Shown piece after piece: positions 1-63,319 of a DNA stretch of 63,319 bases. Under the pieces are notes generated by a model. That model did not search any database and was not told where the DNA came from. It saw only the letters and a program-made list of their open reading frames with translations. This DNA is from Ignavibacteria bacterium. GTDB taxonomy: Bacteria; Bacteroidota; Ignavibacteria; Tepidaquicellales; OLB5. The position numbers were made by a program, and so were the translations under genes. The stretch spans positions 1 to 63,319 of the forward strand of contig JANWKI010000133.1 in the NCBI GenBank assembly GCA_025451455.1, written 5' to 3'. Positions within the stretch are counted from its first letter, which is position 1, and every line of letters starts with the position of its first letter.

Positions 1-1143
1 GATAAAATTCACACTGTACATACAACTCATGGCAGGTCAACCGGGTTTGCTACCGGCATTGCGGTGGCTGATAAAGTACTTGCTGAAAAGCGCCTGAAGA
101 CAATTGTGCTCATTGGTGACGGTGGCTCAATGATCGGGTTGCTGCATATTGTAAATGCTGCACTCATGAACACTGACCTGACTGTTATTGTTGCAAATAA
201 TTTCCTTTTCGGAATGACAGGCGGCCAGCAGTCATCACTTACCCCTGAACATTTTGTAACCATTACAACTCCTTTCGGAAGCATGAACCCACCGCTTGAT
301 ATCTGCAAGATAGCAGAAGCTTCAAAAGGCGGATTTATTGCAAGGAAAACCTCAACTGATAAAGACCTGACGGATACTATGGCAAGGGCAATTTCTCATG
401 ATGGATTTGCTTTAATAGAAGTTCTTGAACTTTGCACTGAGCATGGAACAAAAAGAAATGACCTTAAGGGTAACATGCTTGCAAAACTGGCTGAAATAGA
501 AGGACATATGACAGGAATGCTGAAAGAGAGCAATGAGAGGCAGGAGTTCAGCCTGAAATATGCTGAGGCAGTGGAGAGCCATGTAGGTGAAATGAAACCA
601 CAGGAATATATCTTTCCATCAAATAATCATAATCTAAAACACCCAGCCGGAATAATTATTTCAGGCAGTGCGGGAGAAAAAGTGCAGTCCTCTGCGGGAT
701 TTTTGTGTCAGGCTGCAGCAAGCAGCGGTTTAACTGTAACGCAAAAGAATGACAATCCGGTTACACAGGGTTCGGGATTTTCTCTTTCGGAAGTTATTAT
801 TAGTCCGGATGAGATAAACTATACCGGAGTAAGCGAAGCTGATTTTGTTATTATCGTTTCGGAAGACGGATTGAAGGAACTGAAAAGTCAGGATATTTAC
901 AGCAGATTGAAGAAAGAAACAGTATTCATAATTGATGAGAGCATCCGGCTCGATAGAACAGGACTGAATATCGTATCTCTTCCGCTCAGGAAATTATGCG
1001 GCGCTGATAAAGCCTGCCTTGGAGCAGTTGATTATTATGTTCGGAAGTACAAACCTTTTGAACATGACGCATTCAGAGGGGTAATTGAAAAGAAGTTAGG
1101 TGAATACGGCAAAATATTCAAAAGTGAATATTATGATATCTGA
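1..1143 (+). CDS. 2-oxoacid:ferredoxin oxidoreductase, TPP-binding beta subunit fused to a gamma-like domain (5' end cut by the window)
   Basis: Frame 1 is open from base 1 (DKIHTVHTTHGRSTGFATGIAVADK...), so the listed start at 64 is internal. TPP-binding signature GDGGSMIGLLHIVNAA...NNFLFGMTGGQ. C-terminal half (GIIISGSAGEKVQSSAGFL...GSGFSLSEVIIS) resembles the POR/KOR gamma domain. Confidence 0.75.
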   Translation, partial: DKIHTVHTTHGRSTGFATGIAVADKVLAEKRLKTIVLIGDGGSMIGLLHIVNAALMNTDLTVIVANNFLFGMTGGQQSSLTPEHFVTITTPFGSMNPPLDICKIAEASKGGFIARKTSTDKDLTDTMARAISHDGFALIEVLELCTEHGTKRNDLKGNMLAKLAEIEGHMTGMLKESNERQEFSLKYAEAVESHVGEMKPQEYIFPSNNHNLKHPAGIIISGSAGEKVQSSAGFLCQAAASSGLTVTQKNDNPVTQGSGFSLSEVIISPDEINYTGVSEADFVIIVSEDGLKELKSQDIYSRLKKETVFIIDESIRLDRTGLNIVSLPLRKLCGADKACLGAVDYYVRKYKPFEHDAFRGVIEKKLGEYGKIFKSEYYDI

Positions 1144-1156
1144 TCAAAGTTCCATA

Positions 1157-1672
1157 TTAAACTAAACTGATCCCGTTTACTTTGAGTATCCAAGATATCT
1201 GGCCAATATGCATTGGTTCATGACGAATGGCATGCATAATAACAGTCTCCTTGGTTTTTTGCCCGCCAAAATTAGCCTCAATATTATTTTCTGCATCAAG
1301 CTGCTCATCACTCATGCTGTTTAATATTTCAATTGCTCTTTTATGTACCTCATCAAGCTTTGCCAGTACTTCATCAATTGCAGGTCCGTTATTTATATCA
1401 TCAACCGAGGTGCCGATTGCATAATCATTCAGCCATTCAATTCCCATGCTTTCTCCCCCGATACCTTCGATTATCAGAAAATGCTCAGTCCACACTAAAT
1501 GGGCGATAAGCCAATATGCACTGTTGAGCTTAATACCATCAATTTCATATTGTTTCTTGTAATCGAGTCCCTGCATTTTTGACAGGTAAAACTTAGTGAG
1601 GTTTCTCACCATTTCATAATTCTTCAATAATGTCTGGATCCTGATATTATCCGGCATGTTAATAACCCCCAT
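1157..1672 (-). CDS. DinB/YfiT-like metal-dependent protein
   Basis: DinB-family pattern with spaced histidines (HLVWTEHFL ... HAIRHEPMHIGQI). The ORF-track start at 1687 is GTG. In-frame ATGs lie at 1672 and 1657, so the start is uncertain. Confidence 0.6.
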   Translation of the reverse strand: MGVINMPDNIRIQTLLKNYEMVRNLTKFYLSKMQGLDYKKQYEIDGIKLNSAYWLIAHLVWTEHFLIIEGIGGESMGIEWLNDYAIGTSVDDINNGPAIDEVLAKLDEVHKRAIEILNSMSDEQLDAENNIEANFGGQKTKETVIMHAIRHEPMHIGQISWILKVNGISLV

Positions 1673-1774
1673 AGATTGAATAACCACAGTTCATTTGCTG
1701 AGGTTTCAAAAATTTTCTGCTTATTGAATTGGGGGATTAATTTAATAAAAATTTGCGGAAAATGAAACGTATCA

Positions 1775-3184
1775 TCAGGATTTCAGGTCCAGCCTCACAA
1801 CATTTTCTATATGGAATGTATGGGGGAACATATCAACCGGCTGAATAGCTGTTATTTCGTATTTTGGAGCAAGAAGCATAAGATCTCTTGCCTGCGTACC
1901 GGGACTACATGATACATAAATGATCTTTTTCGGCCCATACGCCAGTATGTATTCGGCAGCTTTTGGGTGAATACCGCTCCTTGGCGGGTCTAGAATGAAT
2001 GTATTCCATTTATGTGTGGATTTGTCAATATGATTTTGGAGAAAATCCTTAACATCACTTGTTTCAAATTCACAATTGCGCACGTTATTCAAAGCAGCAT
2101 TTTCCTTCGCCATTTCAACTGAATCTATTCCGAGTTCAACACCATAAACTTTATTTACATAACCTGATATGTAGAGAGAAATTGCTCCGCACCCGCAATA
2201 CAGATCCAAAACATTTTCATTCTTTTCAAATTTTGCAAATTCAACTACTTTCTGAAAAAGCTTATCGCATTGACCAGAGTTTGTCTGAAAAAATGTGCCG
2301 GGCATGACTTTGAAACTGTAATTACCGATCATTTCTTCGATGAAGCCTTTTCCGAATATTGTGTTCGATATTTCAAACTGCGCAACCTGTGCTTTTGAAG
2401 TGGAAATAGAATTTATCAAAGTGGTAATTTCTGGAACTTCTTTCTTGAGTGTTTCAGCATACTTTTCAATTAACCCCCGGTCATCTTCAAATGTAATTAA
2501 ATTCACCATAAGGTCATTTGTTTTTGCAGATTGCCGGATGACAAGATATCTCAGGAATCCTGTGCCGGTTTTTGTAGAGTATACCGATATGTTTCGTGAT
2601 TTAAAAAATTCCCTCGTGCAATTAAGGATCCTGTTTGAGATGTCAGATTGCAGGCAGCATTCATTAATATCAAGTATCTTCTCATAAAAACCGGGAATAT
2701 GGTAACCGAGTGCAAATGAACGGTCAGCATTTTCGTTATTCATATCTTCTTCTGTAAGCCACCGGTCCGCTGAAAAAGAGAACTCCAGCTTATTTCTGTA
2801 ATAGTATATATTTGCTGAGCCGATCACATCCGGAATGTCGATTCCCGTAAACCCTCCTATCCTTTCATATGAATTCTTTACAATATTTTTCTTTATCTTC
2901 AGCTGGGTTTTGTATTCAATATTCTGCATCTTACACCCGTTGCAGGTTCCAAAGTACCTGCACTCCGGAACAACCCTGCTAGCCGAAGGTTCTGTTATTT
3001 CAACCAGTTTTGCCTCAGAGTAGTTTTTTTTTGTTTTCCTTATCTTAGCTTTAACTATATCTCCGGGTACTGTTTTAGGCACAAAAACGACAAATTCTCC
3101 GTTAATTCTGCCAATTCCATTGCCTTCAGAGCCAATATCTTCTATTTTTAGCTCAAAGATCTCGTCTCTTTTGGGTCTATCCAT
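1775..3184 (-). CDS. rlmD: 23S rRNA (uracil-5)-methyltransferase, RumA/RlmD family
   Basis: N-terminal TRAM-like domain, Fe-S cysteine cluster (CRYFGTCNGCKMQ) and a class I SAM methyltransferase core (VLDLYCGCGAISL ... DPPRSG ... YVSCSP). Confidence 0.8.
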   Translation of the reverse strand: MDRPKRDEIFELKIEDIGSEGNGIGRINGEFVVFVPKTVPGDIVKAKIRKTKKNYSEAKLVEITEPSASRVVPECRYFGTCNGCKMQNIEYKTQLKIKKNIVKNSYERIGGFTGIDIPDVIGSANIYYYRNKLEFSFSADRWLTEEDMNNENADRSFALGYHIPGFYEKILDINECCLQSDISNRILNCTREFFKSRNISVYSTKTGTGFLRYLVIRQSAKTNDLMVNLITFEDDRGLIEKYAETLKKEVPEITTLINSISTSKAQVAQFEISNTIFGKGFIEEMIGNYSFKVMPGTFFQTNSGQCDKLFQKVVEFAKFEKNENVLDLYCGCGAISLYISGYVNKVYGVELGIDSVEMAKENAALNNVRNCEFETSDVKDFLQNHIDKSTHKWNTFILDPPRSGIHPKAAEYILAYGPKKIIYVSCSPGTQARDLMLLAPKYEITAIQPVDMFPHTFHIENVVRLDLKS

Positions 3185-3267
3185 TAATATTAACTTTAAT
3201 TAAAATTCTTATTTTGTTATTATATACAAATATAATTATAATACGGCGATAAATAAATTATTTATTT

Positions 3268-4236
3268 GTGAAAAACAGATCAATTGCAGATGCAAAGCGT
3301 GTCATACAGATAGAACGAAAGGCTTTAAGTGTACTCGAGCGAAGATTAAACGGAAGTTTTTCAGATGCAGTAGATATAATTTATAAATGCAAAGGCAGGG
3401 TAATTGTTACCGGTATAGGGAAGTCAGGAATTATTGCCCAAAAGATCGTTGCAACTTTAAACTCAACGGGAACCCCTTCAATTTTTCTTCATTCAGCCGA
3501 TTCAGTTCATGGTGACCTTGGTATAATTCAAAGAGGAGATGTTGTAATTTGTATTTCAAAATCTGGCGATACTTTTGAACTCATACAATTGCTTCTTGCT
3601 ATAAACCAGTTTGGGGTAAAAGTAATATCAATTGTCGGAGACGCTGATTCAAAGCTGAAGGAACTCTCTGATGTTATCATTGATGTTTCGATCGAACAGG
3701 AAGCCTGCCCGTACAACCTTGCACCAACAACTTCAACTACAGCTGCACTTGTTATGGGAGACGCGATTGCAATTGCTCTTTTAAAAAAGAAAGATTTCAC
3801 AAAAGAGGAATTTGCAATGCTGCACCCCGGCGGCATCCTTGGAAAAAAATTGCTTCTGAGAGTTAGTGATCTGATGATAAGCAGCACTTCGATTCCCAAG
3901 GTAAAAGAAAATGCACTCTTTAAAGATGTAGTATTTGAGATATCTTCAAAAAGGCTGGGCTGCACCTGTGTTGTTGATAAGACAGGGAGATTAAAGGGAA
4001 TTATCACTGATGGTGATATAAGGAGAACACTTCAGAATTTTGAAAACATTACTGCCATTAAAGCAAAGGATATTATGAATAAGACTCCAAAACTGGTAAA
4101 TGAGAATATGCTGGGAGAAACTGCTCTTGAACTTATGGAAAAATATACAATTACACAGCTTATTATAACTGACAGAAAAAAAATTCCCACCGGGGTTGTA
4201 CATATGCACGATCTTGTTAAAGCTGGCCTGGGATAA
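3268..4236 (+). CDS. kdsD: arabinose-5-phosphate isomerase (SIS domain plus tandem CBS), KdsD/KpsF family
   Basis: SIS motif VTGIGKSGIIAQKIVATLNSTGTPSIFLH followed by two CBS-like repeats. GTG start. Followed by lptC/OstA-like genes. Confidence 0.85.
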   Translation: MKNRSIADAKRVIQIERKALSVLERRLNGSFSDAVDIIYKCKGRVIVTGIGKSGIIAQKIVATLNSTGTPSIFLHSADSVHGDLGIIQRGDVVICISKSGDTFELIQLLLAINQFGVKVISIVGDADSKLKELSDVIIDVSIEQEACPYNLAPTTSTTAALVMGDAIAIALLKKKDFTKEEFAMLHPGGILGKKLLLRVSDLMISSTSIPKVKENALFKDVVFEISSKRLGCTCVVDKTGRLKGIITDGDIRRTLQNFENITAIKAKDIMNKTPKLVNENMLGETALELMEKYTITQLIITDRKKIPTGVVHMHDLVKAGLG

Positions 4237-4255
4237 CCGCATTAGGCAATCAATA

Positions 4256-4819
4256 ATGAATAGTGGATTGAGAGTAAGAACTTTGAAAAGTTTTTTTTAT
4301 TATTTATTACTCATTATTCATATTATGTTTTATTCTGCCTGCAGCAATGATAAGGTCGAGCCCCCGAAAACAGATATTACAGCTTCCGACAGCATACCTT
4401 CGCAGGAAAGCTTCAACTCAAAAGTAACATTTTCAGATTCCGGGAAAGTAAAGGCGATCCTTGAAGCGGGAAGGATAAGGGTTTTCAGTAAATCCAATTA
4501 CACAATTATAGACAGCAATGCAAAGGTGGATTTTTATAAAAACGGAGTGTTCAGTTCAACCCTGACAGGTAAAAGAGGAAAGATATATGACGCTACTAAA
4601 GATGTTGAGGTTTTTGATAGTGTCAGAATGGTTTCAGATGATGGCTCTGTATTGACCACAAATAAGCTTTACTGGGTTAATAAGACACAGAAAATAAAAT
4701 CCGATGACTTTGTACACATAACAACTAAGAATGAAGATATCAGGGGTTACGGATTTGAAGCGGATCAGAATCTTAAGAACTATGTGATCTACAAGGTTAG
4801 CGGAGAAATGCAGAAATAA
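4256..4819 (+). CDS. lptC: LptC-like periplasmic LPS export protein
   Basis: Signal/anchor segment then a beta-jellyroll-like sequence (KVTFSDSGKVKAILEAGRIRVF...). Sits between kdsD and an OstA-like gene. I use the ATG at 4256 because the ORF-track start at 4196 overlaps kdsD. Confidence 0.55.
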   Translation: MNSGLRVRTLKSFFYYLLLIIHIMFYSACSNDKVEPPKTDITASDSIPSQESFNSKVTFSDSGKVKAILEAGRIRVFSKSNYTIIDSNAKVDFYKNGVFSSTLTGKRGKIYDATKDVEVFDSVRMVSDDGSVLTTNKLYWVNKTQKIKSDDFVHITTKNEDIRGYGFEADQNLKNYVIYKVSGEMQK

Positions 4820-4824
4820 ACCTG

Positions 4825-6252
4825 ATGAATCAGCCCAAATATCAAATATCATTCTTAGGCATCTTTTTTCTTAGCCTCTTTATTACCAGTGCAATTTTCG
4901 GACAGGATAAGATAACCCTCAATTATGCCGACAGCCTTGTTGGTAAGAGTATCAACGGTGAGCAGGTCAGGGAAGCAATTGGGAATGTTTCGCTCACACA
5001 TAATAATGTGAAAATAACCTGTAACCGGGTTGTTCAGTTTTTTGACCAGAACAGGGCAGAGCTTTACGGCAATGTAAAAGTTGTCCAGGATACTCTCACA
5101 ATTCTTGCACCTGCAGGTACTTATTTCGGAAATGAATCAAAGGTTGTTTGCCCGAGTGGAGCTACATTAATCGATCCTAAATCGACCCTAAAGGCAAATT
5201 ATGGTGTTTATTTATTTAACCAGGATCTTGCAAACTTCCGGGGAAATGTGAGGATAACTGACGACAGATCATATACAATAATATCGGATGAGCTTGATTA
5301 TTACCGTTCCGTTCAGAAATCCTATGCCCGCGGGAATGTTAAAGTTGTAAGTGATTCATCAATAATATATTCTGATAATCTTGTATATGAAAAGTTAATA
5401 GGTATATCTACTGCAACCGGAAATGTAAAGATAGAAAGCGATTCTACGATAGTTACATCCGGTAAAGCAACTTATTTTGACTATGAAAAAAAATCAATTG
5501 CAGAGGAAAATGTCAGAATAAATTTTCTGAATAAAAATGCAAATGTATACGGAAATTATGCGGAGAATTACGAAAAGAAAAATTATTCTCTTGTAAAAGG
5601 AAATGCCAGGCTGATACAGATAGAATCAGGCGACGGTAAAGCGGATACAACTTTTATATCGAGTGAGCTCATGGAATCATTCAGGAATAAACCGGAACAT
5701 TATATTGCCAGAGATAGTGTAAGGGTAATACGAAATGACTTTCTCTCGAGTTCGGATGCTGCATATTATTTTATTAATGAAACAGGTAAGGGCGGAGTGA
5801 TATCGCTTGCAAAAGACCCCGTCGTGTGGAAAGAGGAGCTGCAGGTAACCGGTGATTCAATTTATGCTTTTTTCCGGGATGATATTGATGATATATATGT
5901 TAATAAATCTGCCTTTGCTTTTCAGTCAAATACAGCAGTTGAGGGAAGATATGACCAGATTTCGGGTATATTTATGCACATTGGTTTTTTGCAAAATGAA
6001 ATTAATTACATACAGGTAGATACAAATGCTGCAAGCATTTATTTTGTTTATGATAGCCAGAGGCCAAATGGAGCAAACAGATCTGACGGGGAAGTCATTA
6101 AACTGTACTTTAAACTAAAGAAAGTTGATGCTGTGAAAGTATACGGTAAACCAAAAGGCACATACTTTCCTGAGAATCTGGTGAATCCTTCCGAATTACT
6201 GTTACTTGGATTCAGGATTAGGACCAATAAACCTGTTCGTTTTATAAAATGA
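4825..6252 (+). CDS. OstA/LptA-like repeat protein (secreted)
   Basis: Signal peptide followed by repeated OstA_N-like segments (GNVSLTHNNVKITCNRV..., GNVKVVQDT..., GNVRITDD..., GNVKVVSDS..., GNVKIESDS...). Lies in the kdsD-lptC context. Confidence 0.6.
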   Translation: MNQPKYQISFLGIFFLSLFITSAIFGQDKITLNYADSLVGKSINGEQVREAIGNVSLTHNNVKITCNRVVQFFDQNRAELYGNVKVVQDTLTILAPAGTYFGNESKVVCPSGATLIDPKSTLKANYGVYLFNQDLANFRGNVRITDDRSYTIISDELDYYRSVQKSYARGNVKVVSDSSIIYSDNLVYEKLIGISTATGNVKIESDSTIVTSGKATYFDYEKKSIAEENVRINFLNKNANVYGNYAENYEKKNYSLVKGNARLIQIESGDGKADTTFISSELMESFRNKPEHYIARDSVRVIRNDFLSSSDAAYYFINETGKGGVISLAKDPVVWKEELQVTGDSIYAFFRDDIDDIYVNKSAFAFQSNTAVEGRYDQISGIFMHIGFLQNEINYIQVDTNAASIYFVYDSQRPNGANRSDGEVIKLYFKLKKVDAVKVYGKPKGTYFPENLVNPSELLLLGFRIRTNKPVRFIK

Positions 6253-6564
6253 CGGTTTTTTTGTGACAACTGTTTTTGAAAATAAGTTGAAAAATTTGCA
6301 TGTTATTACACTTTTGAAGTGTTGTCAGAAAACAGGTTTTCACTCTATTTGACGATAATAAATAAATTATTATATTAGAGCAGTTAGCATGCAGGTTTAA
6401 AGTAAAGATTTACATAATTGATTTGCCGATAGATTGAATAATACATCAACCGATAGGCAGTACTTCATAATACGTTTCATAAAAAGTCATTTCTTGTACT
6501 ATTGCTTAATTCTGCGGAATAATGTATTTTTATTCGGTTTAGAGTCCCCAATTAAGAAAATAAC

Positions 6565-6837
6565 ATGAACACAATAGATCTAATTAATAAACTTTCTATA
6601 GAACATAACATTACGACCGGAAGGGCTGAAATGATTCTTAGCATTATTGTTGATAGGCTCATTGAGAAGCTTAAAAAAGAGGGGGAAGTGCAGATAGAAA
6701 ATTTTGGAACATTCAGTATTCAGCAGAAAAAGGCAGAAGTAAGTTCTTTTTTGAAACTCAGTGAACCGATTCAGTTAGCGAAAAATCTCATAACTTTTTT
6801 ACCTGACAGGGTTTTCCTGGAGAGAATAAACCGGTAA
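6565..6837 (+). CDS. HU/IHF-like DNA-binding protein
   Basis: 90 aa with an HU-fold pattern (LINKLS...ITTGRAEMILSIIVDRLIEKLKKEGEVQIENFGTFSI). Confidence 0.65.
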   Translation: MNTIDLINKLSIEHNITTGRAEMILSIIVDRLIEKLKKEGEVQIENFGTFSIQQKKAEVSSFLKLSEPIQLAKNLITFLPDRVFLERINR

Positions 6838-6871
6838 TGAGGATTTACTCAGTAATTAAATTTGGGATATA

Positions 6872-8605
6872 ATGAAGCAGGAGATAGTAGAAAAAATATG
6901 TAAGTATTTTAATCTCACAGACTTTGAGGCGGAAGAAATATATGATGATATATTTTCCGGCATCATTAACGGGGTAAAAGAAGATAATATTGCTGTTATA
7001 TCTAATCTGGGAGAGTTTATTATCAAGTTTAATACCGGTGAGAGTTCGGAAAAAAAGACTGTTGAGTTTTTGCCTACTTTAATCCTTGAAGAAGAGATAA
7101 ACCAGCGTTCATTTGACGAATCCCGTACTTTTGAACCTTCAGAATTTATTAACCGGATAAACGAGTCCGCTGATGAAACAACTCCGACTATAGAAACAAT
7201 AGCTCCTGAAGATAAACCCATAAATAAGCCTGTTCCCAAACTGTTTGAAGAAATTTCAGCAGTAGAGAAAATGCATAGTGAAAGTATAATTGAAGATGAC
7301 AGGTCTGCAGTTGAAGAAGATATCAGAAAAAAAAGAGAAAGCATATTGAGCAAGATCATTACTCCGTCAGAGCAGCAGAAGACTTCGGCAGATTTACCGG
7401 AAACCGGTGAATCAACAATATTCCCGAGAATTGCTGCGCCTGATTTTATGAGCGAAAAGGGAAATTTCATAAGTAACGAAGAGACAATAAACAGTAAAAC
7501 TGAGAGTGAAAAGGAAAATATTGAGGATTTAAACAAGAGTGTTGGTGATAATTCTGAGAGTACCCAGGAAATAATTTCTTCTGAAGAGAATAAACCGGGA
7601 TCGTTCTCTGATTTCTTTACTGAAGTGAATGAAAAGGAAAAGTCAGTAAGTGATTCATTTAATAAGACTAATTTGCCGCCGGTCGAAAGTGTTATCCCTC
7701 CATCTGCTGTAGAACTGCATAATCAGATAACAGGAGAAGAAAACAAAACCTTTAATTACCAGTCTGCGGTGAGTGAGCCGGTGATAAAAAATGGCAATGG
7801 AAGCGATATTGTTACAGAAATAGGTAATGGAGATGTCTATGACGATAAGACCGCAGATAATTCGTATTACATATGGTACAAGGATAGCGAACCAAATACA
7901 AATGATACTCAGACAATGTCTTATGAATATGAACTGTTGTACCAGGCTACCAAAGAAGCTGAATACAAATCCAAACTCAGGATTTATGTAACAACTTTTA
8001 TTTTGTTTTTCTCTGTTGTACTGGTTTTACTTATATTCTCTCCGGTGATTTATAAGTATTTCTTCACCCCACGCGAAACTGATCAGAATACAGAACAGGT
8101 ACAGGAAGAGACGGGAGTGCTTAACGAATCTACAGGACCAAGTACCGAAAATCAGGCTTCAGTTAATTCGCTTAAAGATAGTAACCAGAGCAATGCAAAT
8201 GTAACTGCTGCTACGGATTCCAATTCGAAGGTTAACACAAATTCAACTCAGCAGGAACAGCCAAAACAGGATGAACAGAAGAAAGATCAGCAGCCCGTTG
8301 AACAGAATACTATTGCCGGAGTTACAAAAAGCGGAAATTTATGGAAAGACGATGCCAATGGAGTTGTATATTTACAACTGGAAAACGGGAAGTTTACGAT
8401 TCAGGAATCTGCATGGGATTCAGATGCAAAGGCCAGTAACCGGCTGAGTATTGTAGAAAAGAAAGTCCCCGGTCTCAAAGGCAGTGTTGTAAAAGTGGAT
8501 CTTGGTTCAAAAGGCATCTGGTACAGGGCTATGTTCGGAGAATTCACAACTCTTCAGGAAGCTAAATCCAAAGCAGATGAGCTGAAATCAGTAAAGAATA
8601 AATGA
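6872..8605 (+). CDS. HU-like N-terminal domain, long acidic low-complexity linker, one TM segment and a C-terminal SPOR domain
   Basis: The N-terminus resembles HU (IVEKICKYFNLTDFEAEEIYDDIFSGIINGVKEDNIAVISNLGEFII). TM segment at LRIYVTTFILFFSVVLVLLIFSPVIY. The C-terminus is SPOR-like (GKFTIQESAWDSDAKASNRLSIVEKKVPGLKGSVVKVDLGSKGIWYRAMFGEFTTLQEAKSKADELK). Confidence 0.65.
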   Translation: MKQEIVEKICKYFNLTDFEAEEIYDDIFSGIINGVKEDNIAVISNLGEFIIKFNTGESSEKKTVEFLPTLILEEEINQRSFDESRTFEPSEFINRINESADETTPTIETIAPEDKPINKPVPKLFEEISAVEKMHSESIIEDDRSAVEEDIRKKRESILSKIITPSEQQKTSADLPETGESTIFPRIAAPDFMSEKGNFISNEETINSKTESEKENIEDLNKSVGDNSESTQEIISSEENKPGSFSDFFTEVNEKEKSVSDSFNKTNLPPVESVIPPSAVELHNQITGEENKTFNYQSAVSEPVIKNGNGSDIVTEIGNGDVYDDKTADNSYYIWYKDSEPNTNDTQTMSYEYELLYQATKEAEYKSKLRIYVTTFILFFSVVLVLLIFSPVIYKYFFTPRETDQNTEQVQEETGVLNESTGPSTENQASVNSLKDSNQSNANVTAATDSNSKVNTNSTQQEQPKQDEQKKDQQPVEQNTIAGVTKSGNLWKDDANGVVYLQLENGKFTIQESAWDSDAKASNRLSIVEKKVPGLKGSVVKVDLGSKGIWYRAMFGEFTTLQEAKSKADELKSVKNK

Positions 8606-8609
8606 AGTG

Positions 8610-10295
8610 TCAGGCTTTCCCCCTGAGAATTTTTCTGAGTGCATAATTAACAATGCAGGCAGCAAGGCATAACAGCCCCGCATAAAAGCTTATCCTTCCG
8701 ATAATATCGCCATTAACAGCGAAAAACGTTTTCTCAGTATTTGCAATGATAGTTCTGTCAATAACACCTTCAGTACCGTAAGGGATCCTGTCGTAAACAT
8801 TTCCTAAGGGATCAATATAACAGGATATACCTGTCTGGGCACATCTTGCTATCCATTTCCGGTTTTCAATTGCTCTTAAGACAGCATAGCGTTCATGCTG
8901 AATTGGTCCTGATGTATGTCCAAACCAGCCGTCATTTGTAACAATAACCAAAAACTCCGCCCCGTCTCTTGTACCTTCCCTCACAAAATCACTGAAAACT
9001 GATTCAAAACATATAAGGACAGAAAATTTTGTATCAATATTCATTTCTCTGTTTTTCAAAGTAAAAACTGTCATTTCTTTGCCGAATTGCCAGCCGCTTA
9101 ATCCAACTCCCCAGGTGAACCAGTCTTTCAAAAATTTCAAGTATTCCTGGTAAGGTACCCTTTCGCTAAAAGGAACAAGTTTCGCTTTCTTATGAATAAC
9201 AGATTCTCTTAAGTTCTTGTGAGGTTCCAGCAATATAGCAGCGTTATATGTATCATACAATCTTCCTGAACCCATCATCCTTTTTGCATCTCTTGGAGCA
9301 AGTGACGTATCTTTGTAATATTCCAGATGCGGTATACCCATTAAAAGATATTTTCCGCTTGAATCAACAAAATCAGTGAAGATCTTTGTTTTAAGCCCGT
9401 TATAATCTTCCAGAAAATAATAAGGCGGTGCAGTTTCATGGAGAACCAGCATATCCGGGTTATATTTCAATCCTTCATGCAGCTTATCAATATATGAGCC
9501 TATAGTCTTTTCCTGCCCGTTCTTTTCCCATTTCTTAAATGGATCTGTATTTGATTGAGCTAAACAGATGTTGATTATTTTTGAAGAATCATTACTCTGG
9601 AAGTACTCAGTATTATCCTTATTCAACCTGTTGAATGAATAGAAATTAGGCAGTAATAATGTTAATAATAAGATTGCATAAGTTATTATTGCACCTTTTG
9701 AAGTAATTTGCCATTTTCTTGCGGATATTTTATCCAAAAGAAAATACAGTATTGCAGATACAATACATATCAGAAACGATACTCCGTGAACGCCGGTATA
9801 TTCTATGTACTGGATCCTGTTTAAGTTATAAGTTTCTGAGTTGCCAAGCTCTAACCACGGAAAAGTCAATTGCCATTGATTGTGAAAAAACTCAAACCCT
9901 ACCCAGATAAATGGAAAGAGAATTAAAGCCAGCTGCTTTCCGGATTCATCCTTCCTTATCCTGGAAATACCAAATAAGATCAAAACAGGTATCATAAAGA
10001 ATAAGGGATGGACAAGCACGGTTGCAACACCGCCAATTTTCAGGAAAATATCGTCGCTATGCCACCCTGAGATCCAATAAACAGTAATTTCATTGAATAT
10101 CAAAATTGCCAAATATGCCCTGCCAAATACCTGCCTCGCTCTTCCGGAATCAAAGATCAGGTAAAGCAGTATCACCATTCCAAAATAAACAAAATACCAG
10201 GTATGGAAAGGCGGAAAGGATAATCCAAGTAAAACTCCGCTTAATAAACAAAGCAATAATGTCCGGAGTTTTTTATTTTGAAAAATAGCTTTCAA
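8610..10295 (-). CDS. lnt: apolipoprotein N-acyltransferase
   Basis: Multi-TM N-terminal half and a C-terminal CN-hydrolase domain (VLICFESVF...IVTNDGWFG). The TTG start overlaps the ispF stop in the sequence TTGA. Confidence 0.8.
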   Translation of the reverse strand: MKAIFQNKKLRTLLLCLLSGVLLGLSFPPFHTWYFVYFGMVILLYLIFDSGRARQVFGRAYLAILIFNEITVYWISGWHSDDIFLKIGGVATVLVHPLFFMIPVLILFGISRIRKDESGKQLALILFPFIWVGFEFFHNQWQLTFPWLELGNSETYNLNRIQYIEYTGVHGVSFLICIVSAILYFLLDKISARKWQITSKGAIITYAILLLTLLLPNFYSFNRLNKDNTEYFQSNDSSKIINICLAQSNTDPFKKWEKNGQEKTIGSYIDKLHEGLKYNPDMLVLHETAPPYYFLEDYNGLKTKIFTDFVDSSGKYLLMGIPHLEYYKDTSLAPRDAKRMMGSGRLYDTYNAAILLEPHKNLRESVIHKKAKLVPFSERVPYQEYLKFLKDWFTWGVGLSGWQFGKEMTVFTLKNREMNIDTKFSVLICFESVFSDFVREGTRDGAEFLVIVTNDGWFGHTSGPIQHERYAVLRAIENRKWIARCAQTGISCYIDPLGNVYDRIPYGTEGVIDRTIIANTEKTFFAVNGDIIGRISFYAGLLCLAACIVNYALRKILRGKA

Positions 10296-10768
10296 CGGGA
10301 TTTCTTAAGAATGCATATCGAATAAGCTGCGCATCCCTGTTTTGTACCTATAAATCCAAGTCCTTCAGATGTAGTTGACTTAATTGAGATATGAGATGAC
10401 TTCATTTTGAGGGTGGAAGCAATATTTTTTTTCATTCTCTCTATAAAGGGAGAAATTTTTGGTTCTTCAAGGACAAGAGTACAATCAATATTCCCGATAC
10501 TAAGCTTTTTTTTCAAAATTAGCTTATTACATTCTGCAAGCAGCACCAGGCTTGAAATATTCTTCCATTTTGCATCGGAGTTCGGGAAATAATGCCCGAT
10601 ATCTCTAAGTCCTGCAGCGCCAAGCAGTGAATCACAAATTGAATGGAGCAAAACATCAGCATCAGAATGTCCTTTTAGTCCCTTTGGGTAAGGAATTATG
10701 ACCCCTCCAAGAATTAGTTTTCTTCCAGTTACAAGTTTGTGAACGTCATAGCCAAATCCAATTCTCAT
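10292..10768 (-). CDS. ispF: 2-C-methyl-D-erythritol 2,4-cyclodiphosphate synthase
   Basis: MRIGFGYDVHKL...GHSDADVLLHSICDSLLGA..., the canonical IspF signature, in a protein of 158 aa. Confidence 0.9.
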   Translation of the reverse strand: MRIGFGYDVHKLVTGRKLILGGVIIPYPKGLKGHSDADVLLHSICDSLLGAAGLRDIGHYFPNSDAKWKNISSLVLLAECNKLILKKKLSIGNIDCTLVLEEPKISPFIERMKKNIASTLKMKSSHISIKSTTSEGLGFIGTKQGCAAYSICILKKSR

Positions 10769-10940
10769 ATCAGCAAATATATCATTATTAAAAGATTCTT
10801 TTTATGCATTTAATACCGAACTGGAAGAAGAAATCCAATGTACATATGGGCATTAATCCCGCAATTGCATAAATTGTTTGTTCATGGTTTTGAATAGCAA
10901 ATAACCCCTTATTTAATTAATTTCGTACCATTCAAACAAA

Positions 10941-12308
10941 ATGGCAAAACCTGTTACAAAATATATCTGTCAGAATTGCGGTTATTCTTCTCTAAGATGG
11001 CTAGGCAAATGCCCGGAATGTGATTCCTGGAATTCATTCGTGGAGGAGATAGTCTACTCTGACAAACGGAAATTATCTTCAAAAAGCCATGATATTGTGG
11101 ACCTTAAAATTACAAATCTTTCAAAGATATCCGAAATTGATATTAGAGAAGATAAAAGAATTGTCATTGGAATGGAAGAACTCGATAGGGTTCTTGGCGG
11201 AGGAATTGTATCAGGATCTGTAATACTTGTTGGAGGAGACCCCGGGATAGGTAAATCAACTCTTATGATGCAGCTATCGGATAAGATCAAGAATAACATA
11301 ATTCTCTATGTTAGCGGTGAGGAATCACAAAAACAAATAAAGCTTAGGTGTGAACGGCTTGGCTTCGCGCATGATGATTTCTACATACTTTCCGAAACGA
11401 GCCTTGAGATAATCGCCGCAATAGTTGATAAGCTCCGCCCTGATATAGTTATTATCGATTCTATTCAGACAATTTACAGAAACGAACTTGAATCTTCGCC
11501 GGGAAGCGTTTCGCAGCTCCGTGAATCAACAGCTGCAATTATTCAGATCGCAAAAGCTAAAAATATTTCATTTTTTCTCATTGGGCATATTACCAAAGAA
11601 GGCGTTATAGCAGGACCCAAAGTACTTGAACATATGGTTGATACTGTACTGCAATTTGAAGGAGAAAGAACTCACGCATACAGAGTTTTAAGGGCGATAA
11701 AGAACCGCTTCGGTTCCACGAACGAAATCGGTATTTTCGAAATGACAGGTACCGGGCTAATTGAAGTTAAGAATCCATCGGAAGTATTTCTTGCACAGAG
11801 AAGCAGGGGAATATCCGGCAGTACAGTTTCAGCAAGTATGGAGGGTACCAGACCAATACTAATCGAAGTGCAGGCTTTGGTTTCATCTTCAGGATATTCT
11901 GTTCCGCAGCGTACTGCTACCGGATTCGATTACAAACGGCTGGCTATACTTATAGCTGTTCTTGAAAAAAAGATAGGGATACATCTTTCAAAATATGATG
12001 TGTTTATCAATATTGCAGGCGGAATTAAGATCGATGAACCTTCTATTGATCTTGCTGCTGCAATGAGCATTTGTTCAAGCTTTAAGGATTCACCTGTTGA
12101 GGCGGATACACTTATCCTTGGTGAAATGGGGCTAAGCGGTGAGATAAGGGCAATAAGCTTTGCTGACAGAAGAATTCAGGAAGCACTTAAGCTTGGATTT
12201 AAGAAAATCGTATTACCAAAGAGTAATTTGAAGAATTTCAAGCAAAACAAAGAGCTTGAATATATTCCTGTAGAGACAATTCAGGATGCAATCAGGCTGA
12301 TTTTGTGA
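10941..12308 (+). CDS. radA: DNA repair protein RadA/Sms
   Basis: N-terminal zinc finger (CQNCGYSSLRWLGKCPECDSWNSF), Walker A (GGDPGIGKST), KNRFG motif and a Lon-like C-terminal domain. Confidence 0.92.
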   Translation: MAKPVTKYICQNCGYSSLRWLGKCPECDSWNSFVEEIVYSDKRKLSSKSHDIVDLKITNLSKISEIDIREDKRIVIGMEELDRVLGGGIVSGSVILVGGDPGIGKSTLMMQLSDKIKNNIILYVSGEESQKQIKLRCERLGFAHDDFYILSETSLEIIAAIVDKLRPDIVIIDSIQTIYRNELESSPGSVSQLRESTAAIIQIAKAKNISFFLIGHITKEGVIAGPKVLEHMVDTVLQFEGERTHAYRVLRAIKNRFGSTNEIGIFEMTGTGLIEVKNPSEVFLAQRSRGISGSTVSASMEGTRPILIEVQALVSSSGYSVPQRTATGFDYKRLAILIAVLEKKIGIHLSKYDVFINIAGGIKIDEPSIDLAAAMSICSSFKDSPVEADTLILGEMGLSGEIRAISFADRRIQEALKLGFKKIVLPKSNLKNFKQNKELEYIPVETIQDAIRLIL

Positions 12309-12337
12309 TACTGAAGTATTCTCTCAATTAAAAAAAT

Positions 12338-13348
12338 ATGAACAGAAAATTCGTAACATTATACAGGCATATTATTGAACAGGAAAGGATACATCCCGAC
12401 GCTACGGGGGAGCTATCAGACTTGCTTGCTGATATTGCTCTTGCCTGCAAGCTGATCTCTCTTGAGGTTAACCGTGCCGGGCTGATAGATATTCTTGGAT
12501 TTACAGGCGGAGAGAACGTTCATGGTGAACAGGTGAAAAAGCTGGATGAATTTGCTCATGATACGCTTGTAAAAGCAATGGAAGTAAGCGGTCACTTATG
12601 TGCAATTGCATCAGAGGAAAGCGAGAATTTTATTCCTGTGAGCGAAAAGTTTATGGGTGAGCGCCCGATGAGCAAATATATCTGTCATTTTGACCCTCTT
12701 GATGGTTCATCAAACATAGAAGCTAATATCAGCATTGGAACGATTTTTTCTATATACAAGAGAATATCAAAAAGCGGCCCAGGGACACTGGAAGACTGCC
12801 TTCAATTAGGCAATCAGCAGGTTGCAGCCGGCTATATTATGTACGGTTCAAGTACTATTATGGTCTATACAACAGGTGAAGGTGTACATGGATTTACTCT
12901 CGATCCAACTGTTGGCGAGTTTCTGCTTTATTATGAGAACATTCAGACGCCGAAAAAATCCAGAACATACAGTATTAACGAAGGCAATTATTCAAAATGG
13001 GATAAGAATCTTCAGAGTTATATTGAATACCTGAAAGCTGAAGATAAAGATAAGGATAAACCCTACACCTCCAGGTATGTGGGTTCTCTTGTAGCTGATT
13101 TCCACAGGAATTTACTATATGGGGGACTCTTCATGTATCCGGGTGATAAGAAGAATCAAAATGGCAAACTCCGGCTGCTTTATGAAGCCAACCCTCTGGC
13201 TTTTATCATCGAACAGGCAGGAGGCAGGGCTTCAACAGGTAAGCATAGAATACTGGAAGTAGTGCCTCTGAATCTTCACCAGAAGACTCCGCTTTTTATC
13301 GGGAGTGCTGATGATGTTTTAGAGGCAGAAGAATTCTTAAGAAAATGA
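12338..13348 (+). CDS. fbp: fructose-1,6-bisphosphatase class 1
   Basis: DPLDGSSNIEANISIGTIFSIY, GYIMYGSST, YSINEGN and GGLFMYPGD motifs typical of class I FBPase. Confidence 0.9.
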   Translation: MNRKFVTLYRHIIEQERIHPDATGELSDLLADIALACKLISLEVNRAGLIDILGFTGGENVHGEQVKKLDEFAHDTLVKAMEVSGHLCAIASEESENFIPVSEKFMGERPMSKYICHFDPLDGSSNIEANISIGTIFSIYKRISKSGPGTLEDCLQLGNQQVAAGYIMYGSSTIMVYTTGEGVHGFTLDPTVGEFLLYYENIQTPKKSRTYSINEGNYSKWDKNLQSYIEYLKAEDKDKDKPYTSRYVGSLVADFHRNLLYGGLFMYPGDKKNQNGKLRLLYEANPLAFIIEQAGGRASTGKHRILEVVPLNLHQKTPLFIGSADDVLEAEEFLRK

Positions 13349-13404
13349 TGTTTAAAGAAAAACCTGATTCAGTTTTCAATTCTCCAAGATTAATAAACAG
13401 ATAA

Positions 13405-13698
13405 ATGCACTCCCCCAAAAAGATCAATGTTAATGATAAGCGGTATCTTCATATTGAGTGGAATGACGGAAGTGAAAGTATGCTTCTAATTGCGAACTTA
13501 AGAAAAAGCTGTCCGTGTGCAGCTTGCCTGACCGAAAAGGCAAATAAGCCCGCTACTTATATACCGCTTCTATCTACTGCTCAATTGACATTGAAAGATA
13601 TTAAGTCTGTTGGCACATATGCAATTCAGTTAACCTGGCAGGATGGCCACGATTCAGGTATCTATACTTACGATAAATTAAAAGAAGGAAAATATTAA
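13405..13698 (+). CDS. DUF971-type small protein (gamma-butyrobetaine hydroxylase N-terminal-like)
   Basis: 97 aa with the pattern LHIEWNDGSES...LRKSCPCAAC...IQLTWQDGHDSGIYTYDKL, characteristic of DUF971. Confidence 0.6.
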   Translation: MHSPKKINVNDKRYLHIEWNDGSESMLLIANLRKSCPCAACLTEKANKPATYIPLLSTAQLTLKDIKSVGTYAIQLTWQDGHDSGIYTYDKLKEGKY

Positions 13699-13716
13699 AT
13701 CAAATAAACTAAATTT

Positions 13717-14067
13717 ATGAAAACCAGGTTCTTAATTGCAGTATTTACAATTTGTTTTTTATCTGCATTCAGTTATTCAGAGGATACAATATCTTCAAAA
13801 GATGCCAAAAATTTTATTGGTGAACCTAAAATAGTAAGAGGTATTGTAGCTTCGGTTTTTGTTTCAAACAAAGGCACTGTGCTGATAAACTTCGATGATG
13901 TTTATCCAAATGCTTCTTTTGTTGCAGTTATTAAGCCGGAATCCACGTTAGACTATTTAAACATTAAAAAAGGTGTAACACTTACTGTTGGGGGATTAAT
14001 AGAGGAATACAACGGTAAGCCGCAAATGGTGCTTACCGAGCAGGGGCAAATAATTAAAGTCGAGTAA
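13717..14067 (+). CDS. secreted hypothetical protein, possible OB-fold
   Basis: Signal peptide. The C-terminus (GVTLTVGGLIEEYNGKPQMVLTEQGQI) resembles OB-fold (tRNA_anti-like) domains. Tightly spaced with its neighbours. Confidence 0.5.
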   Translation: MKTRFLIAVFTICFLSAFSYSEDTISSKDAKNFIGEPKIVRGIVASVFVSNKGTVLINFDDVYPNASFVAVIKPESTLDYLNIKKGVTLTVGGLIEEYNGKPQMVLTEQGQIIKVE

Positions 14068-14071
14068 CGTA

Positions 14072-14683
14072 TTGTATAGAAAAGTGATCCTCCTGAGTTC
14101 AGCTGTATTATTCCTTTTGATTGGAATTACATTAGTTATTATCGCATCAGCTGAAAAAGATAGCATGCTGACCGGTCTTCTTTCGGCATCAGTACCTTTC
14201 ATTTTCATCTCTTACTGGAATTTTTATACATACCGCTTTGAGAAAATCACCGGTTCAGACGGCAATTATTTTACTTATGGAAATTATCTTAGTGGCGGGG
14301 TTGGTATAAGTTACAATAAAACTACGGTTGTTCCCTTTTTTCTTGTAATGTTTATTTCAACAAGTCTTGCAATAGTCACATTTTTCCTTGCTGTAAACCG
14401 CTCGACTGAAGATTATGCAGTTGGTACACTGGGGTTAAGCTTCTTACTTTCAACATTTATTACGGTCTATTTTTCAGTTAGAATAAAAAACACATTACAA
14501 AGAGTACTTGCACAAAATAACTTGGTTGCACAAACTGCAAATTTAAATAGTAATGATGATGAAATTGGAAAAATGAATGATGAAATTGCCGTTAAAATTG
14601 CTTTCATTTTTGCAACAATTGCTACATTAGGGTTATTCCCCCTGGTATATTATATTATTAAGAAAGCAAGAAGTATCAATTAG
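14072..14683 (+). CDS. hypothetical multi-pass membrane protein
   Basis: Several hydrophobic segments and no recognisable motif. The start is TTG and uncertain. Confidence 0.45.
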   Translation: MYRKVILLSSAVLFLLIGITLVIIASAEKDSMLTGLLSASVPFIFISYWNFYTYRFEKITGSDGNYFTYGNYLSGGVGISYNKTTVVPFFLVMFISTSLAIVTFFLAVNRSTEDYAVGTLGLSFLLSTFITVYFSVRIKNTLQRVLAQNNLVAQTANLNSNDDEIGKMNDEIAVKIAFIFATIATLGLFPLVYYIIKKARSIN

Positions 14684-14721
14684 TTTATCCCTCAATAATA
14701 GCAGTTTTTAAAAACTTTGAC

Positions 14722-17250
14722 TTATCTTTTAACAACTATCATCGTCAAATCATCGTGCAATGGTTTTCCCTGGCAGAATTCAATGGTTCTATCCTGAATG
14801 GTTTTCACTATTTCTTTTGAAGAGCCATTTTTGCTCTCAATTAATACTTTAATGATCCTTTCCTGACCGAACATTTCATTTTCCGGATTCATAGCTTCTT
14901 CCAGCCCGTCAGTATATATCGCCAGCACAGACCCTTCCTCTAGCGTAATTGTTTTGCGCTCATAATTCTGATTCGGGAGAACCCCCAGAATCAATCCTGT
15001 AGCATCCAGAGTAATAATATTTCCGTTTATATCTGCCAGAAGCGGGGGATTATGTCCGGCATTGATATAATGAAGTAATTTCTTAGCTGGCTCCCAGGCG
15101 GCAATGAAGAATGTTATGAACTCTGAACTTGATGTGTTTTTATAGATATGGTTATTGATCCTCGAAATAAATGCAGGAAAATCCTCAGTAATTTCAAGTC
15201 CAACCCTGATTGAAGCCTGCAGGTTAGCCATTATCATTGCAGCACCTGCTCCTTTACCGCTTACATCAGCTATTACCAGGAAGGTATAACCTTCTTCGTT
15301 AGTTATTATATCATAATAATCTCCGGCTACTTCAAAGCAGGGTCTCACTTCGCCATAAACATCCAGACCCTCTATCTGAGGTACTTCCTGGGGCATGAGT
15401 CTTCGCTGGATGTTCCGGGCCATTTCCAGTTCCTTATCCATCCGTTTCTTATCAATATAATATGATTGCAGACTAAGGTTTTGAAGTGCTAAGGCTGTCT
15501 GGTTTGATGCCTGAGTCAGGAAATCAAGATCATCAGATGAAAAGTCCTCTTCATTCTGTTTTTTACCAAGGTTTAATACTCCGACAAGCTCACCCTGTGA
15601 GATCATAGGAATTGTAACAGCAATATCATTTTCCCTGATCCATTCAATTTCATTTTCATCGACGGTGATCCTGGATCTCTCCGATATTTCGTCCCAAAAG
15701 AACTTGTTCCCGTTCCTTATCCTGTGTATAACACTTTCATTATCATTAAAATTAAATGGTGCCTGTAAGCTCAGCTGATTGCCGACCGCTAACGGGATTA
15801 CAGGGTAGATGCCAATGGTTGACTGTATCCAGTCTTTCAGTTCCAAAAGCAATTCCTTTGATTCAATCTGTCCTGAGATCTTATGGATATACTTCTTCAA
15901 GGCTTCTGCATACTTGGTTTTTTCCGGATAAAAAGTTTCATCAATCCAGCTCAGTATTCTTTTGTTAATTGGAGTAAAAGTCAAAGATAAAAGAAGCACA
16001 GAAACTATGATTACAGTTGGATCCCTGAGATCAAAAATACTTACAGAAAGCCTTACTATTACAAAAATTGTGAATAAATATAAGCCAAGCATTCCAAGTG
16101 TAACACCGATATATCTTACCCTTCTCTTTAGAGCACCTTCGGTTTCAAGAAGCCTGTTCTGAAAAAATGAATTTAGGAAAGTGAATGGAATGATAAGACC
16201 GCTGATCTCACAAAGCAGAAAAATGAAAAGACTGGCAAGAAGGATGTTTGCGCTTATCCTGTATGCCAGGACAAATTGGGTAACCACTACAAGCAGCCAT
16301 CCAAACCCGATAACAATAGCGCCATATTTTATCCCGAAGAGCATCAGCCTTACCTGGCGTCTTTCCAAAGCATTGGTTACTCTTCTTGAATTTCTTGATA
16401 GCAGGATAACGCCGGAGGCCATTTGTACAAAGAGCAAGAGAAAAACCATAAATGTAAGTATTTTGCTGTTCAGATTCATAACTGTCGAGATTATTATAAT
16501 CAGCGGCAGAAGAAAAATAAACAAGAGTGATGTGAATTTGTGTTTTTCATAAATTCTGTTCCTTTTGGGGAAAGTTGCAAACAGCAAAACCCAGAAACTA
16601 GGGCCAAGCCACATAATGTATGTGACAAATTCACGCATTGTATCGAAATAAAGATAACTTCGTATAAAATTATCCGGAGCATCCCCCACGGTTACAGTTG
16701 CGTACATAAAGCAGCCAAAACAGAAACAGAATAAAGCAATAAGGATAGTTTCTGTAGCATAGGGACTTCTGAAAATTCCCCAGAGTCCCACTACCAGGTA
16801 TGCCATGAGAAGAAAAATCGGAACAGTACGGAATAAAAAGATCATTATCTTTTCCAGGGGTTGAAGCGGAGCGGAAGTAATTTCGTAATCCTTTGTGATC
16901 TTTCCCTGTCTGATCGTATATGTTACCTTTTTACCGATCTCCCTGTTTGAGATCTCTTTCCTTAATTTTTCTTTATCTTTAACCGATACACCATTTATTG
17001 AAATTATTGTATCACCAACCTGTAAGCCTGAATGATAAGCAGGTGAATTTTCGGATAACACTGTGACGATCAAATAGTCTATATCTTCTGACTCATTGAT
17101 ATATCGTACACCTGTTGTTCCGTCTCTGTTAATGTTAATAACAGAAATAAATCCCTGTGATGCGGCAATTAAGGAAAAAATTACAAGGAATATCCCAAGG
17201 AACCTTACAAAATATGAGATTATTAATTTTGGGGTTGAAATATCCTGCAT
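14722..17250 (-). CDS. PDZ / multi-TM / GAF / PP2C (SpoIIE/RsbU-type) serine phosphatase
   Basis: N-terminal TM plus a PDZ-like domain (NSPAYHSGLQVGDTIISINGVSV), then about 8 TM helices, a GAF-like region and a PP2C core (VAGDYYDII...ADVSGKGAGAAMIMANLQ...YTDGLEEA...DDLTMIVVK). The ATG at 17250 is preferred over the TTG at 17262. Confidence 0.8.
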   Translation of the reverse strand: MQDISTPKLIISYFVRFLGIFLVIFSLIAASQGFISVININRDGTTGVRYINESEDIDYLIVTVLSENSPAYHSGLQVGDTIISINGVSVKDKEKLRKEISNREIGKKVTYTIRQGKITKDYEITSAPLQPLEKIMIFLFRTVPIFLLMAYLVVGLWGIFRSPYATETILIALFCFCFGCFMYATVTVGDAPDNFIRSYLYFDTMREFVTYIMWLGPSFWVLLFATFPKRNRIYEKHKFTSLLFIFLLPLIIIISTVMNLNSKILTFMVFLLLFVQMASGVILLSRNSRRVTNALERRQVRLMLFGIKYGAIVIGFGWLLVVVTQFVLAYRISANILLASLFIFLLCEISGLIIPFTFLNSFFQNRLLETEGALKRRVRYIGVTLGMLGLYLFTIFVIVRLSVSIFDLRDPTVIIVSVLLLSLTFTPINKRILSWIDETFYPEKTKYAEALKKYIHKISGQIESKELLLELKDWIQSTIGIYPVIPLAVGNQLSLQAPFNFNDNESVIHRIRNGNKFFWDEISERSRITVDENEIEWIRENDIAVTIPMISQGELVGVLNLGKKQNEEDFSSDDLDFLTQASNQTALALQNLSLQSYYIDKKRMDKELEMARNIQRRLMPQEVPQIEGLDVYGEVRPCFEVAGDYYDIITNEEGYTFLVIADVSGKGAGAAMIMANLQASIRVGLEITEDFPAFISRINNHIYKNTSSSEFITFFIAAWEPAKKLLHYINAGHNPPLLADINGNIITLDATGLILGVLPNQNYERKTITLEEGSVLAIYTDGLEEAMNPENEMFGQERIIKVLIESKNGSSKEIVKTIQDRTIEFCQGKPLHDDLTMIVVKR

Positions 17251-17389
17251 ATTACAAAACAAGTGTAAATATACGATTTATTCAAGTGTAATTATTGGGT
17301 CAGTGCTAAAAATGTAAATTGATTTTTGTGTAAAATTTCAGGATATTTGTATTTTACTGTAAAAAGTGACGGGTTTTTGCTTCAAACCA

Positions 17390-17460
17390 GGACAGGTAAC
17401 ATGAGTAGGTAGACGAGTGGCCTGAAAAGTCCCGGTTTCATCGGGATTCGATCCCGCCCT
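17390..17460 (+). pseudogene. decayed tRNA-Phe-like copy
   Basis: GGACAGGTAACATGAGTAGGTAGACGAGTGGCCTGAAAAGTCCC...ATTCGATCCCGCCCT shares the 5' acceptor strand, the CTGAAAA anticodon loop and the T-loop with the intact tRNA-Phe 96 nt downstream. The anticodon stem (GTGGC/GTCCC) cannot pair and there is no 3' acceptor strand. Confidence 0.6.
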
Positions 17461-17485
17461 TAAAGATGAGTTTTGTTTTATATAA

Positions 17486-17558
17486 GGACAGGTAGCTCAG
17501 TAGGTAGAGCAACGGCCTGAAAAGCCGTGTGTCGGCGGTTCGATCCCGCCCCTGTCCA
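17486..17558 (+). tRNA. tRNA-Phe (GAA)
   Basis: Hand-folded cloverleaf: GGACAGG TA GCTC AGTAGGTA GAGC A ACGGC CTGAAAA GCCGT GTGTC GGCGG TTCGATC CCGCC CCTGTCC A. All stems pair; 73 nt; CCA is not encoded. Confidence 0.9.
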
Positions 17559-17569
17559 CTTTTCGTTTT

Positions 17570-17644
17570 CGGGATGTAGCGTAGTCCGGTTATCGCGCCT
17601 GCTTTGGGAGCAGGAGGTCGCAGGTTCGAATCCTGCCATCCCGA
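17570..17644 (+). tRNA. tRNA-Pro (TGG)
   Basis: Hand-folded: CGGGATG TA GCGT AGTCCGGTTA TCGC G CCTGC TTTGGGA GCAGG AGGTC GCAGG TTCGAAT CCTGC CATCCCG A. 75 nt. Confidence 0.88.
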
Positions 17645-17750
17645 CTGGAACACTTCAAAGATGCGTGACCCCTTCCAAAGCAAATCACTGATTGATTTGC
17701 TGAAAACCATCCAAAATTCCAATTAGTGATTTGCAAAACACTGCTCGTGA

Positions 17751-17852
17751 AGCAGGAGGTCATGGGTTTATTTTCTTTGATTTTGGTGTAAAATTAGCAA
17801 AATTTTATCTACAAAGATGCCTTTGGTGACTTGATTAGTGACTATGGATAAC
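17751..17852 (+). repeat. Repeat copy A: tRNA-like fragment (AGCAGGAGGTCA) followed 71 nt later by TTTGGTGACTTGATTAGTGACT
   Basis: Shares both end motifs, with the same spacing (71 vs 70 nt), with copy B at 21018-21124. AGCAGGAGGTC is identical to the anticodon-stem/variable-loop segment of the adjacent tRNA-Pro. Confidence 0.6.
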
Positions 17853-17944
17853 ACTCAAGTGCAAAACTTTTCAATCTTCTGGCGTTCCTTAACAAAGTTT
17901 TAATACTCATTCCCTATATTTGAATAAAATTTAAAATTGAAATA

Positions 17945-18862
17945 ATGAAATACATATCTTCTTTGTTATTACTGCTTTTCATTCAAAACTGCTTTGCGCA
18001 GAAGGTTACATTTATTGCTATGGGAGACTGGGGGCGAAACGGGAATTTCGGTCAGAAAGAAACTGCGGATGAAATGGGAATATATGCGGAAATGAACAAA
18101 ATTGATTTCATTATGACGCTGGGGGATAATTTTTACCCGACCGGTGTCAAAAGCACGGAAGACAGCCACTGGAAAACATCTTTCGAGGATGTATATACTG
18201 CTTCATCGTTACAGGTTCCGTGGTATATCACCTTAGGTAATCACGATTACGGAGGAAGTGTCCAGGCGCAAATTGATTACTCAACTCTCAGCAAAAGGTG
18301 GAAATTACCATCTCGTTATTACAGTTTTGTTGTAAGCATAAATGACTCTGTGAAAGCGCTGTTTGTAATAATAGATTCAAATCCTTTCATAAAAAGTTAT
18401 TACGAAATAAATACCGAAGACAGCGAGCTTAATAAAGGCTCTATTGAAGACTTGAAGAAACAGGATATACAAATTCAGCTTAACTGGATTGACAGTGTTC
18501 TTGGCGTATCCAATGCGAAATGGAAGATCGTTGCGGGACATCACCCAGTGTATTCCGGCGGCTCACACGGAAATACACCGGAACTGATCGAATCAATAAA
18601 GCCTCTTCTTGAAAAGCATAATGTAGATATTTACCTCGCGGGCCATGATCATGATATGCAGCATCTTAAGGAAACTGGCAGTGATGTAAATTATTTTGTA
18701 TCGGGCGCGGGGTCGCAGCTTAGAACAACCGGAAAAACCTCAAATACTTTATTTTCAGAAAGCCAGAACGGGTTTCTTGCTCTAACCCTGACCAATGCTG
18801 AAATTACAGCAAGCTTCATAAGTTCAGATGGGAAAGTTCTCTACAACACTGAATTAAAATAG
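17945..18862 (+). CDS. purple/tartrate-resistant acid phosphatase-like metallophosphoesterase (secreted)
   Basis: Signal peptide plus the five metallophosphatase motifs GDWG, GDNFY, GNHDY, GHHP and GHDH. Confidence 0.8.
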   Translation: MKYISSLLLLLFIQNCFAQKVTFIAMGDWGRNGNFGQKETADEMGIYAEMNKIDFIMTLGDNFYPTGVKSTEDSHWKTSFEDVYTASSLQVPWYITLGNHDYGGSVQAQIDYSTLSKRWKLPSRYYSFVVSINDSVKALFVIIDSNPFIKSYYEINTEDSELNKGSIEDLKKQDIQIQLNWIDSVLGVSNAKWKIVAGHHPVYSGGSHGNTPELIESIKPLLEKHNVDIYLAGHDHDMQHLKETGSDVNYFVSGAGSQLRTTGKTSNTLFSESQNGFLALTLTNAEITASFISSDGKVLYNTELK

Positions 18863-18979
18863 AAAATTTTATTATTCAAAAGTTTTATGCGGCTTTTTCC
18901 TTTGTTCATAAATTCTATGGTTTATATCGAAACTTGCATTTTTGAACTTAAAACAAGAATTTCGAAAGCTCATTTTAAT

Positions 18980-19005
18980 CCTTGGTGACGGTCTTAGTTA
19001 ATAAC
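18980..19005 (+). repeat. Repeat copy C (partial): CCTTGGTGACGGTCTTAGTTAATAAC
   Basis: Matches the right-hand motif of copies A and B (CCTTTGGTGACTTGATTAGTGACTATGGATAAC). Lies in the gap between the phosphatase and protease genes. Confidence 0.45.
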
Positions 19006-19179
19006 GGATTGTTAGATATGAGTATTATTAATTAATTTTTAACATAATCACAAATATTTTGTCTTATTAGAAATTCCCTAACTATAACCACTAACGTTTC
19101 TAACTTGAAAATTATCATACTATGATATGATATCTTCTTTTCTTTAGTCTAATTTTGAGTAAATAAAAGGAGGCGTATC

Positions 19180-20970
19180 ATGAAAAATTTATTATTTATT
19201 CTGTTCTTCATTCTTTTGTTTGTTCAAAGCTCATTTTCTCAAAATGAGATTACATCAGGTGGTTTAGAGCCGATCAAAGTATCATCAGAAGAGATTTACT
19301 CAAAGTGCAGTGATGCAGTTGTCATGATTTACAGATATGACCGGGATAATGCTTTGCTTTGTTACGGCAGTGGCGTTATTGTTTCAAGCAGTGGCCTGGT
19401 CTATACAAATTATCATGTTGTTAAAGATGCCGGCAGGATAGAGATCAGGAATGGAAACGATATCTATGACAGTATTCCTTTTGCAGGATTTGATCCTTTT
19501 GTTGATGCAGCAATACTAAAACTGCCCGATGGTGATTATCCTTTCATCAATTGCGTAAATAATGAAGATCTGCAAGTTGGTAGCAGCATTTATGCCTTAG
19601 GAAATCCCCAGGGGTACACAAAGACATTCTCTTATGGAGTAATAAGCGCAATAAGAACGAATGAAAGCCCTAAACAGATACAAATATCTGCTCCAATTTC
19701 CCCGGGCTCAAGCGGGGGTTCTTTACTAAATTCAAACGGGGAATTAATCGGAATTACATCTTTATCAGTAACAACCGGACAAAATATGAATTTTGCTATA
19801 CCTGTCAAAACATTTAAGAATTTACCCGTTGCTGATCTGAATGATCCTGGACAAAAAGTGTTGTTGAACCAAATGCTGGCTTTATACTCAAATACAGAAC
19901 GAATTGATTTCGATAAAAGTGTTGAGATAATATCTGAGTATTGTAATATGTATAATAATGATACAGCGAAGTGGGAGTTCGCAGGAAATTTGTATTTCAA
20001 TCAGGGTGAAAATGACAGTGCAATTAAGTGCTTTACCAGAGCAATTGAACTTTCTAAAAACAATCAGCATTTATATACACTAAGAGGGGATTGCTACCAG
20101 AGCATTTCTGATACCATTAATACACTTTCAGATTATGCGGCATCATTATCGCTTTGTAATACATGTATTACTACTTACATTGCCAGGGCAAATTACTATC
20201 ATTATACTTTAAAAGATTATGAAAAGGCCATAGATGACTACAATATGATATTAAAGATCAATCCCGAATATGACTATGTTAATACTCAAAAAGCAAACTG
20301 CAGACTCAGCTTAAACGATAGGCCCGGAGCGATCAGCGAGTTATCCAAAAGCTTATGCTGGAAGATTGATGACCCATTTGTATATGTCATGCGGGCTGAA
20401 ATTTATTCAATGCTTGAAATGTATGATGATGCAATTGCCGATTATACAAATTCCCTGTTCTATGCCCCTCAGCAATCAGATTTGTATCTTGACCGTGCAA
20501 TAATCTACAGTAAGAAGGGAGATATTTATAATGCCATTAAGGATTATTTGGAATACTTAAAATACTCTCCGGATGAAGTAGTAGCTCATAACAATCTGGC
20601 TTATGCTTATATGAATACTAAAGACTTTGACCAAGCGGAAAAGTGCTTTAATCGTTCTATTTCGCTTGATCCGGCCCATGTTGATAGTTTCCTAGGTTTG
20701 GCTATACTCAATTACAGGCAGGGGAGAAATAAATCGACAATTCAATTTATGTGTAAAGCGCTTGAATTAAAAGAAGTCCTTTTGAATGGTATGCCGGGTA
20801 TTGCTGAATTGGAGAATAATGGCTGGTTCTGGGATAAAGCTGAGAAGAAGGACATAAAGAGTATTTTTAAGTTAATGAGAATAAGTGACACCAAGATAGA
20901 GCCGATTAAAGATCCAAGACCACACGCTAGAAAGTTGAAAAGAGAGGCCGCAAGAAATGGAAATGAGTAA
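19180..20970 (+). CDS. secreted trypsin-like (S1C/DegP-type) serine protease fused to TPR repeats
   Basis: Signal peptide and protease core (TNYHVV ... DAAILKL ... GNPQGY ... ISPGSSGGSLLNSNGELIGI). The C-terminal ~330 aa consists of TPR-like repeats (AIKCFTRAIELSKNN..., AIDDYNMILKINPEY..., AEKCFNRSISLDPAH...). Confidence 0.8.
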   Translation: MKNLLFILFFILLFVQSSFSQNEITSGGLEPIKVSSEEIYSKCSDAVVMIYRYDRDNALLCYGSGVIVSSSGLVYTNYHVVKDAGRIEIRNGNDIYDSIPFAGFDPFVDAAILKLPDGDYPFINCVNNEDLQVGSSIYALGNPQGYTKTFSYGVISAIRTNESPKQIQISAPISPGSSGGSLLNSNGELIGITSLSVTTGQNMNFAIPVKTFKNLPVADLNDPGQKVLLNQMLALYSNTERIDFDKSVEIISEYCNMYNNDTAKWEFAGNLYFNQGENDSAIKCFTRAIELSKNNQHLYTLRGDCYQSISDTINTLSDYAASLSLCNTCITTYIARANYYHYTLKDYEKAIDDYNMILKINPEYDYVNTQKANCRLSLNDRPGAISELSKSLCWKIDDPFVYVMRAEIYSMLEMYDDAIADYTNSLFYAPQQSDLYLDRAIIYSKKGDIYNAIKDYLEYLKYSPDEVVAHNNLAYAYMNTKDFDQAEKCFNRSISLDPAHVDSFLGLAILNYRQGRNKSTIQFMCKALELKEVLLNGMPGIAELENNGWFWDKAEKKDIKSIFKLMRISDTKIEPIKDPRPHARKLKREAARNGNE

Positions 20971-21017
20971 GAAATTAAAATAACCGAATGGTTGATTTAA
21001 TGGAGCCCTGTGTCCCA

Positions 21018-21124
21018 AGCAGGAGGTCAATCATCCCTTTTCTTTTATTATGGATTGAAAACAATAGATAATGAAGCATGAGAATACTTTTGGTGACTTG
21101 CTTGGTGACTGGCCTAGTGACTAT
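21018..21124 (+). repeat. Repeat copy B: AGCAGGAGGTCA...CATCCC fragment followed 70 nt later by TTTGGTGACTTGCTTGGTGACT...TAGTGACT
   Basis: See copy A. Here the fragment continues as ATCATCCC, which resembles the 3' acceptor end (CCATCCCG) of tRNA-Pro with the T-arm deleted. Confidence 0.55.
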
Positions 21125-21354
21125 TACTTCCATATTGACTCAAAACGGATACTCTTATGTTTAATTAAATGGAGCCTAACCGCTCCCTTTATTTGTTATA
21201 CCTCAAACCCGGAACTGTGATGGCTTGATCCTGCAAGTTAATATTTTACAATATTATCCTTAAAATCCCTGTAAAAAGGGCTTTTTTTATGCACTTGACA
21301 ACCAGATAATTAGTCATAATATTGCTGAAGTTATCAAGTTCAACAAAATTACTA

Positions 21355-22218
21355 ATGCCGACCGAACACAAAAGACTAATAGAAGAGTTAAAAAACCTAG
21401 GTTTTAATGAATATAAAGCCAAAGTTTTTCTAAGTCTATGCAAAGGCGGTTTAATGACTGCTGCAGAAATTGCAAAGGATGCTAAGATAATCCGCGGTTC
21501 AATTTACGATATTCTCAAATCTTTTGTTGAAAAAGGTTACTGCAATGAAATTGATACAAATCGTGTATTACAGTATCAGGTAATAGATCCCGATGTAATC
21601 ATTGATAAGATCGAAAGAGATTATAAAGATGAATACAACAACAAGCTTTCGCAGCTTAAAAATACATTCAAAGAAGTAAAGAGCATTTATACAACTCAAA
21701 TTCCCGCAGAAGATAAATACATCAACATCGAGCTTATTCGCGGATTCAATAAGCACAGGGTATCAAAGTATCGTGAATTCCTGTTAAGCGCTGAAGAAGA
21801 AATTTGCGGGATGTATCATATAAAAGGAATAATAAGTGAAGATTCGGCTGAAGTCGCAAATGAGTTCATTAACAAAGGCGGGGAAATAAGATCAATTTAC
21901 AGTTTCAACCTCGATTTTCAAGTCGAGAAAAACGGCAAAGTTGAAGATGCAAGGAAGGATGATTTTATAAAAGTTATATATCAATTTGAAAAAATGGGAG
22001 AAGCTGTAAGAATATCAGAATTGAATATTCCTAATATGACTATAGTTGACCGCCAGAATGTTTTTATTAGTTCAACTGATAAAGGTGTTCCCAAACAATT
22101 CCAAGCTGACCTGATAATGAGACGCTCTGAATTTGCAAAAAATATGTACGATTTGTTTAATTATTACTGGAATGACTCTATGACTATCGATGAGTCTAAG
22201 AAAAAAGAAAATTTATAA
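21355..22218 (+). CDS. TrmB-family transcriptional regulator
   Basis: N-terminal winged helix (LIEELKNLGFNEYKAKVFLSLCKGGLMTAAEIAKDAKIIRGSIYDILKSFVEKGY) typical of TrmB. The ATG at 21355 is preferred over the TTG at 21322. First gene of a tightly packed co-directional string. Confidence 0.75.
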   Translation: MPTEHKRLIEELKNLGFNEYKAKVFLSLCKGGLMTAAEIAKDAKIIRGSIYDILKSFVEKGYCNEIDTNRVLQYQVIDPDVIIDKIERDYKDEYNNKLSQLKNTFKEVKSIYTTQIPAEDKYINIELIRGFNKHRVSKYREFLLSAEEEICGMYHIKGIISEDSAEVANEFINKGGEIRSIYSFNLDFQVEKNGKVEDARKDDFIKVIYQFEKMGEAVRISELNIPNMTIVDRQNVFISSTDKGVPKQFQADLIMRRSEFAKNMYDLFNYYWNDSMTIDESKKKENL

Positions 22219-22225
22219 AATTATT

Positions 22226-23572
22226 ATGAAAGAGTTTACACTGTTTCTTACTATTACAGTCTTTATTATTATTTCCCAAAATGCATTTACACAATGGACA
22301 TTGCAGGGAACTTTGACGGGAGTTGGTACAATACCCAGTATTTCTGTTTATGCTCCGGCAGAATTAGTTGTGGCAGGCGGGACATCAGGTGTACCAAAGG
22401 TTTTTAAGTCAACAAACAGCGGTGTAAACTGGACGAATATTTCCGGCAATTTGACAGGTCCTGAATTGTCGTGCGTTTGGGCTGTGAATGCAAACCTGAT
22501 TTTTGCAGGAGACGTCGGCTCTAATGGTGGCAGCGGAGGGAATGCAAGAGTATGGAAAACTACGAACGGAGGCGTAAACTGGGTGGTAATTTTAACTACA
22601 GGAGGCAGCCACGGATATTTTAACGGTATAGTTTTTTCAAGGACTAATTCTTTAATAGGTGTCGCTGAAAGTGATCCGCCCTCTTTATATGGTCAGCATT
22701 ATCTCGCTAAAACTACAGACGGAGGAAACTCTTGGAACACACAAACTACTATATCTACCAACGGCACTGCCATTACAGGCTCAGTTGTTTGTACAGATAA
22801 TCTGTTTTACGGGTGGGGTATCTATCCTCCTGCTAGAGTTGTTATAACAAGTGACGGCGGGGCAACATGGAATCAAAGAAACATTTCGGGAGGTTATAAT
22901 ACTACAGGTCTTGCTTTCAACTCAGATAAACTCACAGGGATTGGTGTAAGTGGTGGTTTCTTACCCTCAATTTCACGCACTACCGATGGCGGTGTTTCAT
23001 GGACGCCTTTGAATACAGGCTTGCCTTTAACAGGTTACTTTAATGGCAGAGTAAAATGGGTTTACGGAACTAACACGTGCTATTTAACATCCGAATCAGG
23101 ATCAAGCGGCAGTGTGGGTAAAAGCACAGACGGCGGCTTAAGCTGGTCATTAATGAATACAAGCGGAGTACAGGGTTTAATGAACGTAGACCTTGTTTAT
23201 ATTAACGGAGTAGTTTCTGCTTATGCAATATCCGATGACGGTCGTGTTATTAAATTAAGTGAACCTATAGGCATAGTTCCAATAAGCAGCACGATGCCTT
23301 CAGAATATAATCTTAAACAAAATTTTCCTAATCCCTTTAATCCTGTAACAAAAATTAGATTTTCAATTCCACAAGTTTCATCAGCAGCACAGACTTTCCT
23401 GTCCGTGTATGATATATTGGGCAAAGAAGTTGCCACGCTTGTTAATGAACATTTAAACGCGGGGACTTATGAAGTTGATTGGAATGCATCTACTAATCCT
23501 AGCGGAGTTTATTATTATAAACTTACTACAGGAAACTATACAGAAACAAAGAAAATGATCTTGATAAAATAA
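22226..23572 (+). CDS. Asp-box (BNR) beta-propeller protein, Ycf48/sialidase-like, with T9SS C-terminal sorting domain
   Basis: Signal peptide and Asp-box motifs (STNSGVNWT, TTNGGVNWV, TTDGGNSWN, TSDGGATWN, TTDGGVSWT, STDGGLSWS). CTD: NFPNPFNPVTKIRFSIP...VYDILGKEVATLVNE...SGVYYYKL...KKMILIK. Confidence 0.8.
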   Translation: MKEFTLFLTITVFIIISQNAFTQWTLQGTLTGVGTIPSISVYAPAELVVAGGTSGVPKVFKSTNSGVNWTNISGNLTGPELSCVWAVNANLIFAGDVGSNGGSGGNARVWKTTNGGVNWVVILTTGGSHGYFNGIVFSRTNSLIGVAESDPPSLYGQHYLAKTTDGGNSWNTQTTISTNGTAITGSVVCTDNLFYGWGIYPPARVVITSDGGATWNQRNISGGYNTTGLAFNSDKLTGIGVSGGFLPSISRTTDGGVSWTPLNTGLPLTGYFNGRVKWVYGTNTCYLTSESGSSGSVGKSTDGGLSWSLMNTSGVQGLMNVDLVYINGVVSAYAISDDGRVIKLSEPIGIVPISSTMPSEYNLKQNFPNPFNPVTKIRFSIPQVSSAAQTFLSVYDILGKEVATLVNEHLNAGTYEVDWNASTNPSGVYYYKLTTGNYTETKKMILIK

Positions 23573-23636
23573 AACAGGAAAGCCGAAAACTGTGAAGAGT
23601 AGGCAAATTAATGAAAATTCAATAAGGAGATTCTAA

Positions 23637-25925
23637 ATGAAGATATTTAAAAGTCTACTGTTATGTACAGTGTTTTTTCTCACATCTGTTTATTCACAAT
23701 CAAGTAATATTCTTCCGGGCAATACTGAACCGATATCTGAGATATTTCTTGACAATCATATTGTTACCGGACATACTTCTATTTCAACTTTGTCTTATAC
23801 CGCCGAAGATTGGCGCCGTGTTATAGATTCTACTTGGGGTCCTGGATTGCCAACAGCAACGAAGCTGCAGATTTTTGATGCATTCTGGAATAAGATTAAT
23901 GCAGAATTTGCTTGCTTCCATGATATACAGGATAATTGGCTCGCGCTTAAAAACCAATATCGTCCTGAAGTAGCAGCCGGTGTAAGCAAAGGAAGGTTTG
24001 CGGCTATTATGAATGTTCTGGCTCTTTCATTACGGGATCTTCATACTAATCCTTATGATAGGACTTTATTTGCAACATTGCCCGTTACTCCCGGTATGCC
24101 GTTTTTGTATTTGGGAGGACCAGGAACAATAACTCACATTGGATTCTGTCTGACCCCATTACCTGACAGTTCATTGCTGATTTATAAAGTCATTCCAAAC
24201 CATCCTCTTGGAATAGAACCCGGCGATATAATGCTTGGATATGACGGAATACCATGGAAAGTTCTAGTATATCAGCTATTGGGTTATCAATTGCCTTTTG
24301 CGGGTCCAATTGGCAGCAGCCCAAGTGCTTTCACCCACGGTCTACTAACCGGGGCAGGAAGAAATAGACACCTTTTTAATAATATTGATATTATTAAATA
24401 TTCTACAGGTGATACAGTTCATTTATCAACTGCACCACTTTATGGACTTTCCACAATATTCAGTGACGAGCAAATGGATATCCCCGGAGTGCCTAAACCG
24501 AACTATTCAGCTGGACAATATGTATCCTATGGAATTGTTCAAGGGACAAACATCGGTTACATTTACGGAATACAATGGACCGGTAATGCAGGTCAAGAAT
24601 TTTATAACGCCGTTCAGGCATTGATGCAAACCGATGGAATGATAATAGACTTCAGGTCAAACTTTGGCGGAAATATGTCTTTGAGCGACTCTGCTTTGAG
24701 AGTTTTGTTTACATCAAATATGTCAACTATTGACTGGGGACACAGAACTTCCTCTTCGAATCATCTGCAAATGACCCTGAATAATATATCATCCGCTTAC
24801 AAAATAAATGGCACACCTCCAGGATATCTTAAACCTATCGCTTTGTTAACAGGTCCGGGAGCAGGCAGCTCAGGAGACCAAGTAGCATTTCGTATGAAAT
24901 TTCATCCGCGGGTAAAAATCTTCGGTAAACCGACAAACGGAGGATTTGACAGCCCGACCTCTTTGACGCTGCACCCTGATTGGGGTTGTACGTTCCCGGC
25001 TAATGATGCATATGACCTGGCAACAGGAAAATATCTTACTCATTTGGAATCTCCTGTTGACCAGAGTGTTTGGCTGACTCCTTCAGGTGTTGCACAAGGC
25101 AGAGATGATGTTGTTGAAGCTGCGCTTAACTGGATCAATCTATTTTCTGGTACAGGTGCAACTATGCTGTCAGATAATGCAGAAGGTGGATTCGGTCAGT
25201 GGGTTACAGGATCGGGCGGTTGGGATGTAAAAAATACAAATTCACACTCACCGGTAAACTCATTTACAGACAGCAAAACCGGAAATTATAAGAATAATGT
25301 AAATAATTCTATGACACTGATTAATCCGATAAATACTTCCGCTAAAGATGGGTTGATATTAAGTTTTTGGCAAAAATATGACACACAACTGGATAAGGAT
25401 TTCTGCAAGGTAGAAGTATCCAGTAATAATGGTACAACGTGGCAGCAAGCGGGCAGCTACACTGGTACAGTAGCTTCAGTACATGAGGCAAGGATTGATA
25501 TTACAAAATATGCCAACCATTCATCCCAGGTGAAGATAAGGTTCAGGCTGACATCTGACAAGAGTGGAGCTGCTGACGGATGGTATGTTGATGACATAAC
25601 TGTGACTGGATACAACTACAGCGGTCAGGGTCCTTTAACTGCTAAAGAAAATACAAATCCTTACAGGTTCAGCTTGTCGCAGAATTATCCTAATCCTTTT
25701 AACCCCTCCACAGTTATAAAATATTCTGTCGCAAATACAGGAAATGTGACACTGAAAATATATGATATCTTAGGCAGGGAAGTGAAAACACTCGTAAACG
25801 AAATGCAAAATGCCGGGAGCTATAATATAGAATTCAATGCATCCAATTTTGCAAGCGGTGTATATTTTTATAGATTGGAATCTGACAACTTTACTGATAT
25901 AAAGAAAATGATTTTAATTAAATAA
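23637..25925 (+). CDS. S41-like peptidase with a MAM/choice-of-anchor-like domain and a T9SS CTD
   Basis: The signal peptide and the T9SS CTD (NYPNPFNPSTVIKYS...IYDILGREVKTLVNE...SGVYFYRL...KKMILIK) are firm. The central region resembles the S41 Ser-box (LLTGPGAGSSGDQVAF). A later jelly-roll-like domain ends in DGWYVDDITV. The peptidase assignment is tentative. Confidence 0.5.
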   Translation: MKIFKSLLLCTVFFLTSVYSQSSNILPGNTEPISEIFLDNHIVTGHTSISTLSYTAEDWRRVIDSTWGPGLPTATKLQIFDAFWNKINAEFACFHDIQDNWLALKNQYRPEVAAGVSKGRFAAIMNVLALSLRDLHTNPYDRTLFATLPVTPGMPFLYLGGPGTITHIGFCLTPLPDSSLLIYKVIPNHPLGIEPGDIMLGYDGIPWKVLVYQLLGYQLPFAGPIGSSPSAFTHGLLTGAGRNRHLFNNIDIIKYSTGDTVHLSTAPLYGLSTIFSDEQMDIPGVPKPNYSAGQYVSYGIVQGTNIGYIYGIQWTGNAGQEFYNAVQALMQTDGMIIDFRSNFGGNMSLSDSALRVLFTSNMSTIDWGHRTSSSNHLQMTLNNISSAYKINGTPPGYLKPIALLTGPGAGSSGDQVAFRMKFHPRVKIFGKPTNGGFDSPTSLTLHPDWGCTFPANDAYDLATGKYLTHLESPVDQSVWLTPSGVAQGRDDVVEAALNWINLFSGTGATMLSDNAEGGFGQWVTGSGGWDVKNTNSHSPVNSFTDSKTGNYKNNVNNSMTLINPINTSAKDGLILSFWQKYDTQLDKDFCKVEVSSNNGTTWQQAGSYTGTVASVHEARIDITKYANHSSQVKIRFRLTSDKSGAADGWYVDDITVTGYNYSGQGPLTAKENTNPYRFSLSQNYPNPFNPSTVIKYSVANTGNVTLKIYDILGREVKTLVNEMQNAGSYNIEFNASNFASGVYFYRLESDNFTDIKKMILIK

Positions 25926-25953
25926 CTTAAAATACCCAAAAGAGGAAAACAAA

Positions 25954-27171
25954 ATGAAAACAATATTTATAACAATTTTTTTGTGCATCATGTCTTTACA
26001 GATATCTAATGCACAATGGGAACTTGTAAATATCGGAATGGGCAATGTAGAAGTACGCTCATTAGCAGTAAACGGAAACAATATTTTTGCCGGAGTTTTT
26101 GGTACAGGTGGAGGTGTATATTTATCTACAAATAATGGTTTGATCTGGACACTTACTTCCTTAAGTAATCAATCTGTTTATTCATTAGCAGTAAACGGAA
26201 ATAACATTTTTGCAGGAACTGTTAGTAATGGTGTATATTTATCCACAAATAGCGGTACAAACTGGACCCAAACGTCATTAAATAATCAAACTATTTATAA
26301 ATTAGCAGTAAACGGAAATAACATTTTTGCAGGAACTTATAATCCAAATAATGGTTTATTTTTATCCACTGATAACGGTGCAACATGGACTCAAACTTCT
26401 TTAAATAATTTACACATTACTTCATTGGCAGTAAACGGAAATAATATTTTTGCCGGTTCTGGTACAGGTAATGGTGTAAATTTATCTACAAATAACGGCA
26501 TAACTTGGTCCCAAACTTCTTTTATTCAATCCGCTTATGCATTAGCGATAAACGCAAATAATATTTTCGTGGGGTCTATAGGTGTTCAAGGTGTATTTAT
26601 GTCTACGAATAACGGATCAACGTGGACCCAAACTTCATTAAATAATCAAAATGTATATTCATTAACAGTAAACGCAAATTATATCTTTGCCGGAACTTCC
26701 ACTAATGGAGTTTATGTCTCCAATGATAATGGTGCAACGTGGACGCAAAAAAGTGAAGGTCTTCCAAATGGTTCTACTTTGGTCCGTGATTTTAGTTTTT
26801 TAAATAATTACATATTTGCCGGGCTGGGTTTTGGTGGTCTAAACGGTGTTTACAGAAGACCGATTGGCGAGCTTACAGGTATTAAACCAATTTCGAATGA
26901 GGTACCAAATAAATTTTCTCTTTCGCAAAACTATCCGAACCCGTTTAACCCGAGCACAAAAATTAAATTCGCTTTGCCTAATAGTTCATTTGCAAAGCTT
27001 GTTGTATATGATGCGCTTGGCAGAGAACTGGAAACATTGGTTAACGAGCAGTTAAATGCTGGAACTTATGAAGCCAATTGGATCGCTTCAAATTATCCTT
27101 CGGGAGTTTATTTTTACACGCTAACATCAGGAGACTATTCAGAAACGAGTAAGATGATTTTAATAAAATAA
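25954..27171 (+). CDS. tandem-repeat beta-propeller protein (degenerate Asp-box blades) with T9SS CTD
   Basis: About 7 blades of ~40 aa (SLAVNGNNIFAGT...GVYLSTNNG.NWTQTSLNNQ.VY). CTD: NYPNPFNPSTKIKFALP...VYDALGRELETLVNEQLNAGTYE...SGVYFYTL...KMILIK. Confidence 0.8.
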   Translation: MKTIFITIFLCIMSLQISNAQWELVNIGMGNVEVRSLAVNGNNIFAGVFGTGGGVYLSTNNGLIWTLTSLSNQSVYSLAVNGNNIFAGTVSNGVYLSTNSGTNWTQTSLNNQTIYKLAVNGNNIFAGTYNPNNGLFLSTDNGATWTQTSLNNLHITSLAVNGNNIFAGSGTGNGVNLSTNNGITWSQTSFIQSAYALAINANNIFVGSIGVQGVFMSTNNGSTWTQTSLNNQNVYSLTVNANYIFAGTSTNGVYVSNDNGATWTQKSEGLPNGSTLVRDFSFLNNYIFAGLGFGGLNGVYRRPIGELTGIKPISNEVPNKFSLSQNYPNPFNPSTKIKFALPNSSFAKLVVYDALGRELETLVNEQLNAGTYEANWIASNYPSGVYFYTLTSGDYSETSKMILIK

Positions 27172-27248
27172 AAAAATGCTTCTCATAAAATAACGAAGTT
27201 ATTAATGAGTAGTCACGATTCGTCGGGAATTCTTTTAAAATAATTATA

Positions 27249-29036
27249 ATGATATCCATAATATTAATATTACTTATGTTTCTTCTGGGTGTTAAATCAT
27301 CCACGGGACAAAATTTCCAGGATGAACTCAGGGGAGGGAACCCAAATCCTCAAATGAGGAGATTGTCTTCCTTGAATAATTATGTAAAACTGCCAGACAA
27401 TGAAGGCATTGATAATTATGATAACCCCAATGCAACGACCCGTTATATTCAATCTAATGATGGTTTTCTGTCAGTTGGTCCAAATTTCAGGCTCCACCCG
27501 ACAATTGCCCCCGGAAATCAGAGTGAAGTCATCATTTATGCAAGTCCTTTAAATCCTAATCTGGTATTTGCTGCCGCGGTTGCTTTTTGGGGAGGTTCCG
27601 GTTACCCTGTCGGTGGTTATGCTTCCACTAACGGCGGCATCAATTGGTATGGAACCGATACCTTAAGCATATTGAGTTATGGAGACCCTGGTCCCATAAT
27701 AGATAAGAATAATATATATATTATATCCTATTTACATATTTCGGGGCGAATTGGAACTTCATATTCTACAAATTTCGGGCTTTCTTGGTCTGCCCCCGCC
27801 TATTTACCGGGTTCGTCAACATCTTCTGATAAGTGTTTATCAGGCACAAATTATGCCGCGACTTCACCATATTACGGTCATTCATATACAGTATATACGG
27901 AGTTTGAAGCACCTTATGAAAACAGAATAGTATTTTCGAGAACTACAAATAGCGGAGTTTCCTGGACAACCGTAATACCAATAAGTCCTCCGACTTCACC
28001 TGCACTTCCTGCACATCAGGGAGCTGATGTTACCGCGGGACCTGAAGGTAATATTTATGCTATCTGGGCAAAATACATAGGTTCCTTTCCTAACTATTTG
28101 GAAGATTCTCTGGGTTTTGCAAAGTCAACCGACGGCGGTATCACCTGGACAACGAGAAACAACGCAGCAGATATGAACGGCATCCGTACATTTCAATACG
28201 GACCGTGGCCTATAGGGGTGACAAGCTTTCCGAGAATGGACATTGACCGTACAGGCGGAGAAAGAAATGGCTGGATTTATGTAGTGGCGCCGGAAAAGAA
28301 CTTCAGCAGCGGTGATGTCTCTGACATTTTTTTGTGGAGATCAACCGATCAGGGTACTACTTTCAGCGCTCCTATCAGAGTTAATCAGGACCTGGCAGAC
28401 GGCAAACTGCAGTTTCAAGCGGCAATAAATGTTGACCTCGGAGGCGGAGTAAATGTAATTTATCATGATTGCAGAAGTTCAAATGAGAATGATTCAGTCG
28501 ACACATATGTTTCACGCTCGATTGACGGCGGCAACACATGGACCGATATTAAGGCTAATGATGCGAAATTCAGGCCAAACAATTCAAACGGAAATTGGAT
28601 TGGTGATTACATTGGAATTACATCCACTGACACGAAAATCATTCCAAACTGGGCAGACAATAGAACCGGAAGATATCAGTCCTGGGCAACATTAATTGAT
28701 CTTCCTCCTGTTGGCATACAGAATATTGGTTCGGAAATACCGAAGTACTTTTACTTATCACAAAACTATCCAAATCCGTTTAATCCAACTACGAAAATAA
28801 AATTCGCTATTCCCCCCGGAACATCAGTAGCAGAGACATTCCTGTCTGTGTATGATGTATTAGGTAAAGAAATAGCAGTTCTTGTTAACGAACGCCTCCA
28901 ACCGGGAGCTTACGAAGTTAATTGGGATGCATCAAATTATCCGAGCGGGGTTTATTTTTACAAATTGATAGTCCATCAAACCGGAACTTCGACAGGAGAT
29001 TATTCTGAGATAAAGAAGATGGTTTTGATAAAATAG
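27249..29036 (+). CDS. sialidase-like Asp-box propeller with T9SS CTD
   Basis: Asp-boxes STNGGINW, TTNSGVSW, STDGGITW, STDQGTTF and SIDGGNTW, plus the canonical CTD at the C-terminus. Confidence 0.75.
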   Translation: MISIILILLMFLLGVKSSTGQNFQDELRGGNPNPQMRRLSSLNNYVKLPDNEGIDNYDNPNATTRYIQSNDGFLSVGPNFRLHPTIAPGNQSEVIIYASPLNPNLVFAAAVAFWGGSGYPVGGYASTNGGINWYGTDTLSILSYGDPGPIIDKNNIYIISYLHISGRIGTSYSTNFGLSWSAPAYLPGSSTSSDKCLSGTNYAATSPYYGHSYTVYTEFEAPYENRIVFSRTTNSGVSWTTVIPISPPTSPALPAHQGADVTAGPEGNIYAIWAKYIGSFPNYLEDSLGFAKSTDGGITWTTRNNAADMNGIRTFQYGPWPIGVTSFPRMDIDRTGGERNGWIYVVAPEKNFSSGDVSDIFLWRSTDQGTTFSAPIRVNQDLADGKLQFQAAINVDLGGGVNVIYHDCRSSNENDSVDTYVSRSIDGGNTWTDIKANDAKFRPNNSNGNWIGDYIGITSTDTKIIPNWADNRTGRYQSWATLIDLPPVGIQNIGSEIPKYFYLSQNYPNPFNPTTKIKFAIPPGTSVAETFLSVYDVLGKEIAVLVNERLQPGAYEVNWDASNYPSGVYFYKLIVHQTGTSTGDYSEIKKMVLIK

Positions 29037-29146
29037 AGAGTTTAACCCACGACTGTCGCAGTCTCGAATAGTGAGCGGGACAAATAAAAGGGATCATTAA
29101 AGCCAGTTTTTTTGTATTATATTTAGATAATCCAAAGTAGGATAAA

Positions 29147-31258
29147 ATGTTGAACAAAGAGAATCCATCGCAGGTGAACCGATTTATTTCGGGGAAAAAA
29201 CAGTTATTATTTATTATACTCATCTTGTTTGTAACTATTGTTACTAATGCCCAGTGGCAGCAGGATGTGCGGCTGACAAACAATACTGCTATATCCAATT
29301 TAGTACCGAATAACTCATGGGCTATAAAAGCTAATGGTAATATTTTGCATGTTGTGTGGGCCGATAACCGAAACGGGAGCTACGAGATTTATTACAAGCG
29401 CTCAACTGACGGAGGTATAAGCTGGGGAACAGATACTCGGCTGACCACTAATAATAACATTTTATCTCCCGGTCCTTCTGTAGCAATATCCGGCACGACG
29501 GTACATATTGTATGGTGGGATACCCGTAACGGGGGGGGGATTGAGATTTATTACAAACGCTCTGCTGATGAAGGTGTTAGCTGGGGACCGGAGACACGCC
29601 TGACGAATGCCTTTGGTACTTCTTCGACCCCATCTTTATCAGTATCAGGCTCAGTTGTTCATGTTGTTTGGCAGGATGAACGTGATAGCCAGTTTGCTTT
29701 CGCTGAGATATACTACAAACGCTCAACTGATGGAGGCATTACCTGGGAGCCGGACCGCAGGATGACCAATGATCCGCTGAATTCTTTGAATCCTTCAGTA
29801 GCAGTGAACGGTTCAACAGTACAGATATTATGGCAAGACTTTCGTGACGGGAGCATTAACGGAAATAGTGAGATATATTACAAACGTTCAACAGATGACG
29901 GGTTTAGCTGGGGGCAGGATACCAGACTGACGAATGATTCTTCTATTTCAGAGTTATCTTCAGTTGCGGTATCAGGTTCAACTGTAAGTCTTCTTTGGTC
30001 AGATTTCAGAGATGGAAATTCTGAGATATACTACAAACGCTCAATAAATGACGGTATAAGCTGGGGAACAGATACACGGTTAACAAATGATGGTGGGAAT
30101 TCAAGCTCGGCAAATGTTACTGCATCGGGGTTGTATGTTAATGTTACCTGGAGAGATGACCGCGATGGAAACCAGGAAATATACTACAAACGTTCAACAG
30201 ACGGTGGCAGTAGCTGGGGAGCGGATATACAGTTAACCAATAGTGCCGGAATTTCAGACCGACCTTCAATAGCAGTTTGGGGATCAACTGTGCATGTTGT
30301 CTGGCAGGATATCCGGGACGGAAATTTTGAAATATATTACAAACGTAATCCTTCAGGAAATACGGATACCTTTACTGTTTCAGGACAGGTTACTTACAGA
30401 GATAACGGACTGCCAGTTAACAACGGATTTGTTAAAGCATTACATTATGACAGGATTACCACAAATCTAATCACTGTTGATTCAACTGTCATTTTGCCGG
30501 GTGGTTTTTACACTTTACCCCGAGTGCCTGGTGATACTACATATATTATGTATTATCAAAATGATGATGACCCTCTGGACTTCGTGCCGACATATTATCA
30601 ATCTACTATTGACTGGCAACAGGCAGCTACACTGTACCCAAATGAGAATCTGACAAATATTAACGGTCAGGTTTATAGAATTACTAATTCCGGAGCCAGC
30701 AATTTGCATATAGGCGGAACCTGTTATACACTAAATGATCAGCCCCTGACTGCGCTTGATAATGTTATAATTTATGCAAAGATTGGAAATGAATTTAAGA
30801 ATTACGGCATATCAAACTCAAATGGCTTATACACCGCTCCAATGCTTCCGGCAGGCAGCTATACTTTATATGCTTATCGTATTGGTTATAATTATCTCAC
30901 AAGGTATGAAACAATAACTAATAACAGTCTAGATACGATCAATTTCTATTTCGGCTCACCTATTGGTATCATTAATATAACAACATCTGTCCCTTCGCAG
31001 TATAAATTATCCCAGAATTACCCTAACCCATTCAACCCTGTAACAAAGATAAGATTCGCCTTGCCTAAGAGTTCATTTGCGAAGATCGTCATTTACGATT
31101 TGCTTGGCAGGGAAGTAGAAACGCTTGTCAACGAACAGTTAAATTCCGGAACTTACGAAGTGGATTGGTACGCCTCAAAATATTCGAGCGGTGTCTATTT
31201 CTACAAGCTTGAAACGGAAGGTTTTGTTGAAATTAAGAAGATGGTTTTGATAAAGTAG
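29147..31258 (+). CDS. repeat protein (six full and one partial EIYYKRS.DGG.SWG units), carboxypeptidase-regulatory-like domain and T9SS CTD
   Basis: The Asp-box-containing unit ...V.W.D.RDGN.EIYYKRSTDGGISWG.DTRLTN... recurs every ~47-55 aa. It is followed by an Ig-like segment (FTVSGQVTY...) and the CTD. Confidence 0.75.
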   Translation: MLNKENPSQVNRFISGKKQLLFIILILFVTIVTNAQWQQDVRLTNNTAISNLVPNNSWAIKANGNILHVVWADNRNGSYEIYYKRSTDGGISWGTDTRLTTNNNILSPGPSVAISGTTVHIVWWDTRNGGGIEIYYKRSADEGVSWGPETRLTNAFGTSSTPSLSVSGSVVHVVWQDERDSQFAFAEIYYKRSTDGGITWEPDRRMTNDPLNSLNPSVAVNGSTVQILWQDFRDGSINGNSEIYYKRSTDDGFSWGQDTRLTNDSSISELSSVAVSGSTVSLLWSDFRDGNSEIYYKRSINDGISWGTDTRLTNDGGNSSSANVTASGLYVNVTWRDDRDGNQEIYYKRSTDGGSSWGADIQLTNSAGISDRPSIAVWGSTVHVVWQDIRDGNFEIYYKRNPSGNTDTFTVSGQVTYRDNGLPVNNGFVKALHYDRITTNLITVDSTVILPGGFYTLPRVPGDTTYIMYYQNDDDPLDFVPTYYQSTIDWQQAATLYPNENLTNINGQVYRITNSGASNLHIGGTCYTLNDQPLTALDNVIIYAKIGNEFKNYGISNSNGLYTAPMLPAGSYTLYAYRIGYNYLTRYETITNNSLDTINFYFGSPIGIINITTSVPSQYKLSQNYPNPFNPVTKIRFALPKSSFAKIVIYDLLGREVETLVNEQLNSGTYEVDWYASKYSSGVYFYKLETEGFVEIKKMVLIK

Positions 31259-31308
31259 TCTTGATAAATATTGAATTACGAATTATTTGGATTCTCTCCA
31301 ATCTCGTT

Positions 31309-31491
31309 TTATATTTGTTTTTGTGGTATTCCCAACACAATACCTGCAGCTGCACCATAGATTGTGGTTATATACCAGCTTGATGTTAACGGACAGGTTC
31401 CACCGTTCGTGCACCCAACAAAGTAGTAGTATGAGTACCCTGCAATACCTCCAATTAAAATATACAATAACATCTTCAGGTATTTCTTCAT
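31309..31491 (-). CDS. small two-TM membrane protein with a C..GG.CP motif
   Basis: 60 aa, two hydrophobic helices around GCTNGGTCPL. Its start overlaps the upstream gene's stop in ATGA (31488-31491). Same strand and context as DUF2892 and thioredoxin. Confidence 0.55.
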   Translation of the reverse strand: MKKYLKMLLYILIGGIAGYSYYYFVGCTNGGTCPLTSSWYITTIYGAAAGIVLGIPQKQI

Positions 31492-31697
31492 CCTATTTTA
31501 TTCCTAAGCGTGCCTATGCCAAAAGGCAGGTAAAGCGGACATGTTCCTACTAAGGATGTTAATACAAAAATTATTGCAATAGCAGAAAGTATTATTCCCA
31601 ATAATCCCGGAATAATACCAGTAAAATATAGTGTAAATATTATAAGAGCTAGTATAACTCTTATGATCTTATCAGTAGAACCCATATTCTTTTTCAT
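31488..31697 (-). CDS. DUF2892 (YgaP-type) membrane protein
   Basis: MKKNMGSTDKIIRVILALIIF...LTSLVGTCPLYLPFGIGT matches the DUF2892 pattern (N.G..DR..R...G ... G.CP.Y..FG). Confidence 0.7.
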   Translation of the reverse strand: MKKNMGSTDKIIRVILALIIFTLYFTGIIPGLLGIILSAIAIIFVLTSLVGTCPLYLPFGIGTLRNKIG

Positions 31698-31711
31698 AAT
31701 TATCTTTAGAT

Positions 31712-32173
31712 TTAGTTTGCTTTCACAAGCAGTATTTCGTTAATTGCCTGCACAAAACCTTCCTTAGGCATTGCACCGCTTGACATCTGCGGTTTCCCGT
31801 CCATCGGAATGAATAAGATAGAAGGAATACTTCTTATTCCGAAGATTGAAGCAAGTTCCTGCTCTTTTTCCGTATCCACTTTATAGATCTGGATCTTACC
31901 GTCGTATTCCTTTGAAAGATCTTCGAGAACCGGGGCAACCATTTTACAGGGACCGCACCAGTCTGCATAGAAATCAATTATTACCGGCTTATCACCTTCG
32001 AACTTCCAGTCCGTATTTGTTTCGTAATTGAATACTTTTTCTTTAAATGTGGCTGCGTTTAAATGTACCATAGTTGTGTTTTTTACCTCGTTGTTTTCTT
32101 TTTTACTGCAGCCCTGGCCCGCAAGAGCCGTTAGTACCGCAGAAATGATTAATAATGTTTTAATTGTTTTCAT
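31712..32173 (-). CDS. exported thioredoxin
   Basis: Signal/lipoprotein-like N-terminus and the WCGPC active site (IIDFYADWCGPCKMVAP). Confidence 0.85.
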   Translation of the reverse strand: MKTIKTLLIISAVLTALAGQGCSKKENNEVKNTTMVHLNAATFKEKVFNYETNTDWKFEGDKPVIIDFYADWCGPCKMVAPVLEDLSKEYDGKIQIYKVDTEKEQELASIFGIRSIPSILFIPMDGKPQMSSGAMPKEGFVQAINEILLVKAN

Positions 32174-32201
32174 ATCCGCTATAACAATAATTAAAATATT
32201 T

Positions 32202-32218
32202 AGTTGCTACTAGCAACT
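32202..32218. promoter_or_regulatory. Operator O1: perfect palindrome AGTTGCTA-C-TAGCAACT
   Basis: Read directly. Lies 29 nt upstream of the thioredoxin ATG in the divergent 367-nt intergenic region. Confidence 0.6.
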
Positions 32219-32253
32219 TATATAAATGATTCTGAAAAGTCAAGAGATGAAAA

Positions 32254-32270
32254 AGGTGCCATTAGCAACC
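32254..32270. promoter_or_regulatory. Operator O2: AGGTGCCA-T-TAGCAACC (imperfect copy)
   Basis: The right half-site core TAGCAAC is intact (the final base is C rather than T). The left half matches 6 of 8 positions. Confidence 0.45.
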
Positions 32271-32346
32271 AATGATATAAATCATGTTTTCCTTTGATAT
32301 AGGACATTTTTTATCTCAGCCATGCCTGTTATTTTAGTATCAAGAA

Positions 32347-32363
32347 AGTTGCTATTAGCGACT
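32347..32363. promoter_or_regulatory. Operator O3: AGTTGCTA-T-TAGCGACT (one mismatch)
   Basis: Read directly. Lies ~180 nt upstream of the octaheme cytochrome gene. Confidence 0.55.
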
Positions 32364-32540
32364 AATTACTGCAAATTCTTTAAAAATCAACAATAAATCG
32401 AAATATATGAAAATCAAAATACTAGTATTCTCTCTATTATTCTCGCTTACTTCTCCAATATAATAATGAAAAAATGCTGCAGTAGGATATGTTGGGAAGA
32501 ATTTGTTATTTATTCATAAAAAACGCGCAGTGAATTAAAT

Positions 32541-33977
32541 ATGAAATATAAAAAGTCTGTTTATTACATGCTCCGCAACATTGGAATAGCACTGATGATG
32601 GTAGTTGTTATGAATTCATGCAACAAAGAATCCGGCACCACTAAGAATACTGCGCCGGCTCCGCAAAATCCCCTGGAAGGACGTGTGCTTCCGCACCTGG
32701 ATCACAGCCCTTATTTCAAAGACTCTATTGAATCTCCCCAGACTGTTACCCGTATGTGTATAAATTGTCATCCCAATAGCGCAAAGGAAGTAATGAAAAC
32801 TGCGCATTGGACATGGATAAGCGGTGATGTTGTGAGAAATGGTAAAGTAATGCCGCTAGGCAAAAAAAATCAGATAAACAACTTCTGCATCAGCATTGTC
32901 GGCAACTGGGCTTCCTGTACAACATGTCACGCAGGTTACGGCTGGGGGGATGAGAATTTCGACTTTTCAAAAGAAGAAAACGTCGATTGTTTGGTATGTC
33001 ACGATGGTTCAGGCACATATGTGAAAACAAAAAGCGGTATGCCTAATAAAAGCGTTAACCTGCGTTTAGTTGCTGGAAGTGTACACCGTCCGGGCAGAGA
33101 GAACTGCGGAATTTGCCATTTTAGCGGCGGCGGAGGTATGGGAGTAAAACACGGCGATCTGGATGAATCACTGATAAATGCAAACCAGGAGCTTGATTTC
33201 CATATGGGCAAACTCAATTTTCAGTGTGTTGATTGCCACACGACTAAAGATCATGTTATTTCAGGTAAAGTAAATACTACTTACACTGAAAAAACCACTG
33301 CAGTGAGATTTAATTGTGAGAATTGTCATACTGAAAAGCCTCATAAAGACCGCCGGCTCAATGAGCACACTGCCAGAATAGCTTGTCAAACATGCCATAT
33401 ACCTGAGTTTGCAAGAAAGCTTCCTACAAAAATGATCTGGGACTGGTCAAAAGCAGGGGATTCAACCAGAATAGACAGTCCGCATGAATACTTAAAAATA
33501 AAGGGTGAATTCAAGTATGAAGAGGAAGTTATTCCAACTTATGCCTGGTTTAACGGAAAAATGGACAGATACGTAATTGGTGATAAACTTGATTCAGAAA
33601 CTGAACACAATATCAATCACCCGATAGGTTCACGTGATGACGAGAAAGCAAAAATATGGCCGTTCAAAGTACATCATGCCATACAGCCCTATGACGAAAT
33701 AAATAACATTCTTATACCTCCGATAACCAGCGGAGAGGGCGGTTACTGGACGAAGTTTGACTGGAGTTACGCAATAGCAACAGGAGCAAAACTAAACAAT
33801 TTACCATACAGCGGAAAGTTTGGTTTTAGTCCAACAAAAATGTACTGGCCCATTACACATATGGTTACAACAAGTAAAAATGCTCTTTCATGTACAGATT
33901 GTCATTCATCCGGAGGTCGTTTGAACTGGAAGGAATTGGGTTATAAAAATGATCCGGTTCAGGGTCCCGGTAAATAA
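32541..33977 (+). CDS. octaheme c-type cytochrome, tetrathionate-reductase (Otr)-like
   Basis: Signal anchor plus eight CXXCH motifs (CINCH, CTTCH, CLVCH, CGICH, CVDCH, CENCH, CQTCH, CTDCH) in 478 aa. The Otr-family assignment rests on size and heme count, and is tentative. Confidence 0.65.
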   Translation: MKYKKSVYYMLRNIGIALMMVVVMNSCNKESGTTKNTAPAPQNPLEGRVLPHLDHSPYFKDSIESPQTVTRMCINCHPNSAKEVMKTAHWTWISGDVVRNGKVMPLGKKNQINNFCISIVGNWASCTTCHAGYGWGDENFDFSKEENVDCLVCHDGSGTYVKTKSGMPNKSVNLRLVAGSVHRPGRENCGICHFSGGGGMGVKHGDLDESLINANQELDFHMGKLNFQCVDCHTTKDHVISGKVNTTYTEKTTAVRFNCENCHTEKPHKDRRLNEHTARIACQTCHIPEFARKLPTKMIWDWSKAGDSTRIDSPHEYLKIKGEFKYEEEVIPTYAWFNGKMDRYVIGDKLDSETEHNINHPIGSRDDEKAKIWPFKVHHAIQPYDEINNILIPPITSGEGGYWTKFDWSYAIATGAKLNNLPYSGKFGFSPTKMYWPITHMVTTSKNALSCTDCHSSGGRLNWKELGYKNDPVQGPGK

Positions 33978-33998
33978 ACACATTAATAGTAAAGTCAA

Positions 33999-34526
33999 AT
34001 GAAAAAAATAGCAAAGCCCGTTAAAAATCCATACTTCGCCGGTTCCATTCTTGGAGTGGTTCTCTTCAGTGCTTATGCTTTAACTCACAGCGGGTTAGGC
34101 GCATCAGGCGCAATTAGCCGCATTCATGTTGCGCTTACCAAGTTGTTATGGCAATCACATGTTGATGTTATCAGTACTTTTGCTGTGATGGGTGCAGGAG
34201 ATACCAATCCATTGGATCATGCCAGTGTATTTCTTTTGATTGGCACATTTGCAGGTGGAATGATCTCAGCATGGTTTAACGGCAGATTAAAAGTTGAAAT
34301 ATTAAAAGGTCCGCAAATTTCGAATGTACAGCGGCTCATTTTTGCTCTGCTAGGAGGATTAATTATGGGCTACGGTGCCAGGTTTGCACGCGGATGTACT
34401 TCAGGTCAGGCATTATCAGGCGGGGCAGTTCTTTCGCTGGGGAGCTGGGCATTTATGTTCAGTGTTTTTACCGGAGGTTATGCAGTTGCTTATTTTGTTC
34501 GCCGTCTCTGGGCTGGATCAAATTAA
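33999..34526 (+). CDS. YeeE/YedE-family sulfur-compound transporter component (half-size)
   Basis: Four to five TM segments and the conserved GCTSGQALSG motif. Confidence 0.7.
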   Translation: MKKIAKPVKNPYFAGSILGVVLFSAYALTHSGLGASGAISRIHVALTKLLWQSHVDVISTFAVMGAGDTNPLDHASVFLLIGTFAGGMISAWFNGRLKVEILKGPQISNVQRLIFALLGGLIMGYGARFARGCTSGQALSGGAVLSLGSWAFMFSVFTGGYAVAYFVRRLWAGSN

Positions 34527-34563
34527 ACCAGTTTCTTTTTATCAATAAGAAAATTAATCTATT

Positions 34564-35760
34564 ATGTTACCTATAGATGTTATTGCAGTTCTTGGAAAAT
34601 TCGGCGGATATGCAGTTTTTGTTCTGATCGGTATCGGTTTTGGAGTTTCACTGGAATTGGCAGGTTTTGGAGATTCAAGAAGACTTGCCGCGCAGTTCTA
34701 TTTAAAAGATATGACAGTTTTAAAAACAATGTTTACCGGCATTGTGGTTGCCGCTCTTTTAATTTTTCTTTCAGCTGCCTTTGGGATACTTGATTTTGCT
34801 CAAATATCCGTGACTCAAACATTCTTATGGCCGGGAATTATTGGCGGACTTATAATGGGTGTTGGATTTATAGTTGGCGGCTATTGCCCGGGTACTTCAC
34901 TGGTTTCAGTAGCAAGCCTAAAAATTGATGGTCTCTTCTTTTTAATTGGCACTATTCTGGGTGCCGGATTTTTTGGCGAATCACTGCCGGCTTTTGAAGA
35001 TTTCTGGAATTCTTCATTTACCGATAGGTACTTGGTTTCTGACTGGCTGGGCTGGTCTATTGGTGCTACTTTATTCGCTGTAACGCTTATGGCATTAGTG
35101 ATGTTCTATGGTGCGGAAAAAGTTGAAGAGTTTTTCAGAACGAAAGGAACAGGAAAAGTATGGTCATGGAAGATCACAAGGCGTTCATATCTTTATGGCG
35201 CTGCTGCTTTGGTCTTTACAGCTTCTCTGGTATGGTTAATCGGACAGCCTGATCCTGTTCGTAAATGGAATTTAATGGAAAACCGCTATTCAGCTCAGCT
35301 TTCTTCACGGGATGTTTTCATTCACCCGCTGGAGTATGTAAAAACATATAATGAGGCTTCGATCAAACTTGTAACTCTCGATATTCGTTCAGAAAATGAA
35401 TTCAAAAATTTCCATCTCACCGGCTCTGAAAATGTTAAACCGGAAAATTTTCTGGATCCAAAGTTTGTCGCACCGCTTTCGCATCTTCCGTCTCAGGGTG
35501 TAGTGATCTTGATAGCAGATAATGATTCTGTTTCTGTTCAGGCATGGAAATACCTGAAAGTTCAGGGAGTAAACAACGTTTACATACTTGAAAATGGGTT
35601 AAATGACTGGAATAAACTTTTCGAAGGCAAAACTATTTCAGGAAAATCTTTCAATGTAGCTTCTCCGCCTTCTGAGGTACTTGGGTTGTTTCCCAAAGAT
35701 GTTTTTACACCGAAAATAAAAATAAGTAACAAAAAACGCTCCGGGGGACTTTGCAGCTAA
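34564..35760 (+). CDS. YeeE/YedE-family membrane domain fused to a C-terminal rhodanese-homology domain that lacks the catalytic Cys
   Basis: YeeE motif GGYCPGTS. The C-terminal ~110 aa is rhodanese-like (LVTLDIRSENEFKNFHLTGSENV ... VVILIADNDSVSVQAWKYL ... LENGLNDW). The active-site loop reads IADNDS where active rhodaneses carry Cys. Confidence 0.7.
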   Translation: MLPIDVIAVLGKFGGYAVFVLIGIGFGVSLELAGFGDSRRLAAQFYLKDMTVLKTMFTGIVVAALLIFLSAAFGILDFAQISVTQTFLWPGIIGGLIMGVGFIVGGYCPGTSLVSVASLKIDGLFFLIGTILGAGFFGESLPAFEDFWNSSFTDRYLVSDWLGWSIGATLFAVTLMALVMFYGAEKVEEFFRTKGTGKVWSWKITRRSYLYGAAALVFTASLVWLIGQPDPVRKWNLMENRYSAQLSSRDVFIHPLEYVKTYNEASIKLVTLDIRSENEFKNFHLTGSENVKPENFLDPKFVAPLSHLPSQGVVILIADNDSVSVQAWKYLKVQGVNNVYILENGLNDWNKLFEGKTISGKSFNVASPPSEVLGLFPKDVFTPKIKISNKKRSGGLCS

Positions 35761-35783
35761 ATCCAAATAAAATATTTGATTGT

Positions 35784-37682
35784 ATGAAATTATTATTGAC
35801 AGCATTTAAAGTATTGATCTATTTGCTGATCATTGGATTATCAGCATCACATGCACTTGCGCAAACATCTACAATCTCAGCTTTAAATAACACGGAGTGC
35901 TTGAAATGCCATGATAAAAATATTTCTGCCAATACCTATAATTCTTCTGTTCATAAATCATTAACATGTACAGCCTGCCACATTCAGGATGGTGAAAATG
36001 CCCTAAGCAAACTGAAAACGAAAAAAAATTCCTGTATTGTCTCTTACAAGCCAATGAACTGCGGCAGCTGTCATAACTCGATTTCAAAAGAACACGAAAC
36101 AAGCATTCATAACTCCACACGGCTTCCTGTATCATGCTCCAAATGCCACGCGAATATCCATACGATCACCTCGATCAAAAATGATAAGAAAGCTGCCGCA
36201 AAGCTGTGTAGCGTGTGTCACGAAAAAGAATCCTCATATTTTAAATCAATTCATTTCCAGGCACTGGAAAAAGGAAATAACGATGCTCCATCCTGCACTG
36301 ATTGTCATAATAAGCATGCAATTAACAAGATTGATAACGTTTCTGAGGGAAGGATATTCCATACCCAGGCCTGCATGAAGTGTCATGCCGATACAAGTTT
36401 GATGCTTCGCAATAAGGTTACAACTATTGCGGCAAAGTCTTATTTTGAAAGTTACCATGGTAAGAACATACGGTTGGGGTATCCTGAAAATGTTGCAGGC
36501 TGCTCTGATTGCCACAGCGCTCATAATATACTTCCGGAAAAAGATACAAACTCAATGGTAAACTCAGCTAATTTAACCAATACCTGCAAGCAATGTCATG
36601 CTGATGCAGGTATTGGATTTTCCAAATTTATAGCTCATGCTGAACCCAACAATCAAAGCAAGTATCCGGCGCTTTTCTGGGTGACAGTTTTTATGAACGC
36701 ACTGCTGGCAGGAACATTCCTATTCTTCTGGATACATTCAATCCTCTGGACTTTCAGGGGCTTTATTGAAAAGAAACATAACCGAGATGCTGAAAATTTT
36801 TCAGGAACTGAACATAACCCCAAGAATAATCTAAAAATTAAAAACAAAGTGTACAGGCGTTTCAGGCCGTTACATATAGTGCTGCACGTTTTTGTTGTAA
36901 CCAGTTTTCTTGCACTTGCTTTGACCGGTCTTCCATTAAAATTTAACTATACTTCATGGGGAAAAACATTAATGGACTTCCTGGGCGGTATCGGAAGCGC
37001 AGGTTTGATCCATCGTATTGCAGCTATAATTACCTTTGGATATTTTTTAGTAACTCTTGTGATGAGTATACGCTTTCTGTTCTCTAAAAAACATTCAAAG
37101 GAAACCTTTTTCAAAAGGCTGTTAGGCCCCGATTCACTTTTCATAAACCGAAAAGATCTGCGGGATATAATGGCTATGTTCCGCTGGTTCTTGTTCCGGG
37201 GTACTAAGCCGGCATTTGACAGGTGGACTTACTGGGAGAAGTTTGACTTCTTAGCAGTTTTCTGGGGAGTTGCAATTATAGGATCAAGCGGGTTAATACT
37301 CTGGCTCCCCGAGTTTTTTGGATACTTTCTGCCCGGCTGGATATTCAATATGGCAACTATAATACATTCAGACGAGGCTCTTTTGGCTGTAGGATTCATC
37401 TTCACTGTTCACTTTTTTAACACGCATTTACGAGCTGAAAAATTTCCTATGGACTTTGTCATTTTCAACGGTCAGGTTACTGAGGAAGAGATGATACACG
37501 AACGCGGCGAACAGTGGGATCGATATCAAAAGCAGGGAATAACAAGCAACTTTGAGGTTAAGAAACCCGGTTCTTTAGTATGGGAAATTGTATTACGTTT
37601 ATTTGGCTTAGCGGCTTTACTTACAGGTTCAATTCTGGCACTGTTTATACTTTATTCAATAATTAGTATAGGGGGGCATTAA
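35784..37682 (+). CDS. nine-heme c-type cytochrome fused to a b-type (HydC/FdnI-like) membrane cytochrome domain; CbcL-like quinol oxidoreductase
   Basis: Signal peptide and nine CXXCH motifs (CLKCH, CTACH, CGSCH, CSKCH, CSVCH, CTDCH, CMKCH, CSDCH, CKQCH). These are followed by ~5 TM helices with conserved His (HIVLHVF, IHRIAAI, IIHSDEALLAVGFIFTVHFFNTH). The ATG at 35784 is preferred over 35751. Confidence 0.7.
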   Translation: MKLLLTAFKVLIYLLIIGLSASHALAQTSTISALNNTECLKCHDKNISANTYNSSVHKSLTCTACHIQDGENALSKLKTKKNSCIVSYKPMNCGSCHNSISKEHETSIHNSTRLPVSCSKCHANIHTITSIKNDKKAAAKLCSVCHEKESSYFKSIHFQALEKGNNDAPSCTDCHNKHAINKIDNVSEGRIFHTQACMKCHADTSLMLRNKVTTIAAKSYFESYHGKNIRLGYPENVAGCSDCHSAHNILPEKDTNSMVNSANLTNTCKQCHADAGIGFSKFIAHAEPNNQSKYPALFWVTVFMNALLAGTFLFFWIHSILWTFRGFIEKKHNRDAENFSGTEHNPKNNLKIKNKVYRRFRPLHIVLHVFVVTSFLALALTGLPLKFNYTSWGKTLMDFLGGIGSAGLIHRIAAIITFGYFLVTLVMSIRFLFSKKHSKETFFKRLLGPDSLFINRKDLRDIMAMFRWFLFRGTKPAFDRWTYWEKFDFLAVFWGVAIIGSSGLILWLPEFFGYFLPGWIFNMATIIHSDEALLAVGFIFTVHFFNTHLRAEKFPMDFVIFNGQVTEEEMIHERGEQWDRYQKQGITSNFEVKKPGSLVWEIVLRLFGLAALLTGSILALFILYSIISIGGH

Positions 37683-37800
37683 AACAAATATTAGATTATT
37701 TTCATGAATTAGTTTGCCGGAAACCTGAAAACCTCTGTAGGCCGAAAGTAAGAACAGAAGAATTGCAGCAAATTATTGAAAGTTTAAACAATTTTCATTA

Positions 37801-37817
37801 AGTTGCGTCTAGCAACT
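37801..37817. promoter_or_regulatory. Operator O4: AGTTGCGT-C-TAGCAACT
   Basis: Right half perfect, left half with 2 mismatches. Lies immediately upstream of the MarR gene, consistent with autoregulation. Confidence 0.5.
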
Positions 37818-37827
37818 ATAAAACAAT

Positions 37828-38250
37828 ATGCCGGTGAATAGATCGATAGTAGAACTTATTTTTGAGCTTAAATTTGCCTGTATGTCCAAAGAGGAAAGCA
37901 TCAGGGAAAAACTGGATATTTCGCCTGCCGAATACAGGGGAATACTCTCCCTACGGCCTGGTAAGATAGTATCCTGTATGCAGCTTTCAAATACCATGGG
38001 TCTTTCAAAATCACGAGGCAGCAGGGTTGTGGATAAGCTTATTGCAAACGGTTATTTGAAAGAGGCAAAAAAAGTAGATGATAAGCGTGTATTTAATGTA
38101 ATGCTTACAAAAGCAGGCGAAAAAGCCTTGAAGGAAATAAACGTGCTTATGAAGGAATGTGAAACAGCAATTCTTAAAAATGTACCTAAATCGGAGCTAA
38201 AATCATTTACCCACACGCTTCATAAGATATCAGAAATAGTAAAACCATAG
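37828..38250 (+). CDS. MarR-family transcriptional regulator (OhrR-like context)
   Basis: Winged helix (MQLSNTMGLSKSRGSRVVDKLIANGYLKEAKKVDDKRVFNVMLTKAGEKAL). An alternative ATG lies at 37882. Followed by an OsmC/Ohr-family gene. Confidence 0.75.
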   Translation: MPVNRSIVELIFELKFACMSKEESIREKLDISPAEYRGILSLRPGKIVSCMQLSNTMGLSKSRGSRVVDKLIANGYLKEAKKVDDKRVFNVMLTKAGEKALKEINVLMKECETAILKNVPKSELKSFTHTLHKISEIVKP

Positions 38251-38285
38251 CAAATTGAATCAAACTTGCAGAGTTGTCCAATGCT

Positions 38286-38312
38286 AATTTAGTTGCTATT
38301 AGCAACTAAATT
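38286..38312. promoter_or_regulatory. Operator O5: 27-nt perfect palindrome AATTTAGTTGCTA-T-TAGCAACTAAATT
   Basis: Read directly. Lies between the MarR stop (38250) and the OsmC start (38381). The core is identical to the O1 half-sites. Confidence 0.65.
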
Positions 38313-38380
38313 GACTATATTTGTGGAGTAGCTTTGAGATTCAAATTTGAAGTATATTTAACAGAAAGAAGAATTAAACA

Positions 38381-38791
38381 ATGAAAATGGAAATATTTTT
38401 CGATGAAGGTAAGAAAGTTAATGCCATCTACAACGGCCATGTGATAAAAACCGACCAGCCTGTTGAAGCAAGCGGAAATGGATCATCACCTGCACCTTTT
38501 GACCTGTTCCTTGCGTCTATTGGGACTTGTGCAGGCATTTACGTAAAATCCTTTTGTATGCAGCGTCAAATACCAACTGATGATATAAGGATAATTCAAT
38601 CAATGAGTTATGACAATGACAGAGGGTTAGTTGGAAAGATCAAACTTGAGATCATGCTTCCTCCGGATTTCCCTGCAAAATACAAAAGTGCAGTTATCAA
38701 TGCAGCAAATCTTTGCGCTGTAAAGAAACATCTGATTAACCCGCCTGAAATTGAAGTGGAAGCAAAAGAAATAAGTGTTATACCTGTGTGA
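38381..38791 (+). CDS. OsmC/Ohr-family peroxiredoxin-like protein
   Basis: 136 aa with the OsmC pattern (GNGSSPAPFDLFLASIGTCAGIY ... ANLCAVKKHL) and two conserved Cys. Confidence 0.7.
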   Translation: MKMEIFFDEGKKVNAIYNGHVIKTDQPVEASGNGSSPAPFDLFLASIGTCAGIYVKSFCMQRQIPTDDIRIIQSMSYDNDRGLVGKIKLEIMLPPDFPAKYKSAVINAANLCAVKKHLINPPEIEVEAKEISVIPV

Positions 38792-38981
38792 TGCCGAAAG
38801 TGTTTCTGCTTTAACAACTCTTCGAAGTTTTTTTCTCAATCTTACTCTCCAACCATTCAATCAGATTAAACTCCTCAATCAGGCTCCTGTCAAAAGAACT
38901 CTTTAAAAGAGATATCAATTCTTTTCCCGGATTGTTGGAGGTGATGACCCGGTCAGCATTAATAATAATTCCGAGATCCCC

Positions 38982-39054
38982 GATTATCCGAATCCATTCA
39001 AGCCTCGAACTGTTACCAGTTGTAGAAACGAAGAAGATGGTTCCGGTGAAGTGA
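38982..39054 (+). pseudogene. remnant of a T9SS C-terminal sorting domain (internally deleted, frameshifted)
   Basis: GATTATCCGAATCCATTCAAGCCT is about 17/24 identical to the AACTATCCGAACCCGTTTAACCCG (NYPNPFNP) box. GAAACGAAGAAGATGGTT (39025-39042) is 18/18 identical to the ETKKMV tail of the intact CTD genes, and is followed by ..GTGAAGTGA. No upstream gene body remains. Confidence 0.6.
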
Positions 39055-39079
39055 TAGTTGATAAATGATACGGATAATT

Positions 39080-39107
39080 ACAAAGGACGCTTAATTGCGT
39101 CCTTTGT
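39080..39107 (+). terminator. hairpin ACAAAGGACGC-TTAATT-GCGTCCTTTGT
   Basis: 11-bp perfect stem just after the CTD remnant, followed by a T-rich stretch. Confidence 0.5.
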
Positions 39108-39129
39108 GTATTATATTTGTAATAACTAA

Positions 39130-41190
39130 ATGAAACGCAAAATGAAATCAATATTTTTTACAATTCTTGCATGTATTTTAACAGTTCAGGTTTCCAATTC
39201 GCAATGGGTTTATACTAACGGGCCATATGGGGCGACAGTTCAGGCACTTATTTCCAAGAGCGGCAATATGTTTGCAGCTACTCAGGGAGGCGGAATATAT
39301 ATTACAACAAATAATGGTGTGAACTGGACAGCCTCAAATTCAGGGCTCAGTGCAACAAACATTTATTCACTTGCTGTTTTGGGAAATAATCTTTTTGCAG
39401 GTGCGTTTGGAGGGTGCTTTATATCAACAAATAACGGGGCTAACTGGACTGCCGTAAATTCCGGTTTGACCGCGAGCGATGTTCACGCATTAGCAGTAAG
39501 TGGGACTAATTTGTTTGCCGGGACGTACTCCGGGGTATTTTTCTCAACTAATAACGGCTCGAACTGGTCTCAAATAAATAACGGATTGACTACAACTATT
39601 GTCCAGTCTCTGGCAGTAATCGGGACAAACATATTTGCCGGAACGTTTGGCGGCGGAGTATTTTTGACTACCAACAATGGTGGAAACTGGACGGAGGTTA
39701 ATAACGGTCTTGGAAGTGTCTACATATCCTGTTTACTTGTTAGCGGAACAAATCTTTTTGCAGGCGGGGGAGGGGCCTTCTTCTCATCAGATAACGGAAC
39801 GAGCTGGACAACTATCAATAACGGTCTTACCAATACTAACGTTTTATCTATGGGTGTAAACAACAATTATATTTTTGCCGGGACTTCTGGCTCAGGAGTC
39901 TTTGCGACTACTAATAACGGCCAGCAATGGCTTCCTGCTAATTCGGGTATGAGCGGTGCGACTGTTTCCTCACTCGGAGTATCGGGTTCGAATGTTTTTG
40001 CAGGAACACAGGGTGGAGCATATATTTCCGTAAACAACGGAACTAACTGGACTTCTGTAAGTAATGGAATGCGTTACCTGCTGTGCCAGGGTATATTTTC
40101 TTTTTCAAATAATTTATATTGTGCAACGTGGGGCAGCGGTGTTGCTGTTTCAACTGATAATGGCTCAAGCTGGTTTAATTCAAACAATGGAGTTACCAGT
40201 GCAATTGTTTCTTCATTTGCTTCGATTGGAAGTAATTTATTTGCCGGAACACAGGGAGGAGTATTTAGATCATCCGACAATGGTTTTAACTGGAGTGCAT
40301 CCAGCTCTGGGTTAACAGATCTGCAGGTATTTACTCTCGCGGTTAATAATTCAAATCTATATGCAGGGGCAGGAAGCGGAGTTTTTTATTCAACTAATTC
40401 AGGTTCATCATGGACGAAGATCAGCACAGGACTCCCGCTATTACCTGTATATGCTTTAGCATTTATAGGGAATAATATTTTTGCCGGGCTCTGGTCCGGA
40501 GGTGTGTATTCTTCAACAAATAACGGGCAATCGTGGGTATCAGCAAGCTCGGGGTTGACAAATAATATTGTAATAACACTTGCCGTTAATGGAACAGATC
40601 TTTATGCAGGAACTACAGCCGGATTATTTAAGTCTACAAATTCAGGTAACAGCTGGAATACTGCCAATAACGGGCTTGGAGTTACTTATATATTGTATAT
40701 TTATTCATATAATTCATATTTATTTGCAGGAACCTGGAATGGCGGTGTTTATTTTTCGTCAAATGGGGGAGCTAACTGGATTAACGTAAGTACCGGTCTT
40801 TCAAACTTAGATGACAGGGCTCTGACAGTTCATAATTCCAATCTGTTTGTTGCCGCTGTGGGCGGAGTCTGGAAACGTCCATTAAGTGATATCCTTTCCG
40901 TACAGCAAACTTCAAATACAATACCTGATGAATTTAAATTAGAGCAGAACTATCCTAACCCATTTAACCCAAGCACAAAAATACAATTTGCATTGCCGAA
41001 GAGCTCTTTTGCAAAGCTGGTCGTTTACGATGCGCTTGGCAGGGAAGTGGAAATATTAGTTAATGAACAATTAAATGCAGGCACTTCCGAAGCGGATTGG
41101 TCAGCGGATAAGTTTTCCAGCGGGGTGTATTATTATAAGCTCACAGCAGGGGATTACACGGTAACAAGGAAAATGGTTTTGATGAAATGA
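39130..41190 (+). CDS. large tandem-blade Asp-box-like beta-propeller protein with T9SS CTD
   Basis: About 13 blades (SLAV.G.NLFAGT..GGVF.STNNG.NWT..NNGL). CTD: NYPNPFNPSTKIQFALP...VYDALGREVEILVNEQLNAGT...SGVYYYKL...RKMVLMK. Confidence 0.8.
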   Translation: MKRKMKSIFFTILACILTVQVSNSQWVYTNGPYGATVQALISKSGNMFAATQGGGIYITTNNGVNWTASNSGLSATNIYSLAVLGNNLFAGAFGGCFISTNNGANWTAVNSGLTASDVHALAVSGTNLFAGTYSGVFFSTNNGSNWSQINNGLTTTIVQSLAVIGTNIFAGTFGGGVFLTTNNGGNWTEVNNGLGSVYISCLLVSGTNLFAGGGGAFFSSDNGTSWTTINNGLTNTNVLSMGVNNNYIFAGTSGSGVFATTNNGQQWLPANSGMSGATVSSLGVSGSNVFAGTQGGAYISVNNGTNWTSVSNGMRYLLCQGIFSFSNNLYCATWGSGVAVSTDNGSSWFNSNNGVTSAIVSSFASIGSNLFAGTQGGVFRSSDNGFNWSASSSGLTDLQVFTLAVNNSNLYAGAGSGVFYSTNSGSSWTKISTGLPLLPVYALAFIGNNIFAGLWSGGVYSSTNNGQSWVSASSGLTNNIVITLAVNGTDLYAGTTAGLFKSTNSGNSWNTANNGLGVTYILYIYSYNSYLFAGTWNGGVYFSSNGGANWINVSTGLSNLDDRALTVHNSNLFVAAVGGVWKRPLSDILSVQQTSNTIPDEFKLEQNYPNPFNPSTKIQFALPKSSFAKLVVYDALGREVEILVNEQLNAGTSEADWSADKFSSGVYYYKLTAGDYTVTRKMVLMK

Positions 41191-42362
41191 AAAAGTTCGT
41201 TTTAATATTGTTGTTTGTTTCCGTTGTGTCGTATGCAGACTGGGAAGTACTACCCAACGGTATAGGTTATATTACTGTATATTCATTAGCGAATGGTGGA
41301 AACAATATCTTTGCCGGAACTTATTTTGGAGTGTATAAATCTACAAATAATGGAGACGAATGGTTTCAAACTCCATTAAATAATCCATATACTGTTTACA
41401 CATTACTAGTAAACGGAAATTACGTATTTGCAGGAACGGGTTCTCCAGCTAACGGAGTATTTGTATCAACGAATTTAGGATCAAATTGGACGCAAACTCC
41501 TTTAAACAATAGGACTGTTAATGCATTAACCATAAGTGGAAATAAAATCTTTGCAGGTACATTAGATTATGGAGTATATATTTCTTCTAATAATGGAGCA
41601 ACTTGGACCCAAAGTTCTTTAAATAATCTATGGATTACAGCACTGGTTGCAAATGGAAGTAATATATTTGCTGCTACAGGAGGCAACGGATTATATTTAT
41701 CTACAAATAGCGGGTCGAATTGGACTCAGACTTCTTTTAATTTTAATTTTGTTTGGGCTTTAGGAATAAACGGAAATAATTTATATGCTGGCGTTATTAG
41801 TGGATTATATTATTCTACTAATAATGGAACAAATTGGGTTCAAACTACTTTAAGTTATGAGCCTTCAAGTTTAGTATTTAACGGTAACAATATTTTTGTG
41901 AGCGCTGGGCAAAATGGCGTTTATGTTTCAAACGATAATGGTCTTACTTGGGCGCCAAGGAACGAAGGTATTTCAGGTTTAACAATAAATGAACTAAGTA
42001 TTCATAATAATTATCTTTTTGCAGGAACTAATAATAGAGTTTACAGAAGACCACTAAGTGAACTTATAGGTATCCACCCAATATTCACAGAAATCCCGAA
42101 TCAATTTTCTCTTTCGCAAAACTATCCGAACCCGTTTAACCCGGCAACAAAGATAAGGTTTGCTTTGCCAAAGAGTTCGTTTGCAACAATTGTTGTTTAC
42201 GATGCGCTCGGCAGGGAATTGGAAATGCTTGTCAACGAACAATTAACTGCAGGCACTTACGAAGCGGATTGGAATGCAGACAGGTTTTCAAGCGGGGTAT
42301 ATTATTATAAACTTATTGCAGGGGATTTTACCGAAACGAAGAAGATGGTTTTAGTGAAGTGA
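41187..42362 (+). CDS. tandem-blade beta-propeller protein with T9SS CTD (paralog of 25954..27171)
   Basis: Start overlaps the upstream stop (ATGA). Blades follow the pattern L.VNGNN.FAGT..GVY.STN.GSNWTQT.LNN. Canonical CTD. Confidence 0.8.
   Translation: MKKFVLILLFVSVVSYADWEVLPNGIGYITVYSLANGGNNIFAGTYFGVYKSTNNGDEWFQTPLNNPYTVYTLLVNGNYVFAGTGSPANGVFVSTNLGSNWTQTPLNNRTVNALTISGNKIFAGTLDYGVYISSNNGATWTQSSLNNLWITALVANGSNIFAATGGNGLYLSTNSGSNWTQTSFNFNFVWALGINGNNLYAGVISGLYYSTNNGTNWVQTTLSYEPSSLVFNGNNIFVSAGQNGVYVSNDNGLTWAPRNEGISGLTINELSIHNNYLFAGTNNRVYRRPLSELIGIHPIFTEIPNQFSLSQNYPNPFNPATKIRFALPKSSFATIVVYDALGRELEMLVNEQLTAGTYEADWNADRFSSGVYYYKLIAGDFTETKKMVLVK
42090..42362 (+). repeat. CTD-encoding cassette, copy 1 (pairs with 43425..43697)
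   Basis: My hand alignment gives roughly 17 mismatches and no indels over 273 nt, including an 88-nt run (42268-42355 vs 43603-43690) with no difference. The upstream propeller parts of the two genes are not alignable. Confidence 0.75.
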
Positions 42363-42384
42363 CGTTTGAGCAAATAAGAATTTT

Positions 42385-42410
42385 AAAAGGGGGCGGAAAC
42401 CCCCTTTTTT
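42385..42410 (+). terminator. rho-independent terminator AAAAGGGGG-CGGAAA-CCCCCTTTTTT
   Basis: GC stem plus a T-run, 23 nt after the stop at 42362. Confidence 0.7.
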
Positions 42411-42452
42411 ATATATATCAATCGGGGGAATTGAGGGTTATATTTGGGGAGA

Positions 42453-43697
42453 ATGAAAAAGATGGTTTTAATATTTACTTTAATTTATTTTTCAACATGT
42501 AAATTATCCGCTCAGGTTGGATGGGATACTGTATTTAATACATACATTTCAGAGAATATTAAATTTCTCAATCATAATATTGTTTTAGCTACGGGTGAAG
42601 ATGGTGCTATGCACAGGTCTAGTAACGGTGGCATTAATTGGACTTCTCAAAATGTCGGTAATTCTGGACAAAGATTTCAAGAAATTTCAGTAATAGATTC
42701 TTCACTTGCATTTATTGCAGGTGATAACAACGCAGTATTTAAAACAACAAATGGAGGATTAAGCTGGATTAATATTTCACCTCAGAATTTCTTTGGGTTT
42801 TACCAAACGATTTCATTTTTGAATTCAAACAGAGGTATTATCGGACATCAGGGAAAAATATATGCTACAACAAATGGTGGTTCTAATTGGGCTTCTATTA
42901 GATCATTAGGATCGCATATCGCCTATAAAAGTTCTGTTTATTTAAGTCCATCTTATATCATTGCAGCCGGTGATAGTAATGTTATCTCTGGTCCATCTTT
43001 TGGAATTATTGATTATTCTTCGGATAATGGGAATACGTGGAGCAGAAGAATTATAGTGAGCAATGATTTATCATTTAAAGATTTGGAATTTTTAAATTCT
43101 CAAATAGGAATTGGATTAACACAAAGGAAGCTGCTTAAGACGACAGATGGAGGTTTAAATTGGAATGTTCAATATACTTTTCAAAACGTTGACTTAAATG
43201 GGTGTACATTAGTAAATCAAAATATTATGTATGTTACTGGATTTAACGGCATAATATTAAGGACAATAGATGGAGGGATGAATTGGGATTTACAAAACAC
43301 CGGGATTACATCTCATTTACGAAGTATAGATTTTTTTGATGCTAATCTGGGGGTTGCATCTGGTGACTTCAAAATACTTAAGACAACTACCGGTGGTATA
43401 ACTCCAATAATCCTTTTCTCCACCGAAATCCCAAATCAATTTTCTCTTTCGCAAAACTATCCGAACCCGTTTAACCCGACAACAAAGATAAGGTTTGCTT
43501 TGCCAAAGAGTTCGTTTGCAACACTTGTTGTTTACGACGCGCTCGGCAGAGAAGTTGCAATACTCGTTAACGAACAATTAAATGCAGGAACTTACGAAGC
43601 ATATTGGAATGCAGACAGGTTTTCAAGCGGGGTATATTATTATAAACTTATTGCAGGGGATTTTACCGAAACGAAGAAGATGGTTTTAGTTAAATGA
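42453..43697 (+). CDS. Ycf48-like Asp-box propeller with T9SS CTD
   Basis: Asp-boxes SSNGGINWT, TTNGGLSWI, TTNGGSNWA, SSDNGNTWS, TTDGGLNWN and TIDGGMNWD, plus a CTD. The ATG at 42453 is preferred over the TTG at 42444. Confidence 0.8.
   Translation: MKKMVLIFTLIYFSTCKLSAQVGWDTVFNTYISENIKFLNHNIVLATGEDGAMHRSSNGGINWTSQNVGNSGQRFQEISVIDSSLAFIAGDNNAVFKTTNGGLSWINISPQNFFGFYQTISFLNSNRGIIGHQGKIYATTNGGSNWASIRSLGSHIAYKSSVYLSPSYIIAAGDSNVISGPSFGIIDYSSDNGNTWSRRIIVSNDLSFKDLEFLNSQIGIGLTQRKLLKTTDGGLNWNVQYTFQNVDLNGCTLVNQNIMYVTGFNGIILRTIDGGMNWDLQNTGITSHLRSIDFFDANLGVASGDFKILKTTTGGITPIILFSTEIPNQFSLSQNYPNPFNPTTKIRFALPKSSFATLVVYDALGREVAILVNEQLNAGTYEAYWNADRFSSGVYYYKLIAGDFTETKKMVLVK
43425..43697 (+). repeat. CTD-encoding cassette, copy 2
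   Basis: See 42090..42362. Confidence 0.75.
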
Positions 43698-43735
43698 GTT
43701 TGTTCAATTGACAAAAAATGTGTTGCTGAAGGATA

Positions 43736-44137
43736 TCACTCAATTTCTAACAGCAGTTCGTCTGAGTTTCTGTTGCCAAGGGGATCTGATATACTAACGG
43801 ATATCGTTTTCTCGTTCCGGGTGAAACTTATTATGTAACCAAATTTTGCTTTTACCTGGTTCACAACCGGTATATTATTAATGCTGAATATTTCCCGGAA
43901 ATCAAAAGTTTTGGTATTGCTGCTGTTTATCAATTGACCATCTTTGACCCAGTAAGTATCTTTCCCCATCTTAATTATGCTTGCTGCATGAAGATATTCG
44001 ATTTTTCCGTCAGAATTGAAATCCTGCCTTAATTCTAATTCTCCTCTTGATATCTTCTTTAATGAGACTGCATCCACCTGCGAAATGGTAATACTTACAT
44101 TTAGAAGCATCATTATTATGTATTTCACAACCCTCAT
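43736..44137 (-). CDS. hypothetical secreted protein
   Basis: 133-aa ORF with an N-terminal hydrophobic segment and no recognisable motif. Confidence 0.4.
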   Translation of the reverse strand: MRVVKYIIMMLLNVSITISQVDAVSLKKISRGELELRQDFNSDGKIEYLHAASIIKMGKDTYWVKDGQLINSSNTKTFDFREIFSINNIPVVNQVKAKFGYIISFTRNEKTISVSISDPLGNRNSDELLLEIE

Positions 44138-44237
44138 CCTTTCCCAAAAAAGCCTTCCGTAATTAATAATACAATTAGCATACCAAAGAAATTGTGCTGT
44201 TTCACCTGAGGTTTTGTCAAAACTACTTTAATTATAT

Positions 44238-44251
44238 TGACTAAAATGTCA
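44238..44251. promoter_or_regulatory. putative enhancer (UAS) site a: TGACT-AAAA-TGTCA
   Basis: One mismatch from TGACA-N4-TGTCA. Its centre is 59.5 nt upstream of the GG of the -24 element at 44303. Confidence 0.5.
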
Positions 44252-44302
44252 CAATTGTCAGAAAAATATGATGTTCTGTACCTCATATAAAGCATTTTGT
44301 TT

Positions 44303-44317
44303 TGGCATACTAATTGT
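44303..44317 (+). promoter_or_regulatory. sigma-54-type promoter a: TGGCAT-ACTAA-TTGT
   Basis: GG-N10-GT spacing as in TGGCAC-N5-TTGC. Lies 36 nt upstream of the ATG at 44353, which has an AAAGGAGG ribosome-binding site. Confidence 0.5.
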
Positions 44318-44352
44318 TCATATATACTTAAATGAAAGGAGGATTAAATACA

Positions 44353-45186
44353 ATGATATATACAAAAATTAGAAAGATTCTCATTATTCTGTTCATTCAA
44401 GCTGTTTTAACTGGCGGTTTATTAGCGCAACCGGGGTCATCTTATAATTCAAAATTTATGAATCAATCTATTCCGGACATGATGTCGCCGGGGCAGAAAT
44501 ATAATCTTATCATAACGTTTGAAAATTCAGGAAGAACAACATGGATACCGGGCGAAGTAAAGCTCAGGATATATTCAGATGAAGACAGGATGAAATCGAT
44601 CTGGTCCGTTTCTGAAATAGATCTCTCAAATAAGATAGATCCGGGAAGTTCGATCTCGTTCATGATCAATCTGGTTGCCCCGGCATCCGAGGGAGTATAT
44701 CATTTTATCAGCCAGCTTTATAATACTGCAGGGTATTTTGGAGAAACGGGCAAGCAGCTTGAAATATCCGTCAATAAAGAGACAGGAAGAACGGACTCAT
44801 TTAACAGCTCTGCTTTTGTTGAGCAGACAGTACCATCAGTTATGGAGGCCGGAAAGCCGTACAAGATCATGATAAGCTATACAAATACAGGTAACACGAG
44901 CTGGATAAAAGGCTCGTACAGGCTAGTTATGCTTGATGCAGCAGGTAATTATATGACAGGAATCAACTGGGGTAAATTTACAGTCAGTCTTGATGAAAAT
45001 ATTAAACCGGGCAGTTCAAAAGTATTTAATTTTGAAATTATCCCGGTAGAAGCAGGGACATACACCCTGCAATGGAGAATGGCCTCTAGTGAAACAGGTT
45101 TATTTGGTGATGCTACTAATCCGGCTGTTGTAAAGGTTAATCCCGTAGTTAAAAAGAAGAACGAGGGTAAGAGCGGTAAACAATAG
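44353..45186 (+). CDS. secreted protein with two NBR1/FW-type Ig-like domains
   Basis: Two ~115-aa repeats (F.NQSIP..M..GQKYNLIITFENSGRTTWIPG...IDPGSSISFMINLVAPASEGVYHFISQL and FVEQTVPSVMEAGKPYKIMISYTNTGNTSWIKG...IKPGSSKVFNFEIIPVEAGTYTLQWRM). The AAAGGAGG site favours the ATG at 44353 over 44332. Confidence 0.7.
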   Translation: MIYTKIRKILIILFIQAVLTGGLLAQPGSSYNSKFMNQSIPDMMSPGQKYNLIITFENSGRTTWIPGEVKLRIYSDEDRMKSIWSVSEIDLSNKIDPGSSISFMINLVAPASEGVYHFISQLYNTAGYFGETGKQLEISVNKETGRTDSFNSSAFVEQTVPSVMEAGKPYKIMISYTNTGNTSWIKGSYRLVMLDAAGNYMTGINWGKFTVSLDENIKPGSSKVFNFEIIPVEAGTYTLQWRMASSETGLFGDATNPAVVKVNPVVKKKNEGKSGKQ

Positions 45187-45222
45187 TTAATAAATTATTA
45201 ATTAATTTTAAGGAGGTATACT

Positions 45223-45375
45223 ATGTTGTGGACAGTAGCTTTAATTCTGATAGTTTTATGGGTACTCGGACTTGTAAGTTCATATACTATGGGTGGATTC
45301 ATACATATACTGCTGGTTCTGGCACTTGTTGCTGTACTTGTCAGGCTGATCCAGGGACGAAACCCGGTTGCATGA
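45223..45375 (+). CDS. lmo0937-family mini membrane protein (50 aa; absent from the ORF track)
   Basis: MLWTVALILIVLWVLGLVSSYTMGGFIHILLVLALVAVLVRLIQGRNPVA, preceded by AAGGAGG at 45210-45216. The pattern MLW...ILWLLG...GG.IH.LL..A....L.RL..GR matches my recollection of this family. Confidence 0.7.
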   Translation: MLWTVALILIVLWVLGLVSSYTMGGFIHILLVLALVAVLVRLIQGRNPVA

Positions 45376-45422
45376 ATACGTACTGATCTTTTACTTGACT
45401 GGAAAAATACATTTCAAACAAG

Positions 45423-45445
45423 TAAGGCGCTTAGATAGCGCCTTA
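45423..45445. terminator. bidirectional hairpin TAAGGCGCT-TAGAT-AGCGCCTTA
   Basis: 9-bp perfect stem between convergent genes (45375 on the plus strand, 45497 on the minus strand). Confidence 0.6.
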
Positions 45446-45496
45446 TTTGTGGTGCTTTATTTTATGCTCAATAAAACCATTAACTGAGTATAGAAG

Positions 45497-47755
45497 CTAT
45501 TCCACCTGCAGCTCCTGCCTTATTCTGTACATCCTGTGAAGAGATACCAGCCAGCTGATCGTTGATTCAGCGCCCTGGTTCTGGTTTGTTATCGTAGAAG
45601 TCAAACCATCAAAACATCCTCCCGAAATGAAATCATATAGAGGTTCCTGCCTGTCATTGTTCCCGAGGAACCAGCTGAATGTGATACCTATCTTATTGAT
45701 CCATTCCTTATCTTCAGATATGAGATATGCCTGGTAGCATGCATCGATCAATGCCGGAATTTCTATCGGCTGCTGGTCGAATCTTGCTTTTTCAGTGCCT
45801 TTATTGTACCATCCGTCATTTCCGATAAGGGAAATTGAGTTTCTATCCCTGTCATAAAGTTCACCAAATAACCAAACTATTGATTCGAGCCCGGTTGTCA
45901 AATAATTGGTGTTCTTGAAGTAAATTCCTCCCATCATGAGCGCCTGGGAAAGCCGGGCATTATCATATGTAAGAAATTTCTCAAACCATTTCCAGTTTTC
46001 ATCCCGTTCAGAACAATATTTATCATATAACCGCTCGAGCAGTTTCCTGCAGATCCTCTTCACTTCTCTTGCCCCGGAAAATCTCTGAAGATAAAAAATA
46101 CATCCCATAATGAGATAGGAAATAGAACGCAATGAAGTGAATTTTTCCATGCTCTTGATCGTCTGGTCAAAAAGCATTTTGCTCAGGGCAAGGTGTGAAT
46201 GATTTACTGCGTTCTTGACATAATAGCCAAGTACAAAAAGTGTTCTTCCGTTTGAATCTTCAGATCCGGATTCTTCAAGCCAATTCCTCTGGTAGCTCAT
46301 AAAATTCATGAACAACCCGGTTTCTTTGTTATAAGCATGAAGAATGAATGTTAAGTACGTAGTCAACAGTGAATCTATTTGCGGGTCATGAAACAGGTAT
46401 TTATTCATTATACAAGCCAGTAACGCCCTGGAATTATCATCTATACAATAACCCTCGCTCCTGTTCGGGGTAGAAAAAACCGCGTGCTGGATTATTCCCG
46501 TTGAATCGGTCATTGTTTTCAGATGGGAAAGATTAACTTCCGGAAGTGAAGGTATATACTTATACTTCGGTGATGCAACGAGCTGTGAAGTTGTAAGTTT
46601 GAACTCATCGATTGATCTTTGGAATATTTCAGCGTAACTTTTTGCGGCCTCCGGCCAGACCATTTTCCTGCCGGCTTCATATGCATTGCGGCGAAGCCTG
46701 TTTCTTTTGTTCTCATCTCCAAGCAGATCAGAAATTGCACTCGAGATAGCATCCGGATCCTTGAAAGGAACAAGCAGACCGCGCTCTTCTTTGAGTATTT
46801 CCTCGGCATACCAGTACGGAGTTGAAATAATAGCTTTGCCTGAAGCAAGGGCATAGGTCAATGTACCTGAAACTATCTGTTCCCTGTTATGATAAGGTGA
46901 AACATAAATATCGCTCATAAGGATGAACTCAAGCAATTCTTCTGTATTTACAAACCTGTTTATGAAGATCACGTTATTTTCAAGCTGGTTCTTCTTTACG
47001 AGATTTTCAAGGCTGTTCCTGTATGATTCGCCGTATTGTTTTCTTACGTGCGGATGAGTTGCTCCCAAAACTATATAAACTACATCCGGATAGTCTTTTA
47101 CAACATTCACCAGTGAGTTAATTACATCTTCAATTCCTTTTCCTGCGCTCAGAAGCCCGAAGGTCAGCAATACTTTTTTCTCTGTCAGCTGAAATTTTTC
47201 TTTATAATATGTCGTGTCAAGGAACGGGACATCATGTGCGCCGTGCGGAATATGAAATATCTTGTTCTTTTTTATTTTATAAACATCTTCCAGTATCTTA
47301 AAGGACTTTTTTGACTGTACAATAAGATAAGATGAATACCTTGTAATTTCTTCAATTACCTTTTGCTGATCGTCATTCGGGTTTTCAAGGACTGTATGGA
47401 ATGTAGTAACAACAGGTTTTTTCAGATTTTCAAGCAGGTAGAGAATATGCGAACCTGCTTCTCCGCCATAGAGCCCGAATTCATGCTGAAGATTGATAAT
47501 GTCCTTATCTGAGAGGTTAAGGTAATATGCCGCCTCTTTAAAATCATTAATGCTTTTGTCTTTGATCTCGAACTTTACTTCCTTCGGGTATTTGTATCCT
47601 TCGGATATATCGTTCAGGGCTGTAACACTTGATGCTAGTTCGTTTCCATTACTAAGATTATTAAAAGCATTCGATAAGTCATTTGTAAATGTTGCAATGC
47701 CGCACTGCCTGGGGACATATGAGGATATAAATGATACTCCTAAATTTTTATTCAT
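45497..47755 (-). CDS. GT4-family glycosyltransferase fused to a ~360-aa C-terminal alpha-helical (six-hairpin-like) domain
   Basis: The N-terminal ~390 aa resembles GT4 (HTVLENP..., YVSPYHNREQIVSGTLTYALASGKAIISTPYWYAEE). The C-terminal half has no motif I can name. Lies 3 nt downstream of a GH130 gene. Confidence 0.7.
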   Translation of the reverse strand: MNKNLGVSFISSYVPRQCGIATFTNDLSNAFNNLSNGNELASSVTALNDISEGYKYPKEVKFEIKDKSINDFKEAAYYLNLSDKDIINLQHEFGLYGGEAGSHILYLLENLKKPVVTTFHTVLENPNDDQQKVIEEITRYSSYLIVQSKKSFKILEDVYKIKKNKIFHIPHGAHDVPFLDTTYYKEKFQLTEKKVLLTFGLLSAGKGIEDVINSLVNVVKDYPDVVYIVLGATHPHVRKQYGESYRNSLENLVKKNQLENNVIFINRFVNTEELLEFILMSDIYVSPYHNREQIVSGTLTYALASGKAIISTPYWYAEEILKEERGLLVPFKDPDAISSAISDLLGDENKRNRLRRNAYEAGRKMVWPEAAKSYAEIFQRSIDEFKLTTSQLVASPKYKYIPSLPEVNLSHLKTMTDSTGIIQHAVFSTPNRSEGYCIDDNSRALLACIMNKYLFHDPQIDSLLTTYLTFILHAYNKETGLFMNFMSYQRNWLEESGSEDSNGRTLFVLGYYVKNAVNHSHLALSKMLFDQTIKSMEKFTSLRSISYLIMGCIFYLQRFSGAREVKRICRKLLERLYDKYCSERDENWKWFEKFLTYDNARLSQALMMGGIYFKNTNYLTTGLESIVWLFGELYDRDRNSISLIGNDGWYNKGTEKARFDQQPIEIPALIDACYQAYLISEDKEWINKIGITFSWFLGNNDRQEPLYDFISGGCFDGLTSTITNQNQGAESTISWLVSLHRMYRIRQELQVE

Positions 47756-47757
47756 CT

Positions 47758-48711
47758 CTATTTTGATTTCATGACATAAGCTAATACTTCTTTCATCGAA
47801 GCCGTAGCAATTGCTATCGATGTATCGGCTGCTCCATAGTACATTATCAGCTCATCACCTTTAATTACAACTCCGCACGGGAAAGTCACATCCGGTACAT
47901 CCCCGACCCTTTCATAATATTCATTCGGTCCAAATACCCAGTCTTCACATCTCCTGATAACTTTACACGGATCATCAAGATCAAGCATTGCAAGCCCCAG
48001 CCTGTATAAAGAACCTGCTGCGGTGGTTTTTACGCCATGATAAATTATTAGCCAGCCCTCAGGGGTTTCGATCGGCGGCGGGCCAAGGCCGACTTTGTAA
48101 GCATCCCACCAGCTGCCTTTTCTTGCAGGGAGAAGGATAGCATGATCGCCCCAGTGTTTCAGGTCAGGCGAAAATGAGATCCAAATATTTGCGCCCAAAA
48201 GATAACTTGTTGGTGACGGCCGGTGTAAAAGTGCCCACCTGCCCTTAAACATTCGGGGAAAAAGAGATGCGTCTTTATCGTCAGGAGGCATAATAGCTCC
48301 ATATCTCCTGTATGTTTCGAAATCCTCAGTTGTAGCAAGCGAAACCAGTGGACCGCTTTCAGAATAAGATGTATATACTATTACGTATCGTTTGTCATTT
48401 TCAAGCTTTACTATGCGAGGATCTTCAATGCCGTATTTTTCTTCCGGGTAATCTCCAACTTTTGGCGATAACGATGGTCCGGTATCAATCTTCCAGTTGG
48501 TAAAACCATCCTTGCTTTCGGCTTTGCATAAATGTGAAAAACCCTTCATGTCTTCGACCCTTACAAGAAGCAGGATCTTTTTGCCAAACTGAATAGCCCC
48601 GGCATTAAAAACCGAATTGACCCTGTAAGGCCACATTCCCGGAGTAAGAACCGGGTTATTTTTATATCTCTTAAAAAGTATGCTTTCCTGATGGGTTTGG
48701 GGGTTACTCAT
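47758..48711 (-). CDS. GH130-family glycoside phosphorylase/hydrolase (formerly DUF377, PH1107-related glycosidase)
   Basis: NPVLTP...VFNAGAIQFGKKILLLVRVED, GIEDPRIV, IIYHGV and MYYGAADTSIAIA are typical of GH130. Confidence 0.75.
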   Translation of the reverse strand: MSNPQTHQESILFKRYKNNPVLTPGMWPYRVNSVFNAGAIQFGKKILLLVRVEDMKGFSHLCKAESKDGFTNWKIDTGPSLSPKVGDYPEEKYGIEDPRIVKLENDKRYVIVYTSYSESGPLVSLATTEDFETYRRYGAIMPPDDKDASLFPRMFKGRWALLHRPSPTSYLLGANIWISFSPDLKHWGDHAILLPARKGSWWDAYKVGLGPPPIETPEGWLIIYHGVKTTAAGSLYRLGLAMLDLDDPCKVIRRCEDWVFGPNEYYERVGDVPDVTFPCGVVIKGDELIMYYGAADTSIAIATASMKEVLAYVMKSK

Positions 48712-48818
48712 TTGAGGTAAATTAATTTATTGGACGATTACATATATAGCTGTAATATCAAGATACGGGTTAATGCTGCAACTAGAAACTTACTTCCTTA
48801 TGCACTATATAGAGCCTG

Positions 48819-48935
48819 TTAATGTTTGCCGTATCCTTTCTTTCCGTACCTTCTGGCAGTTCTGTAGATCCAGTAGGCATAAAATCCCCATACAGTTAAT
48901 GTAATGATCATACCTATGAATATTCCTTCAAGCAT
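48819..48935 (-). CDS. candidate 38-aa single-TM protein (absent from the ORF track)
   Basis: MLEGIFIGMIITLTVWGFYAYWIYRTARRYGKKGYGKH, preceded by AAAGGGAGGG. Lies between the methyltransferase and GH130 genes on the same strand. Confidence 0.4.
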   Translation of the reverse strand: MLEGIFIGMIITLTVWGFYAYWIYRTARRYGKKGYGKH

Positions 48936-48947
48936 GAGCCCTCCCTT

Positions 48948-49733
48948 TCACAATTTTGGATTTTCAGACTGGTAAATTTCCTTTTCAGATCTCTGCGCGG
49001 TCATTCTGAATATATTGATCAAGTTCCCGCCGTTGTTTTCAAGCGCTTCGGCTATTGCATCGCTCTTTTTTGAAAGTTTGATGTCACAAATATATTCGCT
49101 TTTGATAAAATCGTTTTGGGGAACCAGTTCAGACGCAATTATCTTTAAATGCCCTGTTTTGTTCCAAAGTTTTACCCACCAATCAAGCGAATGAACAAAA
49201 TACCATTTATCCTGGTAATGCGGACGCATGAAATCGGGCACCTCTGCAAGATAGTTTATTTCTTTTGCAAAGCATATATCAACCATACCAATTGTCCCCC
49301 CGGGTTTCAGGAACCGGGAAATGTAGGGAGTGAACCTTTCGTCAGTTCCGAAATACATATACGAATCGACGATTATAATTGCGTCAAAAAAATCTTTTGC
49401 AAAAGGCATTTCCTTTGCATTTACCTTCAGCGGGAACACTATTTTATCCAGTCCCAATTCACGGATTCTTTCGTAATTTTCTCCCGGGGGGATATTCTGG
49501 TCAACTGCCCATACCTCAGCGCCAAATTCCCTGGCGAGAAATATCGCACTTACTGCTTTTCCGCAGCCGAGATCCAGTACCCGCATCCCTTGCTTAAAAT
49601 CCATAACCTCACACAGGCTTTCCAGGTTGTAAAGCACATTTTCACCAAGAGAATTCTTTCTTATCCATTTTGGATCATACTTTGCGCTGAGTGGAAAAAA
49701 TACTTTGTGAAAGTGCTCATTGCGTTCCTTCAT
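48948..49733 (-). CDS. class I SAM-dependent methyltransferase
   Basis: Motif I: VLDLGCGKAVSAIFLAREFGAEVWAVD. Post-I and motif II are also present (IIVDSYMYF, LKPGGTIGM). Confidence 0.8.
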   Translation of the reverse strand: MKERNEHFHKVFFPLSAKYDPKWIRKNSLGENVLYNLESLCEVMDFKQGMRVLDLGCGKAVSAIFLAREFGAEVWAVDQNIPPGENYERIRELGLDKIVFPLKVNAKEMPFAKDFFDAIIIVDSYMYFGTDERFTPYISRFLKPGGTIGMVDICFAKEINYLAEVPDFMRPHYQDKWYFVHSLDWWVKLWNKTGHLKIIASELVPQNDFIKSEYICDIKLSKKSDAIAEALENNGGNLINIFRMTAQRSEKEIYQSENPKL

Positions 49734-50086
49734 ATTCTGCCAACGTTATTATTTATTACACCGGATTCAGAATCCTTATGTTCTTCTCTTACCGGGATTG
49801 ACCTGATAAGTTTTGCCAGGTTTATATCAGCGTATGCGCCGTAAGAATCTACCAGGATACCCCTTTCCCCGCTTTTTGCCGTAAGAACGTATACTCCGGC
49901 GTTATCATCCGGGTTAGAATCTCCTTCATACCTGTATGATTTTTCAATTATAAGCTCTTCAGGAGAATATTCCCTTTGAGTTTCACCTGAAATGATCTTC
50001 CCGTTCTTTATCTCGAAATTAGCCTTGTAGCCGTCATCATTTAATCTCCGTATTATTTCAAGTATTGTCTTCATTAATTTGAACAT
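49730..50086 (-). CDS. hypothetical protein
   Basis: 118-aa ORF whose stop overlaps the methyltransferase start by 4 nt. No motif recognised. Confidence 0.5.
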   Translation of the reverse strand: MFKLMKTILEIIRRLNDDGYKANFEIKNGKIISGETQREYSPEELIIEKSYRYEGDSNPDDNAGVYVLTAKSGERGILVDSYGAYADINLAKLIRSIPVREEHKDSESGVINNNVGRI

Positions 50087-50225
50087 TTTACATGAAATAG
50101 TTATTTAAGAGGCAATAAAAATGATGGCAGCGAAAATATATACGATTGTCAGAAAGTAAACGATAATTGATTTCATTGCCGGATTCTCCTTCTGCTTATT
50201 TGTTTTAAGTTAGAAAATAAACTGC

Positions 50226-50462
50226 TTATTCAGTTTCACCTTCTTCTTTCCTGGTTTTATTCACAGTAGCCATTGCAATTCTTTTGGCAGCCTTAATGGT
50301 GCGTCCCTGTTCTTTTTCACTTTCAAGAATGTGCCTGTATTGCCTTCTTCTTTTTGCAGGCAGGTTTGCCATTCTTTTTTCGGCGCCTTTCTTTTGGCCT
50401 TTTCTGCGGGTTTTAGTCTTGCTTCCGGGTTTCTTTTTGTGTGAATTTTTCTTCGCAGGCAT
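50226..50462 (-). CDS. small highly basic protein (78 aa)
   Basis: MPAKKNSHKKKPGSKTKTRRKGQKKGAEKRMANLPAKRRRQYRHILESEKEQGRTIKAAKRIAMATVNKTRKEEGETE. The upstream part of the 149-aa ORF-track version overlaps the next gene and looks non-coding. Confidence 0.45.
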   Translation of the reverse strand: MPAKKNSHKKKPGSKTKTRRKGQKKGAEKRMANLPAKRRRQYRHILESEKEQGRTIKAAKRIAMATVNKTRKEEGETE

Positions 50463-50526
50463 TATATACCCTTTTGAAAATGTTATTAAAAAAATTCCGA
50501 ACGTATATCTTCCATTATTCCATTTT

Positions 50527-50913
50527 TTACCACTTTTCTTCCTCTTCATCGCGCTCTTTATACAAAACTTCTGCTTCATCGTCCGGATCCCTTTCATAGG
50601 TCTCAGTTCTTGGCCTCTCAATAATGGAATCCCTGCGGGTATCACCCAGTGCACCTTTTTTCTTATCCTTACCACTTACACCGGGTTCTTTGTTAAGATC
50701 AATATGCCGGGTACCTTCTTTTGCTCCACCTTTTTCATCAACTGAAATTCCTTCGCTTGCGTTTTGATTGAAAGATTCGTTTATTTTATTCTCCTGCCAT
50801 TTTGCAGTTGATTCTGCAGCAGTAATAATATCGTTCTTTCTTTCCGGAACCGGTAACTCAACTTCATGATCCTTCTGAGCTTCACTTACCAGGTTTATAT
50901 TTTTTATGTTCAT
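50527..50913 (-). CDS. hydrophilic, charged, probably disordered protein (128 aa)
   Basis: ATG at 50913 with GGAAGGGA 7-8 nt upstream. The sequence is rich in E/K/D/G and has no hydrophobic core. First gene after sigma-54-type promoter b. Confidence 0.5.
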   Translation of the reverse strand: MNIKNINLVSEAQKDHEVELPVPERKNDIITAAESTAKWQENKINESFNQNASEGISVDEKGGAKEGTRHIDLNKEPGVSGKDKKKGALGDTRRDSIIERPRTETYERDPDDEAEVLYKERDEEEEKW

Positions 50914-50961
50914 TTCATATCCCTTCCGTAATTGATTTTTCACAACAATACTTAATAATAA

Positions 50962-50976
50962 ACAAAAAGTGTGCCA
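50962..50976 (-). promoter_or_regulatory. sigma-54-type promoter b (minus strand): TGGCAC-ACTTT-TTGT
   Basis: Reverse complement of 50962-50976. Lies ~50 nt upstream of the ATG at 50913. Confidence 0.5.
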
Positions 50977-51037
50977 AAAATAAACAAGGAGATTACGTGG
51001 ATTTTCAATAATATCCGGGCATTTTCCCTCCTCATAT

Positions 51038-51051
51038 TGTCAAAAATGTCA
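51038..51051. promoter_or_regulatory. putative enhancer (UAS) site b: TGTCA-AAAA-TGTCA
   Basis: One mismatch from TGACA-N4-TGTCA. Its centre is 69.5 nt upstream of the GG of promoter b. Confidence 0.45.
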
Positions 51052-51052
51052 T

Positions 51053-51077
51053 AAAAAAAGCGGGTATTTAAACCCGC
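51053..51077 (-). terminator. rho-independent terminator of the kinase/regulator operon: GCGGGT-TTAAAT-ACCCGC plus T7 (minus strand)
   Basis: Hairpin at 51060-51077 followed on the minus strand by seven T (51053-51059), 33 nt after the regulator stop. Confidence 0.6.
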
Positions 51078-51109
51078 CCGGAGGAGAAAAATGGAAAAAA
51101 AACTATTTC

Positions 51110-52465
51110 TTAGTTAATTCCAAGTGATTTTAGTTTTCTATAAAACGTCCTTTGATTCATCTTAAGTTTTTCAGCAGCCTTTGTTTTGTTTCCACCGGAC
51201 TCTTCAAGGGCTTTCATGATTATATTCTTCTCTGCCTGTTTTGAGGAATCTTCAAAAGTTATCTCATTATTTCCTGCCTGATTATTCACCTTAATTTCAT
51301 CTGCAATTCCCTCAGGCATATGAATCGATTCGACAGTATCTCCCTCTGTCAATAATACGGCCCTTCTGATAACGTTTCTCAATTCTCTTATATTGCCGGG
51401 CCATGAATGACCTTTAATGACCTTCAGAATTTCCGGCGAGACATTTTGTACTGATCTGCCCAATTCCCTGTTCGCATCATTTATAAAATGCCTTACAAAT
51501 ACCGGGATATCTTCTTTCCTGTCCCTCAGTGCAGGGAGATCTATGTGAAATTCATTCAGCCTGTAATAAAGGTCTGCCCGGAACTTCTGAATATTCACTG
51601 CATCTGTCAGCCTGATATTACTGGCGGCAATTATTCTTACATCCAGGTTTATTATTTTTTTCCCGCCCAGCCGTGTTATCTTACGTTCCTGAAGAACTCT
51701 CAGCAGTTTGATCTGATTTGGATCTGAAAGGTTAGTGATCTCATCAAGAAACAAAGTTCCCCCTTCTGCCTGTTCAAGTTTCCCGATCTTCTGGTCTTTG
51801 GCATCTGTAAATGCACCTTTTTCATGACCGAAAAGTTCACTTTCTATCAATGATTCAGGGATTGCCCCGCAATCAACAGCAATGAATGGTTTCTGATTCC
51901 GATCGCTCAGTTTGTGGATCATATTGGCTATGACCTCTTTTCCGGTGCCGCTTTCACCCTGTATCAATACTGTTAAAACAGTGGGAGCAACTATGTTAAC
52001 CTGCTTAAGTACTTCCTTTATCTTTCCGCTTTCACCGGTTATTATATCGCCCAGATAGGATTCGTCGATCTTCTTTCTCAGCAGGTTTACTTCCTGGCTC
52101 AGGTACTTCATTTCCAATGTCTTTTTTATCGTAAAGATCATCTCTTCATTATTGAATGGTTTTGTAAGGTAGTCCTGAGCTCCCTGCTTAATTGCCTCAA
52201 CTGCATTTTTAATATCGCCAAAAGCGGTAAGCATCAGTACCGGAAGCTCTGGCTTTAAATTTTTGATTTCGCTTAGTATTATCAGACCATCTTTCCCGGG
52301 AAGTTTCATATCGCAAATTACCATGTCATACTTCCCGTTTTTGATCTCTTCTATTCCTTTGCTCCCGTCTTCAACTGCAAAAGATTCAAAACCTGATGCT
52401 TCAAGAACATTTGTTAAAGTATAACGAAGTGATTCATTGTCATCAATAATAAGTATTTTTTCCAT
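51110..52465 (-). CDS. sigma-54-dependent response regulator (NtrC family bEBP): REC, AAA+ and Fis-type HTH
   Basis: REC domain (ILIIDDNESL...DMVICDMKLPGKDG...LTKPF). AAA+ core with Walker A GESGTGKE and a GAFTDA loop (variant of GAFTGA). C-terminal HTH: NKTKAAEKLKMNQRTFYRKLKSLGI. Confidence 0.9.
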   Translation of the reverse strand: MEKILIIDDNESLRYTLTNVLEASGFESFAVEDGSKGIEEIKNGKYDMVICDMKLPGKDGLIILSEIKNLKPELPVLMLTAFGDIKNAVEAIKQGAQDYLTKPFNNEEMIFTIKKTLEMKYLSQEVNLLRKKIDESYLGDIITGESGKIKEVLKQVNIVAPTVLTVLIQGESGTGKEVIANMIHKLSDRNQKPFIAVDCGAIPESLIESELFGHEKGAFTDAKDQKIGKLEQAEGGTLFLDEITNLSDPNQIKLLRVLQERKITRLGGKKIINLDVRIIAASNIRLTDAVNIQKFRADLYYRLNEFHIDLPALRDRKEDIPVFVRHFINDANRELGRSVQNVSPEILKVIKGHSWPGNIRELRNVIRRAVLLTEGDTVESIHMPEGIADEIKVNNQAGNNEITFEDSSKQAEKNIIMKALEESGGNKTKAAEKLKMNQRTFYRKLKSLGIN

Positions 52466-52475
52466 TTTAGAGTTA

Positions 52476-55400
52476 TTATGATATTGGAAGCTTTATTTCA
52501 ACAGTTGTACCTTTGCCTAAAGTGCTTTGTATGTTCAGAGTACCTTTATGGGATTTAATAGTCTGGTAAGCCAACCCGAGCCCAAGACCTGTGCCTTCTT
52601 CTTTTGTTGTATAGAACGGCTCAAGTATTTTATCAATGTTTTCGGGAGAGATCCCGATGCCGGAATCAATTACTTTAATGGAAATGCCATTCACTCTGCT
52701 GTCCTCTTCAGCAGTTATGGTTAATTTCCCCCCGGAGGGCATTGCATCAATTGCATTAGAAATGAAATTAAGCATTGCGTTTTCGAACTTAACTTTATCG
52801 ATTTTTATTAGTCTGAGTTCTTTTGGCAAATCAGTTTCTATTTCCACTCCGGACTCCTTACAGCGCGGTCGGGCACTTTCTGCAAGGTTATCAATTATTA
52901 CAGAGATATTTTCTTCTTTGAAAACAAGGTCTTCCGGTGAGGCAAAATTAAGCAGGTCTTTGATAATTTTATTTGCGATATCTGTGTTAACAAGTATATA
53001 GCTCAAATGCTTTCTTGATTTTTCATCAAGTTTTGTTTTATTCAACAGCTGGGCAAGTGCGCTGATGTTGGCCAGCGGGTTCCTGATCTCATGAGCAATT
53101 CCGGAAGAGAACCTGCCAAGAGCGGCAAGCTTTTCATTATGCACAAGTTCTTTCTGGGCCTCTATCAGTTTTTCATTCGTCTCTCTTAATTCCTCCTCTA
53201 CAAGTTTTATTTCAGTAATATCCTGTACACTGCCATACATTCTTACCGGTTTTGAATCGGTACCATACTCGACGAGAATACCTACATTCAAGAACTTTAA
53301 TCTACCGCTTTTTGTGATTATTCTGTATTCCAGATCCAGGTTTCCTGGTTTTTTCAGTAACTGAGATGTAATTGTTGTGATCTGTTCAAGGTCTGCGGGG
53401 TGAACCATATCAAGCACAGCATTATAATCAGGTTCGATCTCACCTGGAGAAAAACCATATATCCTGTACATTTCATCTGACCATACTTGCCGGCCTGTCA
53501 TAAGATCAAATTCCCAGCTTCCGAGTTTAGCGATCTGCTGGGCTTCAATCAGACTTTTTTCACTCTTCCTGATCTTTTCTTCAGCTTCTTTGAGTTCAGT
53601 TACGTCTATTACAGTCCCAACCATCCTAACTGATTCACCTCTATCATTCATCTCAATTTCACCAAGTGAATTCAGTATCTTGAACTTGCCTCTTGGTGTT
53701 TTGATCTTAAGGTAATAATTGAATGGCTTCTTTTCTTCCAGGGATTTCCTCATGGCTTCAGCCCGCTCTGATTTTGCATCTTCATCAAGAAGTTCAAGGT
53801 ATTTCTCGTTTGTAATAACGGTACCTGCCGGGACCTCAAAAATAGAATACATTTCGTCAGACCAGCGTACAATATTACTGTTAATTATCCATTCCCAGCT
53901 TCCAAGTCGTGCAATCTTTTGCGCTTCAATCAGTGATCTTTGTTTATCAATAAGCTCTTTCTCTATTTCTTTTCTTACCGTTATATCCTTTATCATACCC
54001 GTAAAGTAATGTTCATTATTGATCTCCCATTCAGCAATTGAAATCTCTATCGGGAATTCCTCGCCGTTTTTCCTTTTCCCTGAAAACTCAAGGGTTTGAC
54101 CTGTTAATTTAGAGTGGCCAGTATTCACGGTACTTTCAAATGCCTGCCTGTGTTTTTCTATATACCTTTCCGGCATTAATATCTCAAGTTTTCTGTTTAT
54201 GATCTCAAGAGAAGAATAGCCGAATAATTTTTCAACGGTATTATTTATATAAATGATCTCCCCTTTCCTGTTAACGGTTATTATTGCATCATTTGCAGTA
54301 TCTGCTACAGCCTTAAAATGTTTTTCGTTCGTTCTTATCTGTTCAAGAATTGCTATCCTTTCTGCCAGGCTCCCAAGTTCTATACCGATATTAGATATAC
54401 ATTCCAGCATTTCATTATCAACAGGATGATGGGCTGAAATAAAAAATTCCAATATCCCTATCACTTCGGTCTGCTTCATTATCGGGACACAAATCGCAGT
54501 TTGCAGCCCCATCTTTTGCGCAGTACCTTTCCTGGTGAAGGTGTTCACATCAGTTTTATTAATATCAATCCAAATTGACTTGGCTTCAGCATAAGCAGTG
54601 CCTATTAAGCCAACTCCTTTCGCTATTGCTGCTTCGGATGATTCCTCCACAAAAAGCTCATACTTCTTATCTATATCGTAATTCCAAATTCCGGCAGACC
54701 AGAGAATTTTTCCCTCTTTGACAAGATAGCAGTGCCCGATTTCAAATGAAGTATACTGGCAGACCTTGTTTATCGCGTAAGAAATAGAAATTTCAAGTTC
54801 AAATGATTTATTGGCTACTGTAATAACATCATTGAGAAGTTTTAGCAGACCGTTTCTTTTCTTTATGAGTTCTTCCTGGATCCTGGAAAGTGTAATGTCC
54901 TGGCAAATACCTACAATTGCCTCAATCTTTCCTTCATCATTTCTTATCACACTGGTAGATAGATATATATAAAACGGCTCATTATCTTTGCTTACAGTTT
55001 TAAGTTCACCCTTCCATCCGCTTCTGATTGTACGTGTTGCTATCTCCTCTCTCAACGGTATCGAAAGCTCTTCCGAAAAGAGAACAGGGTTCTTTTTGCT
55101 TTTTAGCTCTTCTTCATAATAACCGAAAAGTGATTCAAAGGCAGAGTTAACAAACAGAACATTGTTATCAAGATCGGTAATATAAACACATTCTTTTATG
55201 CTCTTAATGGCATGGCCAAAGAGTTTAAGCTTATTCTGTATTTTCTCCTTGTATTCAATTTCTGAAAGGAGCTTATTAAGAGTATTTGCAAGCTCAACAG
55301 TCCTTTCTCTTACCCTGTCTTCAAGTTCACTGTATGATTGTCTCAGCTTGTCCTCGGCTTTTTTTCTTTCTAGGAAATTCCCAATTTGCCTGCCGACTGC

Positions 55401-57026
55401 TTCAAGCACTTCAAGCAGATCATCTTTTGGAGTCAGCTTATTTTCATTAAAACACTCGATCACCGAAACAACCTCGCTGCCATTGTTTATCGGTACTGCA
55501 AAAGCCGATTTCCATCCCATTTCCAGTGCATCATCTCTTCTGAGAAATATGTTATCTTTCTCAATATCCTGTATCCAGAGTGATTTTTCATTCCTCCATA
55601 CTATTCCCGGGAGGCCTTTACCCTTTTCAAGCCGGTATGATTCATCATACTTTCCGGTATATGTCGATGTATTTTTCTTTTTTGAGCTCCATGAGGAAGC
55701 AGGGTACAATGTGCTTCCGTTAGTTCTCCAGAGTACTCCAAAATGCCAGTCTACACCCTGGCAGATATCCTGAAGCACCTGGTTGAGGATATGTTCGGTT
55801 GAGCCCGGCTCCGTAAGTGTTTTTGATACTGAGTGCTGTATCCTCAGGTATCTTTCATTGATCTTTCTGGAGTGAATATCAATACAGCATCCGATATATC
55901 CTGCAAAATCATTGCCTTCGTATCTTGGAATTCCCTTATCAAATATCCATCTATACTCACCCATTGAATTCCGGAGCCGGTATTCCATTTCAAACGGTTC
56001 TTTCTTTTCGAAAGCCATAATGTATGTTTCCATGGTTTTCTGAAGATCTTCAGGATAAACACCCTCTGACCAGCCCGAACCAGTCTCCTCTTTCATAGTA
56101 CGTCCAGTGTAGTCAAGCCAGCCTTTGTTGAAATAATTACATTCTTTGTCCCGCCCGGACATCCAAATTAGTACAGGTGCAAAATCAGCCATAGTCCTGA
56201 ACCTTTCTTCGCTTTCCCTGAGAGAGTATTCGGCTTTTATCCTGCTGTTGATTTCCTGAATAAGGCTCTCATTGGCAAGGCTCAATTCAGCAGTTCTTTC
56301 CTCAACTTTATCTTCCAGTTCGTCATACGATCTCTTCAGAAGTTTTTCAGCTATATTCTTATTTTTTAATAACCTGTTCGAAATTACTAATGAAAGCCCG
56401 ATCACCAAAAAGGCAAGTACGCTTGTAAGAACAATAAATAACTGAATATTTTCTGATCCTGAATTTGCTTCCAGCCGCCTTTTTGTGAGGAGTTCAAGTT
56501 CATTGGATTTCACATCAGATGCAAGCTGATACACTTCTTCAAGATAATTCTGGGATATTATGATGAGGGGTGTCTGCTGTTCATTAACTATTCCGTTTGA
56601 TCTGAATAATGTTATAGTTGAATCAAGATAAAATATGTTTAACTTAGCAAGCGAATCCATCAGCAATATATAGGTGTGCTGCCGGGGGTTATCTTTGGTA
56701 AGTTCTTTGAGTACTGAAAGTTCATAATTTGCTTTGCTTTTGTTTTCGTTATAGCTGGCAAAGTATTTTTCATCCTTTTTCAGAATTAATCCCCGCCTGT
56801 TGATCTGCATTTCGGTCAAATGCATATTGACTGCTTCAGTATTTTTCTGCACTTCATTTGTATGATCGATCCACTCCATACTGGATTTATACTCATTTAT
56901 GTTCTGGTAGGTAATAATGCTGAGGATTATGAAAACAAGCAAAAAGACAATAAATGCCGAAGGAATGAACTTTTCCAAAGGCATCCTAACTGCCAGAGCT
57001 CTGAATTTTGGCACCAGTTTCTTCAT
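52476..57026 (-). CDS. 1516-aa multi-sensor histidine kinase (CHASE3-like, TM, PAS, GAF, PAS, GAF, three PAS, HisKA, HATPase)
   Basis: N-terminal TM-bounded periplasmic domain resembling CHASE3, then coiled coils. PAC-type motifs recur (EYRLRNSMGEYRWI, EYRIITKSGRLKF, and others). Two GAF-like blocks. H-box SSGIAHEIRNPL. ATPase G-boxes (IKVIDSGIGI, GTGLGLGLA). Confidence 0.88.
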   Translation of the reverse strand: MKKLVPKFRALAVRMPLEKFIPSAFIVFLLVFIILSIITYQNINEYKSSMEWIDHTNEVQKNTEAVNMHLTEMQINRRGLILKKDEKYFASYNENKSKANYELSVLKELTKDNPRQHTYILLMDSLAKLNIFYLDSTITLFRSNGIVNEQQTPLIIISQNYLEEVYQLASDVKSNELELLTKRRLEANSGSENIQLFIVLTSVLAFLVIGLSLVISNRLLKNKNIAEKLLKRSYDELEDKVEERTAELSLANESLIQEINSRIKAEYSLRESEERFRTMADFAPVLIWMSGRDKECNYFNKGWLDYTGRTMKEETGSGWSEGVYPEDLQKTMETYIMAFEKKEPFEMEYRLRNSMGEYRWIFDKGIPRYEGNDFAGYIGCCIDIHSRKINERYLRIQHSVSKTLTEPGSTEHILNQVLQDICQGVDWHFGVLWRTNGSTLYPASSWSSKKKNTSTYTGKYDESYRLEKGKGLPGIVWRNEKSLWIQDIEKDNIFLRRDDALEMGWKSAFAVPINNGSEVVSVIECFNENKLTPKDDLLEVLEAVGRQIGNFLERKKAEDKLRQSYSELEDRVRERTVELANTLNKLLSEIEYKEKIQNKLKLFGHAIKSIKECVYITDLDNNVLFVNSAFESLFGYYEEELKSKKNPVLFSEELSIPLREEIATRTIRSGWKGELKTVSKDNEPFYIYLSTSVIRNDEGKIEAIVGICQDITLSRIQEELIKKRNGLLKLLNDVITVANKSFELEISISYAINKVCQYTSFEIGHCYLVKEGKILWSAGIWNYDIDKKYELFVEESSEAAIAKGVGLIGTAYAEAKSIWIDINKTDVNTFTRKGTAQKMGLQTAICVPIMKQTEVIGILEFFISAHHPVDNEMLECISNIGIELGSLAERIAILEQIRTNEKHFKAVADTANDAIITVNRKGEIIYINNTVEKLFGYSSLEIINRKLEILMPERYIEKHRQAFESTVNTGHSKLTGQTLEFSGKRKNGEEFPIEISIAEWEINNEHYFTGMIKDITVRKEIEKELIDKQRSLIEAQKIARLGSWEWIINSNIVRWSDEMYSIFEVPAGTVITNEKYLELLDEDAKSERAEAMRKSLEEKKPFNYYLKIKTPRGKFKILNSLGEIEMNDRGESVRMVGTVIDVTELKEAEEKIRKSEKSLIEAQQIAKLGSWEFDLMTGRQVWSDEMYRIYGFSPGEIEPDYNAVLDMVHPADLEQITTITSQLLKKPGNLDLEYRIITKSGRLKFLNVGILVEYGTDSKPVRMYGSVQDITEIKLVEEELRETNEKLIEAQKELVHNEKLAALGRFSSGIAHEIRNPLANISALAQLLNKTKLDEKSRKHLSYILVNTDIANKIIKDLLNFASPEDLVFKEENISVIIDNLAESARPRCKESGVEIETDLPKELRLIKIDKVKFENAMLNFISNAIDAMPSGGKLTITAEEDSRVNGISIKVIDSGIGISPENIDKILEPFYTTKEEGTGLGLGLAYQTIKSHKGTLNIQSTLGKGTTVEIKLPIS

Positions 57027-57061
57027 TAGAAGTCAGTTTTTATAAAAAATCTATGTTTTTG

Positions 57062-57075
57062 CGACAAATATGTCA
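57062..57075. promoter_or_regulatory. putative enhancer (UAS) site c: CGACA-AATA-TGTCA
   Basis: One mismatch. Its centre is 59.5 nt upstream of the GG of promoter c, the same distance as in module a. Confidence 0.45.
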
Positions 57076-57126
57076 TAAAAAACTATCCCACTTACCAAAA
57101 TAACACCTAAAATAACAAAAAAGATT

Positions 57127-57141
57127 TGGCACATGAATTGT
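57127..57141 (+). promoter_or_regulatory. sigma-54-type promoter c: TGGCAC-ATGAA-TTGT
   Basis: Lies in the divergent region between the kinase (minus strand) and 57207 (plus strand), 66 nt upstream of an ATG with an AAAGGAGG site. Confidence 0.5.
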
Positions 57142-57206
57142 GTTATGACAAACTGAGTACATTCGTAAAATAGCAAATATTATAAAACAAATCAAAGGAG
57201 GTTGTA

Positions 57207-57359
57207 ATGGTAAATCTGAGAATTTCCGAAAATGATCTGGGATATTTAAGACTGCTAATCGATATCATTTCAGCAAATGAGAACGAAAATCAGCAGGAAA
57301 ATGAACAGGAAAGATCAATTCTGCCTATACAGATCAAAAAGGAAGATGTAATACACTAG
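57207..57359 (+). CDS. candidate 50-aa acidic protein (absent from the ORF track)
   Basis: MVNLRISENDLGYLRLLIDIISANENENQQENEQERSILPIQIKKEDVIH, preceded by AAAGGAGG at 57194-57201. Confidence 0.45.
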   Translation: MVNLRISENDLGYLRLLIDIISANENENQQENEQERSILPIQIKKEDVIH

Positions 57360-57409
57360 GAGAGTATGATTTATGCCAATATGGCAAATAGCTAATAAAT
57401 ATACAGATA

Positions 57410-57826
57410 ATGCCAAATTTAAATGTTTTAATATTGATCGTCGAAGATGATAAATACATGAATGAAACACTATGTGAAGTTCTGGAAGCTGAAGGCTATA
57501 ATGTGGAGTCAGCAACCAGCGCACTGGGTGCTATAAACAAACTAAAGCATAGTGATGAAGTTTTTCATATCCTCGTCCTCGATTATAATCTGCAGCACCT
57601 CAGAGGAATAACTGGACTGGATATTTTTGAAATTGCAAAGGAGGTTAATCCCAATGTAAAAGCGATAATGATCTCTGCCTACGGAAGGGATAAGAATATT
57701 AGAGAGAAAGCTCTTTCCATTGGCATAGAGACTTTTTTAGACAAACCATTCCTGATCACAGATCTGGTTGATACAATTGATGATCTTGCCAGGGATTTGA
57801 CCGAACATGGAAAAGTTCCATGTTAA
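57410..57826 (+). CDS. single-domain CheY-like response regulator receiver
   Basis: ILIVEDD...ILVLDYNL (phospho-acceptor Asp)...MISAYG...DKPF. No output domain. Confidence 0.8.
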   Translation: MPNLNVLILIVEDDKYMNETLCEVLEAEGYNVESATSALGAINKLKHSDEVFHILVLDYNLQHLRGITGLDIFEIAKEVNPNVKAIMISAYGRDKNIREKALSIGIETFLDKPFLITDLVDTIDDLARDLTEHGKVPC

Positions 57827-57884
57827 TTTTAAAATTAATCATTTATAAAAAATAAATCATTTAAAAAAGAAAGGATTTACTAAA

Positions 57885-58514
57885 ATGAAATCTACTAAAC
57901 TTATTATAATATTAATTGCTGCAATAATGGCATTTTCAACACTGGAGAATTATGCTCAGCAAAAACCGAATTCTACAGTTAAAAAAGAAACGACCTTAAA
58001 GAAAATGTATCCGCATGTTTCAATCGCACCGATTGGCGGAGCTATTTTCCCGTTGACCAGGCAGTTAAGAGATGAATTCAAGCCGGGTGGTTTGGTTGGC
58101 CTTGATATAGGTTACAGGATCAATAAAGAAATATCACTGCAGGGTAACTTTTCATACGTCTTCATGTCTTCAAAATTAACCGGGGCGCCTGTTGGAAATT
58201 ATCTTGAATTCAGTGCAGGACCCAGGTACTTCTTTATGCACCCAAAACTTAAATCAGCATTGTTTTTTGAAGCCGGTGTTGGCGCATACAATTTCAGGCA
58301 AAACAGCTATGTGAACGCCCAGGATACTAACGGGTCAGCAATTCCCCAGATCAACAATACAAAAGCCGGAATCAGCGGAGGTTTGGGTGTATCGCTTTCT
58401 TTGAGCGAGGCTATTGATATTCTTGTAAAAACAAATTATCACAACGTCTTTACACCTAACGGTTCACAGGGATTTATGACTGTAAACGGCGGACTTGAAT
58501 TCAGATTCAGATAA
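57885..58514 (+). CDS. outer-membrane beta-barrel protein (small porin/OmpW-like)
   Basis: Signal peptide, alternating hydrophobic beta-strand pattern and a C-terminal aromatic residue (GGLEFRFR). Confidence 0.6.
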   Translation: MKSTKLIIILIAAIMAFSTLENYAQQKPNSTVKKETTLKKMYPHVSIAPIGGAIFPLTRQLRDEFKPGGLVGLDIGYRINKEISLQGNFSYVFMSSKLTGAPVGNYLEFSAGPRYFFMHPKLKSALFFEAGVGAYNFRQNSYVNAQDTNGSAIPQINNTKAGISGGLGVSLSLSEAIDILVKTNYHNVFTPNGSQGFMTVNGGLEFRFR

Positions 58515-58530
58515 TTTATAATCTCACTTA

Positions 58531-58566
58531 TGCAGGCGGAGGAAAACTCCTCCGCCTGCATTTTAT
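58531..58566 (+). terminator. rho-independent terminator TGCAGGCGGAGG-AAAACT-CCTCCGCCTGCA-TTTTATT
   Basis: 12-bp perfect GC-rich stem plus a T-run, 17 nt after the stop. Confidence 0.8.
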
Positions 58567-58601
58567 TAAACTAAAAATCCAAAAATTAATTTATAATAAA
58601 A

Positions 58602-59240
58602 ATGAAAGCACTCGACATCTTTAAGAGAACTCTGTACATATTTTTAACAGTATTAATTGCAATGACATACTACAGCTGCGGAGAAGATGAAACGGTTACG
58701 CCGCCGCCGAATGATACAACCGTAGCAATATTTAACGATCTGGTCATCTCTGAAAGAACAATACCGTTTGACTCAGCCTTAAGCGGTGTGGATCTTAACA
58801 GGGGCAGAATTGTTCTGGACGGTGATTTCATTAAAGACGCGAATCTTGTTGATTCTATTTCTTTGGGAGATTCAAGCTTCTATTTCCGTTCAGGAGATCT
58901 CTCAGATATTCCGGTCCCGGGTTACCAGGCAAGATTTTCACTGATCTCTCTGATCTCATCGCAGAGCATATTTGATACCATGAAAGTAATTCCGGATTCT
59001 GATACAACGCTCTCGGAAAACGATTTTACAATGGATAATACATTGTCTTTCCGGGCACCCTTGGTTTTCACAAGCACATACGGATTCTATCTTAAAGGCA
59101 AATTTGATAACAATGTAACACCATACAGGGTGTTTGGAATAATTTATCTGGATTCTGCTTATTACGATGCTACAGGGTTTAAGTTGAAATTTGATGTTAA
59201 GATCAACAAATCAGGAGTAAACAGCTTTAAATCTCAATAA
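58602..59240 (+). CDS. hypothetical lipoprotein
   Basis: Signal peptide ending in YYSCGED (lipobox-like). No other motif. Confidence 0.5.
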   Translation: MKALDIFKRTLYIFLTVLIAMTYYSCGEDETVTPPPNDTTVAIFNDLVISERTIPFDSALSGVDLNRGRIVLDGDFIKDANLVDSISLGDSSFYFRSGDLSDIPVPGYQARFSLISLISSQSIFDTMKVIPDSDTTLSENDFTMDNTLSFRAPLVFTSTYGFYLKGKFDNNVTPYRVFGIIYLDSAYYDATGFKLKFDVKINKSGVNSFKSQ

Positions 59241-59264
59241 ATTATGAAAGGAGGGAATATCAAT

Positions 59265-59633
59265 ATGGAAAACAGGTCAGCTGCAAAAGATTTTTTCATC
59301 GGTTTCCTTGCCGGTGGTGTGATCGCGGGAGTAACTGCGCTGTTATACGCTCCAAAGAGCGGCAGGGAGTTTCGGAAAGATATTGATAAAAAACGAAAGG
59401 TAATGATAAATGATGCTGAGGAATACTGGGATACTGCCAAAACCAGGGCATCCGATTTCATTTCAGATAGCAAAAAAAGAGCTGAAGAGATCATTAAAGA
59501 TGCCGGGGGCAAAGCTTCGGCAATTGTGGGGCAGGGAAGGGATATTGTGAACGATGAAGCGGTGAAAATAAAAGACGCAGTAAAAGCCGGGGTAGATTCT
59601 TACCGGGAAGAAAGAAAAACCAACAGGCATTAA
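59265..59633 (+). CDS. YtxH-domain (general-stress-type) protein
   Basis: FFIGFLAGGVIAGVTALLYAPKSGREFRKDI followed by a charged helical tail. AAAGGAGGG at 59247-59255 favours the ATG at 59265 over 59244. Confidence 0.7.
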   Translation: MENRSAAKDFFIGFLAGGVIAGVTALLYAPKSGREFRKDIDKKRKVMINDAEEYWDTAKTRASDFISDSKKRAEEIIKDAGGKASAIVGQGRDIVNDEAVKIKDAVKAGVDSYREERKTNRH

Positions 59634-59673
59634 TTTAAGATACACGAAACATAATTAAACATTACCTGATAAC

Positions 59674-59814
59674 ATGGAACAATTAGAAGAAAAGTCACCT
59701 GAACTTCCGATACTTACTGATGATACGGAAGCGGAAGATGAAAATGAAGAAATATTCAAATGGCTCAGTATAGCTGTGCTGTTGATATGGATAATTTCAT
59801 TTTTTTTATTTTAG
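59674..59814 (+). CDS. candidate 46-aa tail-anchored acidic protein (absent from the ORF track)
   Basis: MEQLEEKSPELPILTDDTEAEDENEEIFKWLSIAVLLIWIISFFLF. No clear SD sequence, so weak. Confidence 0.3.
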   Translation: MEQLEEKSPELPILTDDTEAEDENEEIFKWLSIAVLLIWIISFFLF

Positions 59815-59839
59815 AAAATAATTCAGGAGTTCAAAAAAA

Positions 59840-59998
59840 ATGCTTTGGGTAATATTTACATTGCTCGTTATACTCTGGGCACTTGGTACAATTTCGAATA
59901 CACTTACGGGAAGCTATATACACTTCCTGTTACTTGCAGCAGTAGCTCTATTCATTTTCGGTATGCTGCAAAGAAAAAAAAAGAAAACAGAGCTATGA
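59840..59998 (+). CDS. second lmo0937-family mini membrane protein (52 aa; absent from the ORF track)
   Basis: MLWVIFTLLVILWALGTISNTLTGSYIHFLLLAAVALFIFGMLQRKKKKTEL is a paralog of 45223..45375. Its TGA (59996-59998) overlaps the sigma-factor ATG (59995-59997). Confidence 0.6.
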   Translation: MLWVIFTLLVILWALGTISNTLTGSYIHFLLLAAVALFIFGMLQRKKKKTEL

Positions 59999-60495
59999 GT
60001 AAAGAAGAAATGTTCAAAAATGAGGCTTATATTCACTATGGTTATTTTCTTAATATCGCAAAGAAAATGACGCATAATATCCCCGATGCCGAGGACCTTG
60101 TACAGGATACTTTCATAAGGGCGTTTAATTTCATTGATACATTCCAGCCGGGCACAAATTGCAGGGCGTGGCTTTACAGGATAATGAAGAACCTGTTCAT
60201 AAACCTGAGCCGGAAGAAAAATGCTCACCCGACACAGAGCCTGGAAGATTATCATTATGAAAAGGGCGGCGATACATATGAGCCAGATGCAACAATTTAC
60301 GAGATCATGAAAATGATCCAGGAAATAAAAGATGAATACAGGGCGGTAATAATATTATATCATCTGGAAGAATTTTCACTTAAAGAGATCTCAAAAACAC
60401 TTAAATGGCCGCTGGGAACTGTAAAAAGCAGGCTGCACAGAGCCAGAAGAGAATTCAAAAAAATATTAGTGAATTCCATAGAATATCCTTTTTAA
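59995..60495 (+). CDS. ECF (sigma-70 family group 4) RNA polymerase sigma factor
   Basis: Region 2 (DAEDLVQDTFIRAF...RAWLYRIMKNLFIN) and region 4 (LSLKEISKTLKWPLGTVKSRLHRARREF). The 216-aa ORF-track version adds an implausible N-terminus in the frame that overlaps the mini protein. Confidence 0.8.
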   Translation: MSKEEMFKNEAYIHYGYFLNIAKKMTHNIPDAEDLVQDTFIRAFNFIDTFQPGTNCRAWLYRIMKNLFINLSRKKNAHPTQSLEDYHYEKGGDTYEPDATIYEIMKMIQEIKDEYRAVIILYHLEEFSLKEISKTLKWPLGTVKSRLHRARREFKKILVNSIEYPF

Positions 60496-60511
60496 AAAGG
60501 AGGTAAATAAA

Positions 60512-60829
60512 ATGGGAGTTTTGGGTAATCAGCTTCATATCGAAGGGGAAAATAATGAGCTTTTCATTTATTTTCATCTTCATGAATTCAAGCTATTCAA
60601 AGCCCTTGAAGTACTTGAGGAATATATTAATACTTTTAAGAGCAGGGATTTTGAGAAAATAAATGTTTCCTTTTTGAACAAAGGCGTGCCAGGTGATCAT
60701 TTAAGCAATTTCCGGAGAACTAAAAATAAGGCAATAGGCAAAATTTTGAAGGGAATTAAATGTATTGATGCATGCTTTCATTCAAAGGATAACCTAAAGG
60801 TCTTTTATTTACCAAAGTTGTTCAACTGA
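60512..60829 (+). CDS. hypothetical protein downstream of the ECF sigma factor (no TM or zinc-finger anti-sigma signature)
   Basis: AAAGGAGG site 7 nt upstream of the ATG. 105 aa with no recognisable motif. Confidence 0.45.
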   Translation: MGVLGNQLHIEGENNELFIYFHLHEFKLFKALEVLEEYINTFKSRDFEKINVSFLNKGVPGDHLSNFRRTKNKAIGKILKGIKCIDACFHSKDNLKVFYLPKLFN

Positions 60830-61388
60830 TTTCAAATAATATGCAGAATAGTTCAGATAATCTTCTATCAGGGGATAGGTCCGTTAAGATTATGATATAC
60901 AAAGCAGCAATAGGGTTGATGGATCAGGCTGTCTCAATCCAGCTTTCCCCAAAGCACATTCCCACTTTTGATTCAGCTTCCCATAATATCCCGCAGGCAG
61001 GCCGTATGAGACTGCCTGTTGCTGCATTGTATCCGAAGCTGTGCAAATTTTGACGTTCACATTGTGTAAATTTTCATAACTTTCAGCTAATTTAAAAAGT
61101 TGTTTTCAGACTGTAAATCCACCTGGAAGTATTTAAAGGATTAGAAATTGATTTATGAAGGCGGGGTAAATATATATTCTGACCAAATAGAAGGGTATAT
61201 TTCAAAAGAATTTTAGAAACAAAAAAATCTTTCATGCTTGGTTTTTTCAGTTTTTAAGTGAACCCGATAATGGTTCTTCTTTTGCCCGCCTTCAATATTA
61301 AACAATGAGATACATACCCTTATAATTTATTTCGATCATGGCATCAGGAATTTCAAAGTACTTTACGAGTCAATTCATATGAATTCAG

Positions 61389-61406
61389 TGTGACAGATTT
61401 GTCACA
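61389..61406. promoter_or_regulatory. putative enhancer (UAS) site d: TGTGACA-GATT-TGTCACA (perfect, 7-bp arms)
   Basis: The core TGACA-N4-TGTCA is perfect. Its centre is 68.5 nt upstream of the GG of promoter d. Confidence 0.5.
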
Positions 61407-61464
61407 TGATTTTCAGGAAGCTTATTTTCGGGCTGAAAACTATCATCAAATGCAATTGAATATC

Positions 61465-61479
61465 TGGCACGATAATTGA
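61465..61479 (+). promoter_or_regulatory. sigma-54-type promoter d: TGGCAC-GATAA-TTGA
   Basis: Same GG-N10 spacing as the other three. Lies ~190 nt upstream of the ATG at 61671. Confidence 0.45.
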
Positions 61480-61670
61480 AGTATTATCTGCATAAATCGA
61501 TAATTCAAACAAAAAAAAATGATACTGGTCAAAACATTTCTTCAAATTGTAATTTCAACAATAAGCATTTTTTACATTATCTTAAGTTCAACGCAGTATT
61601 TTTTCGGAATTGCCGAAGTGCTGAACAGGCTGGCATCATTCATTCATTAATTAATTTAAAAGGAGAAATC

Positions 61671-62216
61671 ATGAAAACTTTGGTTAAGTCATTAATTGTT
61701 CTGACAATACTATTGTCATCAGGATCCTACTCACAGCTGAAAGAAAAAGATAACATGCTGGGTGGTTCTCTTGGATTCTGGGCAAAAGGCGAGGTCCCAA
61801 TGTTCGGAGTGAATTTTGAATCTCAAATATCACAGGCTGGAATAGGAACTATCGGTCTTGGCGGAATTTTCAGGTATTATTCATATTCTTTCGTCTATCC
61901 GAATAATGATTCAAGAAGATATTCTTTTTCATCTGTTGGTTTCCAGACTAATTACAATTTTAACCAGATAGGTGAAGGAAAATTTGTTCCATACCTGGGA
62001 ATTGTAGTAGGATACAATTATGTTAATACTACCTACACAGATTTTACAAGGAATGGAGTTTATGAATCTGATATTTCATACAGCAGTGGGGCATGGTTAT
62101 GGGGTCAGGCAGGTTTCAGATACTTTTTCAGTCCGTCTGTTGGAGGCTCAGTCAGAGTGGGTTTTGGTAACAACAATTTTAATACACTTGAACTGGGAAT
62201 GGATTTCAAGCTTTAA
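61671..62216 (+). CDS. outer-membrane beta-barrel protein
   Basis: AAAGGAGA site before the ATG at 61671. Signal peptide (MKTLVKSLIVLTILLSSGSYSQ), beta-strand pattern and C-terminus LELGMDFKL. The 61476 start in the ORF track adds 65 residues that do not look like protein. Confidence 0.6.
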   Translation: MKTLVKSLIVLTILLSSGSYSQLKEKDNMLGGSLGFWAKGEVPMFGVNFESQISQAGIGTIGLGGIFRYYSYSFVYPNNDSRRYSFSSVGFQTNYNFNQIGEGKFVPYLGIVVGYNYVNTTYTDFTRNGVYESDISYSSGAWLWGQAGFRYFFSPSVGGSVRVGFGNNNFNTLELGMDFKL

Positions 62217-62248
62217 ATTGGTTTAAATGAAAGGAGTACCATAGAGAA

Positions 62249-63319
62249 ATGAACAAAATAAAAAATCTTATGAAATTTTTGCTTTTGGTAACTGTTTTTT
62301 TTGCAGCAGGGATGTTTTCCTGCGGTAAGAAATCCGATGATACCGGAAGCAAGACAGAATCCGGCAATGCAGAAATTGTCAGTATCGATGAAAATGATCT
62401 CAATGAAAGCGATGAGGACCTTCTTACTGTAGATTACAAGGAGTTTTATGATGAACTTGCGCCGCACGGAGAGTGGATAGAGGTGACTGACAGGGATATT
62501 GGTGTTGAACTTAAGGGCGGTACAGCTTCAGGTAAAAGCGAAAACCGGAAGATCTCTCTTGCTGATCTATTCGGTGTTAAGGATGCACACGCATATGATG
62601 ATGTAAGCTTTGGATCATTCTTTGTATGGAGACCCTCCCCGGGATTAGCAGTAGGCCTATCAGTAGCCGAGCCTGAGCCGACCTATGTACCATATTCCAA
62701 CGGACAGTGGACGTATACTGATGCCGGCTGGTATTTCAGGGCAGCTTCTCCTTATGAGGAAATTGTGCATCATCACGGAAGGTGGATTTATTCACCTTCG
62801 CTTGGCTGGATGTGGGTACCGGGCAGAGTATGGTCCCCGGCATGGGTCGATTGGAGAGAAAATGATAATTACATATCATGGGCGCCGATACCTCCAAGCG
62901 TTTATGTTGTAAATAACGTAGTAATTGTTCCGCCTATTTATGAAGAAAGGTACATTGTAGTTGAAAACAGGTATTTTCTTGAACCCTTTATCTACAAGCA
63001 TCATCATAAAGATAAATATTGGTTAGGTGACTGGCGGAGAATTGACGGTTTGGTTGTAGTTAATAACAGGGTTATCGATAGAGGACCGGATGTAACGATG
63101 ATAAGGAACATTACAGGCAAGGAAGTCAATTCTGTGAGCATTGAGCGGGTAAAGGATATGAAGAAAATGAATTATTCGGATAAGGAACTCAGCGTTTTCA
63201 GCCCTGATTTCAGGAAGATCAAAACTGATAAGAAAATAAAGAAGCCTGATATCAAGCCGGATAAATTTGTTAACTTTGAAGAAAAAAAGAGTAACCATAA
63301 AGAAAGATCTGCCGGAAGC
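62249..63319 (+). CDS. lipoprotein with a Trp/Pro-rich repeat region (3' end runs off the window; absent from the ORF track)
   Basis: I translated 357 codons without a stop from the ATG at 62249 to base 63319: MNKIKNLMKFLLLVTVFFAAGMFSCGKK... (lipobox) ... YSNGQWTYTDAGWYFRAASPYEEIVHHHGRWIYSPSLGWMWVPGRVWSPAWVDWRENDNYISWAPIPP... Confidence 0.65.
   Translation, partial: MNKIKNLMKFLLLVTVFFAAGMFSCGKKSDDTGSKTESGNAEIVSIDENDLNESDEDLLTVDYKEFYDELAPHGEWIEVTDRDIGVELKGGTASGKSENRKISLADLFGVKDAHAYDDVSFGSFFVWRPSPGLAVGLSVAEPEPTYVPYSNGQWTYTDAGWYFRAASPYEEIVHHHGRWIYSPSLGWMWVPGRVWSPAWVDWRENDNYISWAPIPPSVYVVNNVVIVPPIYEERYIVVENRYFLEPFIYKHHHKDKYWLGDWRRIDGLVVVNNRVIDRGPDVTMIRNITGKEVNSVSIERVKDMKKMNYSDKELSVFSPDFRKIKTDKKIKKPDIKPDKFVNFEEKKSNHKERSAGS

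Follow-up and report, generated by a model that had tools for sequence, protein, structure and literature searches.

The locus raises the question whether a tight cluster of genes for an octaheme cytochrome, a YeeE/YedE-type channel with a rhodanese-homology domain and a multiheme cytochrome b fusion serves one purpose and, if so, which. In the ORF listing of the window (the complete stretch of 63,319 nucleotides that was analyzed), the four plus-strand genes of the original prediction were confirmed at their positions. The spacing between consecutive genes, from otr to the CbcL-like gene, is 21, 37 and -10 nt. All features are collected in Table 1.

Table 1. Coordinates of the cassette, the adjoining genes and the palindrome copies within the window.
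Feature	Position	Strand	Basis
DUF6132 membrane protein, 60 aa, GGTCPL motif	31309..31491	-	PF19628 E=5e-11
YgaP-like TM protein (formerly DUF2892), 69 aa, GTCPLY motif	31488..31697	-	PF11127 E=1e-19
Thioredoxin, exported, probably lipoprotein	31712..32173	-	PF00085 E=2e-26; TIGR01068 111.6 bits
Operator-like palindrome AGTTGCTACTAGCAACT, trx/otr divergent promoter region	32202..32218	.	sequence match
Palindrome copy 2, one mismatch, 5' of otr	32347..32363	.	sequence match
Otr-family octaheme c-type cytochrome, 478 aa	32541..33977	+	TIGR04315, 1SP3, 8 CXXCH
YeeA, 175 aa, PmpA/YedE-type C-terminal half of YeeE channel	33999..34526	+	PF04143
YeeB-Rhd-arm, 398 aa	34564..35760	+	PF04143 + PF00581
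Rhodanese-homology domain of YeeB-Rhd-arm, residues 269-351	35368..35616	+	PF00581
C-terminal Cys arm KIKISNKKRSGGLCS of YeeB-Rhd-arm	35713..35757	+	tail motif conservation
CbcL-like fusion, 632 aa from ATG 35784; alternative TTG start 35751	35784..37682	+	9 CXXCH, AF2
Palindrome copy, two mismatches, immediately 5' of marR	37801..37817	.	sequence match
MarR-family regulator	37828..38250	+	PF12802/PF01047
Palindrome copy, perfect, 5' of osmC	38291..38307	.	sequence match
OsmC/Ohr-like thiol peroxidase-fold protein	38381..38791	+	PF02566 E=4.5e-14

An Otr-family cytochrome in a conserved cassette

Judged by its sequence, the first gene encodes a genuine Otr, which has the catalytic heme 2 of the family together with the Lys ligand and the Cys next to it. 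The protein matched TIGR04315 with 556 bits (cut-off 375) and the structure 1SP3 with an E-value of 7e-132, which places it in the Otr family, as originally claimed, and not among the nitrite/hydroxylamine enzymes. Exactly the eight predicted CXXCH motifs were found (at residues 73, 126, 150, 189, 229, 259, 282 and 451), together with a lipoprotein-like signal at the N-terminus (…VVVMNSC). The active-site heme 2 motif is C126-H130, and the distal Lys108 (codon 32862-32864) and Cys116 (codon 32886-32888) are invariant in 107/107 family sequences.

Both channel halves were present in 70 of the 72 evaluable Otr loci of species-representative genomes and, reciprocally, Otr was present in 30/30 evaluable metagenome loci that were found via the channel-rhodanese gene. 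The four-gene arrangement, which recurs in about 70 species-representative genomes and on metagenome contigs (at least 30 of these) of roughly 12 phyla, with carriers in Bacteroidota, Kofleriaceae and Opitutaceae, is far beyond chance; the earlier claim that the genes form a unit stands, and non-synteny is decisively contradicted by these counts. The gene order of the cassette is of two kinds, which differ in their multiheme-cytochrome b partner (nine hemes in 13/15 and seven hemes in 39/43), and this argues for selection on the four functions together. No description of the four-gene unit was found in the literature searched; a passing remark in PMC7509429 concerns a cluster of 'Otr + cytochrome b561' in an Ignavibacteriae MAG.

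The purified OTR of Shewanella reduces tetrathionate in vitro, though less well than nitrite and hydroxylamine, and its deletion (Delta-otr) causes no tetrathionate phenotype (PMC12949373). In sediment Acidobacteriota, tetrathionate induced otr 36-fold (PMC8528874). Considering that nitrite and hydroxylamine were the best substrates in vitro, Otr might act here as a nitrite/hydroxylamine reductase (in detoxification or ammonification), with the sulfur-type genes being separate in purpose. This is hardly credible, however, in view of the reciprocal cross-phylum linkage of Otr to a Cys-lined sulfur channel with a Cys arm and of the recurrent neighbours of the cassette, which are thioredoxins, rhodaneses, a CoADR-rhodanese protein and DsrE-like genes; nitrogen-cycle genes are absent from the window.

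A split channel with a Cys-less rhodanese domain and a Cys arm

By homology, YeeA and YeeB each form one half of a channel of the YedE1E2/PmpAB type. The match to PF04143 spans profile positions 174-309 in YeeA and 12-205 in YeeB-Rhd-arm, which bears out both the predicted YeeE/YedE half with GCTSGQALSG and the half with GGYCPGTS that is fused to a rhodanese. The single cysteine of YeeA, Cys133 (codon 34395-34397, ARGCTSGQ), is kept in 71/71 and is the counterpart of TsuA Cys293 on the periplasmic side, in line with PMC11582611, where PmpB is matched to the N-half of the channel (Cys91) and PmpA to the C-half (Cys293). YeeB-Rhd-arm, for which more than 2,300 relatives were recovered and the AF2 model has an overall pLDDT of 75.7, contains only two cysteines, namely Cys108 (codon 34885-34887), invariant and equivalent to Cys91 of TsuA (PMC11582611), and Cys397. 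Both halves keep the Cys on which TsuA and YedE1E2 depend. TsuA/YeeE imports thiosulfate (PMC7449682), and the split YedE1E2 was experimentally shown to import zero-valent sulfur, for which it requires its Cys (PMC10812762), so that thiosulfate is not the sole candidate cargo.

The rhodanese domain gave rhodanese-fold hits. Its acidic loop reads IADNDS, with Ala318 (codon 35515-35517) at the position of the catalytic Cys, and the column aligned to Cys65 of GlpE holds Ser, Ala, Gly or Thr in 67/67 homologs and Cys in 0/67. The description of this rhodanese as 'dead' is incomplete: the catalytic Cys is lacking family-wide, but the conserved Cys397 tail was missed. This arm consists of a basic spacer, a Gly-Gly hinge and the penultimate Cys397 (codon 35752-35754), and the tails of the homologs are likewise Gly-rich with a penultimate Cys (GGLCS / GGCG), the motif being present in 64/67 genome and 70/72 metagenome homologs. 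In A3, K384, G395 and C397 do not vary. The identity of the rhodanese domain among homologs is only about 30%, yet the domain and the penultimate-Cys tail are found in about 95% of them. In one homolog (L077) a TGA occupies the arm-Cys codon, which is equally compatible with a nonsense change. The arm is predicted to be disordered (AF2 pLDDT of 29 for residues 390-398) and resembles the carrier arm of SoxY, in which the motif reads GGCGG. Considering that the N-terminus of TsuA lies outside (PMC7449682), that the loop charges agree (7 K/R in loop 186-207 and 5 D/E in loop 139-165) and that two extra TM helices follow the half-channel (166-193 and 207-226 in the AF2 model), we infer that the rhodanese domain and the tail are periplasmic, on the same side as Otr. 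The conserved arm shifts the likely mechanism from the reduction of a free substrate with import of the product to a carrier-arm relay; alternatively, the tail Cys could serve in heme ligation, disulfide tethering or regulation.

The module could also handle selenium instead of sulfur, for instance by reducing selenite or a selenotrisulfide and taking up the reduced selenium. YedE relatives have been implicated in selenium metabolism, selenoprotein versions are known for both TIGR04315 and YeeE (GUxSG) (PMC13188914), YeeA weakly matched NF033796 (YedE/FdhT), and the TGA of L077 would fit. Nevertheless, we consider it very improbable, as every selenium-family match was far below cut-off (for NF033796, 48 bits versus 350), selD or other selenium-utilisation genes were absent beside the module in all loci examined, and the TGA has the other explanation given above.

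Electron transfer and the direction of the proposed relay

By sequence and structure model, the fourth gene, for which the ATG is a likelier start than the TTG, encodes a protein of the CbcL type (PMC6295460, PMC9129911). In this design nine c hemes in the periplasm sit on a dihaem cytochrome b of the FdnI type, and electrons are exchanged between menaquinol/menaquinone and periplasmic partners. A signal anchor is followed by nine c-type hemes (9 CXXCH within residues 50-283) and a His-rich, FdnI-type membrane domain, of which the five TM His are kept in at least 116/126 relatives. PF01292 was matched with 21.8 bits, and by 37/40 relatives, and the top PDB match of the AF2 model (pLDDT 88) was FdnI (1kqf_C, TM 0.75). 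The CbcL architecture and the nine hemes had thus been predicted correctly, but the b domain has six helices in the AF2 model instead of five, as it likewise has in CbcL.

We consider it about an even bet that the four genes constitute one conserved inner-membrane/periplasm machine, which would couple the quinone pool with sulfur chemistry in the periplasm and with trans-membrane sulfur transfer via a carrier arm. The module in this way yields a concrete, testable idea of the natural role of Otr. Context speaks most for a sulfur-related role, as was originally proposed; the quinol-to-Otr direction and the substrate of that proposal stay inferred. By analogy to SoxY, the Cys397 tail would be a swinging arm that binds oxidised or zero-valent sulfur, from polythionate, polysulfide or S8, in the form of a persulfide or S-thiosulfonate adduct. 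Otr would process the adduct at heme 2 with electrons from quinol, delivered via the CbcL-like protein, and the remaining sulfane sulfur or thiosulfate would pass from the arm to Cys133 of YeeA at the periplasmic mouth, to Cys108 of YeeB and into the cytoplasm; a cytoplasmic sulfur acceptor (TusA, YeeD) is not encoded in the operon. The exported thioredoxin may keep the arm reduced, like SoxS/SoxW do for SoxY.

In a plainer respiratory chain along the lines of the original proposal, which we judge rather unlikely, Otr would use the quinol-derived electrons to reduce a free sulfur anion such as tetrathionate, YeeAB would import thiosulfate, and the rhodanese and tail would be structural or regulatory. 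The reduction of tetrathionate in vitro (PMC12949373), the induction of otr by it and the potential of the tetrathionate/thiosulfate couple (+198 mV, quoted in PMC8528874), which makes it easily reduced by menaquinol, agree with such a chain, as does the import of thiosulfate by TsuA/YeeE (PMC7449682). Moreover, the model Otr of Shewanella belongs to a separate clan and operates with the same catalytic residues but without a YeeAB-Rhd partner, so that Otr chemistry is not universally arm-dependent. The conservation of the Cys-less rhodanese and its tail would be left unexplained, though, as would the presence of a split YedE1E2-type channel, and a dedicated, strictly co-inherited channel for the import of respiratory waste would be unusual.

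The imported species would be a valuable product if the module were oxidative, with Otr loading sulfide or thiosulfate onto the arm Cys (SQR-like or SoxAX-like), electrons entering the quinone pool via the multiheme-cytochrome b, and sulfane sulfur being taken up to be assimilated, detoxified or oxidised in the cytoplasm. Electron transfer from sulfide (to S0, about -270 mV) to menaquinone is exergonic, and the oxidative direction with sulfide is possible on thermodynamic grounds. The parallel with Sox is close and comprises the carrier arm, the heme enzyme, a periplasmic thioredoxin and a DsbD-like protein (a DsbD_TM-Trx fusion 5' of Otr in L023); DsrE-like and DsrC/TusE-like genes adjoin the module in L053 and L001, and in sulfur-oxidising lucinid symbionts otr adjoins the divergent soxY/soxZ (PMC11237559). 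Relatives of CbcL/MtoC/MtrH occur in quinol-oxidising as well as quinone-reducing systems (PMC6295460). On the other hand, every measured Otr activity is a reduction (PMC12949373), the inducer of otr was an oxidant (tetrathionate; PMC8528874), menaquinone is not reducible by thiosulfate oxidation, and the hosts are, by record titles, mostly anaerobic or facultative heterotrophs and not known sulfur oxidisers. We regard an oxidative module, too, as rather unlikely, and favor, if loosely, the reductive direction from quinol to Otr.

Divergent genes and a putative regulon

The divergently transcribed genes of the original prediction, for an exported thioredoxin and two tiny CP-motif membrane proteins (one of them DUF2892), were matched by the corresponding PFAM families. 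The thioredoxin has its CGPC at residue 73 and an N-terminus that reads ...LAGQGC-SKK. It is kept in L007-L010, the divergent trx genes being conserved only within the Ignavibacteria relatives. Homologs of the DUF6132 protein were found in L007-L010 only, thus confined to the same relatives, and those of the YgaP-like protein in L007 and L008; both proteins are accessory.

The view that the divergent trx genes are part of the module gained from a shared operator-like palindrome of 17 bp, which has four matches in the window versus 0.03 expected and which ties trx/otr, marR and osmC into one putative regulon. Its position is conserved solely in L007-L010, which are also the loci with the MarR gene, and the MarR-family regulator is likely the protein that binds it. 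As a repressor, MarR would control trx, the otr operon, osmC and also marR itself, since the copy immediately 5' of marR suggests autoregulation. In L007-L010 the homologs of marR lie 3' of the cassette, in L026 and L027 directly 5' of Otr; those of osmC occur in L007-L010 and 5' of Otr in the Bdellovibrionales locus L023 (55% identity).

The octaheme cytochrome and its gene neighbourhood

The octaheme protein of the window (Otr) scored 556 bits against TIGR04315, the model for tetrathionate reductase family octaheme cytochromes (cut-off 375), and its residues 56-474 matched the structure of the Shewanella oneidensis enzyme OTR (SO_4144, PDB 1SP3) with an E-value of 7e-132, at ~50% identity across the whole mature protein. 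The distal lysine ligand of heme 2 (Lys108, equivalent to Lys56 of 1SP3) and the neighbouring active-site cysteine (Cys116, equivalent to Cys64) are both retained, within a segment GKKNQINNFC that aligns with GKKNSINNFC of 1SP3. The two residues are invariant in all 107 aligned Otr-family sequences, and every one of the 16 heme cysteines, including those of the catalytic second CXXCH, is kept in at least 106 of these. The combination of the lysine ligand and the neighbouring cysteine has been named as the defining catalytic signature (bioRxiv 10.1101/2023.04.20.537704). Judged by sequence, the protein is a genuine Otr-family member, as had been proposed in the original prediction.

The otr gene opens a unit of four genes with intergenic distances of 21, 37 and -10 nt; for the last gene, an ATG at 35784 is the more probable start. 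An ORF check returned the reading frames, coordinates and motif counts that had been predicted for this unit. The remaining genes of the window encode housekeeping and T9SS-sorted proteins, consistent with an organism of the Ignavibacteria/Bacteroidota type. Paralogous repeat-protein arrays occur on both sides of the module; the repeat proteins begin with a signal and end with a T9SS sorting domain (…YPNPFNP…).

Features of the window in and around the four-gene unit
Feature	Position	Strand	Description
tRNA genes	17486-17558, 17570-17644		two adjacent genes, the only Rfam matches in the window
Por_Secre_tail	23637-25925		sorting domain confirmed on this stretch
repeat-protein array	25954-31258		paralogous repeat proteins
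trx	31712-32173	-	thioredoxin with exported, lipoprotein-like N-terminus; divergent
YgaP-like TM protein			divergent; formerly DUF2892
DUF6132 protein			divergent
palindrome sites	32202-32218, 32347-32363		between trx and otr (divergent promoter)
Otr	32541-33977	+	478 aa, exactly eight CXXCH
YeeA	33999-34526	+	175 aa, PF04143 half; one Cys, Cys133 in GCTSGQ
YeeB-Rhd	34564-35760	+	398 aa, PF04143 and PF00581; sole cysteines Cys108 (GGYCPGTS) and Cys397
CbcL-like protein	35784-37682	+	nine CXXCH, then His-rich membrane domain
palindrome site	37801-37817		just upstream of marR
marR	37828-38250	+	winged-helix protein (PF12802/PF01047)
palindrome site	38291-38307		upstream of osmC
osmC	38381-38791	+
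repeat-protein array	39130-43697		paralogous repeat proteins

Relatives of YeeB-Rhd with 56-69% identity, from Bacteroidota, Kofleriaceae and Opitutaceae, are encoded in the same four-gene cassette. A scan with the Otr alignment of one genome per species yielded at least 546 relatives, and in 70 of the best 80 loci, which were surveyed, YeeA and YeeB-Rhd lie downstream of Otr; another 8 loci end too early to judge and two (L054 and L069) truly lack YeeA/YeeB-Rhd. In the reverse direction, a metagenome scan with the YeeB-Rhd alignment yielded at least 597 relatives, and Otr was present in 30 of the 30 loci with enough upstream sequence. The predicted synteny of the unit is thus found from either side, and by these numbers the Otr clan of the window is far larger and more widespread than that of Shewanella. 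Single-linkage clustering of flanking ORFs was noisy due to antisense ORFs in high-GC loci, and only clear families were used.

Basically two gene orders can be discerned. In order I, found in the window and in Ignavibacteria, Bacteroidota, Opitutaceae and some Myxococcota, Otr is followed by YeeA, YeeB-Rhd and the nine-heme cytochrome b fusion (nine CXXCH in 13 of 15). In order II, a seven-heme protein with a cytochrome b561 domain (seven CXXCH in 39 of 43; 71-87 bits against PF01292) stands between Otr and YeeA/YeeB-Rhd. The latter order occurs in Bdellovibrionales, Myxococcota, Eisenbacteria, Chloroflexota, Planctomycetota, Spirochaetota, Kiritimatiellae, Gammaproteobacteria and others. In a neighbour-joining tree, order I forms a monophyletic clade (19/19) nested inside order II. 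The nine-heme and seven-heme partners aligned with an hhalign probability of only 82% over 95 columns; given this result they were not taken as orthologs and, on the profile comparison, are treated as distantly related members of one superfamily. The occurrence of two orders with distantly related partners implies that the four functions are retained even when one component is exchanged or relocated.

All four parts belong to known families, yet their obligate combination and the channel-tethered cysteine arm described below were not found in the literature searched. Neither the four-gene unit nor the cysteine tail was described in any text recovered by full-text searches; what came closest is a single sentence in which 'Otr and cytochrome b561' are ascribed to an Ignavibacteriae MAG (PMC7509429). 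A gammaproteobacterial MAG encodes a fusion of Otr with the heptaheme domain (L065:7935-10886; 983 aa, 15 CXXCH). Downstream of this module comes the gene for an MtrA/DmsE-like decaheme cytochrome (L065:12455-13615), which hints at a link to an outer-membrane electron conduit in some lineages.

Shewanella OTR has the eight CXXCH motifs, the lysine ligand of heme 2 and the adjacent cysteine in common with the window protein. Its context differs, in that otr comes third after the genes of a monoheme cytochrome c and of a DUF3373 protein, and there is neither YeeAB-Rhd nor a cytochrome b fusion; moreover, the window protein carries a lipoprotein-like signal, unlike Shewanella OTR. In the same neighbour-joining tree the Shewanella-type sequences constitute a separate clan (24/24). 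Among the loci examined, no YeeE, rhodanese or cytochrome b partner was found beside Otr of the Shewanella/Marinobacter type or of Malonomonas, where Otr stands alone. In the genes that precede otr at L087:4814-8401 and L089:4900-8383, the monoheme cytochrome c has 108 aa and the DUF3373 protein 566-575 aa. The otr gene of the model organism has no informative neighbours, which may explain why the unit has been overlooked. In S. algae a Psr/Phs-like molybdoenzyme operon is located directly upstream of the otr region, on the opposite strand.

The split channel and its cysteine arm

Against the PF04143 profile, YeeB covers positions 12-205 (the N-half) and YeeA positions 174-309 (the C-half). 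Cys133 of YeeA (ARGC133TSGQ) is kept in 71 of 71 homologs and Cys108 of YeeB (GGYC108PGT) is invariant in the homologs aligned. YeeA and YeeB thereby correspond to PmpA and PmpB, respectively, as described by the Dahl group, in which the single cysteine per half is equivalent to the essential Cys293 (C-half) and Cys91 (N-half) of TsuA (PMC11582611). For the split transporter YedE1E2, Cys-dependent import of zero-valent sulfur has been demonstrated (PMC10812762). PDB sequence searches with YeeB and with the CbcL-like protein gave no useful match, and a fold search with the YeeB model returned rhodanese matches only; as TsuA was not retrieved for the half-channel, the assignment as a channel is based on Pfam and the literature. 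YeeA and YeeB are predicted to be a split channel pair of the PmpAB/YedE1E2 type within the YeeE/YedE family, which agrees with what had been proposed. The conserved channel cysteine in each half is common to this pair, YedE1E2/PmpAB and TsuA (YeeE). Compared to YedE1E2/PmpAB, however, YeeB alone has two extra helices, a Cys arm and a rhodanese domain that lacks cysteine and is predicted to be periplasmic, and the co-inheritance of YeeAB-Rhd with a multiheme reductase is obligatory. The window channel also lacks a YeeD/TusA partner gene, unlike the known split YeeE-family transporters.

The rhodanese domain of YeeB-Rhd matched PF00581 with 42.3 bits, was modelled with a pLDDT of 85-93 and gave rhodanese-only Foldseek matches. 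The column that aligns with the catalytic Cys65 of E. coli GlpE holds Ser, Ala, Gly or Thr in 67 of 67 homologs (Ala318 in the window), and the window domain contains no cysteine at all. Considering the absence of the catalytic residue from all 67 sequences, the Cys-less state is a fixed trait of the family rather than the result of decay, and to judge from the alignment the domain is a rhodanese-homology domain and not an active rhodanese. The original prediction had rightly called it dead, but had overlooked the conserved cysteine tail at the C-terminus.

In the tail, a strand K-[VI]-K-[LI] is connected by a short basic spacer to a Gly-Gly hinge, and the last residue but one is cysteine. The tail reads ...KIKIxxKKRSGGLC[SG] in order I and ...KVKLxxKxxxxGGCG in order II. 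It is found in 64 of 67 genome homologs (of the other three, one has a frameshift, one a stretch of Ns and one a TGA) and in 70 of 72 metagenome homologs; the rhodanese domains of the homologs are only ~30% identical. In the AF2 model, the last nine residues of YeeB (pLDDT 29) are predicted to be disordered and extend from a well-folded domain. The swinging arm of SoxY (GGCGG), reportedly treated by Sauve et al. in 2007, is characterised by a cysteine on a flexible, Gly-rich C-terminus, and a penultimate C-terminal cysteine also marks DsrC. In ~95% of the homologs the last residues are GGLC[SG] or GGCG, analogous to the SoxY end but not identical with it. YeeB-Rhd had no Pfam match to SoxY or SoxZ and the window holds no such gene; given this lack of homology, the likeness of the arms represents a convergence in design. 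In lucinid symbionts, otr adjoins a divergent soxY/soxZ pair (PMC11237559).

The Shewanella clan keeps the catalytic residues without having an arm, and the arm is thus not universally required. The residues that separate the YeeAB-linked from the Shewanella sequences, which might have marked a site for arm docking, comprise two positions only (R343/A and P437/R), too few to interpret. In a Caldilineaceae MAG (L077:11026-11073) the codon of the arm cysteine is TGA (…GGG-TGA-GGC-TGA-TAA), suggestive of either a selenocysteine arm or a plain nonsense change. A hairpin is present at a plausible distance beyond this TGA, but comparable hairpins (terminators) follow most homologs, so it does not discriminate.

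With respect to topology, the N-terminus of TsuA is located outside and its first half (H1-H6) also ends outside (PMC7449682). In the YeeB model, the half-channel is followed by two more transmembrane helices (166-193 and 207-226). The loop between these contains seven Lys/Arg residues and should therefore be cytoplasmic, and the five Asp/Glu residues in the loop 139-165 imply that the latter should be periplasmic. Given the homology to TsuA, the model and the loop charges, the rhodanese domain and its arm should reside in the periplasm, together with Otr and the c-heme domain. YeeA begins and ends with basic segments, as expected of a C-half, and its Cys133 would be situated at the periplasmic mouth, like Cys293 of TsuA. 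The evidence on topology does not include L065 and L082, in which the Rhd-arm is a separate ORF, possibly as a frameshift artefact of long-read MAGs.

The CbcL-like partner, regulation and accessory genes

The CbcL-like protein carries its nine CXXCH motifs at residues 50-283. Geobacter CbcL has been described as nine c hemes in ~250 periplasmic residues, followed by six HydC/FdnI-type dihaem b helices (PMC6295460, PMC9129911), with a multiheme domain at residues 30-279 (PMC9129911). The window protein scored only 21.8 bits against PF01292 (cut-off 30.1), yet 37 of 40 relatives match this profile, and five transmembrane histidines are conserved in at least 116 of 126 relatives. The AF2 model (pLDDT 88) shows six helices in the b domain and has E. 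coli FdnI (1kqf_C) as its top PDB match, with a TM-score of 0.75. The CbcL architecture that had been predicted thus holds for the nine hemes and the b-type domain, but not for the helix count, which had been put at five. The likeness to CbcL of Geobacter sulfurreducens (GSU0274; CbcL/MtoC/MtrH family) is based on the described architecture, and the settings differ: CbcL feeds extracellular electron transfer via periplasmic cytochromes, whereas the gene in the window is tied to Otr and to a sulfur channel. Representative clusters of this very large family number 4,375. Of 40 CbcL-type relatives in the alignment, one itself has a rhodanese domain, a further association of a multiheme-cytochrome b protein with a rhodanese.

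Four copies of a 17-bp palindrome, AGTTGCTA-N-TAGCAACT, are found in the window where 0.03 would be expected. Of 86 loci examined, it is present at the same positions in four, all from Ignavibacteria relatives with a MarR gene (L007-L010), and absent from the other 82. The palindrome, AGTTGCTANTAGCAACT, is likely an operator for the MarR protein. As it is shared by marR, osmC and the operons of trx and otr, these four appear to make up a single regulon.

Outside the Ignavibacteria lineage the accessory set varies, but its thiol-redox flavour is kept. The Opitutaceae locus encodes rhodaneses, thioredoxins, a CoADR-rhodanese protein and an ArsR regulator. The type of regulator differs by lineage: MarR is found in Ignavibacteria and in two Syntrophobacteraceae-like loci, a divergent sigma-54 activator in nine Myxococcota loci (e.g. 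L003:4466-5881, minus strand), and in 25 loci the gene immediately preceding Otr encodes an ArsR/SmtB-type HTH protein (e.g. L053:7638-7970 and L061:7596-7943). Compared with persulfide sensors of the BigR/SqrR type, these proteins scored as generic ArsR/SmtB members only, with 37-40 bits against BigR (cut-off 155). In a Bdellovibrionales locus (L023:6436-7973), an OsmC homolog with 55% identity to that of the window and a DsbD_TM-thioredoxin fusion directly precede Otr, which echoes both the OsmC/thioredoxin pair of the window and the SoxV/SoxW pairing of Sox systems.

A gene for an outer-membrane channel of the FadL/Toluene_X type (~516 aa) lies between trx and otr in the closest relatives, from the Ignavibacteria (L007:1975-3531, L008:6243-7793, L009 and L010) and in an Opitutaceae locus (L005:4514-5914). 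No homolog was found by tblastn anywhere in the window, where the gap between trx and otr (32174-32540) is only 367 bp. It is speculation that a channel for hydrophobic molecules adjoining Otr could admit S8.

A proposed carrier-dependent role for Otr

OTR was crystallised in 2004. According to a 2026 study its physiological function has never been established, and neither has the substrate, even for the model enzyme (PMC12949373); elsewhere the native function has been termed cryptic (bioRxiv 10.1101/2023.04.20.537704). CymA is thought to supply the electrons, the isolated enzyme is a weak tetrathionate reductase, and an otr deletion mutant of Shewanella ANA-3 showed no tetrathionate phenotype (all PMC12949373).

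Four elements are inherited together in the clan of the window: a multiheme wire linked to quinone, Otr as the catalytic unit, a split channel lined with cysteines, and a Cys arm that is tethered to this channel and borne by a rhodanese scaffold devoid of cysteine. Thiols react readily with tetrathionate and polysulfide. We propose that the arm would capture sulfur as an S-thiosulfonate or persulfide adduct, and that Otr would process this adduct at heme 2 with electrons from quinol, delivered via the CbcL-like protein. The arm would then pass sulfane sulfur or thiosulfate to Cys133, from there to Cys108 and on to the cell interior, and the exported thioredoxin would reset it.

Several known systems resemble parts of this scheme. 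For Hyphomicrobium it was proposed earlier that sulfur on the SoxY cysteine is handed to the cysteines of a YeeE-type channel, aided by a periplasmic thiol-disulfide oxidoreductase; in the window the carrier is fused to the channel. SoxYZ with SoxXA, SoxS/SoxW and SoxV offers the same concept of a cysteine on a Gly-rich C-terminal arm, a heme enzyme and upkeep of the thioredoxin/DsbD type in the periplasm. There, the carrier is not part of a channel and the heme enzyme is wired to soluble cytochrome c, whereas the octaheme Otr would be wired to the quinone pool. In Wolinella succinogenes, the periplasmic rhodanese-fold protein Sud presents sulfur to the quinol-linked polysulfide reductase Psr, as proposed for the window, and Sud (1qxn) was among the structural matches of the YeeB-Rhd rhodanese domain. 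Sud, however, has its cysteine in the catalytic loop and Psr is a molybdoenzyme, whereas YeeB-Rhd has no loop cysteine but one on the tail and the reductase is a multiheme cytochrome.

The redox direction is the weakest point of the mechanism. The known activities of Otr and its induction by tetrathionate fit the reductive direction (PMC12949373, PMC8528874). Alternatively, sulfide could be oxidised onto the arm with quinone as the acceptor, which is thermodynamically feasible and consistent with the observation that relatives of CbcL/MtoC work in both directions (PMC6295460). Taking the reductive reading, we suggest, tentatively and as a proposal that may well turn out otherwise, that the Otr of this clan is carrier-dependent: its substrate would be a sulfur adduct on the Cys-tipped swinging arm of a split YedE-type channel, and electrons from the quinone pool would drive a covalent Cys-to-Cys passage of sulfur out of the periplasm and into the cell, a kind of 'reverse SoxAX' fused to its own import gate. 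The parts and their synteny stand as originally predicted, and the interpretation given there is supported in part; it gains precision from the Cys arm, from the synteny found in both directions and from the apparent regulon.

If correct, the proposal would provide a native function for Otr and a mode of redox-coupled sulfur uptake of which no description was found. In case the arm is a co-substrate, its absence would explain the weak reduction of tetrathionate by isolated OTR. The lock-in of Otr with a quinone-linked cytochrome and a sulfur channel points the open question of its role to sulfur and away from nitrogen. The residues singled out (Cys397, Cys133, Cys108, Lys108 and Cys116) make this long-open question directly testable. 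The hosts of the module belong to lineages abundant in sediment, sludge and soil (Ignavibacteria, Bacteroidota, Anaerolineae, Myxococcota), and the module may be a way of cycling sulfur intermediates that has so far been missed.

As to neighbours that could relay sulfur within the cytoplasm, none recurred among the loci beyond the anecdotal, with DsrE-like genes in two and a DsrC-like gene in one. The DsrE-like (DrsE_2) genes (L053:14799-15685 and L001:16635-17096, both on the minus strand) are close to the module and come from two phyla that are not related. One of them is adjoined by the DsrC/TusE-like gene, whose product ends in ...KPKGCI; both types are possible, though rare, cytoplasmic sulfur acceptors.

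Follow-up and report, generated by a model that had tools for sequence, protein, structure and literature searches.

Four neighbouring transcription units in a 63-kb stretch of Ignavibacteria DNA, the whole of which we call the window, share a palindrome in their upstream regions. They encode a thioredoxin, an octahaem cytochrome, a MarR-type regulator and an OsmC-like protein, and the locus raises the question of what binds the palindrome and to what signal these genes would respond together. An earlier note had proposed that the MarR protein uses it to tie the four units into one regulon. The analysis supports that proposal: the palindrome has the properties expected of a MarR operator that links trx, the OTR/YeeE operon, marR and osmC, and its five copies are very probably binding sites of the adjacent MarR-type repressor, as judged from sequence comparison.

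Five palindromes at four predicted promoters

A pattern search for AGTTGCTANTAGCAACT with up to three mismatches returned exactly five matches in the window, all of them intergenic (Table 1), and these are the five copies, without a further one, that had been reported before. Chance would supply 0.19 matches according to 100 dinucleotide shuffles of the window, the best of which held one copy while none reached five. When scored with a weight matrix trained on other genomes' sites only, the five range from 19.5 to 31.1 bits, and no other position in the window exceeds 9.7. By score alone O2 (19.5 bits) is a borderline case, since one of 50 shuffles got to 22.5, but it is backed by a middle site at the same inter-operator position in four of six other lineages (present in L005, L009, L012 and L016, absent from L001 and L008). 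O5 sits inside a longer perfect palindrome; its extension to 27 nt, already noticed, was recovered with 13-bp arms at 38285-38313.

Table 1. Genes, putative operators (O1 to O5) and predicted promoters of the locus, in window coordinates
Feature	Position	Strand	Description
DUF6132	31309-31491	-	PF19628
YgaP-like TM protein (YgaP-TM, DUF2892)	31488-31697	-	PF11127
Thioredoxin (trx)	31712-32173	-	TIGR01068 111.6 bits, PF00085; signal peptide, lipobox-like Cys
O1	32202-32218		0 mismatches, perfect operator; over -7-like box of trx promoter, 29 nt 5' of trx ATG
trx promoter, predicted	32213-32243	-	TTG(AC) 32243-32239, 20-nt spacer, TAAGTTGC 32220-32213
O2	32254-32270		3 mismatches, weak middle operator; 11 nt upstream of trx -33 TTGAC
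otr promoter -7 box, predicted	32330-32337	+	TATTTTAG in window, TAnnTTTG in relatives
O3	32347-32363		1 mismatch, AGCGACT variant; 9 nt downstream of otr/fadL -7 box
Octahaem tetrathionate-reductase-family cytochrome c (OTR)	32541-33977	+	TIGR04315 556 bits, cut-off 375
Split YeeE/YedE-type sulfur transporter	33999-35760	+	PF04143 on both ORFs, PF00581 on second
Multihaem cytochrome c-membrane cytochrome b-like fusion	35751-37682	+	Multihaem Pfam and NCBIfam matches
marR promoter, predicted	37776-37806	+	TTG 37776-37778, 20-nt spacer, TAAGTTGC 37799-37806
O4	37801-37817		2 mismatches, putative autoregulatory marR operator; 10 nt before ATG 37828
MarR-subfamily repressor	37828-38250	+	Cys18 (α1), Cys50 (α3), Cys111 (α5)
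O5	38286-38312		Perfect operator, core 38291-38307, inside 27-nt palindrome; left half gives osmC -33 TTG
osmC promoter, predicted	38293-38323	+	TTG 38293-38295 within O5, 20-nt spacer, TATATTTG 38316-38323
OsmC-family protein	38381-38791	+	PF02566 53.1 bits; two family-typical Cys

A simple sigma-70 consensus scan showed no enrichment at the locus (20 matches against 22.5 expected), as one would expect if the promoters are of another type. The trx, otr, marR and osmC promoters appear to be of the Bacteroidetes/Chlorobi type, TTG-N20-TAnnTTTG, with starts predicted from the consensus alone; that consensus, TTG-N17-23-TAnnTTTG, was described in a preprint for Chlorobaculum and Bacteroidetes and comes from a sister phylum. 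On the trx side the distance between TTGAC and operator is constant in 15 Ignavibacteria and Bacteroidota loci, with Acidobacteriota L038 deviating. At marR, where O4 overlaps the -7-like box TAAGTTGC, the block aTTGAAA..TAAAcAATT..TTAAGTTGC is found again in most of 15 loci, and on the osmC side all 15 loci have the operator, then 8 nt, then TAT(A/T)TTTG, with unrelated flanks upstream. The otr promoter of the window has a mismatched -7 box and no clear -33 TTG; ancestrally it is a fadL-otr promoter. O3 would lie around the predicted otr transcription start, since it follows the otr/fadL -7 box by 9 nt. In nearly all loci compared the overlap of operator and promoter elements is conserved as the flanks diverge, an arrangement that suggests repressor geometry. 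For Ignavibacteria, the locus documents predicted promoters of this type that incorporate operators.

Conservation and distribution of the sites

We picked six independent Ignavibacteria loci of about 20 kb each by MarR homology alone (66-80% identity). Matches with three mismatches or fewer all lay in the equivalent intergenic regions, and none elsewhere; the earlier note had made its proposal depend on such conservation in relatives, and the motif is indeed kept at orthologous positions in these six loci. The sites persist while the intergenic sequence around them has diverged between related loci. The trx-proximal site is kept in 16 loci, the A-to-G variant of O3 is found at the equivalent position in L005, L007, L008, L009 and L016, and a degenerate AGTTGCGnnTAACAACA stands 8-13 nt 5' of the marR ATG in 14 of 15 loci, the fifteenth, L040, having its site with three mismatches just upstream. 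Natural rearrangements leave the sites attached to their genes. In L003, marR and osmC are separated from the OTR operon and each retains its own site; L007 lacks trx and still has the site before fadL-otr; and in L040 and L060 marR directly adjoins the trx promoter region, being divergent from trx in the former and followed by osmC in the latter. The OTR-linked relatives L136 and L167 have no recognisable site.

We scanned 185,579 species genomes (596 Gb) for exact matches and found 99 stretches where about 139 were expected by our own calculation (596e9/4^16, uniform base composition). Ignavibacteria contributed 22 copies in 18 genomes, and 19 of these stand at trx, fadL-otr, marR or osmC, the remainder being two at mfd and one on a truncated contig; four genomes have two exact copies each, and in every case the pair falls within the trx/otr/marR/osmC locus. 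This genome-wide search, which had been suggested as a check, indicates that the palindrome is no generic genome-wide repeat, and on the strength of the shuffles, the weight matrix and the scan we reject chance or a generic repeat as the explanation for the five copies.

Exact palindromes also occur tens of bp from MarR genes of the same subfamily in Spirochaetales (L015, L020), Bacteroidetes (L023), Phycisphaerales (L027) and Acidobacteriota (L038), and, in Gemmatimonadota and Acidobacteriota, next to members of a sister MarR clade; the phyla with the exact palindrome next to MarR relatives are Spirochaetota, Bacteroidota, Planctomycetota, Acidobacteriota and Gemmatimonadota. Among 54 metagenome loci chosen by protein pattern, each with 60 nt or more of sequence upstream, 42 have a site with up to three mismatches within 150 nt of marR, and the sites beyond that distance are the trx-proximal ones only. 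The palindrome travels with the MarR subfamily across phyla. We found no published study of this repressor-site pair, and the motif string brought up nothing in the literature beyond a chance likeness to the CbaR operator.

Genes of the proposed regulon

The genes had been correctly assigned as a trx unit on the minus strand, an OTR/YeeE operon, MarR and OsmC. The thioredoxin is probably exported, because it has a signal peptide and a lipobox-like Cys. Its gene comes first in a predicted trx / YgaP-TM / DUF6132 transcription unit, the other two members of which encode small membrane proteins with Cys; the same trio is found in L001, L008, L009 and L016, and L027 has a DUF6132-Trx fusion. OTR has eight CXXCH motifs in its translation and belongs by sequence to the TIGR04315 family. 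The YeeE halves, of 175 aa and then 398 aa fused to a rhodanese domain, score far under the cut-offs of the TsuA and YedE NCBIfam models. A full-length YeeE/TsuA thiosulfate transporter was rejected, PF04143 being spread over two half-size ORFs, and by its domain matches the pair is a family-level relative of YeeE/TsuA in split form with a rhodanese fusion. The multihaem-cytochrome b fusion, in which the Ni_hydr_CYTB match is weak (21.8 bits, under the cut-off) and whose position is taken in L001 by a separate Ni_hydr_CYTB gene, is probably the quinol-side electron donor to OTR. The OsmC-family protein is nearest to the NCBIfam models TIGR03549 (OsmC/YcaO) and NF041052, resembles most the OsmC domain of OsmC/YcaO fusions and has OsmC-type PDB matches; no Ohr model matched it.

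The MarR regulator and its subfamily

The regulator taken alone falls just under the Pfam cut-offs (MarR_2 25.9 against 27, MarR 21.2 against 24.6). Many of its homologues have precomputed Pfam matches (PF01047 / PF12802), and the family profile matched 97 PDB MarR chains (best E=2.4e-12). An AlphaFold2 model (pLDDT 90.6) has the topology α1-α2-α3-α4-wing-α5-α6, and Foldseek aligned it with many MarR structures at probability 1.00 and TM up to 0.78. The regulator is a MarR protein by sequence homology and by its six-helix winged-HTH fold, and the palindromic operator computed at the promoters of its own and adjacent genes is likewise of MarR type. Homologues begin at the codon equivalent to GTG 37834 in the window.

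The subfamily comprises about 500 clusters at 50% identity and, on its sequence signature of LSxSRxSR and Cys in mid-α1 and α5, is a distinct and unnamed one. The recognition helix reads LSKSRGSRV (residues 59-67; predicted helix α4 is 61-73), and its S62, R63 and R66, unchanged in 150 of 150 cluster representatives, match the invariant operator core. Cys18 is present in 139 of 144 representatives, Cys111 in 139 of 147, and the two together in 130 of 141 full-length ones (~92%) and in every phylum sampled, a few members being without one or the other; Cys50 is conserved in part of the subfamily only. The model places Cys18 in α1 and Cys111 in α5, both in the dimerisation domain. Neighbours of subfamily members include Trx, DUF6132, YeeE-rhodanese, Pyr_redox_2-DsrC-DsrE2 and SAM methyltransferases (loci L120, L125, L129 and L132 being equivalents that stand in for the P0046 locus, 52% identity). 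In some Ignavibacteria the same palindrome precedes a trx-marR operon whose MarR is a paralogue (37-43% identity); the window has no second subfamily gene. No source-named subfamily match returned by the profile search comes from Bacteroides or a cultured organism.

Proposed mechanism and alternatives

We consider it likely that the MarR protein represses the four units through the palindromes and is released from them by a mechanism that is most likely thiol-based. A MarR dimer would bind each AGTTGCTA-N-TAGCAACT site, covering the -7 box at trx and marR, sitting at the transcription start of otr, and at osmC both supplying the -33 TTG and filling the spacer. Because the operators overlap core promoter elements, bound repressor would exclude RNA polymerase and keep trx / YgaP-TM / DUF6132, otr / yeeE / yeeE-rhodanese / multihaem-cytochrome b, marR and osmC off together, with marR controlling itself through a deliberately weaker site. 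Release would follow when Cys18 and Cys111 are oxidised or bridged by a thiol-reactive sulfur compound and the modification lowers DNA affinity; the inducer might be persulfide or polysulfide, tetrathionate, or disulfide stress in general. Derepression would then provide one response to sulfur compounds and thiol-redox state, made up of thioredoxin for export, a thiol protein of the OsmC type, the octahaem reductase in the periplasm together with the donor on its quinol side, and YeeE-rhodanese for import and sulfur transfer.

Two alternatives deny MarR its sites. Were the palindromes RNA hairpins (terminators, attenuators or stability elements), one could point to O5, a 13-bp hairpin of -15 kcal/mol with a terminator-like flag after marR, to a flag on O1 as well, and to O3, which would fall in the otr leader transcript. 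Yet it is sequence and not pairing alone that is conserved, the sites at trx, marR and osmC lie upstream of the predicted starts, and the identical sequence stands 5' of MarR genes in unrelated phyla; the single, uncompensated substitutions, and 7-bp A/U-rich stems with z-scores of only -1.1 to -3.4, lead us to regard this explanation as barely credible. It is slightly easier, though still improbable, to imagine that a regulator encoded elsewhere binds the palindrome and that the adjacent MarR is unrelated to it, as our view takes in 63 kb of the genome and paralogues such as those behind the same palindrome in some Ignavibacteria could share sites. Against this, the site accompanies the subfamily gene in five or more other phyla as well as in loci selected by protein, an autoregulatory site precedes marR at 8-13 nt in 14 of 15 loci and just upstream in the fifteenth, the recognition helix is invariant across the subfamily, and the window has no second subfamily member.

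The other alternatives accept MarR as the repressor and differ on its signal. In OhrR the peroxide-reactive Cys sits near the α1 N-terminus (Cys15 in B. subtilis, Cys22 in X. campestris), and the locus had been read as a classical OhrR-Ohr arrangement, in which an N-terminal Cys senses organic hydroperoxides, the OsmC-like protein is a peroxidase and the other operons are passengers. The juxtaposition of the MarR gene with an OsmC/Ohr-superfamily gene, the conserved Cys in α1, the name 'organic hydroperoxide resistance regulator' given by one source to homologue P0042, and the overlap of peroxide and sulfane-sulfur sensing in known MarRs (PMC11211675) are in keeping with this. That reading does not survive comparison with the family models: the regulator scores 17.6 bits against a cut-off of 200 with the curated NCBIfam OhrR model NF052638 and its neighbour fits OsmC-type models, not Ohr, so membership of OhrR is rejected. 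No OhrR structure is among the 60 of 97 PDB sequence matches listed. An hhalign alignment to B. subtilis OhrR (probability 76%) spans residues 24-135 only, with Cys18 outside the aligned part, and extrapolation from its start at residue 24 puts OhrR Cys15 near residue 8, about 10 residues N-terminal of Cys18. The subfamily's commonest partners, moreover, are thioredoxin and other sulfur genes rather than osmC, and we think an organic-peroxide switch unlikely. No better placed is a MarR gated non-covalently by thiosulfate, a sulfur organic or an aromatic ligand, with the Cys structural or pocket-lining: the closest characterised structures are mostly ligand binders (the Variovorax IAA/benzoate MarR, HpaR and E. 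coli MarR) and some relatives adjoin a FadL-type channel for hydrophobic compounds, but the retention of both Cys in ~92% of representatives across phyla and the uniformly thiol and sulfur-redox character of the neighbourhoods favour covalent thiol sensing. We return to the thiol switch: as relatives adjoin thioredoxin, YeeE-rhodanese, DsrC/DsrE and SAM-methyltransferase genes, the regulator would seem to detect reactive sulfur species or thiol oxidants through its thiols rather than to sense peroxide. The coupling of respiration and thiol protection had been called unusual; the linkage itself stands, but the subfamily's neighbours make it simpler to see one sulfur-compound and thiol-redox regulon.

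Significance

To our knowledge the physiological substrate of octahaem tetrathionate reductase has been uncertain since its discovery. Here the enzyme is placed under predicted common control with thioredoxin, OsmC and a YeeE-rhodanese transporter, and this shared control argues for a role of OTR linked to sulfur and thiols. It is possible, rather than probable, that the multi-phylum subfamily is a dedicated two-Cys sensor of reactive sulfur or tetrathionate with a near-invariant operator, TTGCTAnTAGCAA, to which Ignavibacteria have recruited the OTR operon. If true, this would be the first regulatory evidence that reducing sulfur compounds is a physiological function of OTR, one coupled to uptake by YeeE-rhodanese, sulfur transfer and an exported thioredoxin. 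The regulator-operator pair is cleanly defined by comparative genomics and ready for direct binding tests, and it comes from phyla (Ignavibacteriota and others) with almost no characterised transcription factors. The system is a solid, uncharacterised one that ties a poorly understood octahaem reductase to sulfur/thiol chemistry.

Comparison with known systems

A MarR repressor with Cys sensing is a well-known principle, of which the present system is an extension and no surprise: Cys-based sensing of sulfane sulfur and oxidants is established for MarR proteins, and several of the 2-Cys thiol-switch MarRs (X. campestris OhrR, P. aeruginosa MexR, B. subtilis HypR/YodB) sense sulfane sulfur (PMC11211675). 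Like them, the regulator described here is predicted from sequence to be an autoregulated, homodimeric winged-helix repressor with a palindromic operator overlapping the promoter, conserved Cys in dimer-interface helices and a thiol-protective regulon. Unlike them, it belongs to a separate subfamily with the LSxSRxSR helix, Cys at mid-α1 and α5 and operator TTGCTAnTAGCAA, and its proposed regulon takes in an octahaem cytochrome operon and a YeeE-rhodanese transporter. With OhrR-Ohr it shares a MarR gene beside an OsmC/Ohr-superfamily gene and an operator before that gene, although this operator is unrelated to the AT-rich OhrR box, which in B. subtilis is TACAATT-AATTGTA.

A theme of thiols, thiosulfate and tetrathionate links the locus to BmoR of Bacteroides fragilis, in the same superphylum, when the two are compared by description and not by sequence. 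BmoR is an autoregulated MarR-type repressor whose deletion derepresses exported TrxP, a thiosulfate:quinone oxidoreductase and a disulfide reductase-rhodanese-TusA-DsrE fusion; its inverted repeat contains TTTCC, and its binding to the trxP operon was undetected (PMC6158253). The operator here has TTGCTA instead. A two-Cys repressor of sulfur-detoxification genes, as we read the present one, also recalls SqrR/BigR/YgaV (ArsR family) and CstR (CsoR family), whose targets include rhodaneses, YeeE/TauE-type transporters and YgaP-type proteins and which are derepressed via di- to tetrasulfide bridging, but those proteins have other folds and operators where this one has a MarR scaffold. In Salmonella, tetrathionate respiration is controlled by TtrSR, a histidine kinase and response regulator that activate a molybdoenzyme. 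The window system would likewise make expression of a tetrathionate reductase depend on whether tetrathionate is present, but by a one-component repressor acting on an octahaem cytochrome.

Five copies of one palindrome in the window

Exactly five matches to the palindrome AGTTGCTANTAGCAACT, at up to three mismatches, are present in the 63,319-bp window (G+C content 38%), whereas dinucleotide shuffles predict 0.19 and gave at most one in any of 100 shuffles. A weight matrix trained solely on sites from other genomes scores the five at 19.5-31.1 bits and the next best window position at 9.7 bits; O2 is the sole site of marginal score, and O5 is enclosed by a longer perfect palindrome with arms of 13 bp. 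The earlier note had described five copies, none elsewhere in the window and an extended palindrome at O5, and all of this is upheld, as is its gene map, which agrees with the annotation of the thioredoxin (trx) unit, the octahaem tetrathionate-reductase-family cytochrome (OTR), YeeE and multihaem genes, MarR and OsmC. Large secreted repeat proteins flank the regulon and carry a C-terminal type IX secretion sorting motif (…QNYPNPFNP…), which fits an origin in the Ignavibacteria/FCB group.

Features of the window and of related loci (L-numbers) from other genomes and metagenomes
Feature	Location	Strand	Remark
Secreted repeat proteins	27249-31258; 39130-42362		
Thioredoxin	31712-32173	minus	exported-looking
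YgaP-type TM protein and DUF6132 protein		minus	with thioredoxin
O1	32202-32218		
O2	32254-32270		
Conserved block GGACATTTTTTATC(G/T)C	32302-32317		
O3	32347-32363		
fadL-like stub	32407-32463		18 codons, MKIKILVFSLLFSLTSPI-stop
OTR		plus	TIGR04315, 556 bits
YeeE/YedE transporter		plus	split; rhodanese fused to second half
Multihaem cytochrome		plus	fused to cytochrome-b-like membrane domain
O4	37801-37817		
MarR	37828-38250	plus	140 aa; after the multihaem cytochrome fusion
O5	38286-38312		core 38291-38307
OsmC-family protein			136 aa; after MarR
Called osmC gene, L007	10431-10910		operator at 10457-10473
Exact palindrome 5' of mfd	L044 5646-5662; L071 7612-7628		
Spirochaetales operons	L015 193-2813; L020 719-3342		
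Tandem operators	L011 1712-1744; L023 74-106; L028; L033; L034; L038; L088		
Distant MarR clade	L062 6168; L090 1940; L086 6170; L101 2047		

Conservation of the palindrome at related loci

The MarR homologues that we found all come from Ignavibacteria or metagenome contigs. Six independent contigs picked via the MarR protein alone (66-80% identity) share the gene order of the window and carry the motif at the matching intergenic places in 6/6 cases; the remainder of each stretch of about 20 kb is free of it. Rearranged loci provide a kind of natural experiment. The marR and osmC genes of L003, both remote from any OTR operon, retain their sites; L007 lacks the trx unit and keeps the site ahead of fadL-otr; and marR adjoins the trx promoter region in L040, where it is divergent from trx, and in L060, where osmC follows. 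The called osmC gene of L007 (159 aa) spans its operator, and its start was probably mis-called because the sequence conserved at the start, MKMEIFF, comes only after that point. In most related loci otr is separated from the divergent promoter region by fadL, a FadL/Toluene_X outer-membrane channel gene; this position holds 157 nt in the window versus about 1.5 kb in L016, which suggests that the window lineage has lost fadL by deletion, with otr now directly behind the O3 promoter. The window also contains a short stub similar to the signal peptide of the channel gene.

A search for exact copies in 596 Gb of sequence, with each species represented by a single genome, returned 99 stretches, where about 139 would be expected under uniform base composition (596e9/4^16). 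Ignavibacteria account for 22 copies in 18 genomes: 19 copies at trx, fadL-otr, marR or osmC, two upstream of mfd and one on a truncated contig. The concern that the motif might be a common repeat, raised in the earlier note, is thereby removed; four genomes hold two exact copies each, in every case within this locus, and the palindrome is therefore no dispersed repeat. The two mfd copies, 70-85 nt 5' of the gene, belong to different Ignavibacteria MAGs; mfd, the transcription-repair coupling factor gene (identified by Pfam), may be an extra regulon member in some lineages.

In other lineages, too, the exact palindrome is an immediate neighbour of genes for MarR relatives (28-43% identity). 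Site, trx and a marR paralogue occur together in four further Ignavibacteria and one Bacteroidetes MAG, with a second, overlapping half-conserved site, while an Acidobacteriota MAG has site, trx and marR, a Phycisphaerales MAG has site, marR and a DUF6132-thioredoxin fusion, and in two Spirochaetales MAGs the palindrome stands ahead of an operon for MarR, a SAM-dependent methyltransferase (Methyltransf_31) and a radical-SAM enzyme. The tandem operator of the trx-marR paralogue loci, a perfect site with the overlapping half-conserved one directly after it (…AGCAACTATTTCTATTGGCAACT…), is kept from Ignavibacteria to Bacteroidetes and Acidobacteriota. A distinct and more distant MarR clade from Gemmatimonadota, Acidobacteriota and Thermoanaerobaculia, with an ICC motif (VYQFRDRDRICCHD), the recognition helix LDKSTTSRV and a Cys-rich C-terminal tail (CC) in 3/4 loci, also lies directly beside the exact palindrome, and the operator type therefore extends beyond the two-Cys subfamily. 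As an unbiased control, 60 metagenome loci were selected by protein patterns alone. In 54 of them the upstream sequence measures at least 60 nt; 42 of these have a site of up to three mismatches within 150 nt of marR, and most of the others have a four-mismatch site at the same place. Sites of up to three mismatches farther from marR were trx-proximal ones only. The family-wide operator core is TTGCTAnTA(G/A)CAA. A clade at 45-52% identity (L120, L125, L129, L132 and the locus of P0046, a homologue of 52% identity) has marR followed by Pyr_redox_2, DUF1641, DsrC and DsrE2, a predicted operon of sulfur-relay type; the operator variant in its four L loci, AGTTGCTAnTAnCAAnn, lies 11-32 nt before marR.

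Operator position relative to predicted promoters

The Bacteroidetes RpoD promoter is of the type TTG-N17-23-TAnnTTTG. A closely similar RpoD motif has been described in Chlorobaculum tepidum, a member of the group that is sister to Ignavibacteria (preprint). In intergenic alignments the operator and an adjoining promoter element are retained amid flanks that have diverged freely. Upstream of osmC, the operator is followed after 8 nt by TAT(A/T)TTTG in 15/15 loci; upstream of trx, TTGAC, a gap that sets TTG 20 nt from TA, and TA+AGTTGC recur in 15/16 loci, the exception being Acidobacteriota L038; and upstream of marR a degenerate AGTTGCGnnTAACAACA, mostly preceded by TTG-N20-TA, lies 8-13 nt ahead of the start codon in 14/15 loci, L040 having instead a three-mismatch site slightly farther 5'. 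At fadL/otr, O3 is preceded at 3-11 nt by a TAnnTTTG box. The operator would thus provide the -33 element at osmC, overlap the -7 element at trx and marR, and cover the otr start site; this overlap with predicted promoter elements gives a classic repressor geometry, and the weaker site at marR is compatible with autoregulation. The starts of MarR homologues (MNKS/MDKS) correspond to the window codon GTG 37834; ATG 37828 lies two codons 5' of it and 10 nt past O4, and the marR leader is very short with either. Most related loci also share the block GGACATTTTTTATC(G/T)C about 13-20 nt 5' of the otr/fadL -7 box; it is no TTG -33 element and could represent a -33/UP element of variant form or a site for a second factor.

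The regulator and its likely signal

The AlphaFold model of the window protein (pLDDT 90.6; Foldseek probability 1.00 to many MarR structures) indicates a bona fide MarR fold, and by sequence its resemblance to characterised members is only of a generic kind. Its compact subfamily comprises 514 clusters (50% identity) at E<=1e-10, among 19,710 MarR-like matches. Residues S62, R63 and R66 of the recognition helix (LSxSRxSR(V/I)) are invariant in 150 representatives. Cys18 is found in 139/144 representatives, Cys111 in 139/147 and both in 130/141; Cys50 is conserved in part of the family only. In the model Cys18 lies mid-α1 and Cys111 in α5, both helices of the dimerisation domain.

The suggestion of an OhrR-Ohr arrangement is not supported: the MarR scores 17.6 bits against the OhrR model, versus a cut-off of 200, and its neighbour matches OsmC-type models, not Ohr. 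Alignment with OhrR had been proposed as a way to find a sensing Cys; the profile alignment with Bacillus subtilis OhrR stops short of the N-terminal Cys region. Subfamily neighbours include thioredoxin, DUF6132, YgaP-TM, OsmC, YeeE-rhodanese and OTR genes, Pyr_redox_2-DUF1641-DsrC-DsrE2 operons and TPMT/TehB/ArsM-like methyltransferases, whose common theme is thiol, persulfide and chalcogen chemistry. Given this neighbourhood and the conserved Cys pair, a covalent thiol switch at that pair is the most economical mechanism by which the MarR would be released, with sulfane sulfur, tetrathionate or general disulfide stress as likely triggers. OhrR-style peroxide sensing is possible, although nothing specific speaks for it, and control by a non-covalent ligand is conceivable.

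A trans-acting regulator other than the window MarR is unlikely, since the MarR gene and the site travel together across phyla. It is likewise unlikely that the palindromes function as RNA hairpins because sequence rather than pairing is conserved and most sites lie upstream of predicted transcription starts. The reading of the palindromes as predicted operators of one MarR regulon, proposed in the earlier note, is strongly supported by comparative genomics, through conservation of sites with genes within Ignavibacteria and across phyla. The conserved pairing of operator and recognition helix across phyla adds interest, as does the tie between OTR and sulfur and thiol-redox control.

The window regulator would be an uncharacterised MarR repressor of the thiol-switch kind, a kind already known; MarR proteins that sense sulfane sulfur and oxidants via Cys provide precedent (PMC11211675). 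CbaR, another repressor of MarR type, has an operator, AAGTTGCTAAACCAACAACA, similar to the marR-proximal variant AGTTGCGnnTAACAACA (PMC4132709), a likeness that probably just reflects the GTTG/CAAC half-site preference common in MarR proteins. BmoR, a MarR-type repressor of Bacteroides fragilis encoded immediately 5' of BF638R_0572, has as targets an exported thioredoxin, a thiosulfate:quinone oxidoreductase and a reductase with rhodanese, TusA and DsrE parts (PMC6158253). By this regulon theme BmoR is, of the characterised regulators, the closest functional analogue of the window MarR; the repeat reported for it differs from the window palindrome.

Follow-up and report, generated by a model that had tools for sequence, protein, structure and literature searches.

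Is a palindrome that recurs upstream of sigma-54-type promoters the binding site of the one enhancer-binding protein (EBP) encoded among them? The window considered here, a 63,319-bp stretch of Ignavibacteria DNA, raises this question because the original prediction read in it a module, used four times, in which a TGACA-N4-TGTCA palindrome precedes a TGGCA(C/T)-N5-TTG element. Based on the evidence outlined below, we posit, with a probability of about 0.8, that the window holds the local regulon of a two-component NtrC-family EBP (51110..52465), which would bind the palindrome and activate five predicted sigma-54 promoters. The units are real, since their arrangement is conserved in 21 related genomes, but they are mechanistically ordinary, a textbook activator site joined to a sigma-54 promoter.

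Five composite units and the genes behind them

The four 14-mers and four TGGCAY-N5-TTG elements originally listed all proved correct in position and strand, as did, on recheck, the spacings measured from the middle of each palindrome to the first G (59.5, 69.5, 59.5 and 68.5 nt) and the 7-bp arms of site (d) at 61389-61406. What had been overlooked is a fifth promoter, (a'), at 44185..44171, which diverges from (a) and has the upstream site cluster in common with it, so that the window contains five composite units, (a), (a'), (b), (c) and (d), each an upstream site plus a sigma-54-type promoter (Table 1). TGG(C/T)A(C/T)-N5-TTG is present at all five promoters, and the sites are without exception intergenic and oriented toward the next gene, as had been claimed.

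Could this co-occurrence be due to chance, or to the base composition of AT-rich intergenic DNA? With a genome at 38% G+C and such short half-sites, the question is fair: the window contains exactly 4 matches to TGGCAY-N5-TTG, with 1.39 expected, and 7 to the 14-mer with at most one mismatch, with 1.9 expected, five of the seven lying inside units. When a composite is defined as a promoter-like site with a 14-mer 55-75 nt upstream, however, the comparison with shuffled sequence that the original prediction had proposed gives, for the window, 5 composites against a mean of 0.002 and a maximum of 1 in 1000 dinucleotide-preserving shuffles. Promoter and palindrome matrices trained on the orthologous loci only, and thus cross-validated, return exactly five promoter and five palindrome matches in the 63 kb and no false ones. 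Together with the independent retention of the units, at bimodal spacing, in 21 genomes, the shuffles and the matrix scan rule out such an origin, whose probability we regard as negligible.

Table 1. Predicted regulatory elements, genes and terminators of the five units, in map order.
Feature	Position	Strand	Sequence	Details
133-aa secreted protein, family unassigned	44137..43736	-		behind promoter (a')
Sigma-54-type promoter (a')	44185..44171	-	TGGTATGCTAATTGT	matrix 17.1 bits; palindrome at 70 nt
Shared upstream site cluster (a)/(a')	44238..44260		TGACTAAAATGTCACAATTGTCA	two overlapping 14-mers; matrix 14.4 and 16.4 bits
Sigma-54-type promoter (a)	44303..44317	+	TGGCATACTAATTGT	matrix 19.6 bits
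Operon (a)	44353..45375	+		then bidirectional terminator 45418-45450
Secreted protein, two NBR1-type Ig domains	44353-45186	+		operon (a)
DUF5670 small membrane protein	45223-45375	+		operon (a)
GT4 glycosyltransferase, 752 aa	45497-47755	-
GH130 beta-mannoside phosphorylase-like	47758-48711	-
Gene group behind promoter (b)	48948..50913	-
SAM methyltransferase	48948-49733	-		behind promoter (b)
118-aa protein, no assigned family	49730-50086	-		behind promoter (b)
Basic 78-aa protein	50226-50462	-		behind promoter (b)
Hydrophilic 128-aa protein	50527-50913	-		behind promoter (b)
Sigma-54-type promoter (b)	50962..50976	-	TGGCACACTTTTTGT	19.8 bits; predicted start ~50950
Predicted upstream activator site (b)	51038..51051		TGACATTTTTGACA (promoter strand)	about 70 nt from GG; 19.9 bits
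Intrinsic terminator, kinase-activator operon	51058..51079	-		T-tract runs directly into site (b)
NtrC-family enhancer-binding response regulator, 451 aa	51110..52465	-		receiver, AAA+, Fis-type HTH_8
Sensor histidine kinase, 1516 aa	52476..57026	-		CHASE3, several PAS and GAF, HisKA, HATPase_c (Pfam)
Predicted upstream activator site (c)	57062..57075		CGACAAATATGTCA	about 60 nt from GG; 25.4 bits
Conserved A-rich block	57076..57126	+	AAATAACA-N3-AAAA-N4-CAAAAAAGATT	between site (c) and -24 box
Sigma-54-type promoter (c)	57127..57141	+	TGGCACATGAATTGT	25.9 bits; predicted start ~57153
Operon (c)	57207..58561	+
50-aa ORF	57207-57359	+		operon (c)
Receiver-only response regulator	57410-57826	+		operon (c)
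Outer-membrane beta-barrel	57885-58514	+		operon (c)
Strong terminator	58530-58561	+		end of operon (c)
Predicted upstream activator site (d)	61389..61406		TGTGACAGATTTGTCACA	7-bp arms; about 69 nt from GG
Sigma-54-type promoter (d)	61465..61479	+	TGGCACGATAATTGA	25.2 bits
Operon (d)	61519..63319	+		continues past window end
43-aa hydrophobic ORF	61519-61650	+		operon (d); absent from original prediction
OMP-like 181-aa protein	61671-62216	+		operon (d)
Lipoprotein-like ORF, no assigned family	from 62249	+		operon (d); runs off window

The cluster between (a) and (a') comprises three half-sites, TGACT-aaaa-TGTCA-caat-TGTCA (44238-44260), and its overlapping 14-mers are at distances of 60 or 51 nt to the plus-strand promoter and of 61 or 70 nt to the minus-strand one. 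DUF5670 genes are found behind an (a)-type unit in orthologous loci L006 and L047 as well. The 43736..44137 gene has homologues that follow TGGCAY-N5-TTGT sites in L004, L005 and L018, and also in L047, where the element is CGGCACGGAAATTGA; at these (a')-type promoters, the upstream half-sites are degenerate or off-spacing.

Site (b) was placed correctly and on the correct strand, but it reads TGACA-N4-TGACA on the promoter strand and is therefore one central base short of a perfect palindrome. The abutment of the terminator T-tract on this site is kept in orthologues (CTGCTTTTTTTATGACA), and gene order downstream of the (b)-type unit is the same in about 10 orthologous loci. The GH130 and GT4 genes (45497..48711) are co-directional with the (b) genes and syntenic; because 236 nt lie between them and the methyltransferase gene, their membership of the (b) transcript is uncertain.

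When unit (c) is aligned without gaps across 15 genomes, conservation covers the upstream site, the A-rich block and the -24/-12 boxes but not the flanks; the CGACA variant of the site is kept in 10 of the 14 other genomes. The A-rich block may be an intrinsic bend, a site for an architectural protein or a divergent promoter for the kinase gene. Site (c) lies just 36 nt upstream of the opposite-strand kinase start codon, a position from which it would also let the activator autoregulate its own operon. Behind this promoter, 57207..58514 had been taken for a single gene; it actually consists of three ORFs, which are followed by the terminator at 58530-58561, and the receiver-only regulator among them may serve for feedback, for instance as a phosphate sink. 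At (d), the orthologue of 61671-62216 in L003 stands behind a (d)-type unit as well.

What do these targets have in common? Their products (DUF5670, small hydrophilic or membrane proteins, outer-membrane barrels, a secreted Ig-like protein, a receiver-only regulator and mannoside enzymes) suggest, though weakly, a response of the envelope or stress type. Close by are a YtxH gene and an ECF sigma gene, neither with an identified promoter of its own.

The activator and its candidate site

The kinase carries its H-box, SSGIAHEIRNPL, at residue 1312, and its gene ends 10 nt from that of the activator; the two genes adjoin in orthologous loci too. The activator combines a receiver (Response_reg, E=4e-30, with D52 and K102; Pfam and motif), an AAA+ domain (Sigma54_activat PF00158, E=4e-69, plus an AAA lid; Pfam) with Walker A GESGTGKE at 170 and Walker B LFLDE at 238, and a C-terminal HTH_8 (E=5.8e-13, residues 410-446). 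Its sigma-54-contacting loop, at residue 217, is GAFTDA, with F and T intact; a D in place of G5 of the GAFTGA loop is known to be functional, FlgR of epsilon-proteobacteria being the example (PMC3162934 Fig. 3 legend). Assignment to a named equivalog (NtrC, AtoC, ZraR, GlrR, NtrX or the PEP-CTERM regulator) was rejected, every score falling below its NCBIfam cut-off: 427 against 714 for AtoC, 411.5 against 558.6 bits for NtrC (TIGR01818), 393 against 502.6 for PEP_resp_reg and 382 against 760 for ZraR, as well as 302 against 750 for FlgR.

Orthologues of the kinase and the activator (61-72% identity) occur in 21 Ignavibacteria genomes, which keep both the synteny of kinase, activator and target operons and the units themselves. 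Of 47 TGGCAY-N5-TTG sites in these orthologous loci, 29 have the palindrome upstream, 18 at 58-61 nt and 11 at 68-71 nt, and none has it at 62-67 nt, so that the proposal of two phasings about one helical turn apart is borne out as a strictly bimodal distribution. Units of the (b) type flip between the two classes among genomes, with no intermediate values, and the spacing from GG to the -12 element, itself one helical turn, is invariant in the 47 sites. Some promoters adjoining the activator gene in orthologues are without a palindrome at the usual distance.

Could the promoters be genuine sigma-54 promoters while another EBP, a repressor or an architectural factor binds the palindrome, the link to the kinase-activator pair being merely positional? 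Palindromes of the same type precede sigma-54-like promoters in many unrelated contigs of metagenomic origin, with other spacings and including one class at 63 nt with TTGC, so that other regulators recognise similar sites and the half-site does not single out this activator; moreover, the visible portion of the genome is 63 kb, and binding to the palindrome is predicted here from sequence. Nonetheless, we judge another binder improbable, given that units lie on both sides of the activator gene in essentially all 21 orthologous loci, whereas beside more distant EBP homologues of other phyla (58 loci, 745 kb) none of 50 TGGCAY-N5-TTG sites has the palindrome within 400 nt. The recognition region of the HTH (N-E/Q-RTFYRK) follows the same division, being kept among the orthologues and different in the distant homologues. 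Apart from the ECF sigma factor, the conserved island contains no other DNA-binding regulator, and a tblastn search of the window with the AAA+ domain turns up just this one copy, in agreement with the claim that the activator is the only protein of its kind there. This flanking, the absence near distant EBPs, the orthologue-trained matrices and the domains and motifs of the activator support the view of the palindrome as an EBP upstream activator site placed in helical phase with the promoters, and we infer that the activator is the only protein to bind it.

The proposed mechanism is as follows. The CHASE3/PAS/GAF kinase (52476-57026) would phosphorylate the receiver of the activator (51110-52465), whose Fis-type HTH, as a dimer, would recognise TGACA-N4-TGTCA. 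Counted from the -24 GG, the centre of the site lies ~60 or ~70 nt upstream, which would put it near -84 or -94 relative to the transcription start, and the AAA+ ring, on the same face of the helix and by way of a short DNA loop, could contact sigma-54 holoenzyme at TGGCAY-N5-TTG(T/A). This contact would drive open-complex formation, and promoters (a), (a'), (b), (c) and (d) would all be driven in this way.

Sigma-54 and the -12 box

At the 47 orthologous sites the G of the -12 box is kept, and it is followed by T at 34 sites, by A at 11 and by C at 2; TTGT or TTGA in 45 of 47 thus replaces the canonical GC (TTGCW), whereas in low-GC loci of other phyla 12 of 17 sites have TTGC. The caveat originally attached to this box (TTGT or TTGA for TTGC) therefore describes a real deviation, but it weighs less than it seemed to, because the E. 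coli pspA promoter, TGGCACGCAAATTGT, carries the same TTGT variant. No rpoN was found in the 63-kb window or in the Ignavibacteria loci examined, and a literature search found no paper addressing rpoN of these Ignavibacteria; the presence of sigma-54 in the genome is accordingly implied, and the transcription starts of the units are predicted positions.

Might TGGCAY-N5-TTG instead be an operator, or might these be sigma-70 or ECF elements with TGACA as the -35, and the activator independent of sigma-54 in the manner of TyrR or HupR? The missing -12 C and the implied status of sigma-54 would fit, as would the ECF sigma gene in the island and the palindromes that read TTGACA. Still, the 5-nt gap between the boxes is incompatible with -35/-10 spacing, there is no conserved T before TGACA and no conserved -10 after it, and a sigma-70 consensus scan gives 63 matches against 59 in shuffles, which is no excess. 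GG-N10-TTG with TGGCAC is invariant across the 21 genomes, pspA shows that TTGT is functional, and the activator loop keeps F and T, unlike that of TyrR or DhaR (PMC3162934). We thus regard a sigma-54-independent arrangement as very improbable and retain sigma-54-dependent activation.

To generalize the question, have Ignavibacteria sigma-54 promoters as a class swapped the near-universal -12 GC for G(T/A), along with the GAFTDA loop? The contrast in the -12 box just described is compatible with a change across the lineage, as is that in the loop (GAFTDA in 20 of 21 activator orthologues, GAFTGA in 10 of 10 distant homologues aligned), but we speculate here and consider so broad a change unlikely. 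The -12 data fit a property of the lineage or of one regulon alike. If the change were class-wide, standard sigma-54 models would systematically overlook promoters of the lineage, whose -12 fork-junction lock would have a different tuning.

Comparison with known systems

The best solved relative of the activator is Aquifex aeolicus NtrC1 (PDB 4l4u, 1ny5; E=1.6e-95, residues 4-450). Both NtrC1 and the NtrB-NtrC system have the same receiver, AAA+ and Fis-type HTH domains and an adjacent cognate kinase, and glnAp2 likewise has a palindromic upstream site, a -24/-12 promoter and DNA looping. The NtrC site is TGCACC-N5-GGTGCA, whereas the site here is TGACA-N4-TGTCA, nitrogen genes are not among the targets and the place of NtrB is taken by a 1516-aa CHASE3/PAS/GAF protein. 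There is also a single palindrome per promoter, whereas many EBPs use at least two sites.

PspF lacks a receiver domain, and its control is exerted by the binding of PspA. Its regulon and the present one both concern envelope or membrane proteins, and the A-rich stretch AAAAAGATAAAAAATTGGCAC before the E. coli pspA promoter resembles CAAAAAAGATTTGGCAC of unit (c); in contrast to the PspF/pspA system, the present one lacks a pspA homologue and has an upstream site of another sequence. FlgR of Campylobacter and Helicobacter controls flagellar genes and is not known to need an upstream DNA site. Like the activator here, it is a response-regulator EBP, and it has the same GAFTDA variant (PMC3162934).

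A parallel in reasoning comes from a different phylum. For Desulfovibrio vulgaris, EBP regulons were deduced in the same way, from an EBP gene together with conserved sigma-54 promoters and a site (Kazakov et al. 2015, PMC4641369); there, the nearest EBP binding site is typically no more than ~100 nt from the promoter, the -12 consensus is tTGCt, and a TGACA or TGTCA motif is not mentioned. In total, the activator is not matched to a named EBP equivalog, and the architecture of its proposed regulon is one already known.

Five Composite Units in the Window

The original prediction held that one module, a TGACA-N4-TGTCA 14-mer (the predicted upstream activator site) ahead of a sigma-54-type TGGCAY-N5-TTG promoter, is used four times in the window. 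When the regions were read and the elements extracted by coordinate, the four 14-mers and the four promoter elements were borne out in sequence, strand, and position, as were the 7-bp arms of unit (d) and the distances from palindrome center to GG. The count of four was too low; a relaxed scan adds a fifth unit, (a'), and the observation is confirmed and extended to five units. Two details required correction: site (b), read on its own promoter strand, is TGACA-N4-TGACA, and 57207..58514, taken to be one gene, comprises three ORFs and a terminator.

These elements exceed chance expectation. TGGCAY-N5-TTG occurs 4 times in the 63,319-bp window versus 1.39 expected, and all 4 are the predicted sites. 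TGACA-N4-TGTCA (at most one mismatch) occurs 7 times versus 1.9 expected, a count that no shuffle reached, with five of the seven falling within the reported intergenic regions. Counting as a composite any TGGYAY-N5-TTG with a 14-mer (at most one mismatch) 55 to 75 nt upstream, we observed 5, compared with a mean of 0.002 in 1000 dinucleotide-preserving shuffles. The three half-sites between units (a) and (a') give each of these divergent promoters a 14-mer at ~60 or ~70 nt.

Features of the predicted regulatory system and the genes behind each unit (window coordinates)
Feature	Position	Strand	Description
Unit (a') promoter-like element	44185..44171	-	TGGTATGCTAATTGT; faces ORF 44137..43736, diverges from unit (a); relaxed scan
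Unit (a') gene			133-aa secreted protein, no assigned family
Half-site cluster of (a)/(a')	44238-44260		TGACT-aaaa-TGTCA-caat-TGTCA, three half-sites, intergenic
Unit (a) genes			Secreted protein with NBR1-type Ig domains, then DUF5670 small membrane protein
Unit (b) genes			Two hydrophilic small proteins, 118-aa protein without assigned family, methyltransferase
Past 236-nt gap after (b) methyltransferase			GH130 beta-mannoside-phosphorylase-like enzyme, long GT4 glycosyltransferase
Activator	51110..52465	-	Receiver, Sigma54_activat, AAA-lid, HTH_8 (Pfam)
Kinase	52476..57026	-	CHASE3/PAS/GAF/HisKA/HATPase (Pfam); ends 10 nt upstream of activator gene
A-rich block of (c)	57076-57126		AAATAACA-N3-AAAA-N4-CAAAAAAGATT, between site (c) and -24 box
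Unit (c) genes			50-aa ORF, receiver-only regulator, outer-membrane barrel; strong terminator at end
Between (c) and (d)			YtxH protein, second DUF5670-like ORF, ECF sigma factor
46-aa membrane ORF	59675-59815	+	Close upstream of ECF sigma gene
52-aa DUF5670-like ORF	59840-59998	+	Close upstream of ECF sigma gene
ECF sigma gene	59995-60495		
Unit (d) genes			43-aa hydrophobic ORF, OMP-like protein, another ORF leaving the window
43-aa hydrophobic ORF	61519-61650	+	MILVKTFLQIVISTISIFYIILSSTQYFFGIAEVLNRLASFIH; inside apparent 180-nt leader of (d); absent from the original prediction

The 43-aa ORF probably represents a genuine gene for a small membrane protein, given that locus L003 has a homologue at the equivalent position with a TTQYFFG motif in common (tblastn E=0.001). 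An Rfam search over the whole window returned two tRNAs and no match for the long leader of (d), and NCBIfam supplied no name for eight unassigned regulon proteins.

Elsewhere in the window, seven large secreted proteins (22190-31258 and 39130-42362) carry BNR/sortilin-type repeats or a peptidase S41 domain, each with a terminal type IX secretion (Por_Secre_tail) sorting domain, which is consistent with the Bacteroidota/Ignavibacteria assignment. Two multiheme c-type cytochromes (MtrC/MtrF-like domains) lie on either side of two sulfur-transport and rhodanese membrane proteins (32541-37682); this may be a sulfur or extracellular electron-transfer module. The window also contains an 846-aa PDZ-GAF-SpoIIE (PP2C) phosphatase (14722-17262, minus strand) and two adjacent tRNA genes (17486-17644, plus strand).

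The Activator and Its Orthologous Loci

As proposed, the activator is the sole enhancer-binding protein (EBP) encoded in the window. It has D52, K102, Walker A and B motifs, and a GAFTDA loop, and an H-box is present in the kinase. It falls under every cutoff of the named NCBIfam equivalogs; among solved structures, Aquifex NtrC1 is its best relative. The system belongs to the known kind of NtrC-family two-component EBP and sigma-54 systems, as a new member that has no name.

A contig of GCA_044448925.1 encodes the activator protein without a single difference and matches window positions 45632-59224 at 99.75% identity. Scanning one genome for each species yielded 21 loci in Ignavibacteria metagenome-assembled genomes, with activators 61 to 72% identical, and 58 loci in other phyla with more distant homologues. 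Gene order is kept in the 21 orthologous loci. The kinase-divergent side reads unassigned 105-aa gene, ECF sigma, DUF5670, YtxH, unassigned 212-aa gene, outer-membrane barrel, receiver-only regulator, and 50-aa ORF, followed by kinase and activator, with the order of the DUF5670 gene and then the ECF sigma gene kept across loci; beyond the activator come an extra lipoprotein gene (in most genomes), small proteins, methyltransferase, GH130, and GT4. The (c)-like composite lies between the kinase and the receiver-only operon, and the (b)-like composite directly follows the terminator that lies beyond the activator gene or, if present, beyond the lipoprotein gene.

The 343 kb of these 21 loci contain 47 TGGCAY-N5-TTG sites, of which 29 have the palindrome at 58 to 61 nt (18 sites) or 68 to 71 nt (11 sites) from the promoter GG; none has it at 62 to 67 nt. 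Among the 50 such sites in the 58 distant loci (745 kb), none has a palindrome within 400 nt. The spacing class of (b)-type units differs from genome to genome, and this split between both classes is the signature of a face-of-helix constraint. Such a jump in spacing, to ~60 or ~70 nt among orthologues with nothing in between, cleanly illustrates in nature the rule that enhancer sites keep helical phase. The HTH recognition region of the activator is conserved inside the orthologue group and different outside it, consistent with a group-specific site.

Position matrices trained on the 29 orthologous units only, leaving out the window, match exactly five promoters and five palindromes in it, with no further hit on either strand. 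When unit (c) is aligned without gaps across 15 genomes, the flanks vary while the site (in most cases CGACA-N4-TGTCA), the A-rich block, and GATTTGGCAC-N5-TTGT are conserved; at -24, TGGCGC occurs in two genomes. The A-rich block, found in 14 orthologous loci, may form an intrinsic bend, bind an architectural protein, or be the divergent kinase promoter; by eye, nothing between the site and its promoter convincingly matches the IHF consensus. Sigma-54-type promoters in other genomes also precede homologues of the (a') gene, DUF5670, and the (d) OMP-like gene. The palindrome is retained at 58 to 70 nt for DUF5670 (locus L006) and the (d)-type gene (L003), and half-sites upstream of (a')-type genes are degenerate or differently spaced.

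Two further arrangements were observed in these loci. At L005 15139-15225, TGACAAAATTGTCG and TGGCATGGTTTTAGT are 68 nt apart, with an NBR1-Ig gene ~500 nt downstream of this pair and another ORF that seems to begin before that gene, at 15243; the -12 box there has TAGT in place of TTGT, a more degenerate form of this element. The extra lipoprotein gene, present in most orthologous loci (L008, L009, L010, L013, L014, L015, L023, and L047) and missing from the window, has its own TGGCAT-N5-TTGT with no upstream palindrome. TGACATWTTTGACA, which is intragenic and encodes NDIFDK, lies 296 nt downstream of that promoter (the two features are about 30-60 nt and about 330 nt past the activator stop codon). 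This stretch always uses the rarer of the Asp codons, GAC, which hints that the DNA itself is constrained, perhaps as an enhancer acting from downstream.

The -12 Box, Sigma Factors, and Shared Half-Sites

At -12, the promoters consistently break the GC rule. Across the 47 orthologous sites, position four of the -12 box holds T (34 sites), A (11), or C (2); in the distant loci, 34 of 50 sites have C there. Could low G+C account for TTGT? This explanation is ruled out, as AT-rich Cloacimonadota and Omnitrophota loci retain TTGC. Distant loci below 42% G+C have C (12) or A (5) and never T (0), and thus base composition does not explain the difference. TTGT is functional in E. coli, where the sigma-54 promoter of pspA reads TGGCACGCAAATTGT; an A-rich stretch ahead of that promoter resembles the block of unit (c). 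The activator loop is also unusual, with GAFTDA in place of GAFTGA in 20 of 21 orthologues versus 0 of 10 aligned distant homologues. The -12 G(T/A) box and this loop are two mild peculiarities of the system. In FlgR, the GAFTGA-to-GAFTDA substitution is functional (PMC3162934).

A reading of TGACA as a sigma-70 -35 box is ruled out by the lack of a conserved preceding T and of a -10 box. A sigma-70 consensus scan gave 63 promoter-like matches versus 59 by shuffle and is therefore uninformative on the kinase promoter; the terminators from the same scan were of use. The -12 variant may be a trait of this regulon or of the lineage; no other EBP gene, whose promoters would bear on this, was found in the flanks of the 21 orthologous loci. 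The exact composite pattern (gap, 40-70), searched for in metagenomes, matched at least 120 contigs. Most of the matches listed have TTGC, their spacing peaks at 58-61, 63, 70, and 73 nt, and they come from a mixture of taxa that provides no clean phasing test for this regulon. These matches show that the TGACA/TGTCA half-site serves other EBP families too, for example, a 63-nt class with TTGC. In this class, the palindrome is exactly 63 nt from TGGCAY-N5-TTGC (contigs L109, L114, L121, L122, L123, L124, L135, L141, L161, L188, and L200) and is longer, CTGACA-N4-TGTCAG, in 7 of the 11; it probably marks another EBP family with a shared half-site and a canonical -12 box.

Pfam scans of 30 other window ORFs found no rpoN, and a six-frame search for the RpoN box across the window and all loci gave matches in one Omnitrophota and one Planctomycetia locus alone, with none in the window or the Ignavibacteria loci. 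The literature on Ignavibacterium and Melioribacter yielded nothing specific on rpoN or sigma-54, and we found no published description of sigma-54 biology in Ignavibacteria, a class with few cultured members. KdsD-like, LptC, and LptA/OstA-like genes lie in a row at 3268-6252 with no lptB and rpoN after them; in Proteobacteria, lptB and rpoN come after such a cluster.

Proposed Mechanism and Known Systems

In total, we posit a mechanism in which the kinase would phosphorylate the receiver domain of the activator, an HTH dimer would bind the 14-bp palindrome (its half-sites centered 9 bp from each other) near -84 or -94, and the AAA+ ring would touch the sigma-54 holoenzyme on the -24/-12 promoter via looping. 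We consider this mechanism of kinase, response-regulator EBP, predicted palindrome site, and sigma-54 promoters quite likely (a probability of roughly four in five). The interpretation put forward in the original prediction is supported, with strong evidence from genome comparison. The result is a well-supported regulatory prediction that links an activator, a 14-bp site, five window promoters, and a regulon core in 21 genomes.

Only 36 nt separate site (c) in the window from the start codon of the kinase, which is on the other strand, and L009 has similar spacing, which makes it plausible that the activator autoregulates the kinase-activator operon. The receiver-only regulator that operon (c) always contains may serve as a phosphate sink. 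The gene content of the regulon weakly suggests an envelope or stress response. The prediction ties unnamed conserved small proteins, outer-membrane barrels, and the GH130/GT4 mannoside pair to one CHASE3/PAS/GAF sensor, and this tie is a starting point toward the function of those proteins.

The mechanism is a textbook one and leaves the understanding of sigma-54 regulation unchanged. The kinase-activator system has the same architecture as classical response-regulator enhancer-binding proteins. In Desulfovibrio, promoters are typically within about 100 nt of the nearest EBP binding site (PMC4641369), and the site-promoter distance here fits the range typical of those regulons.
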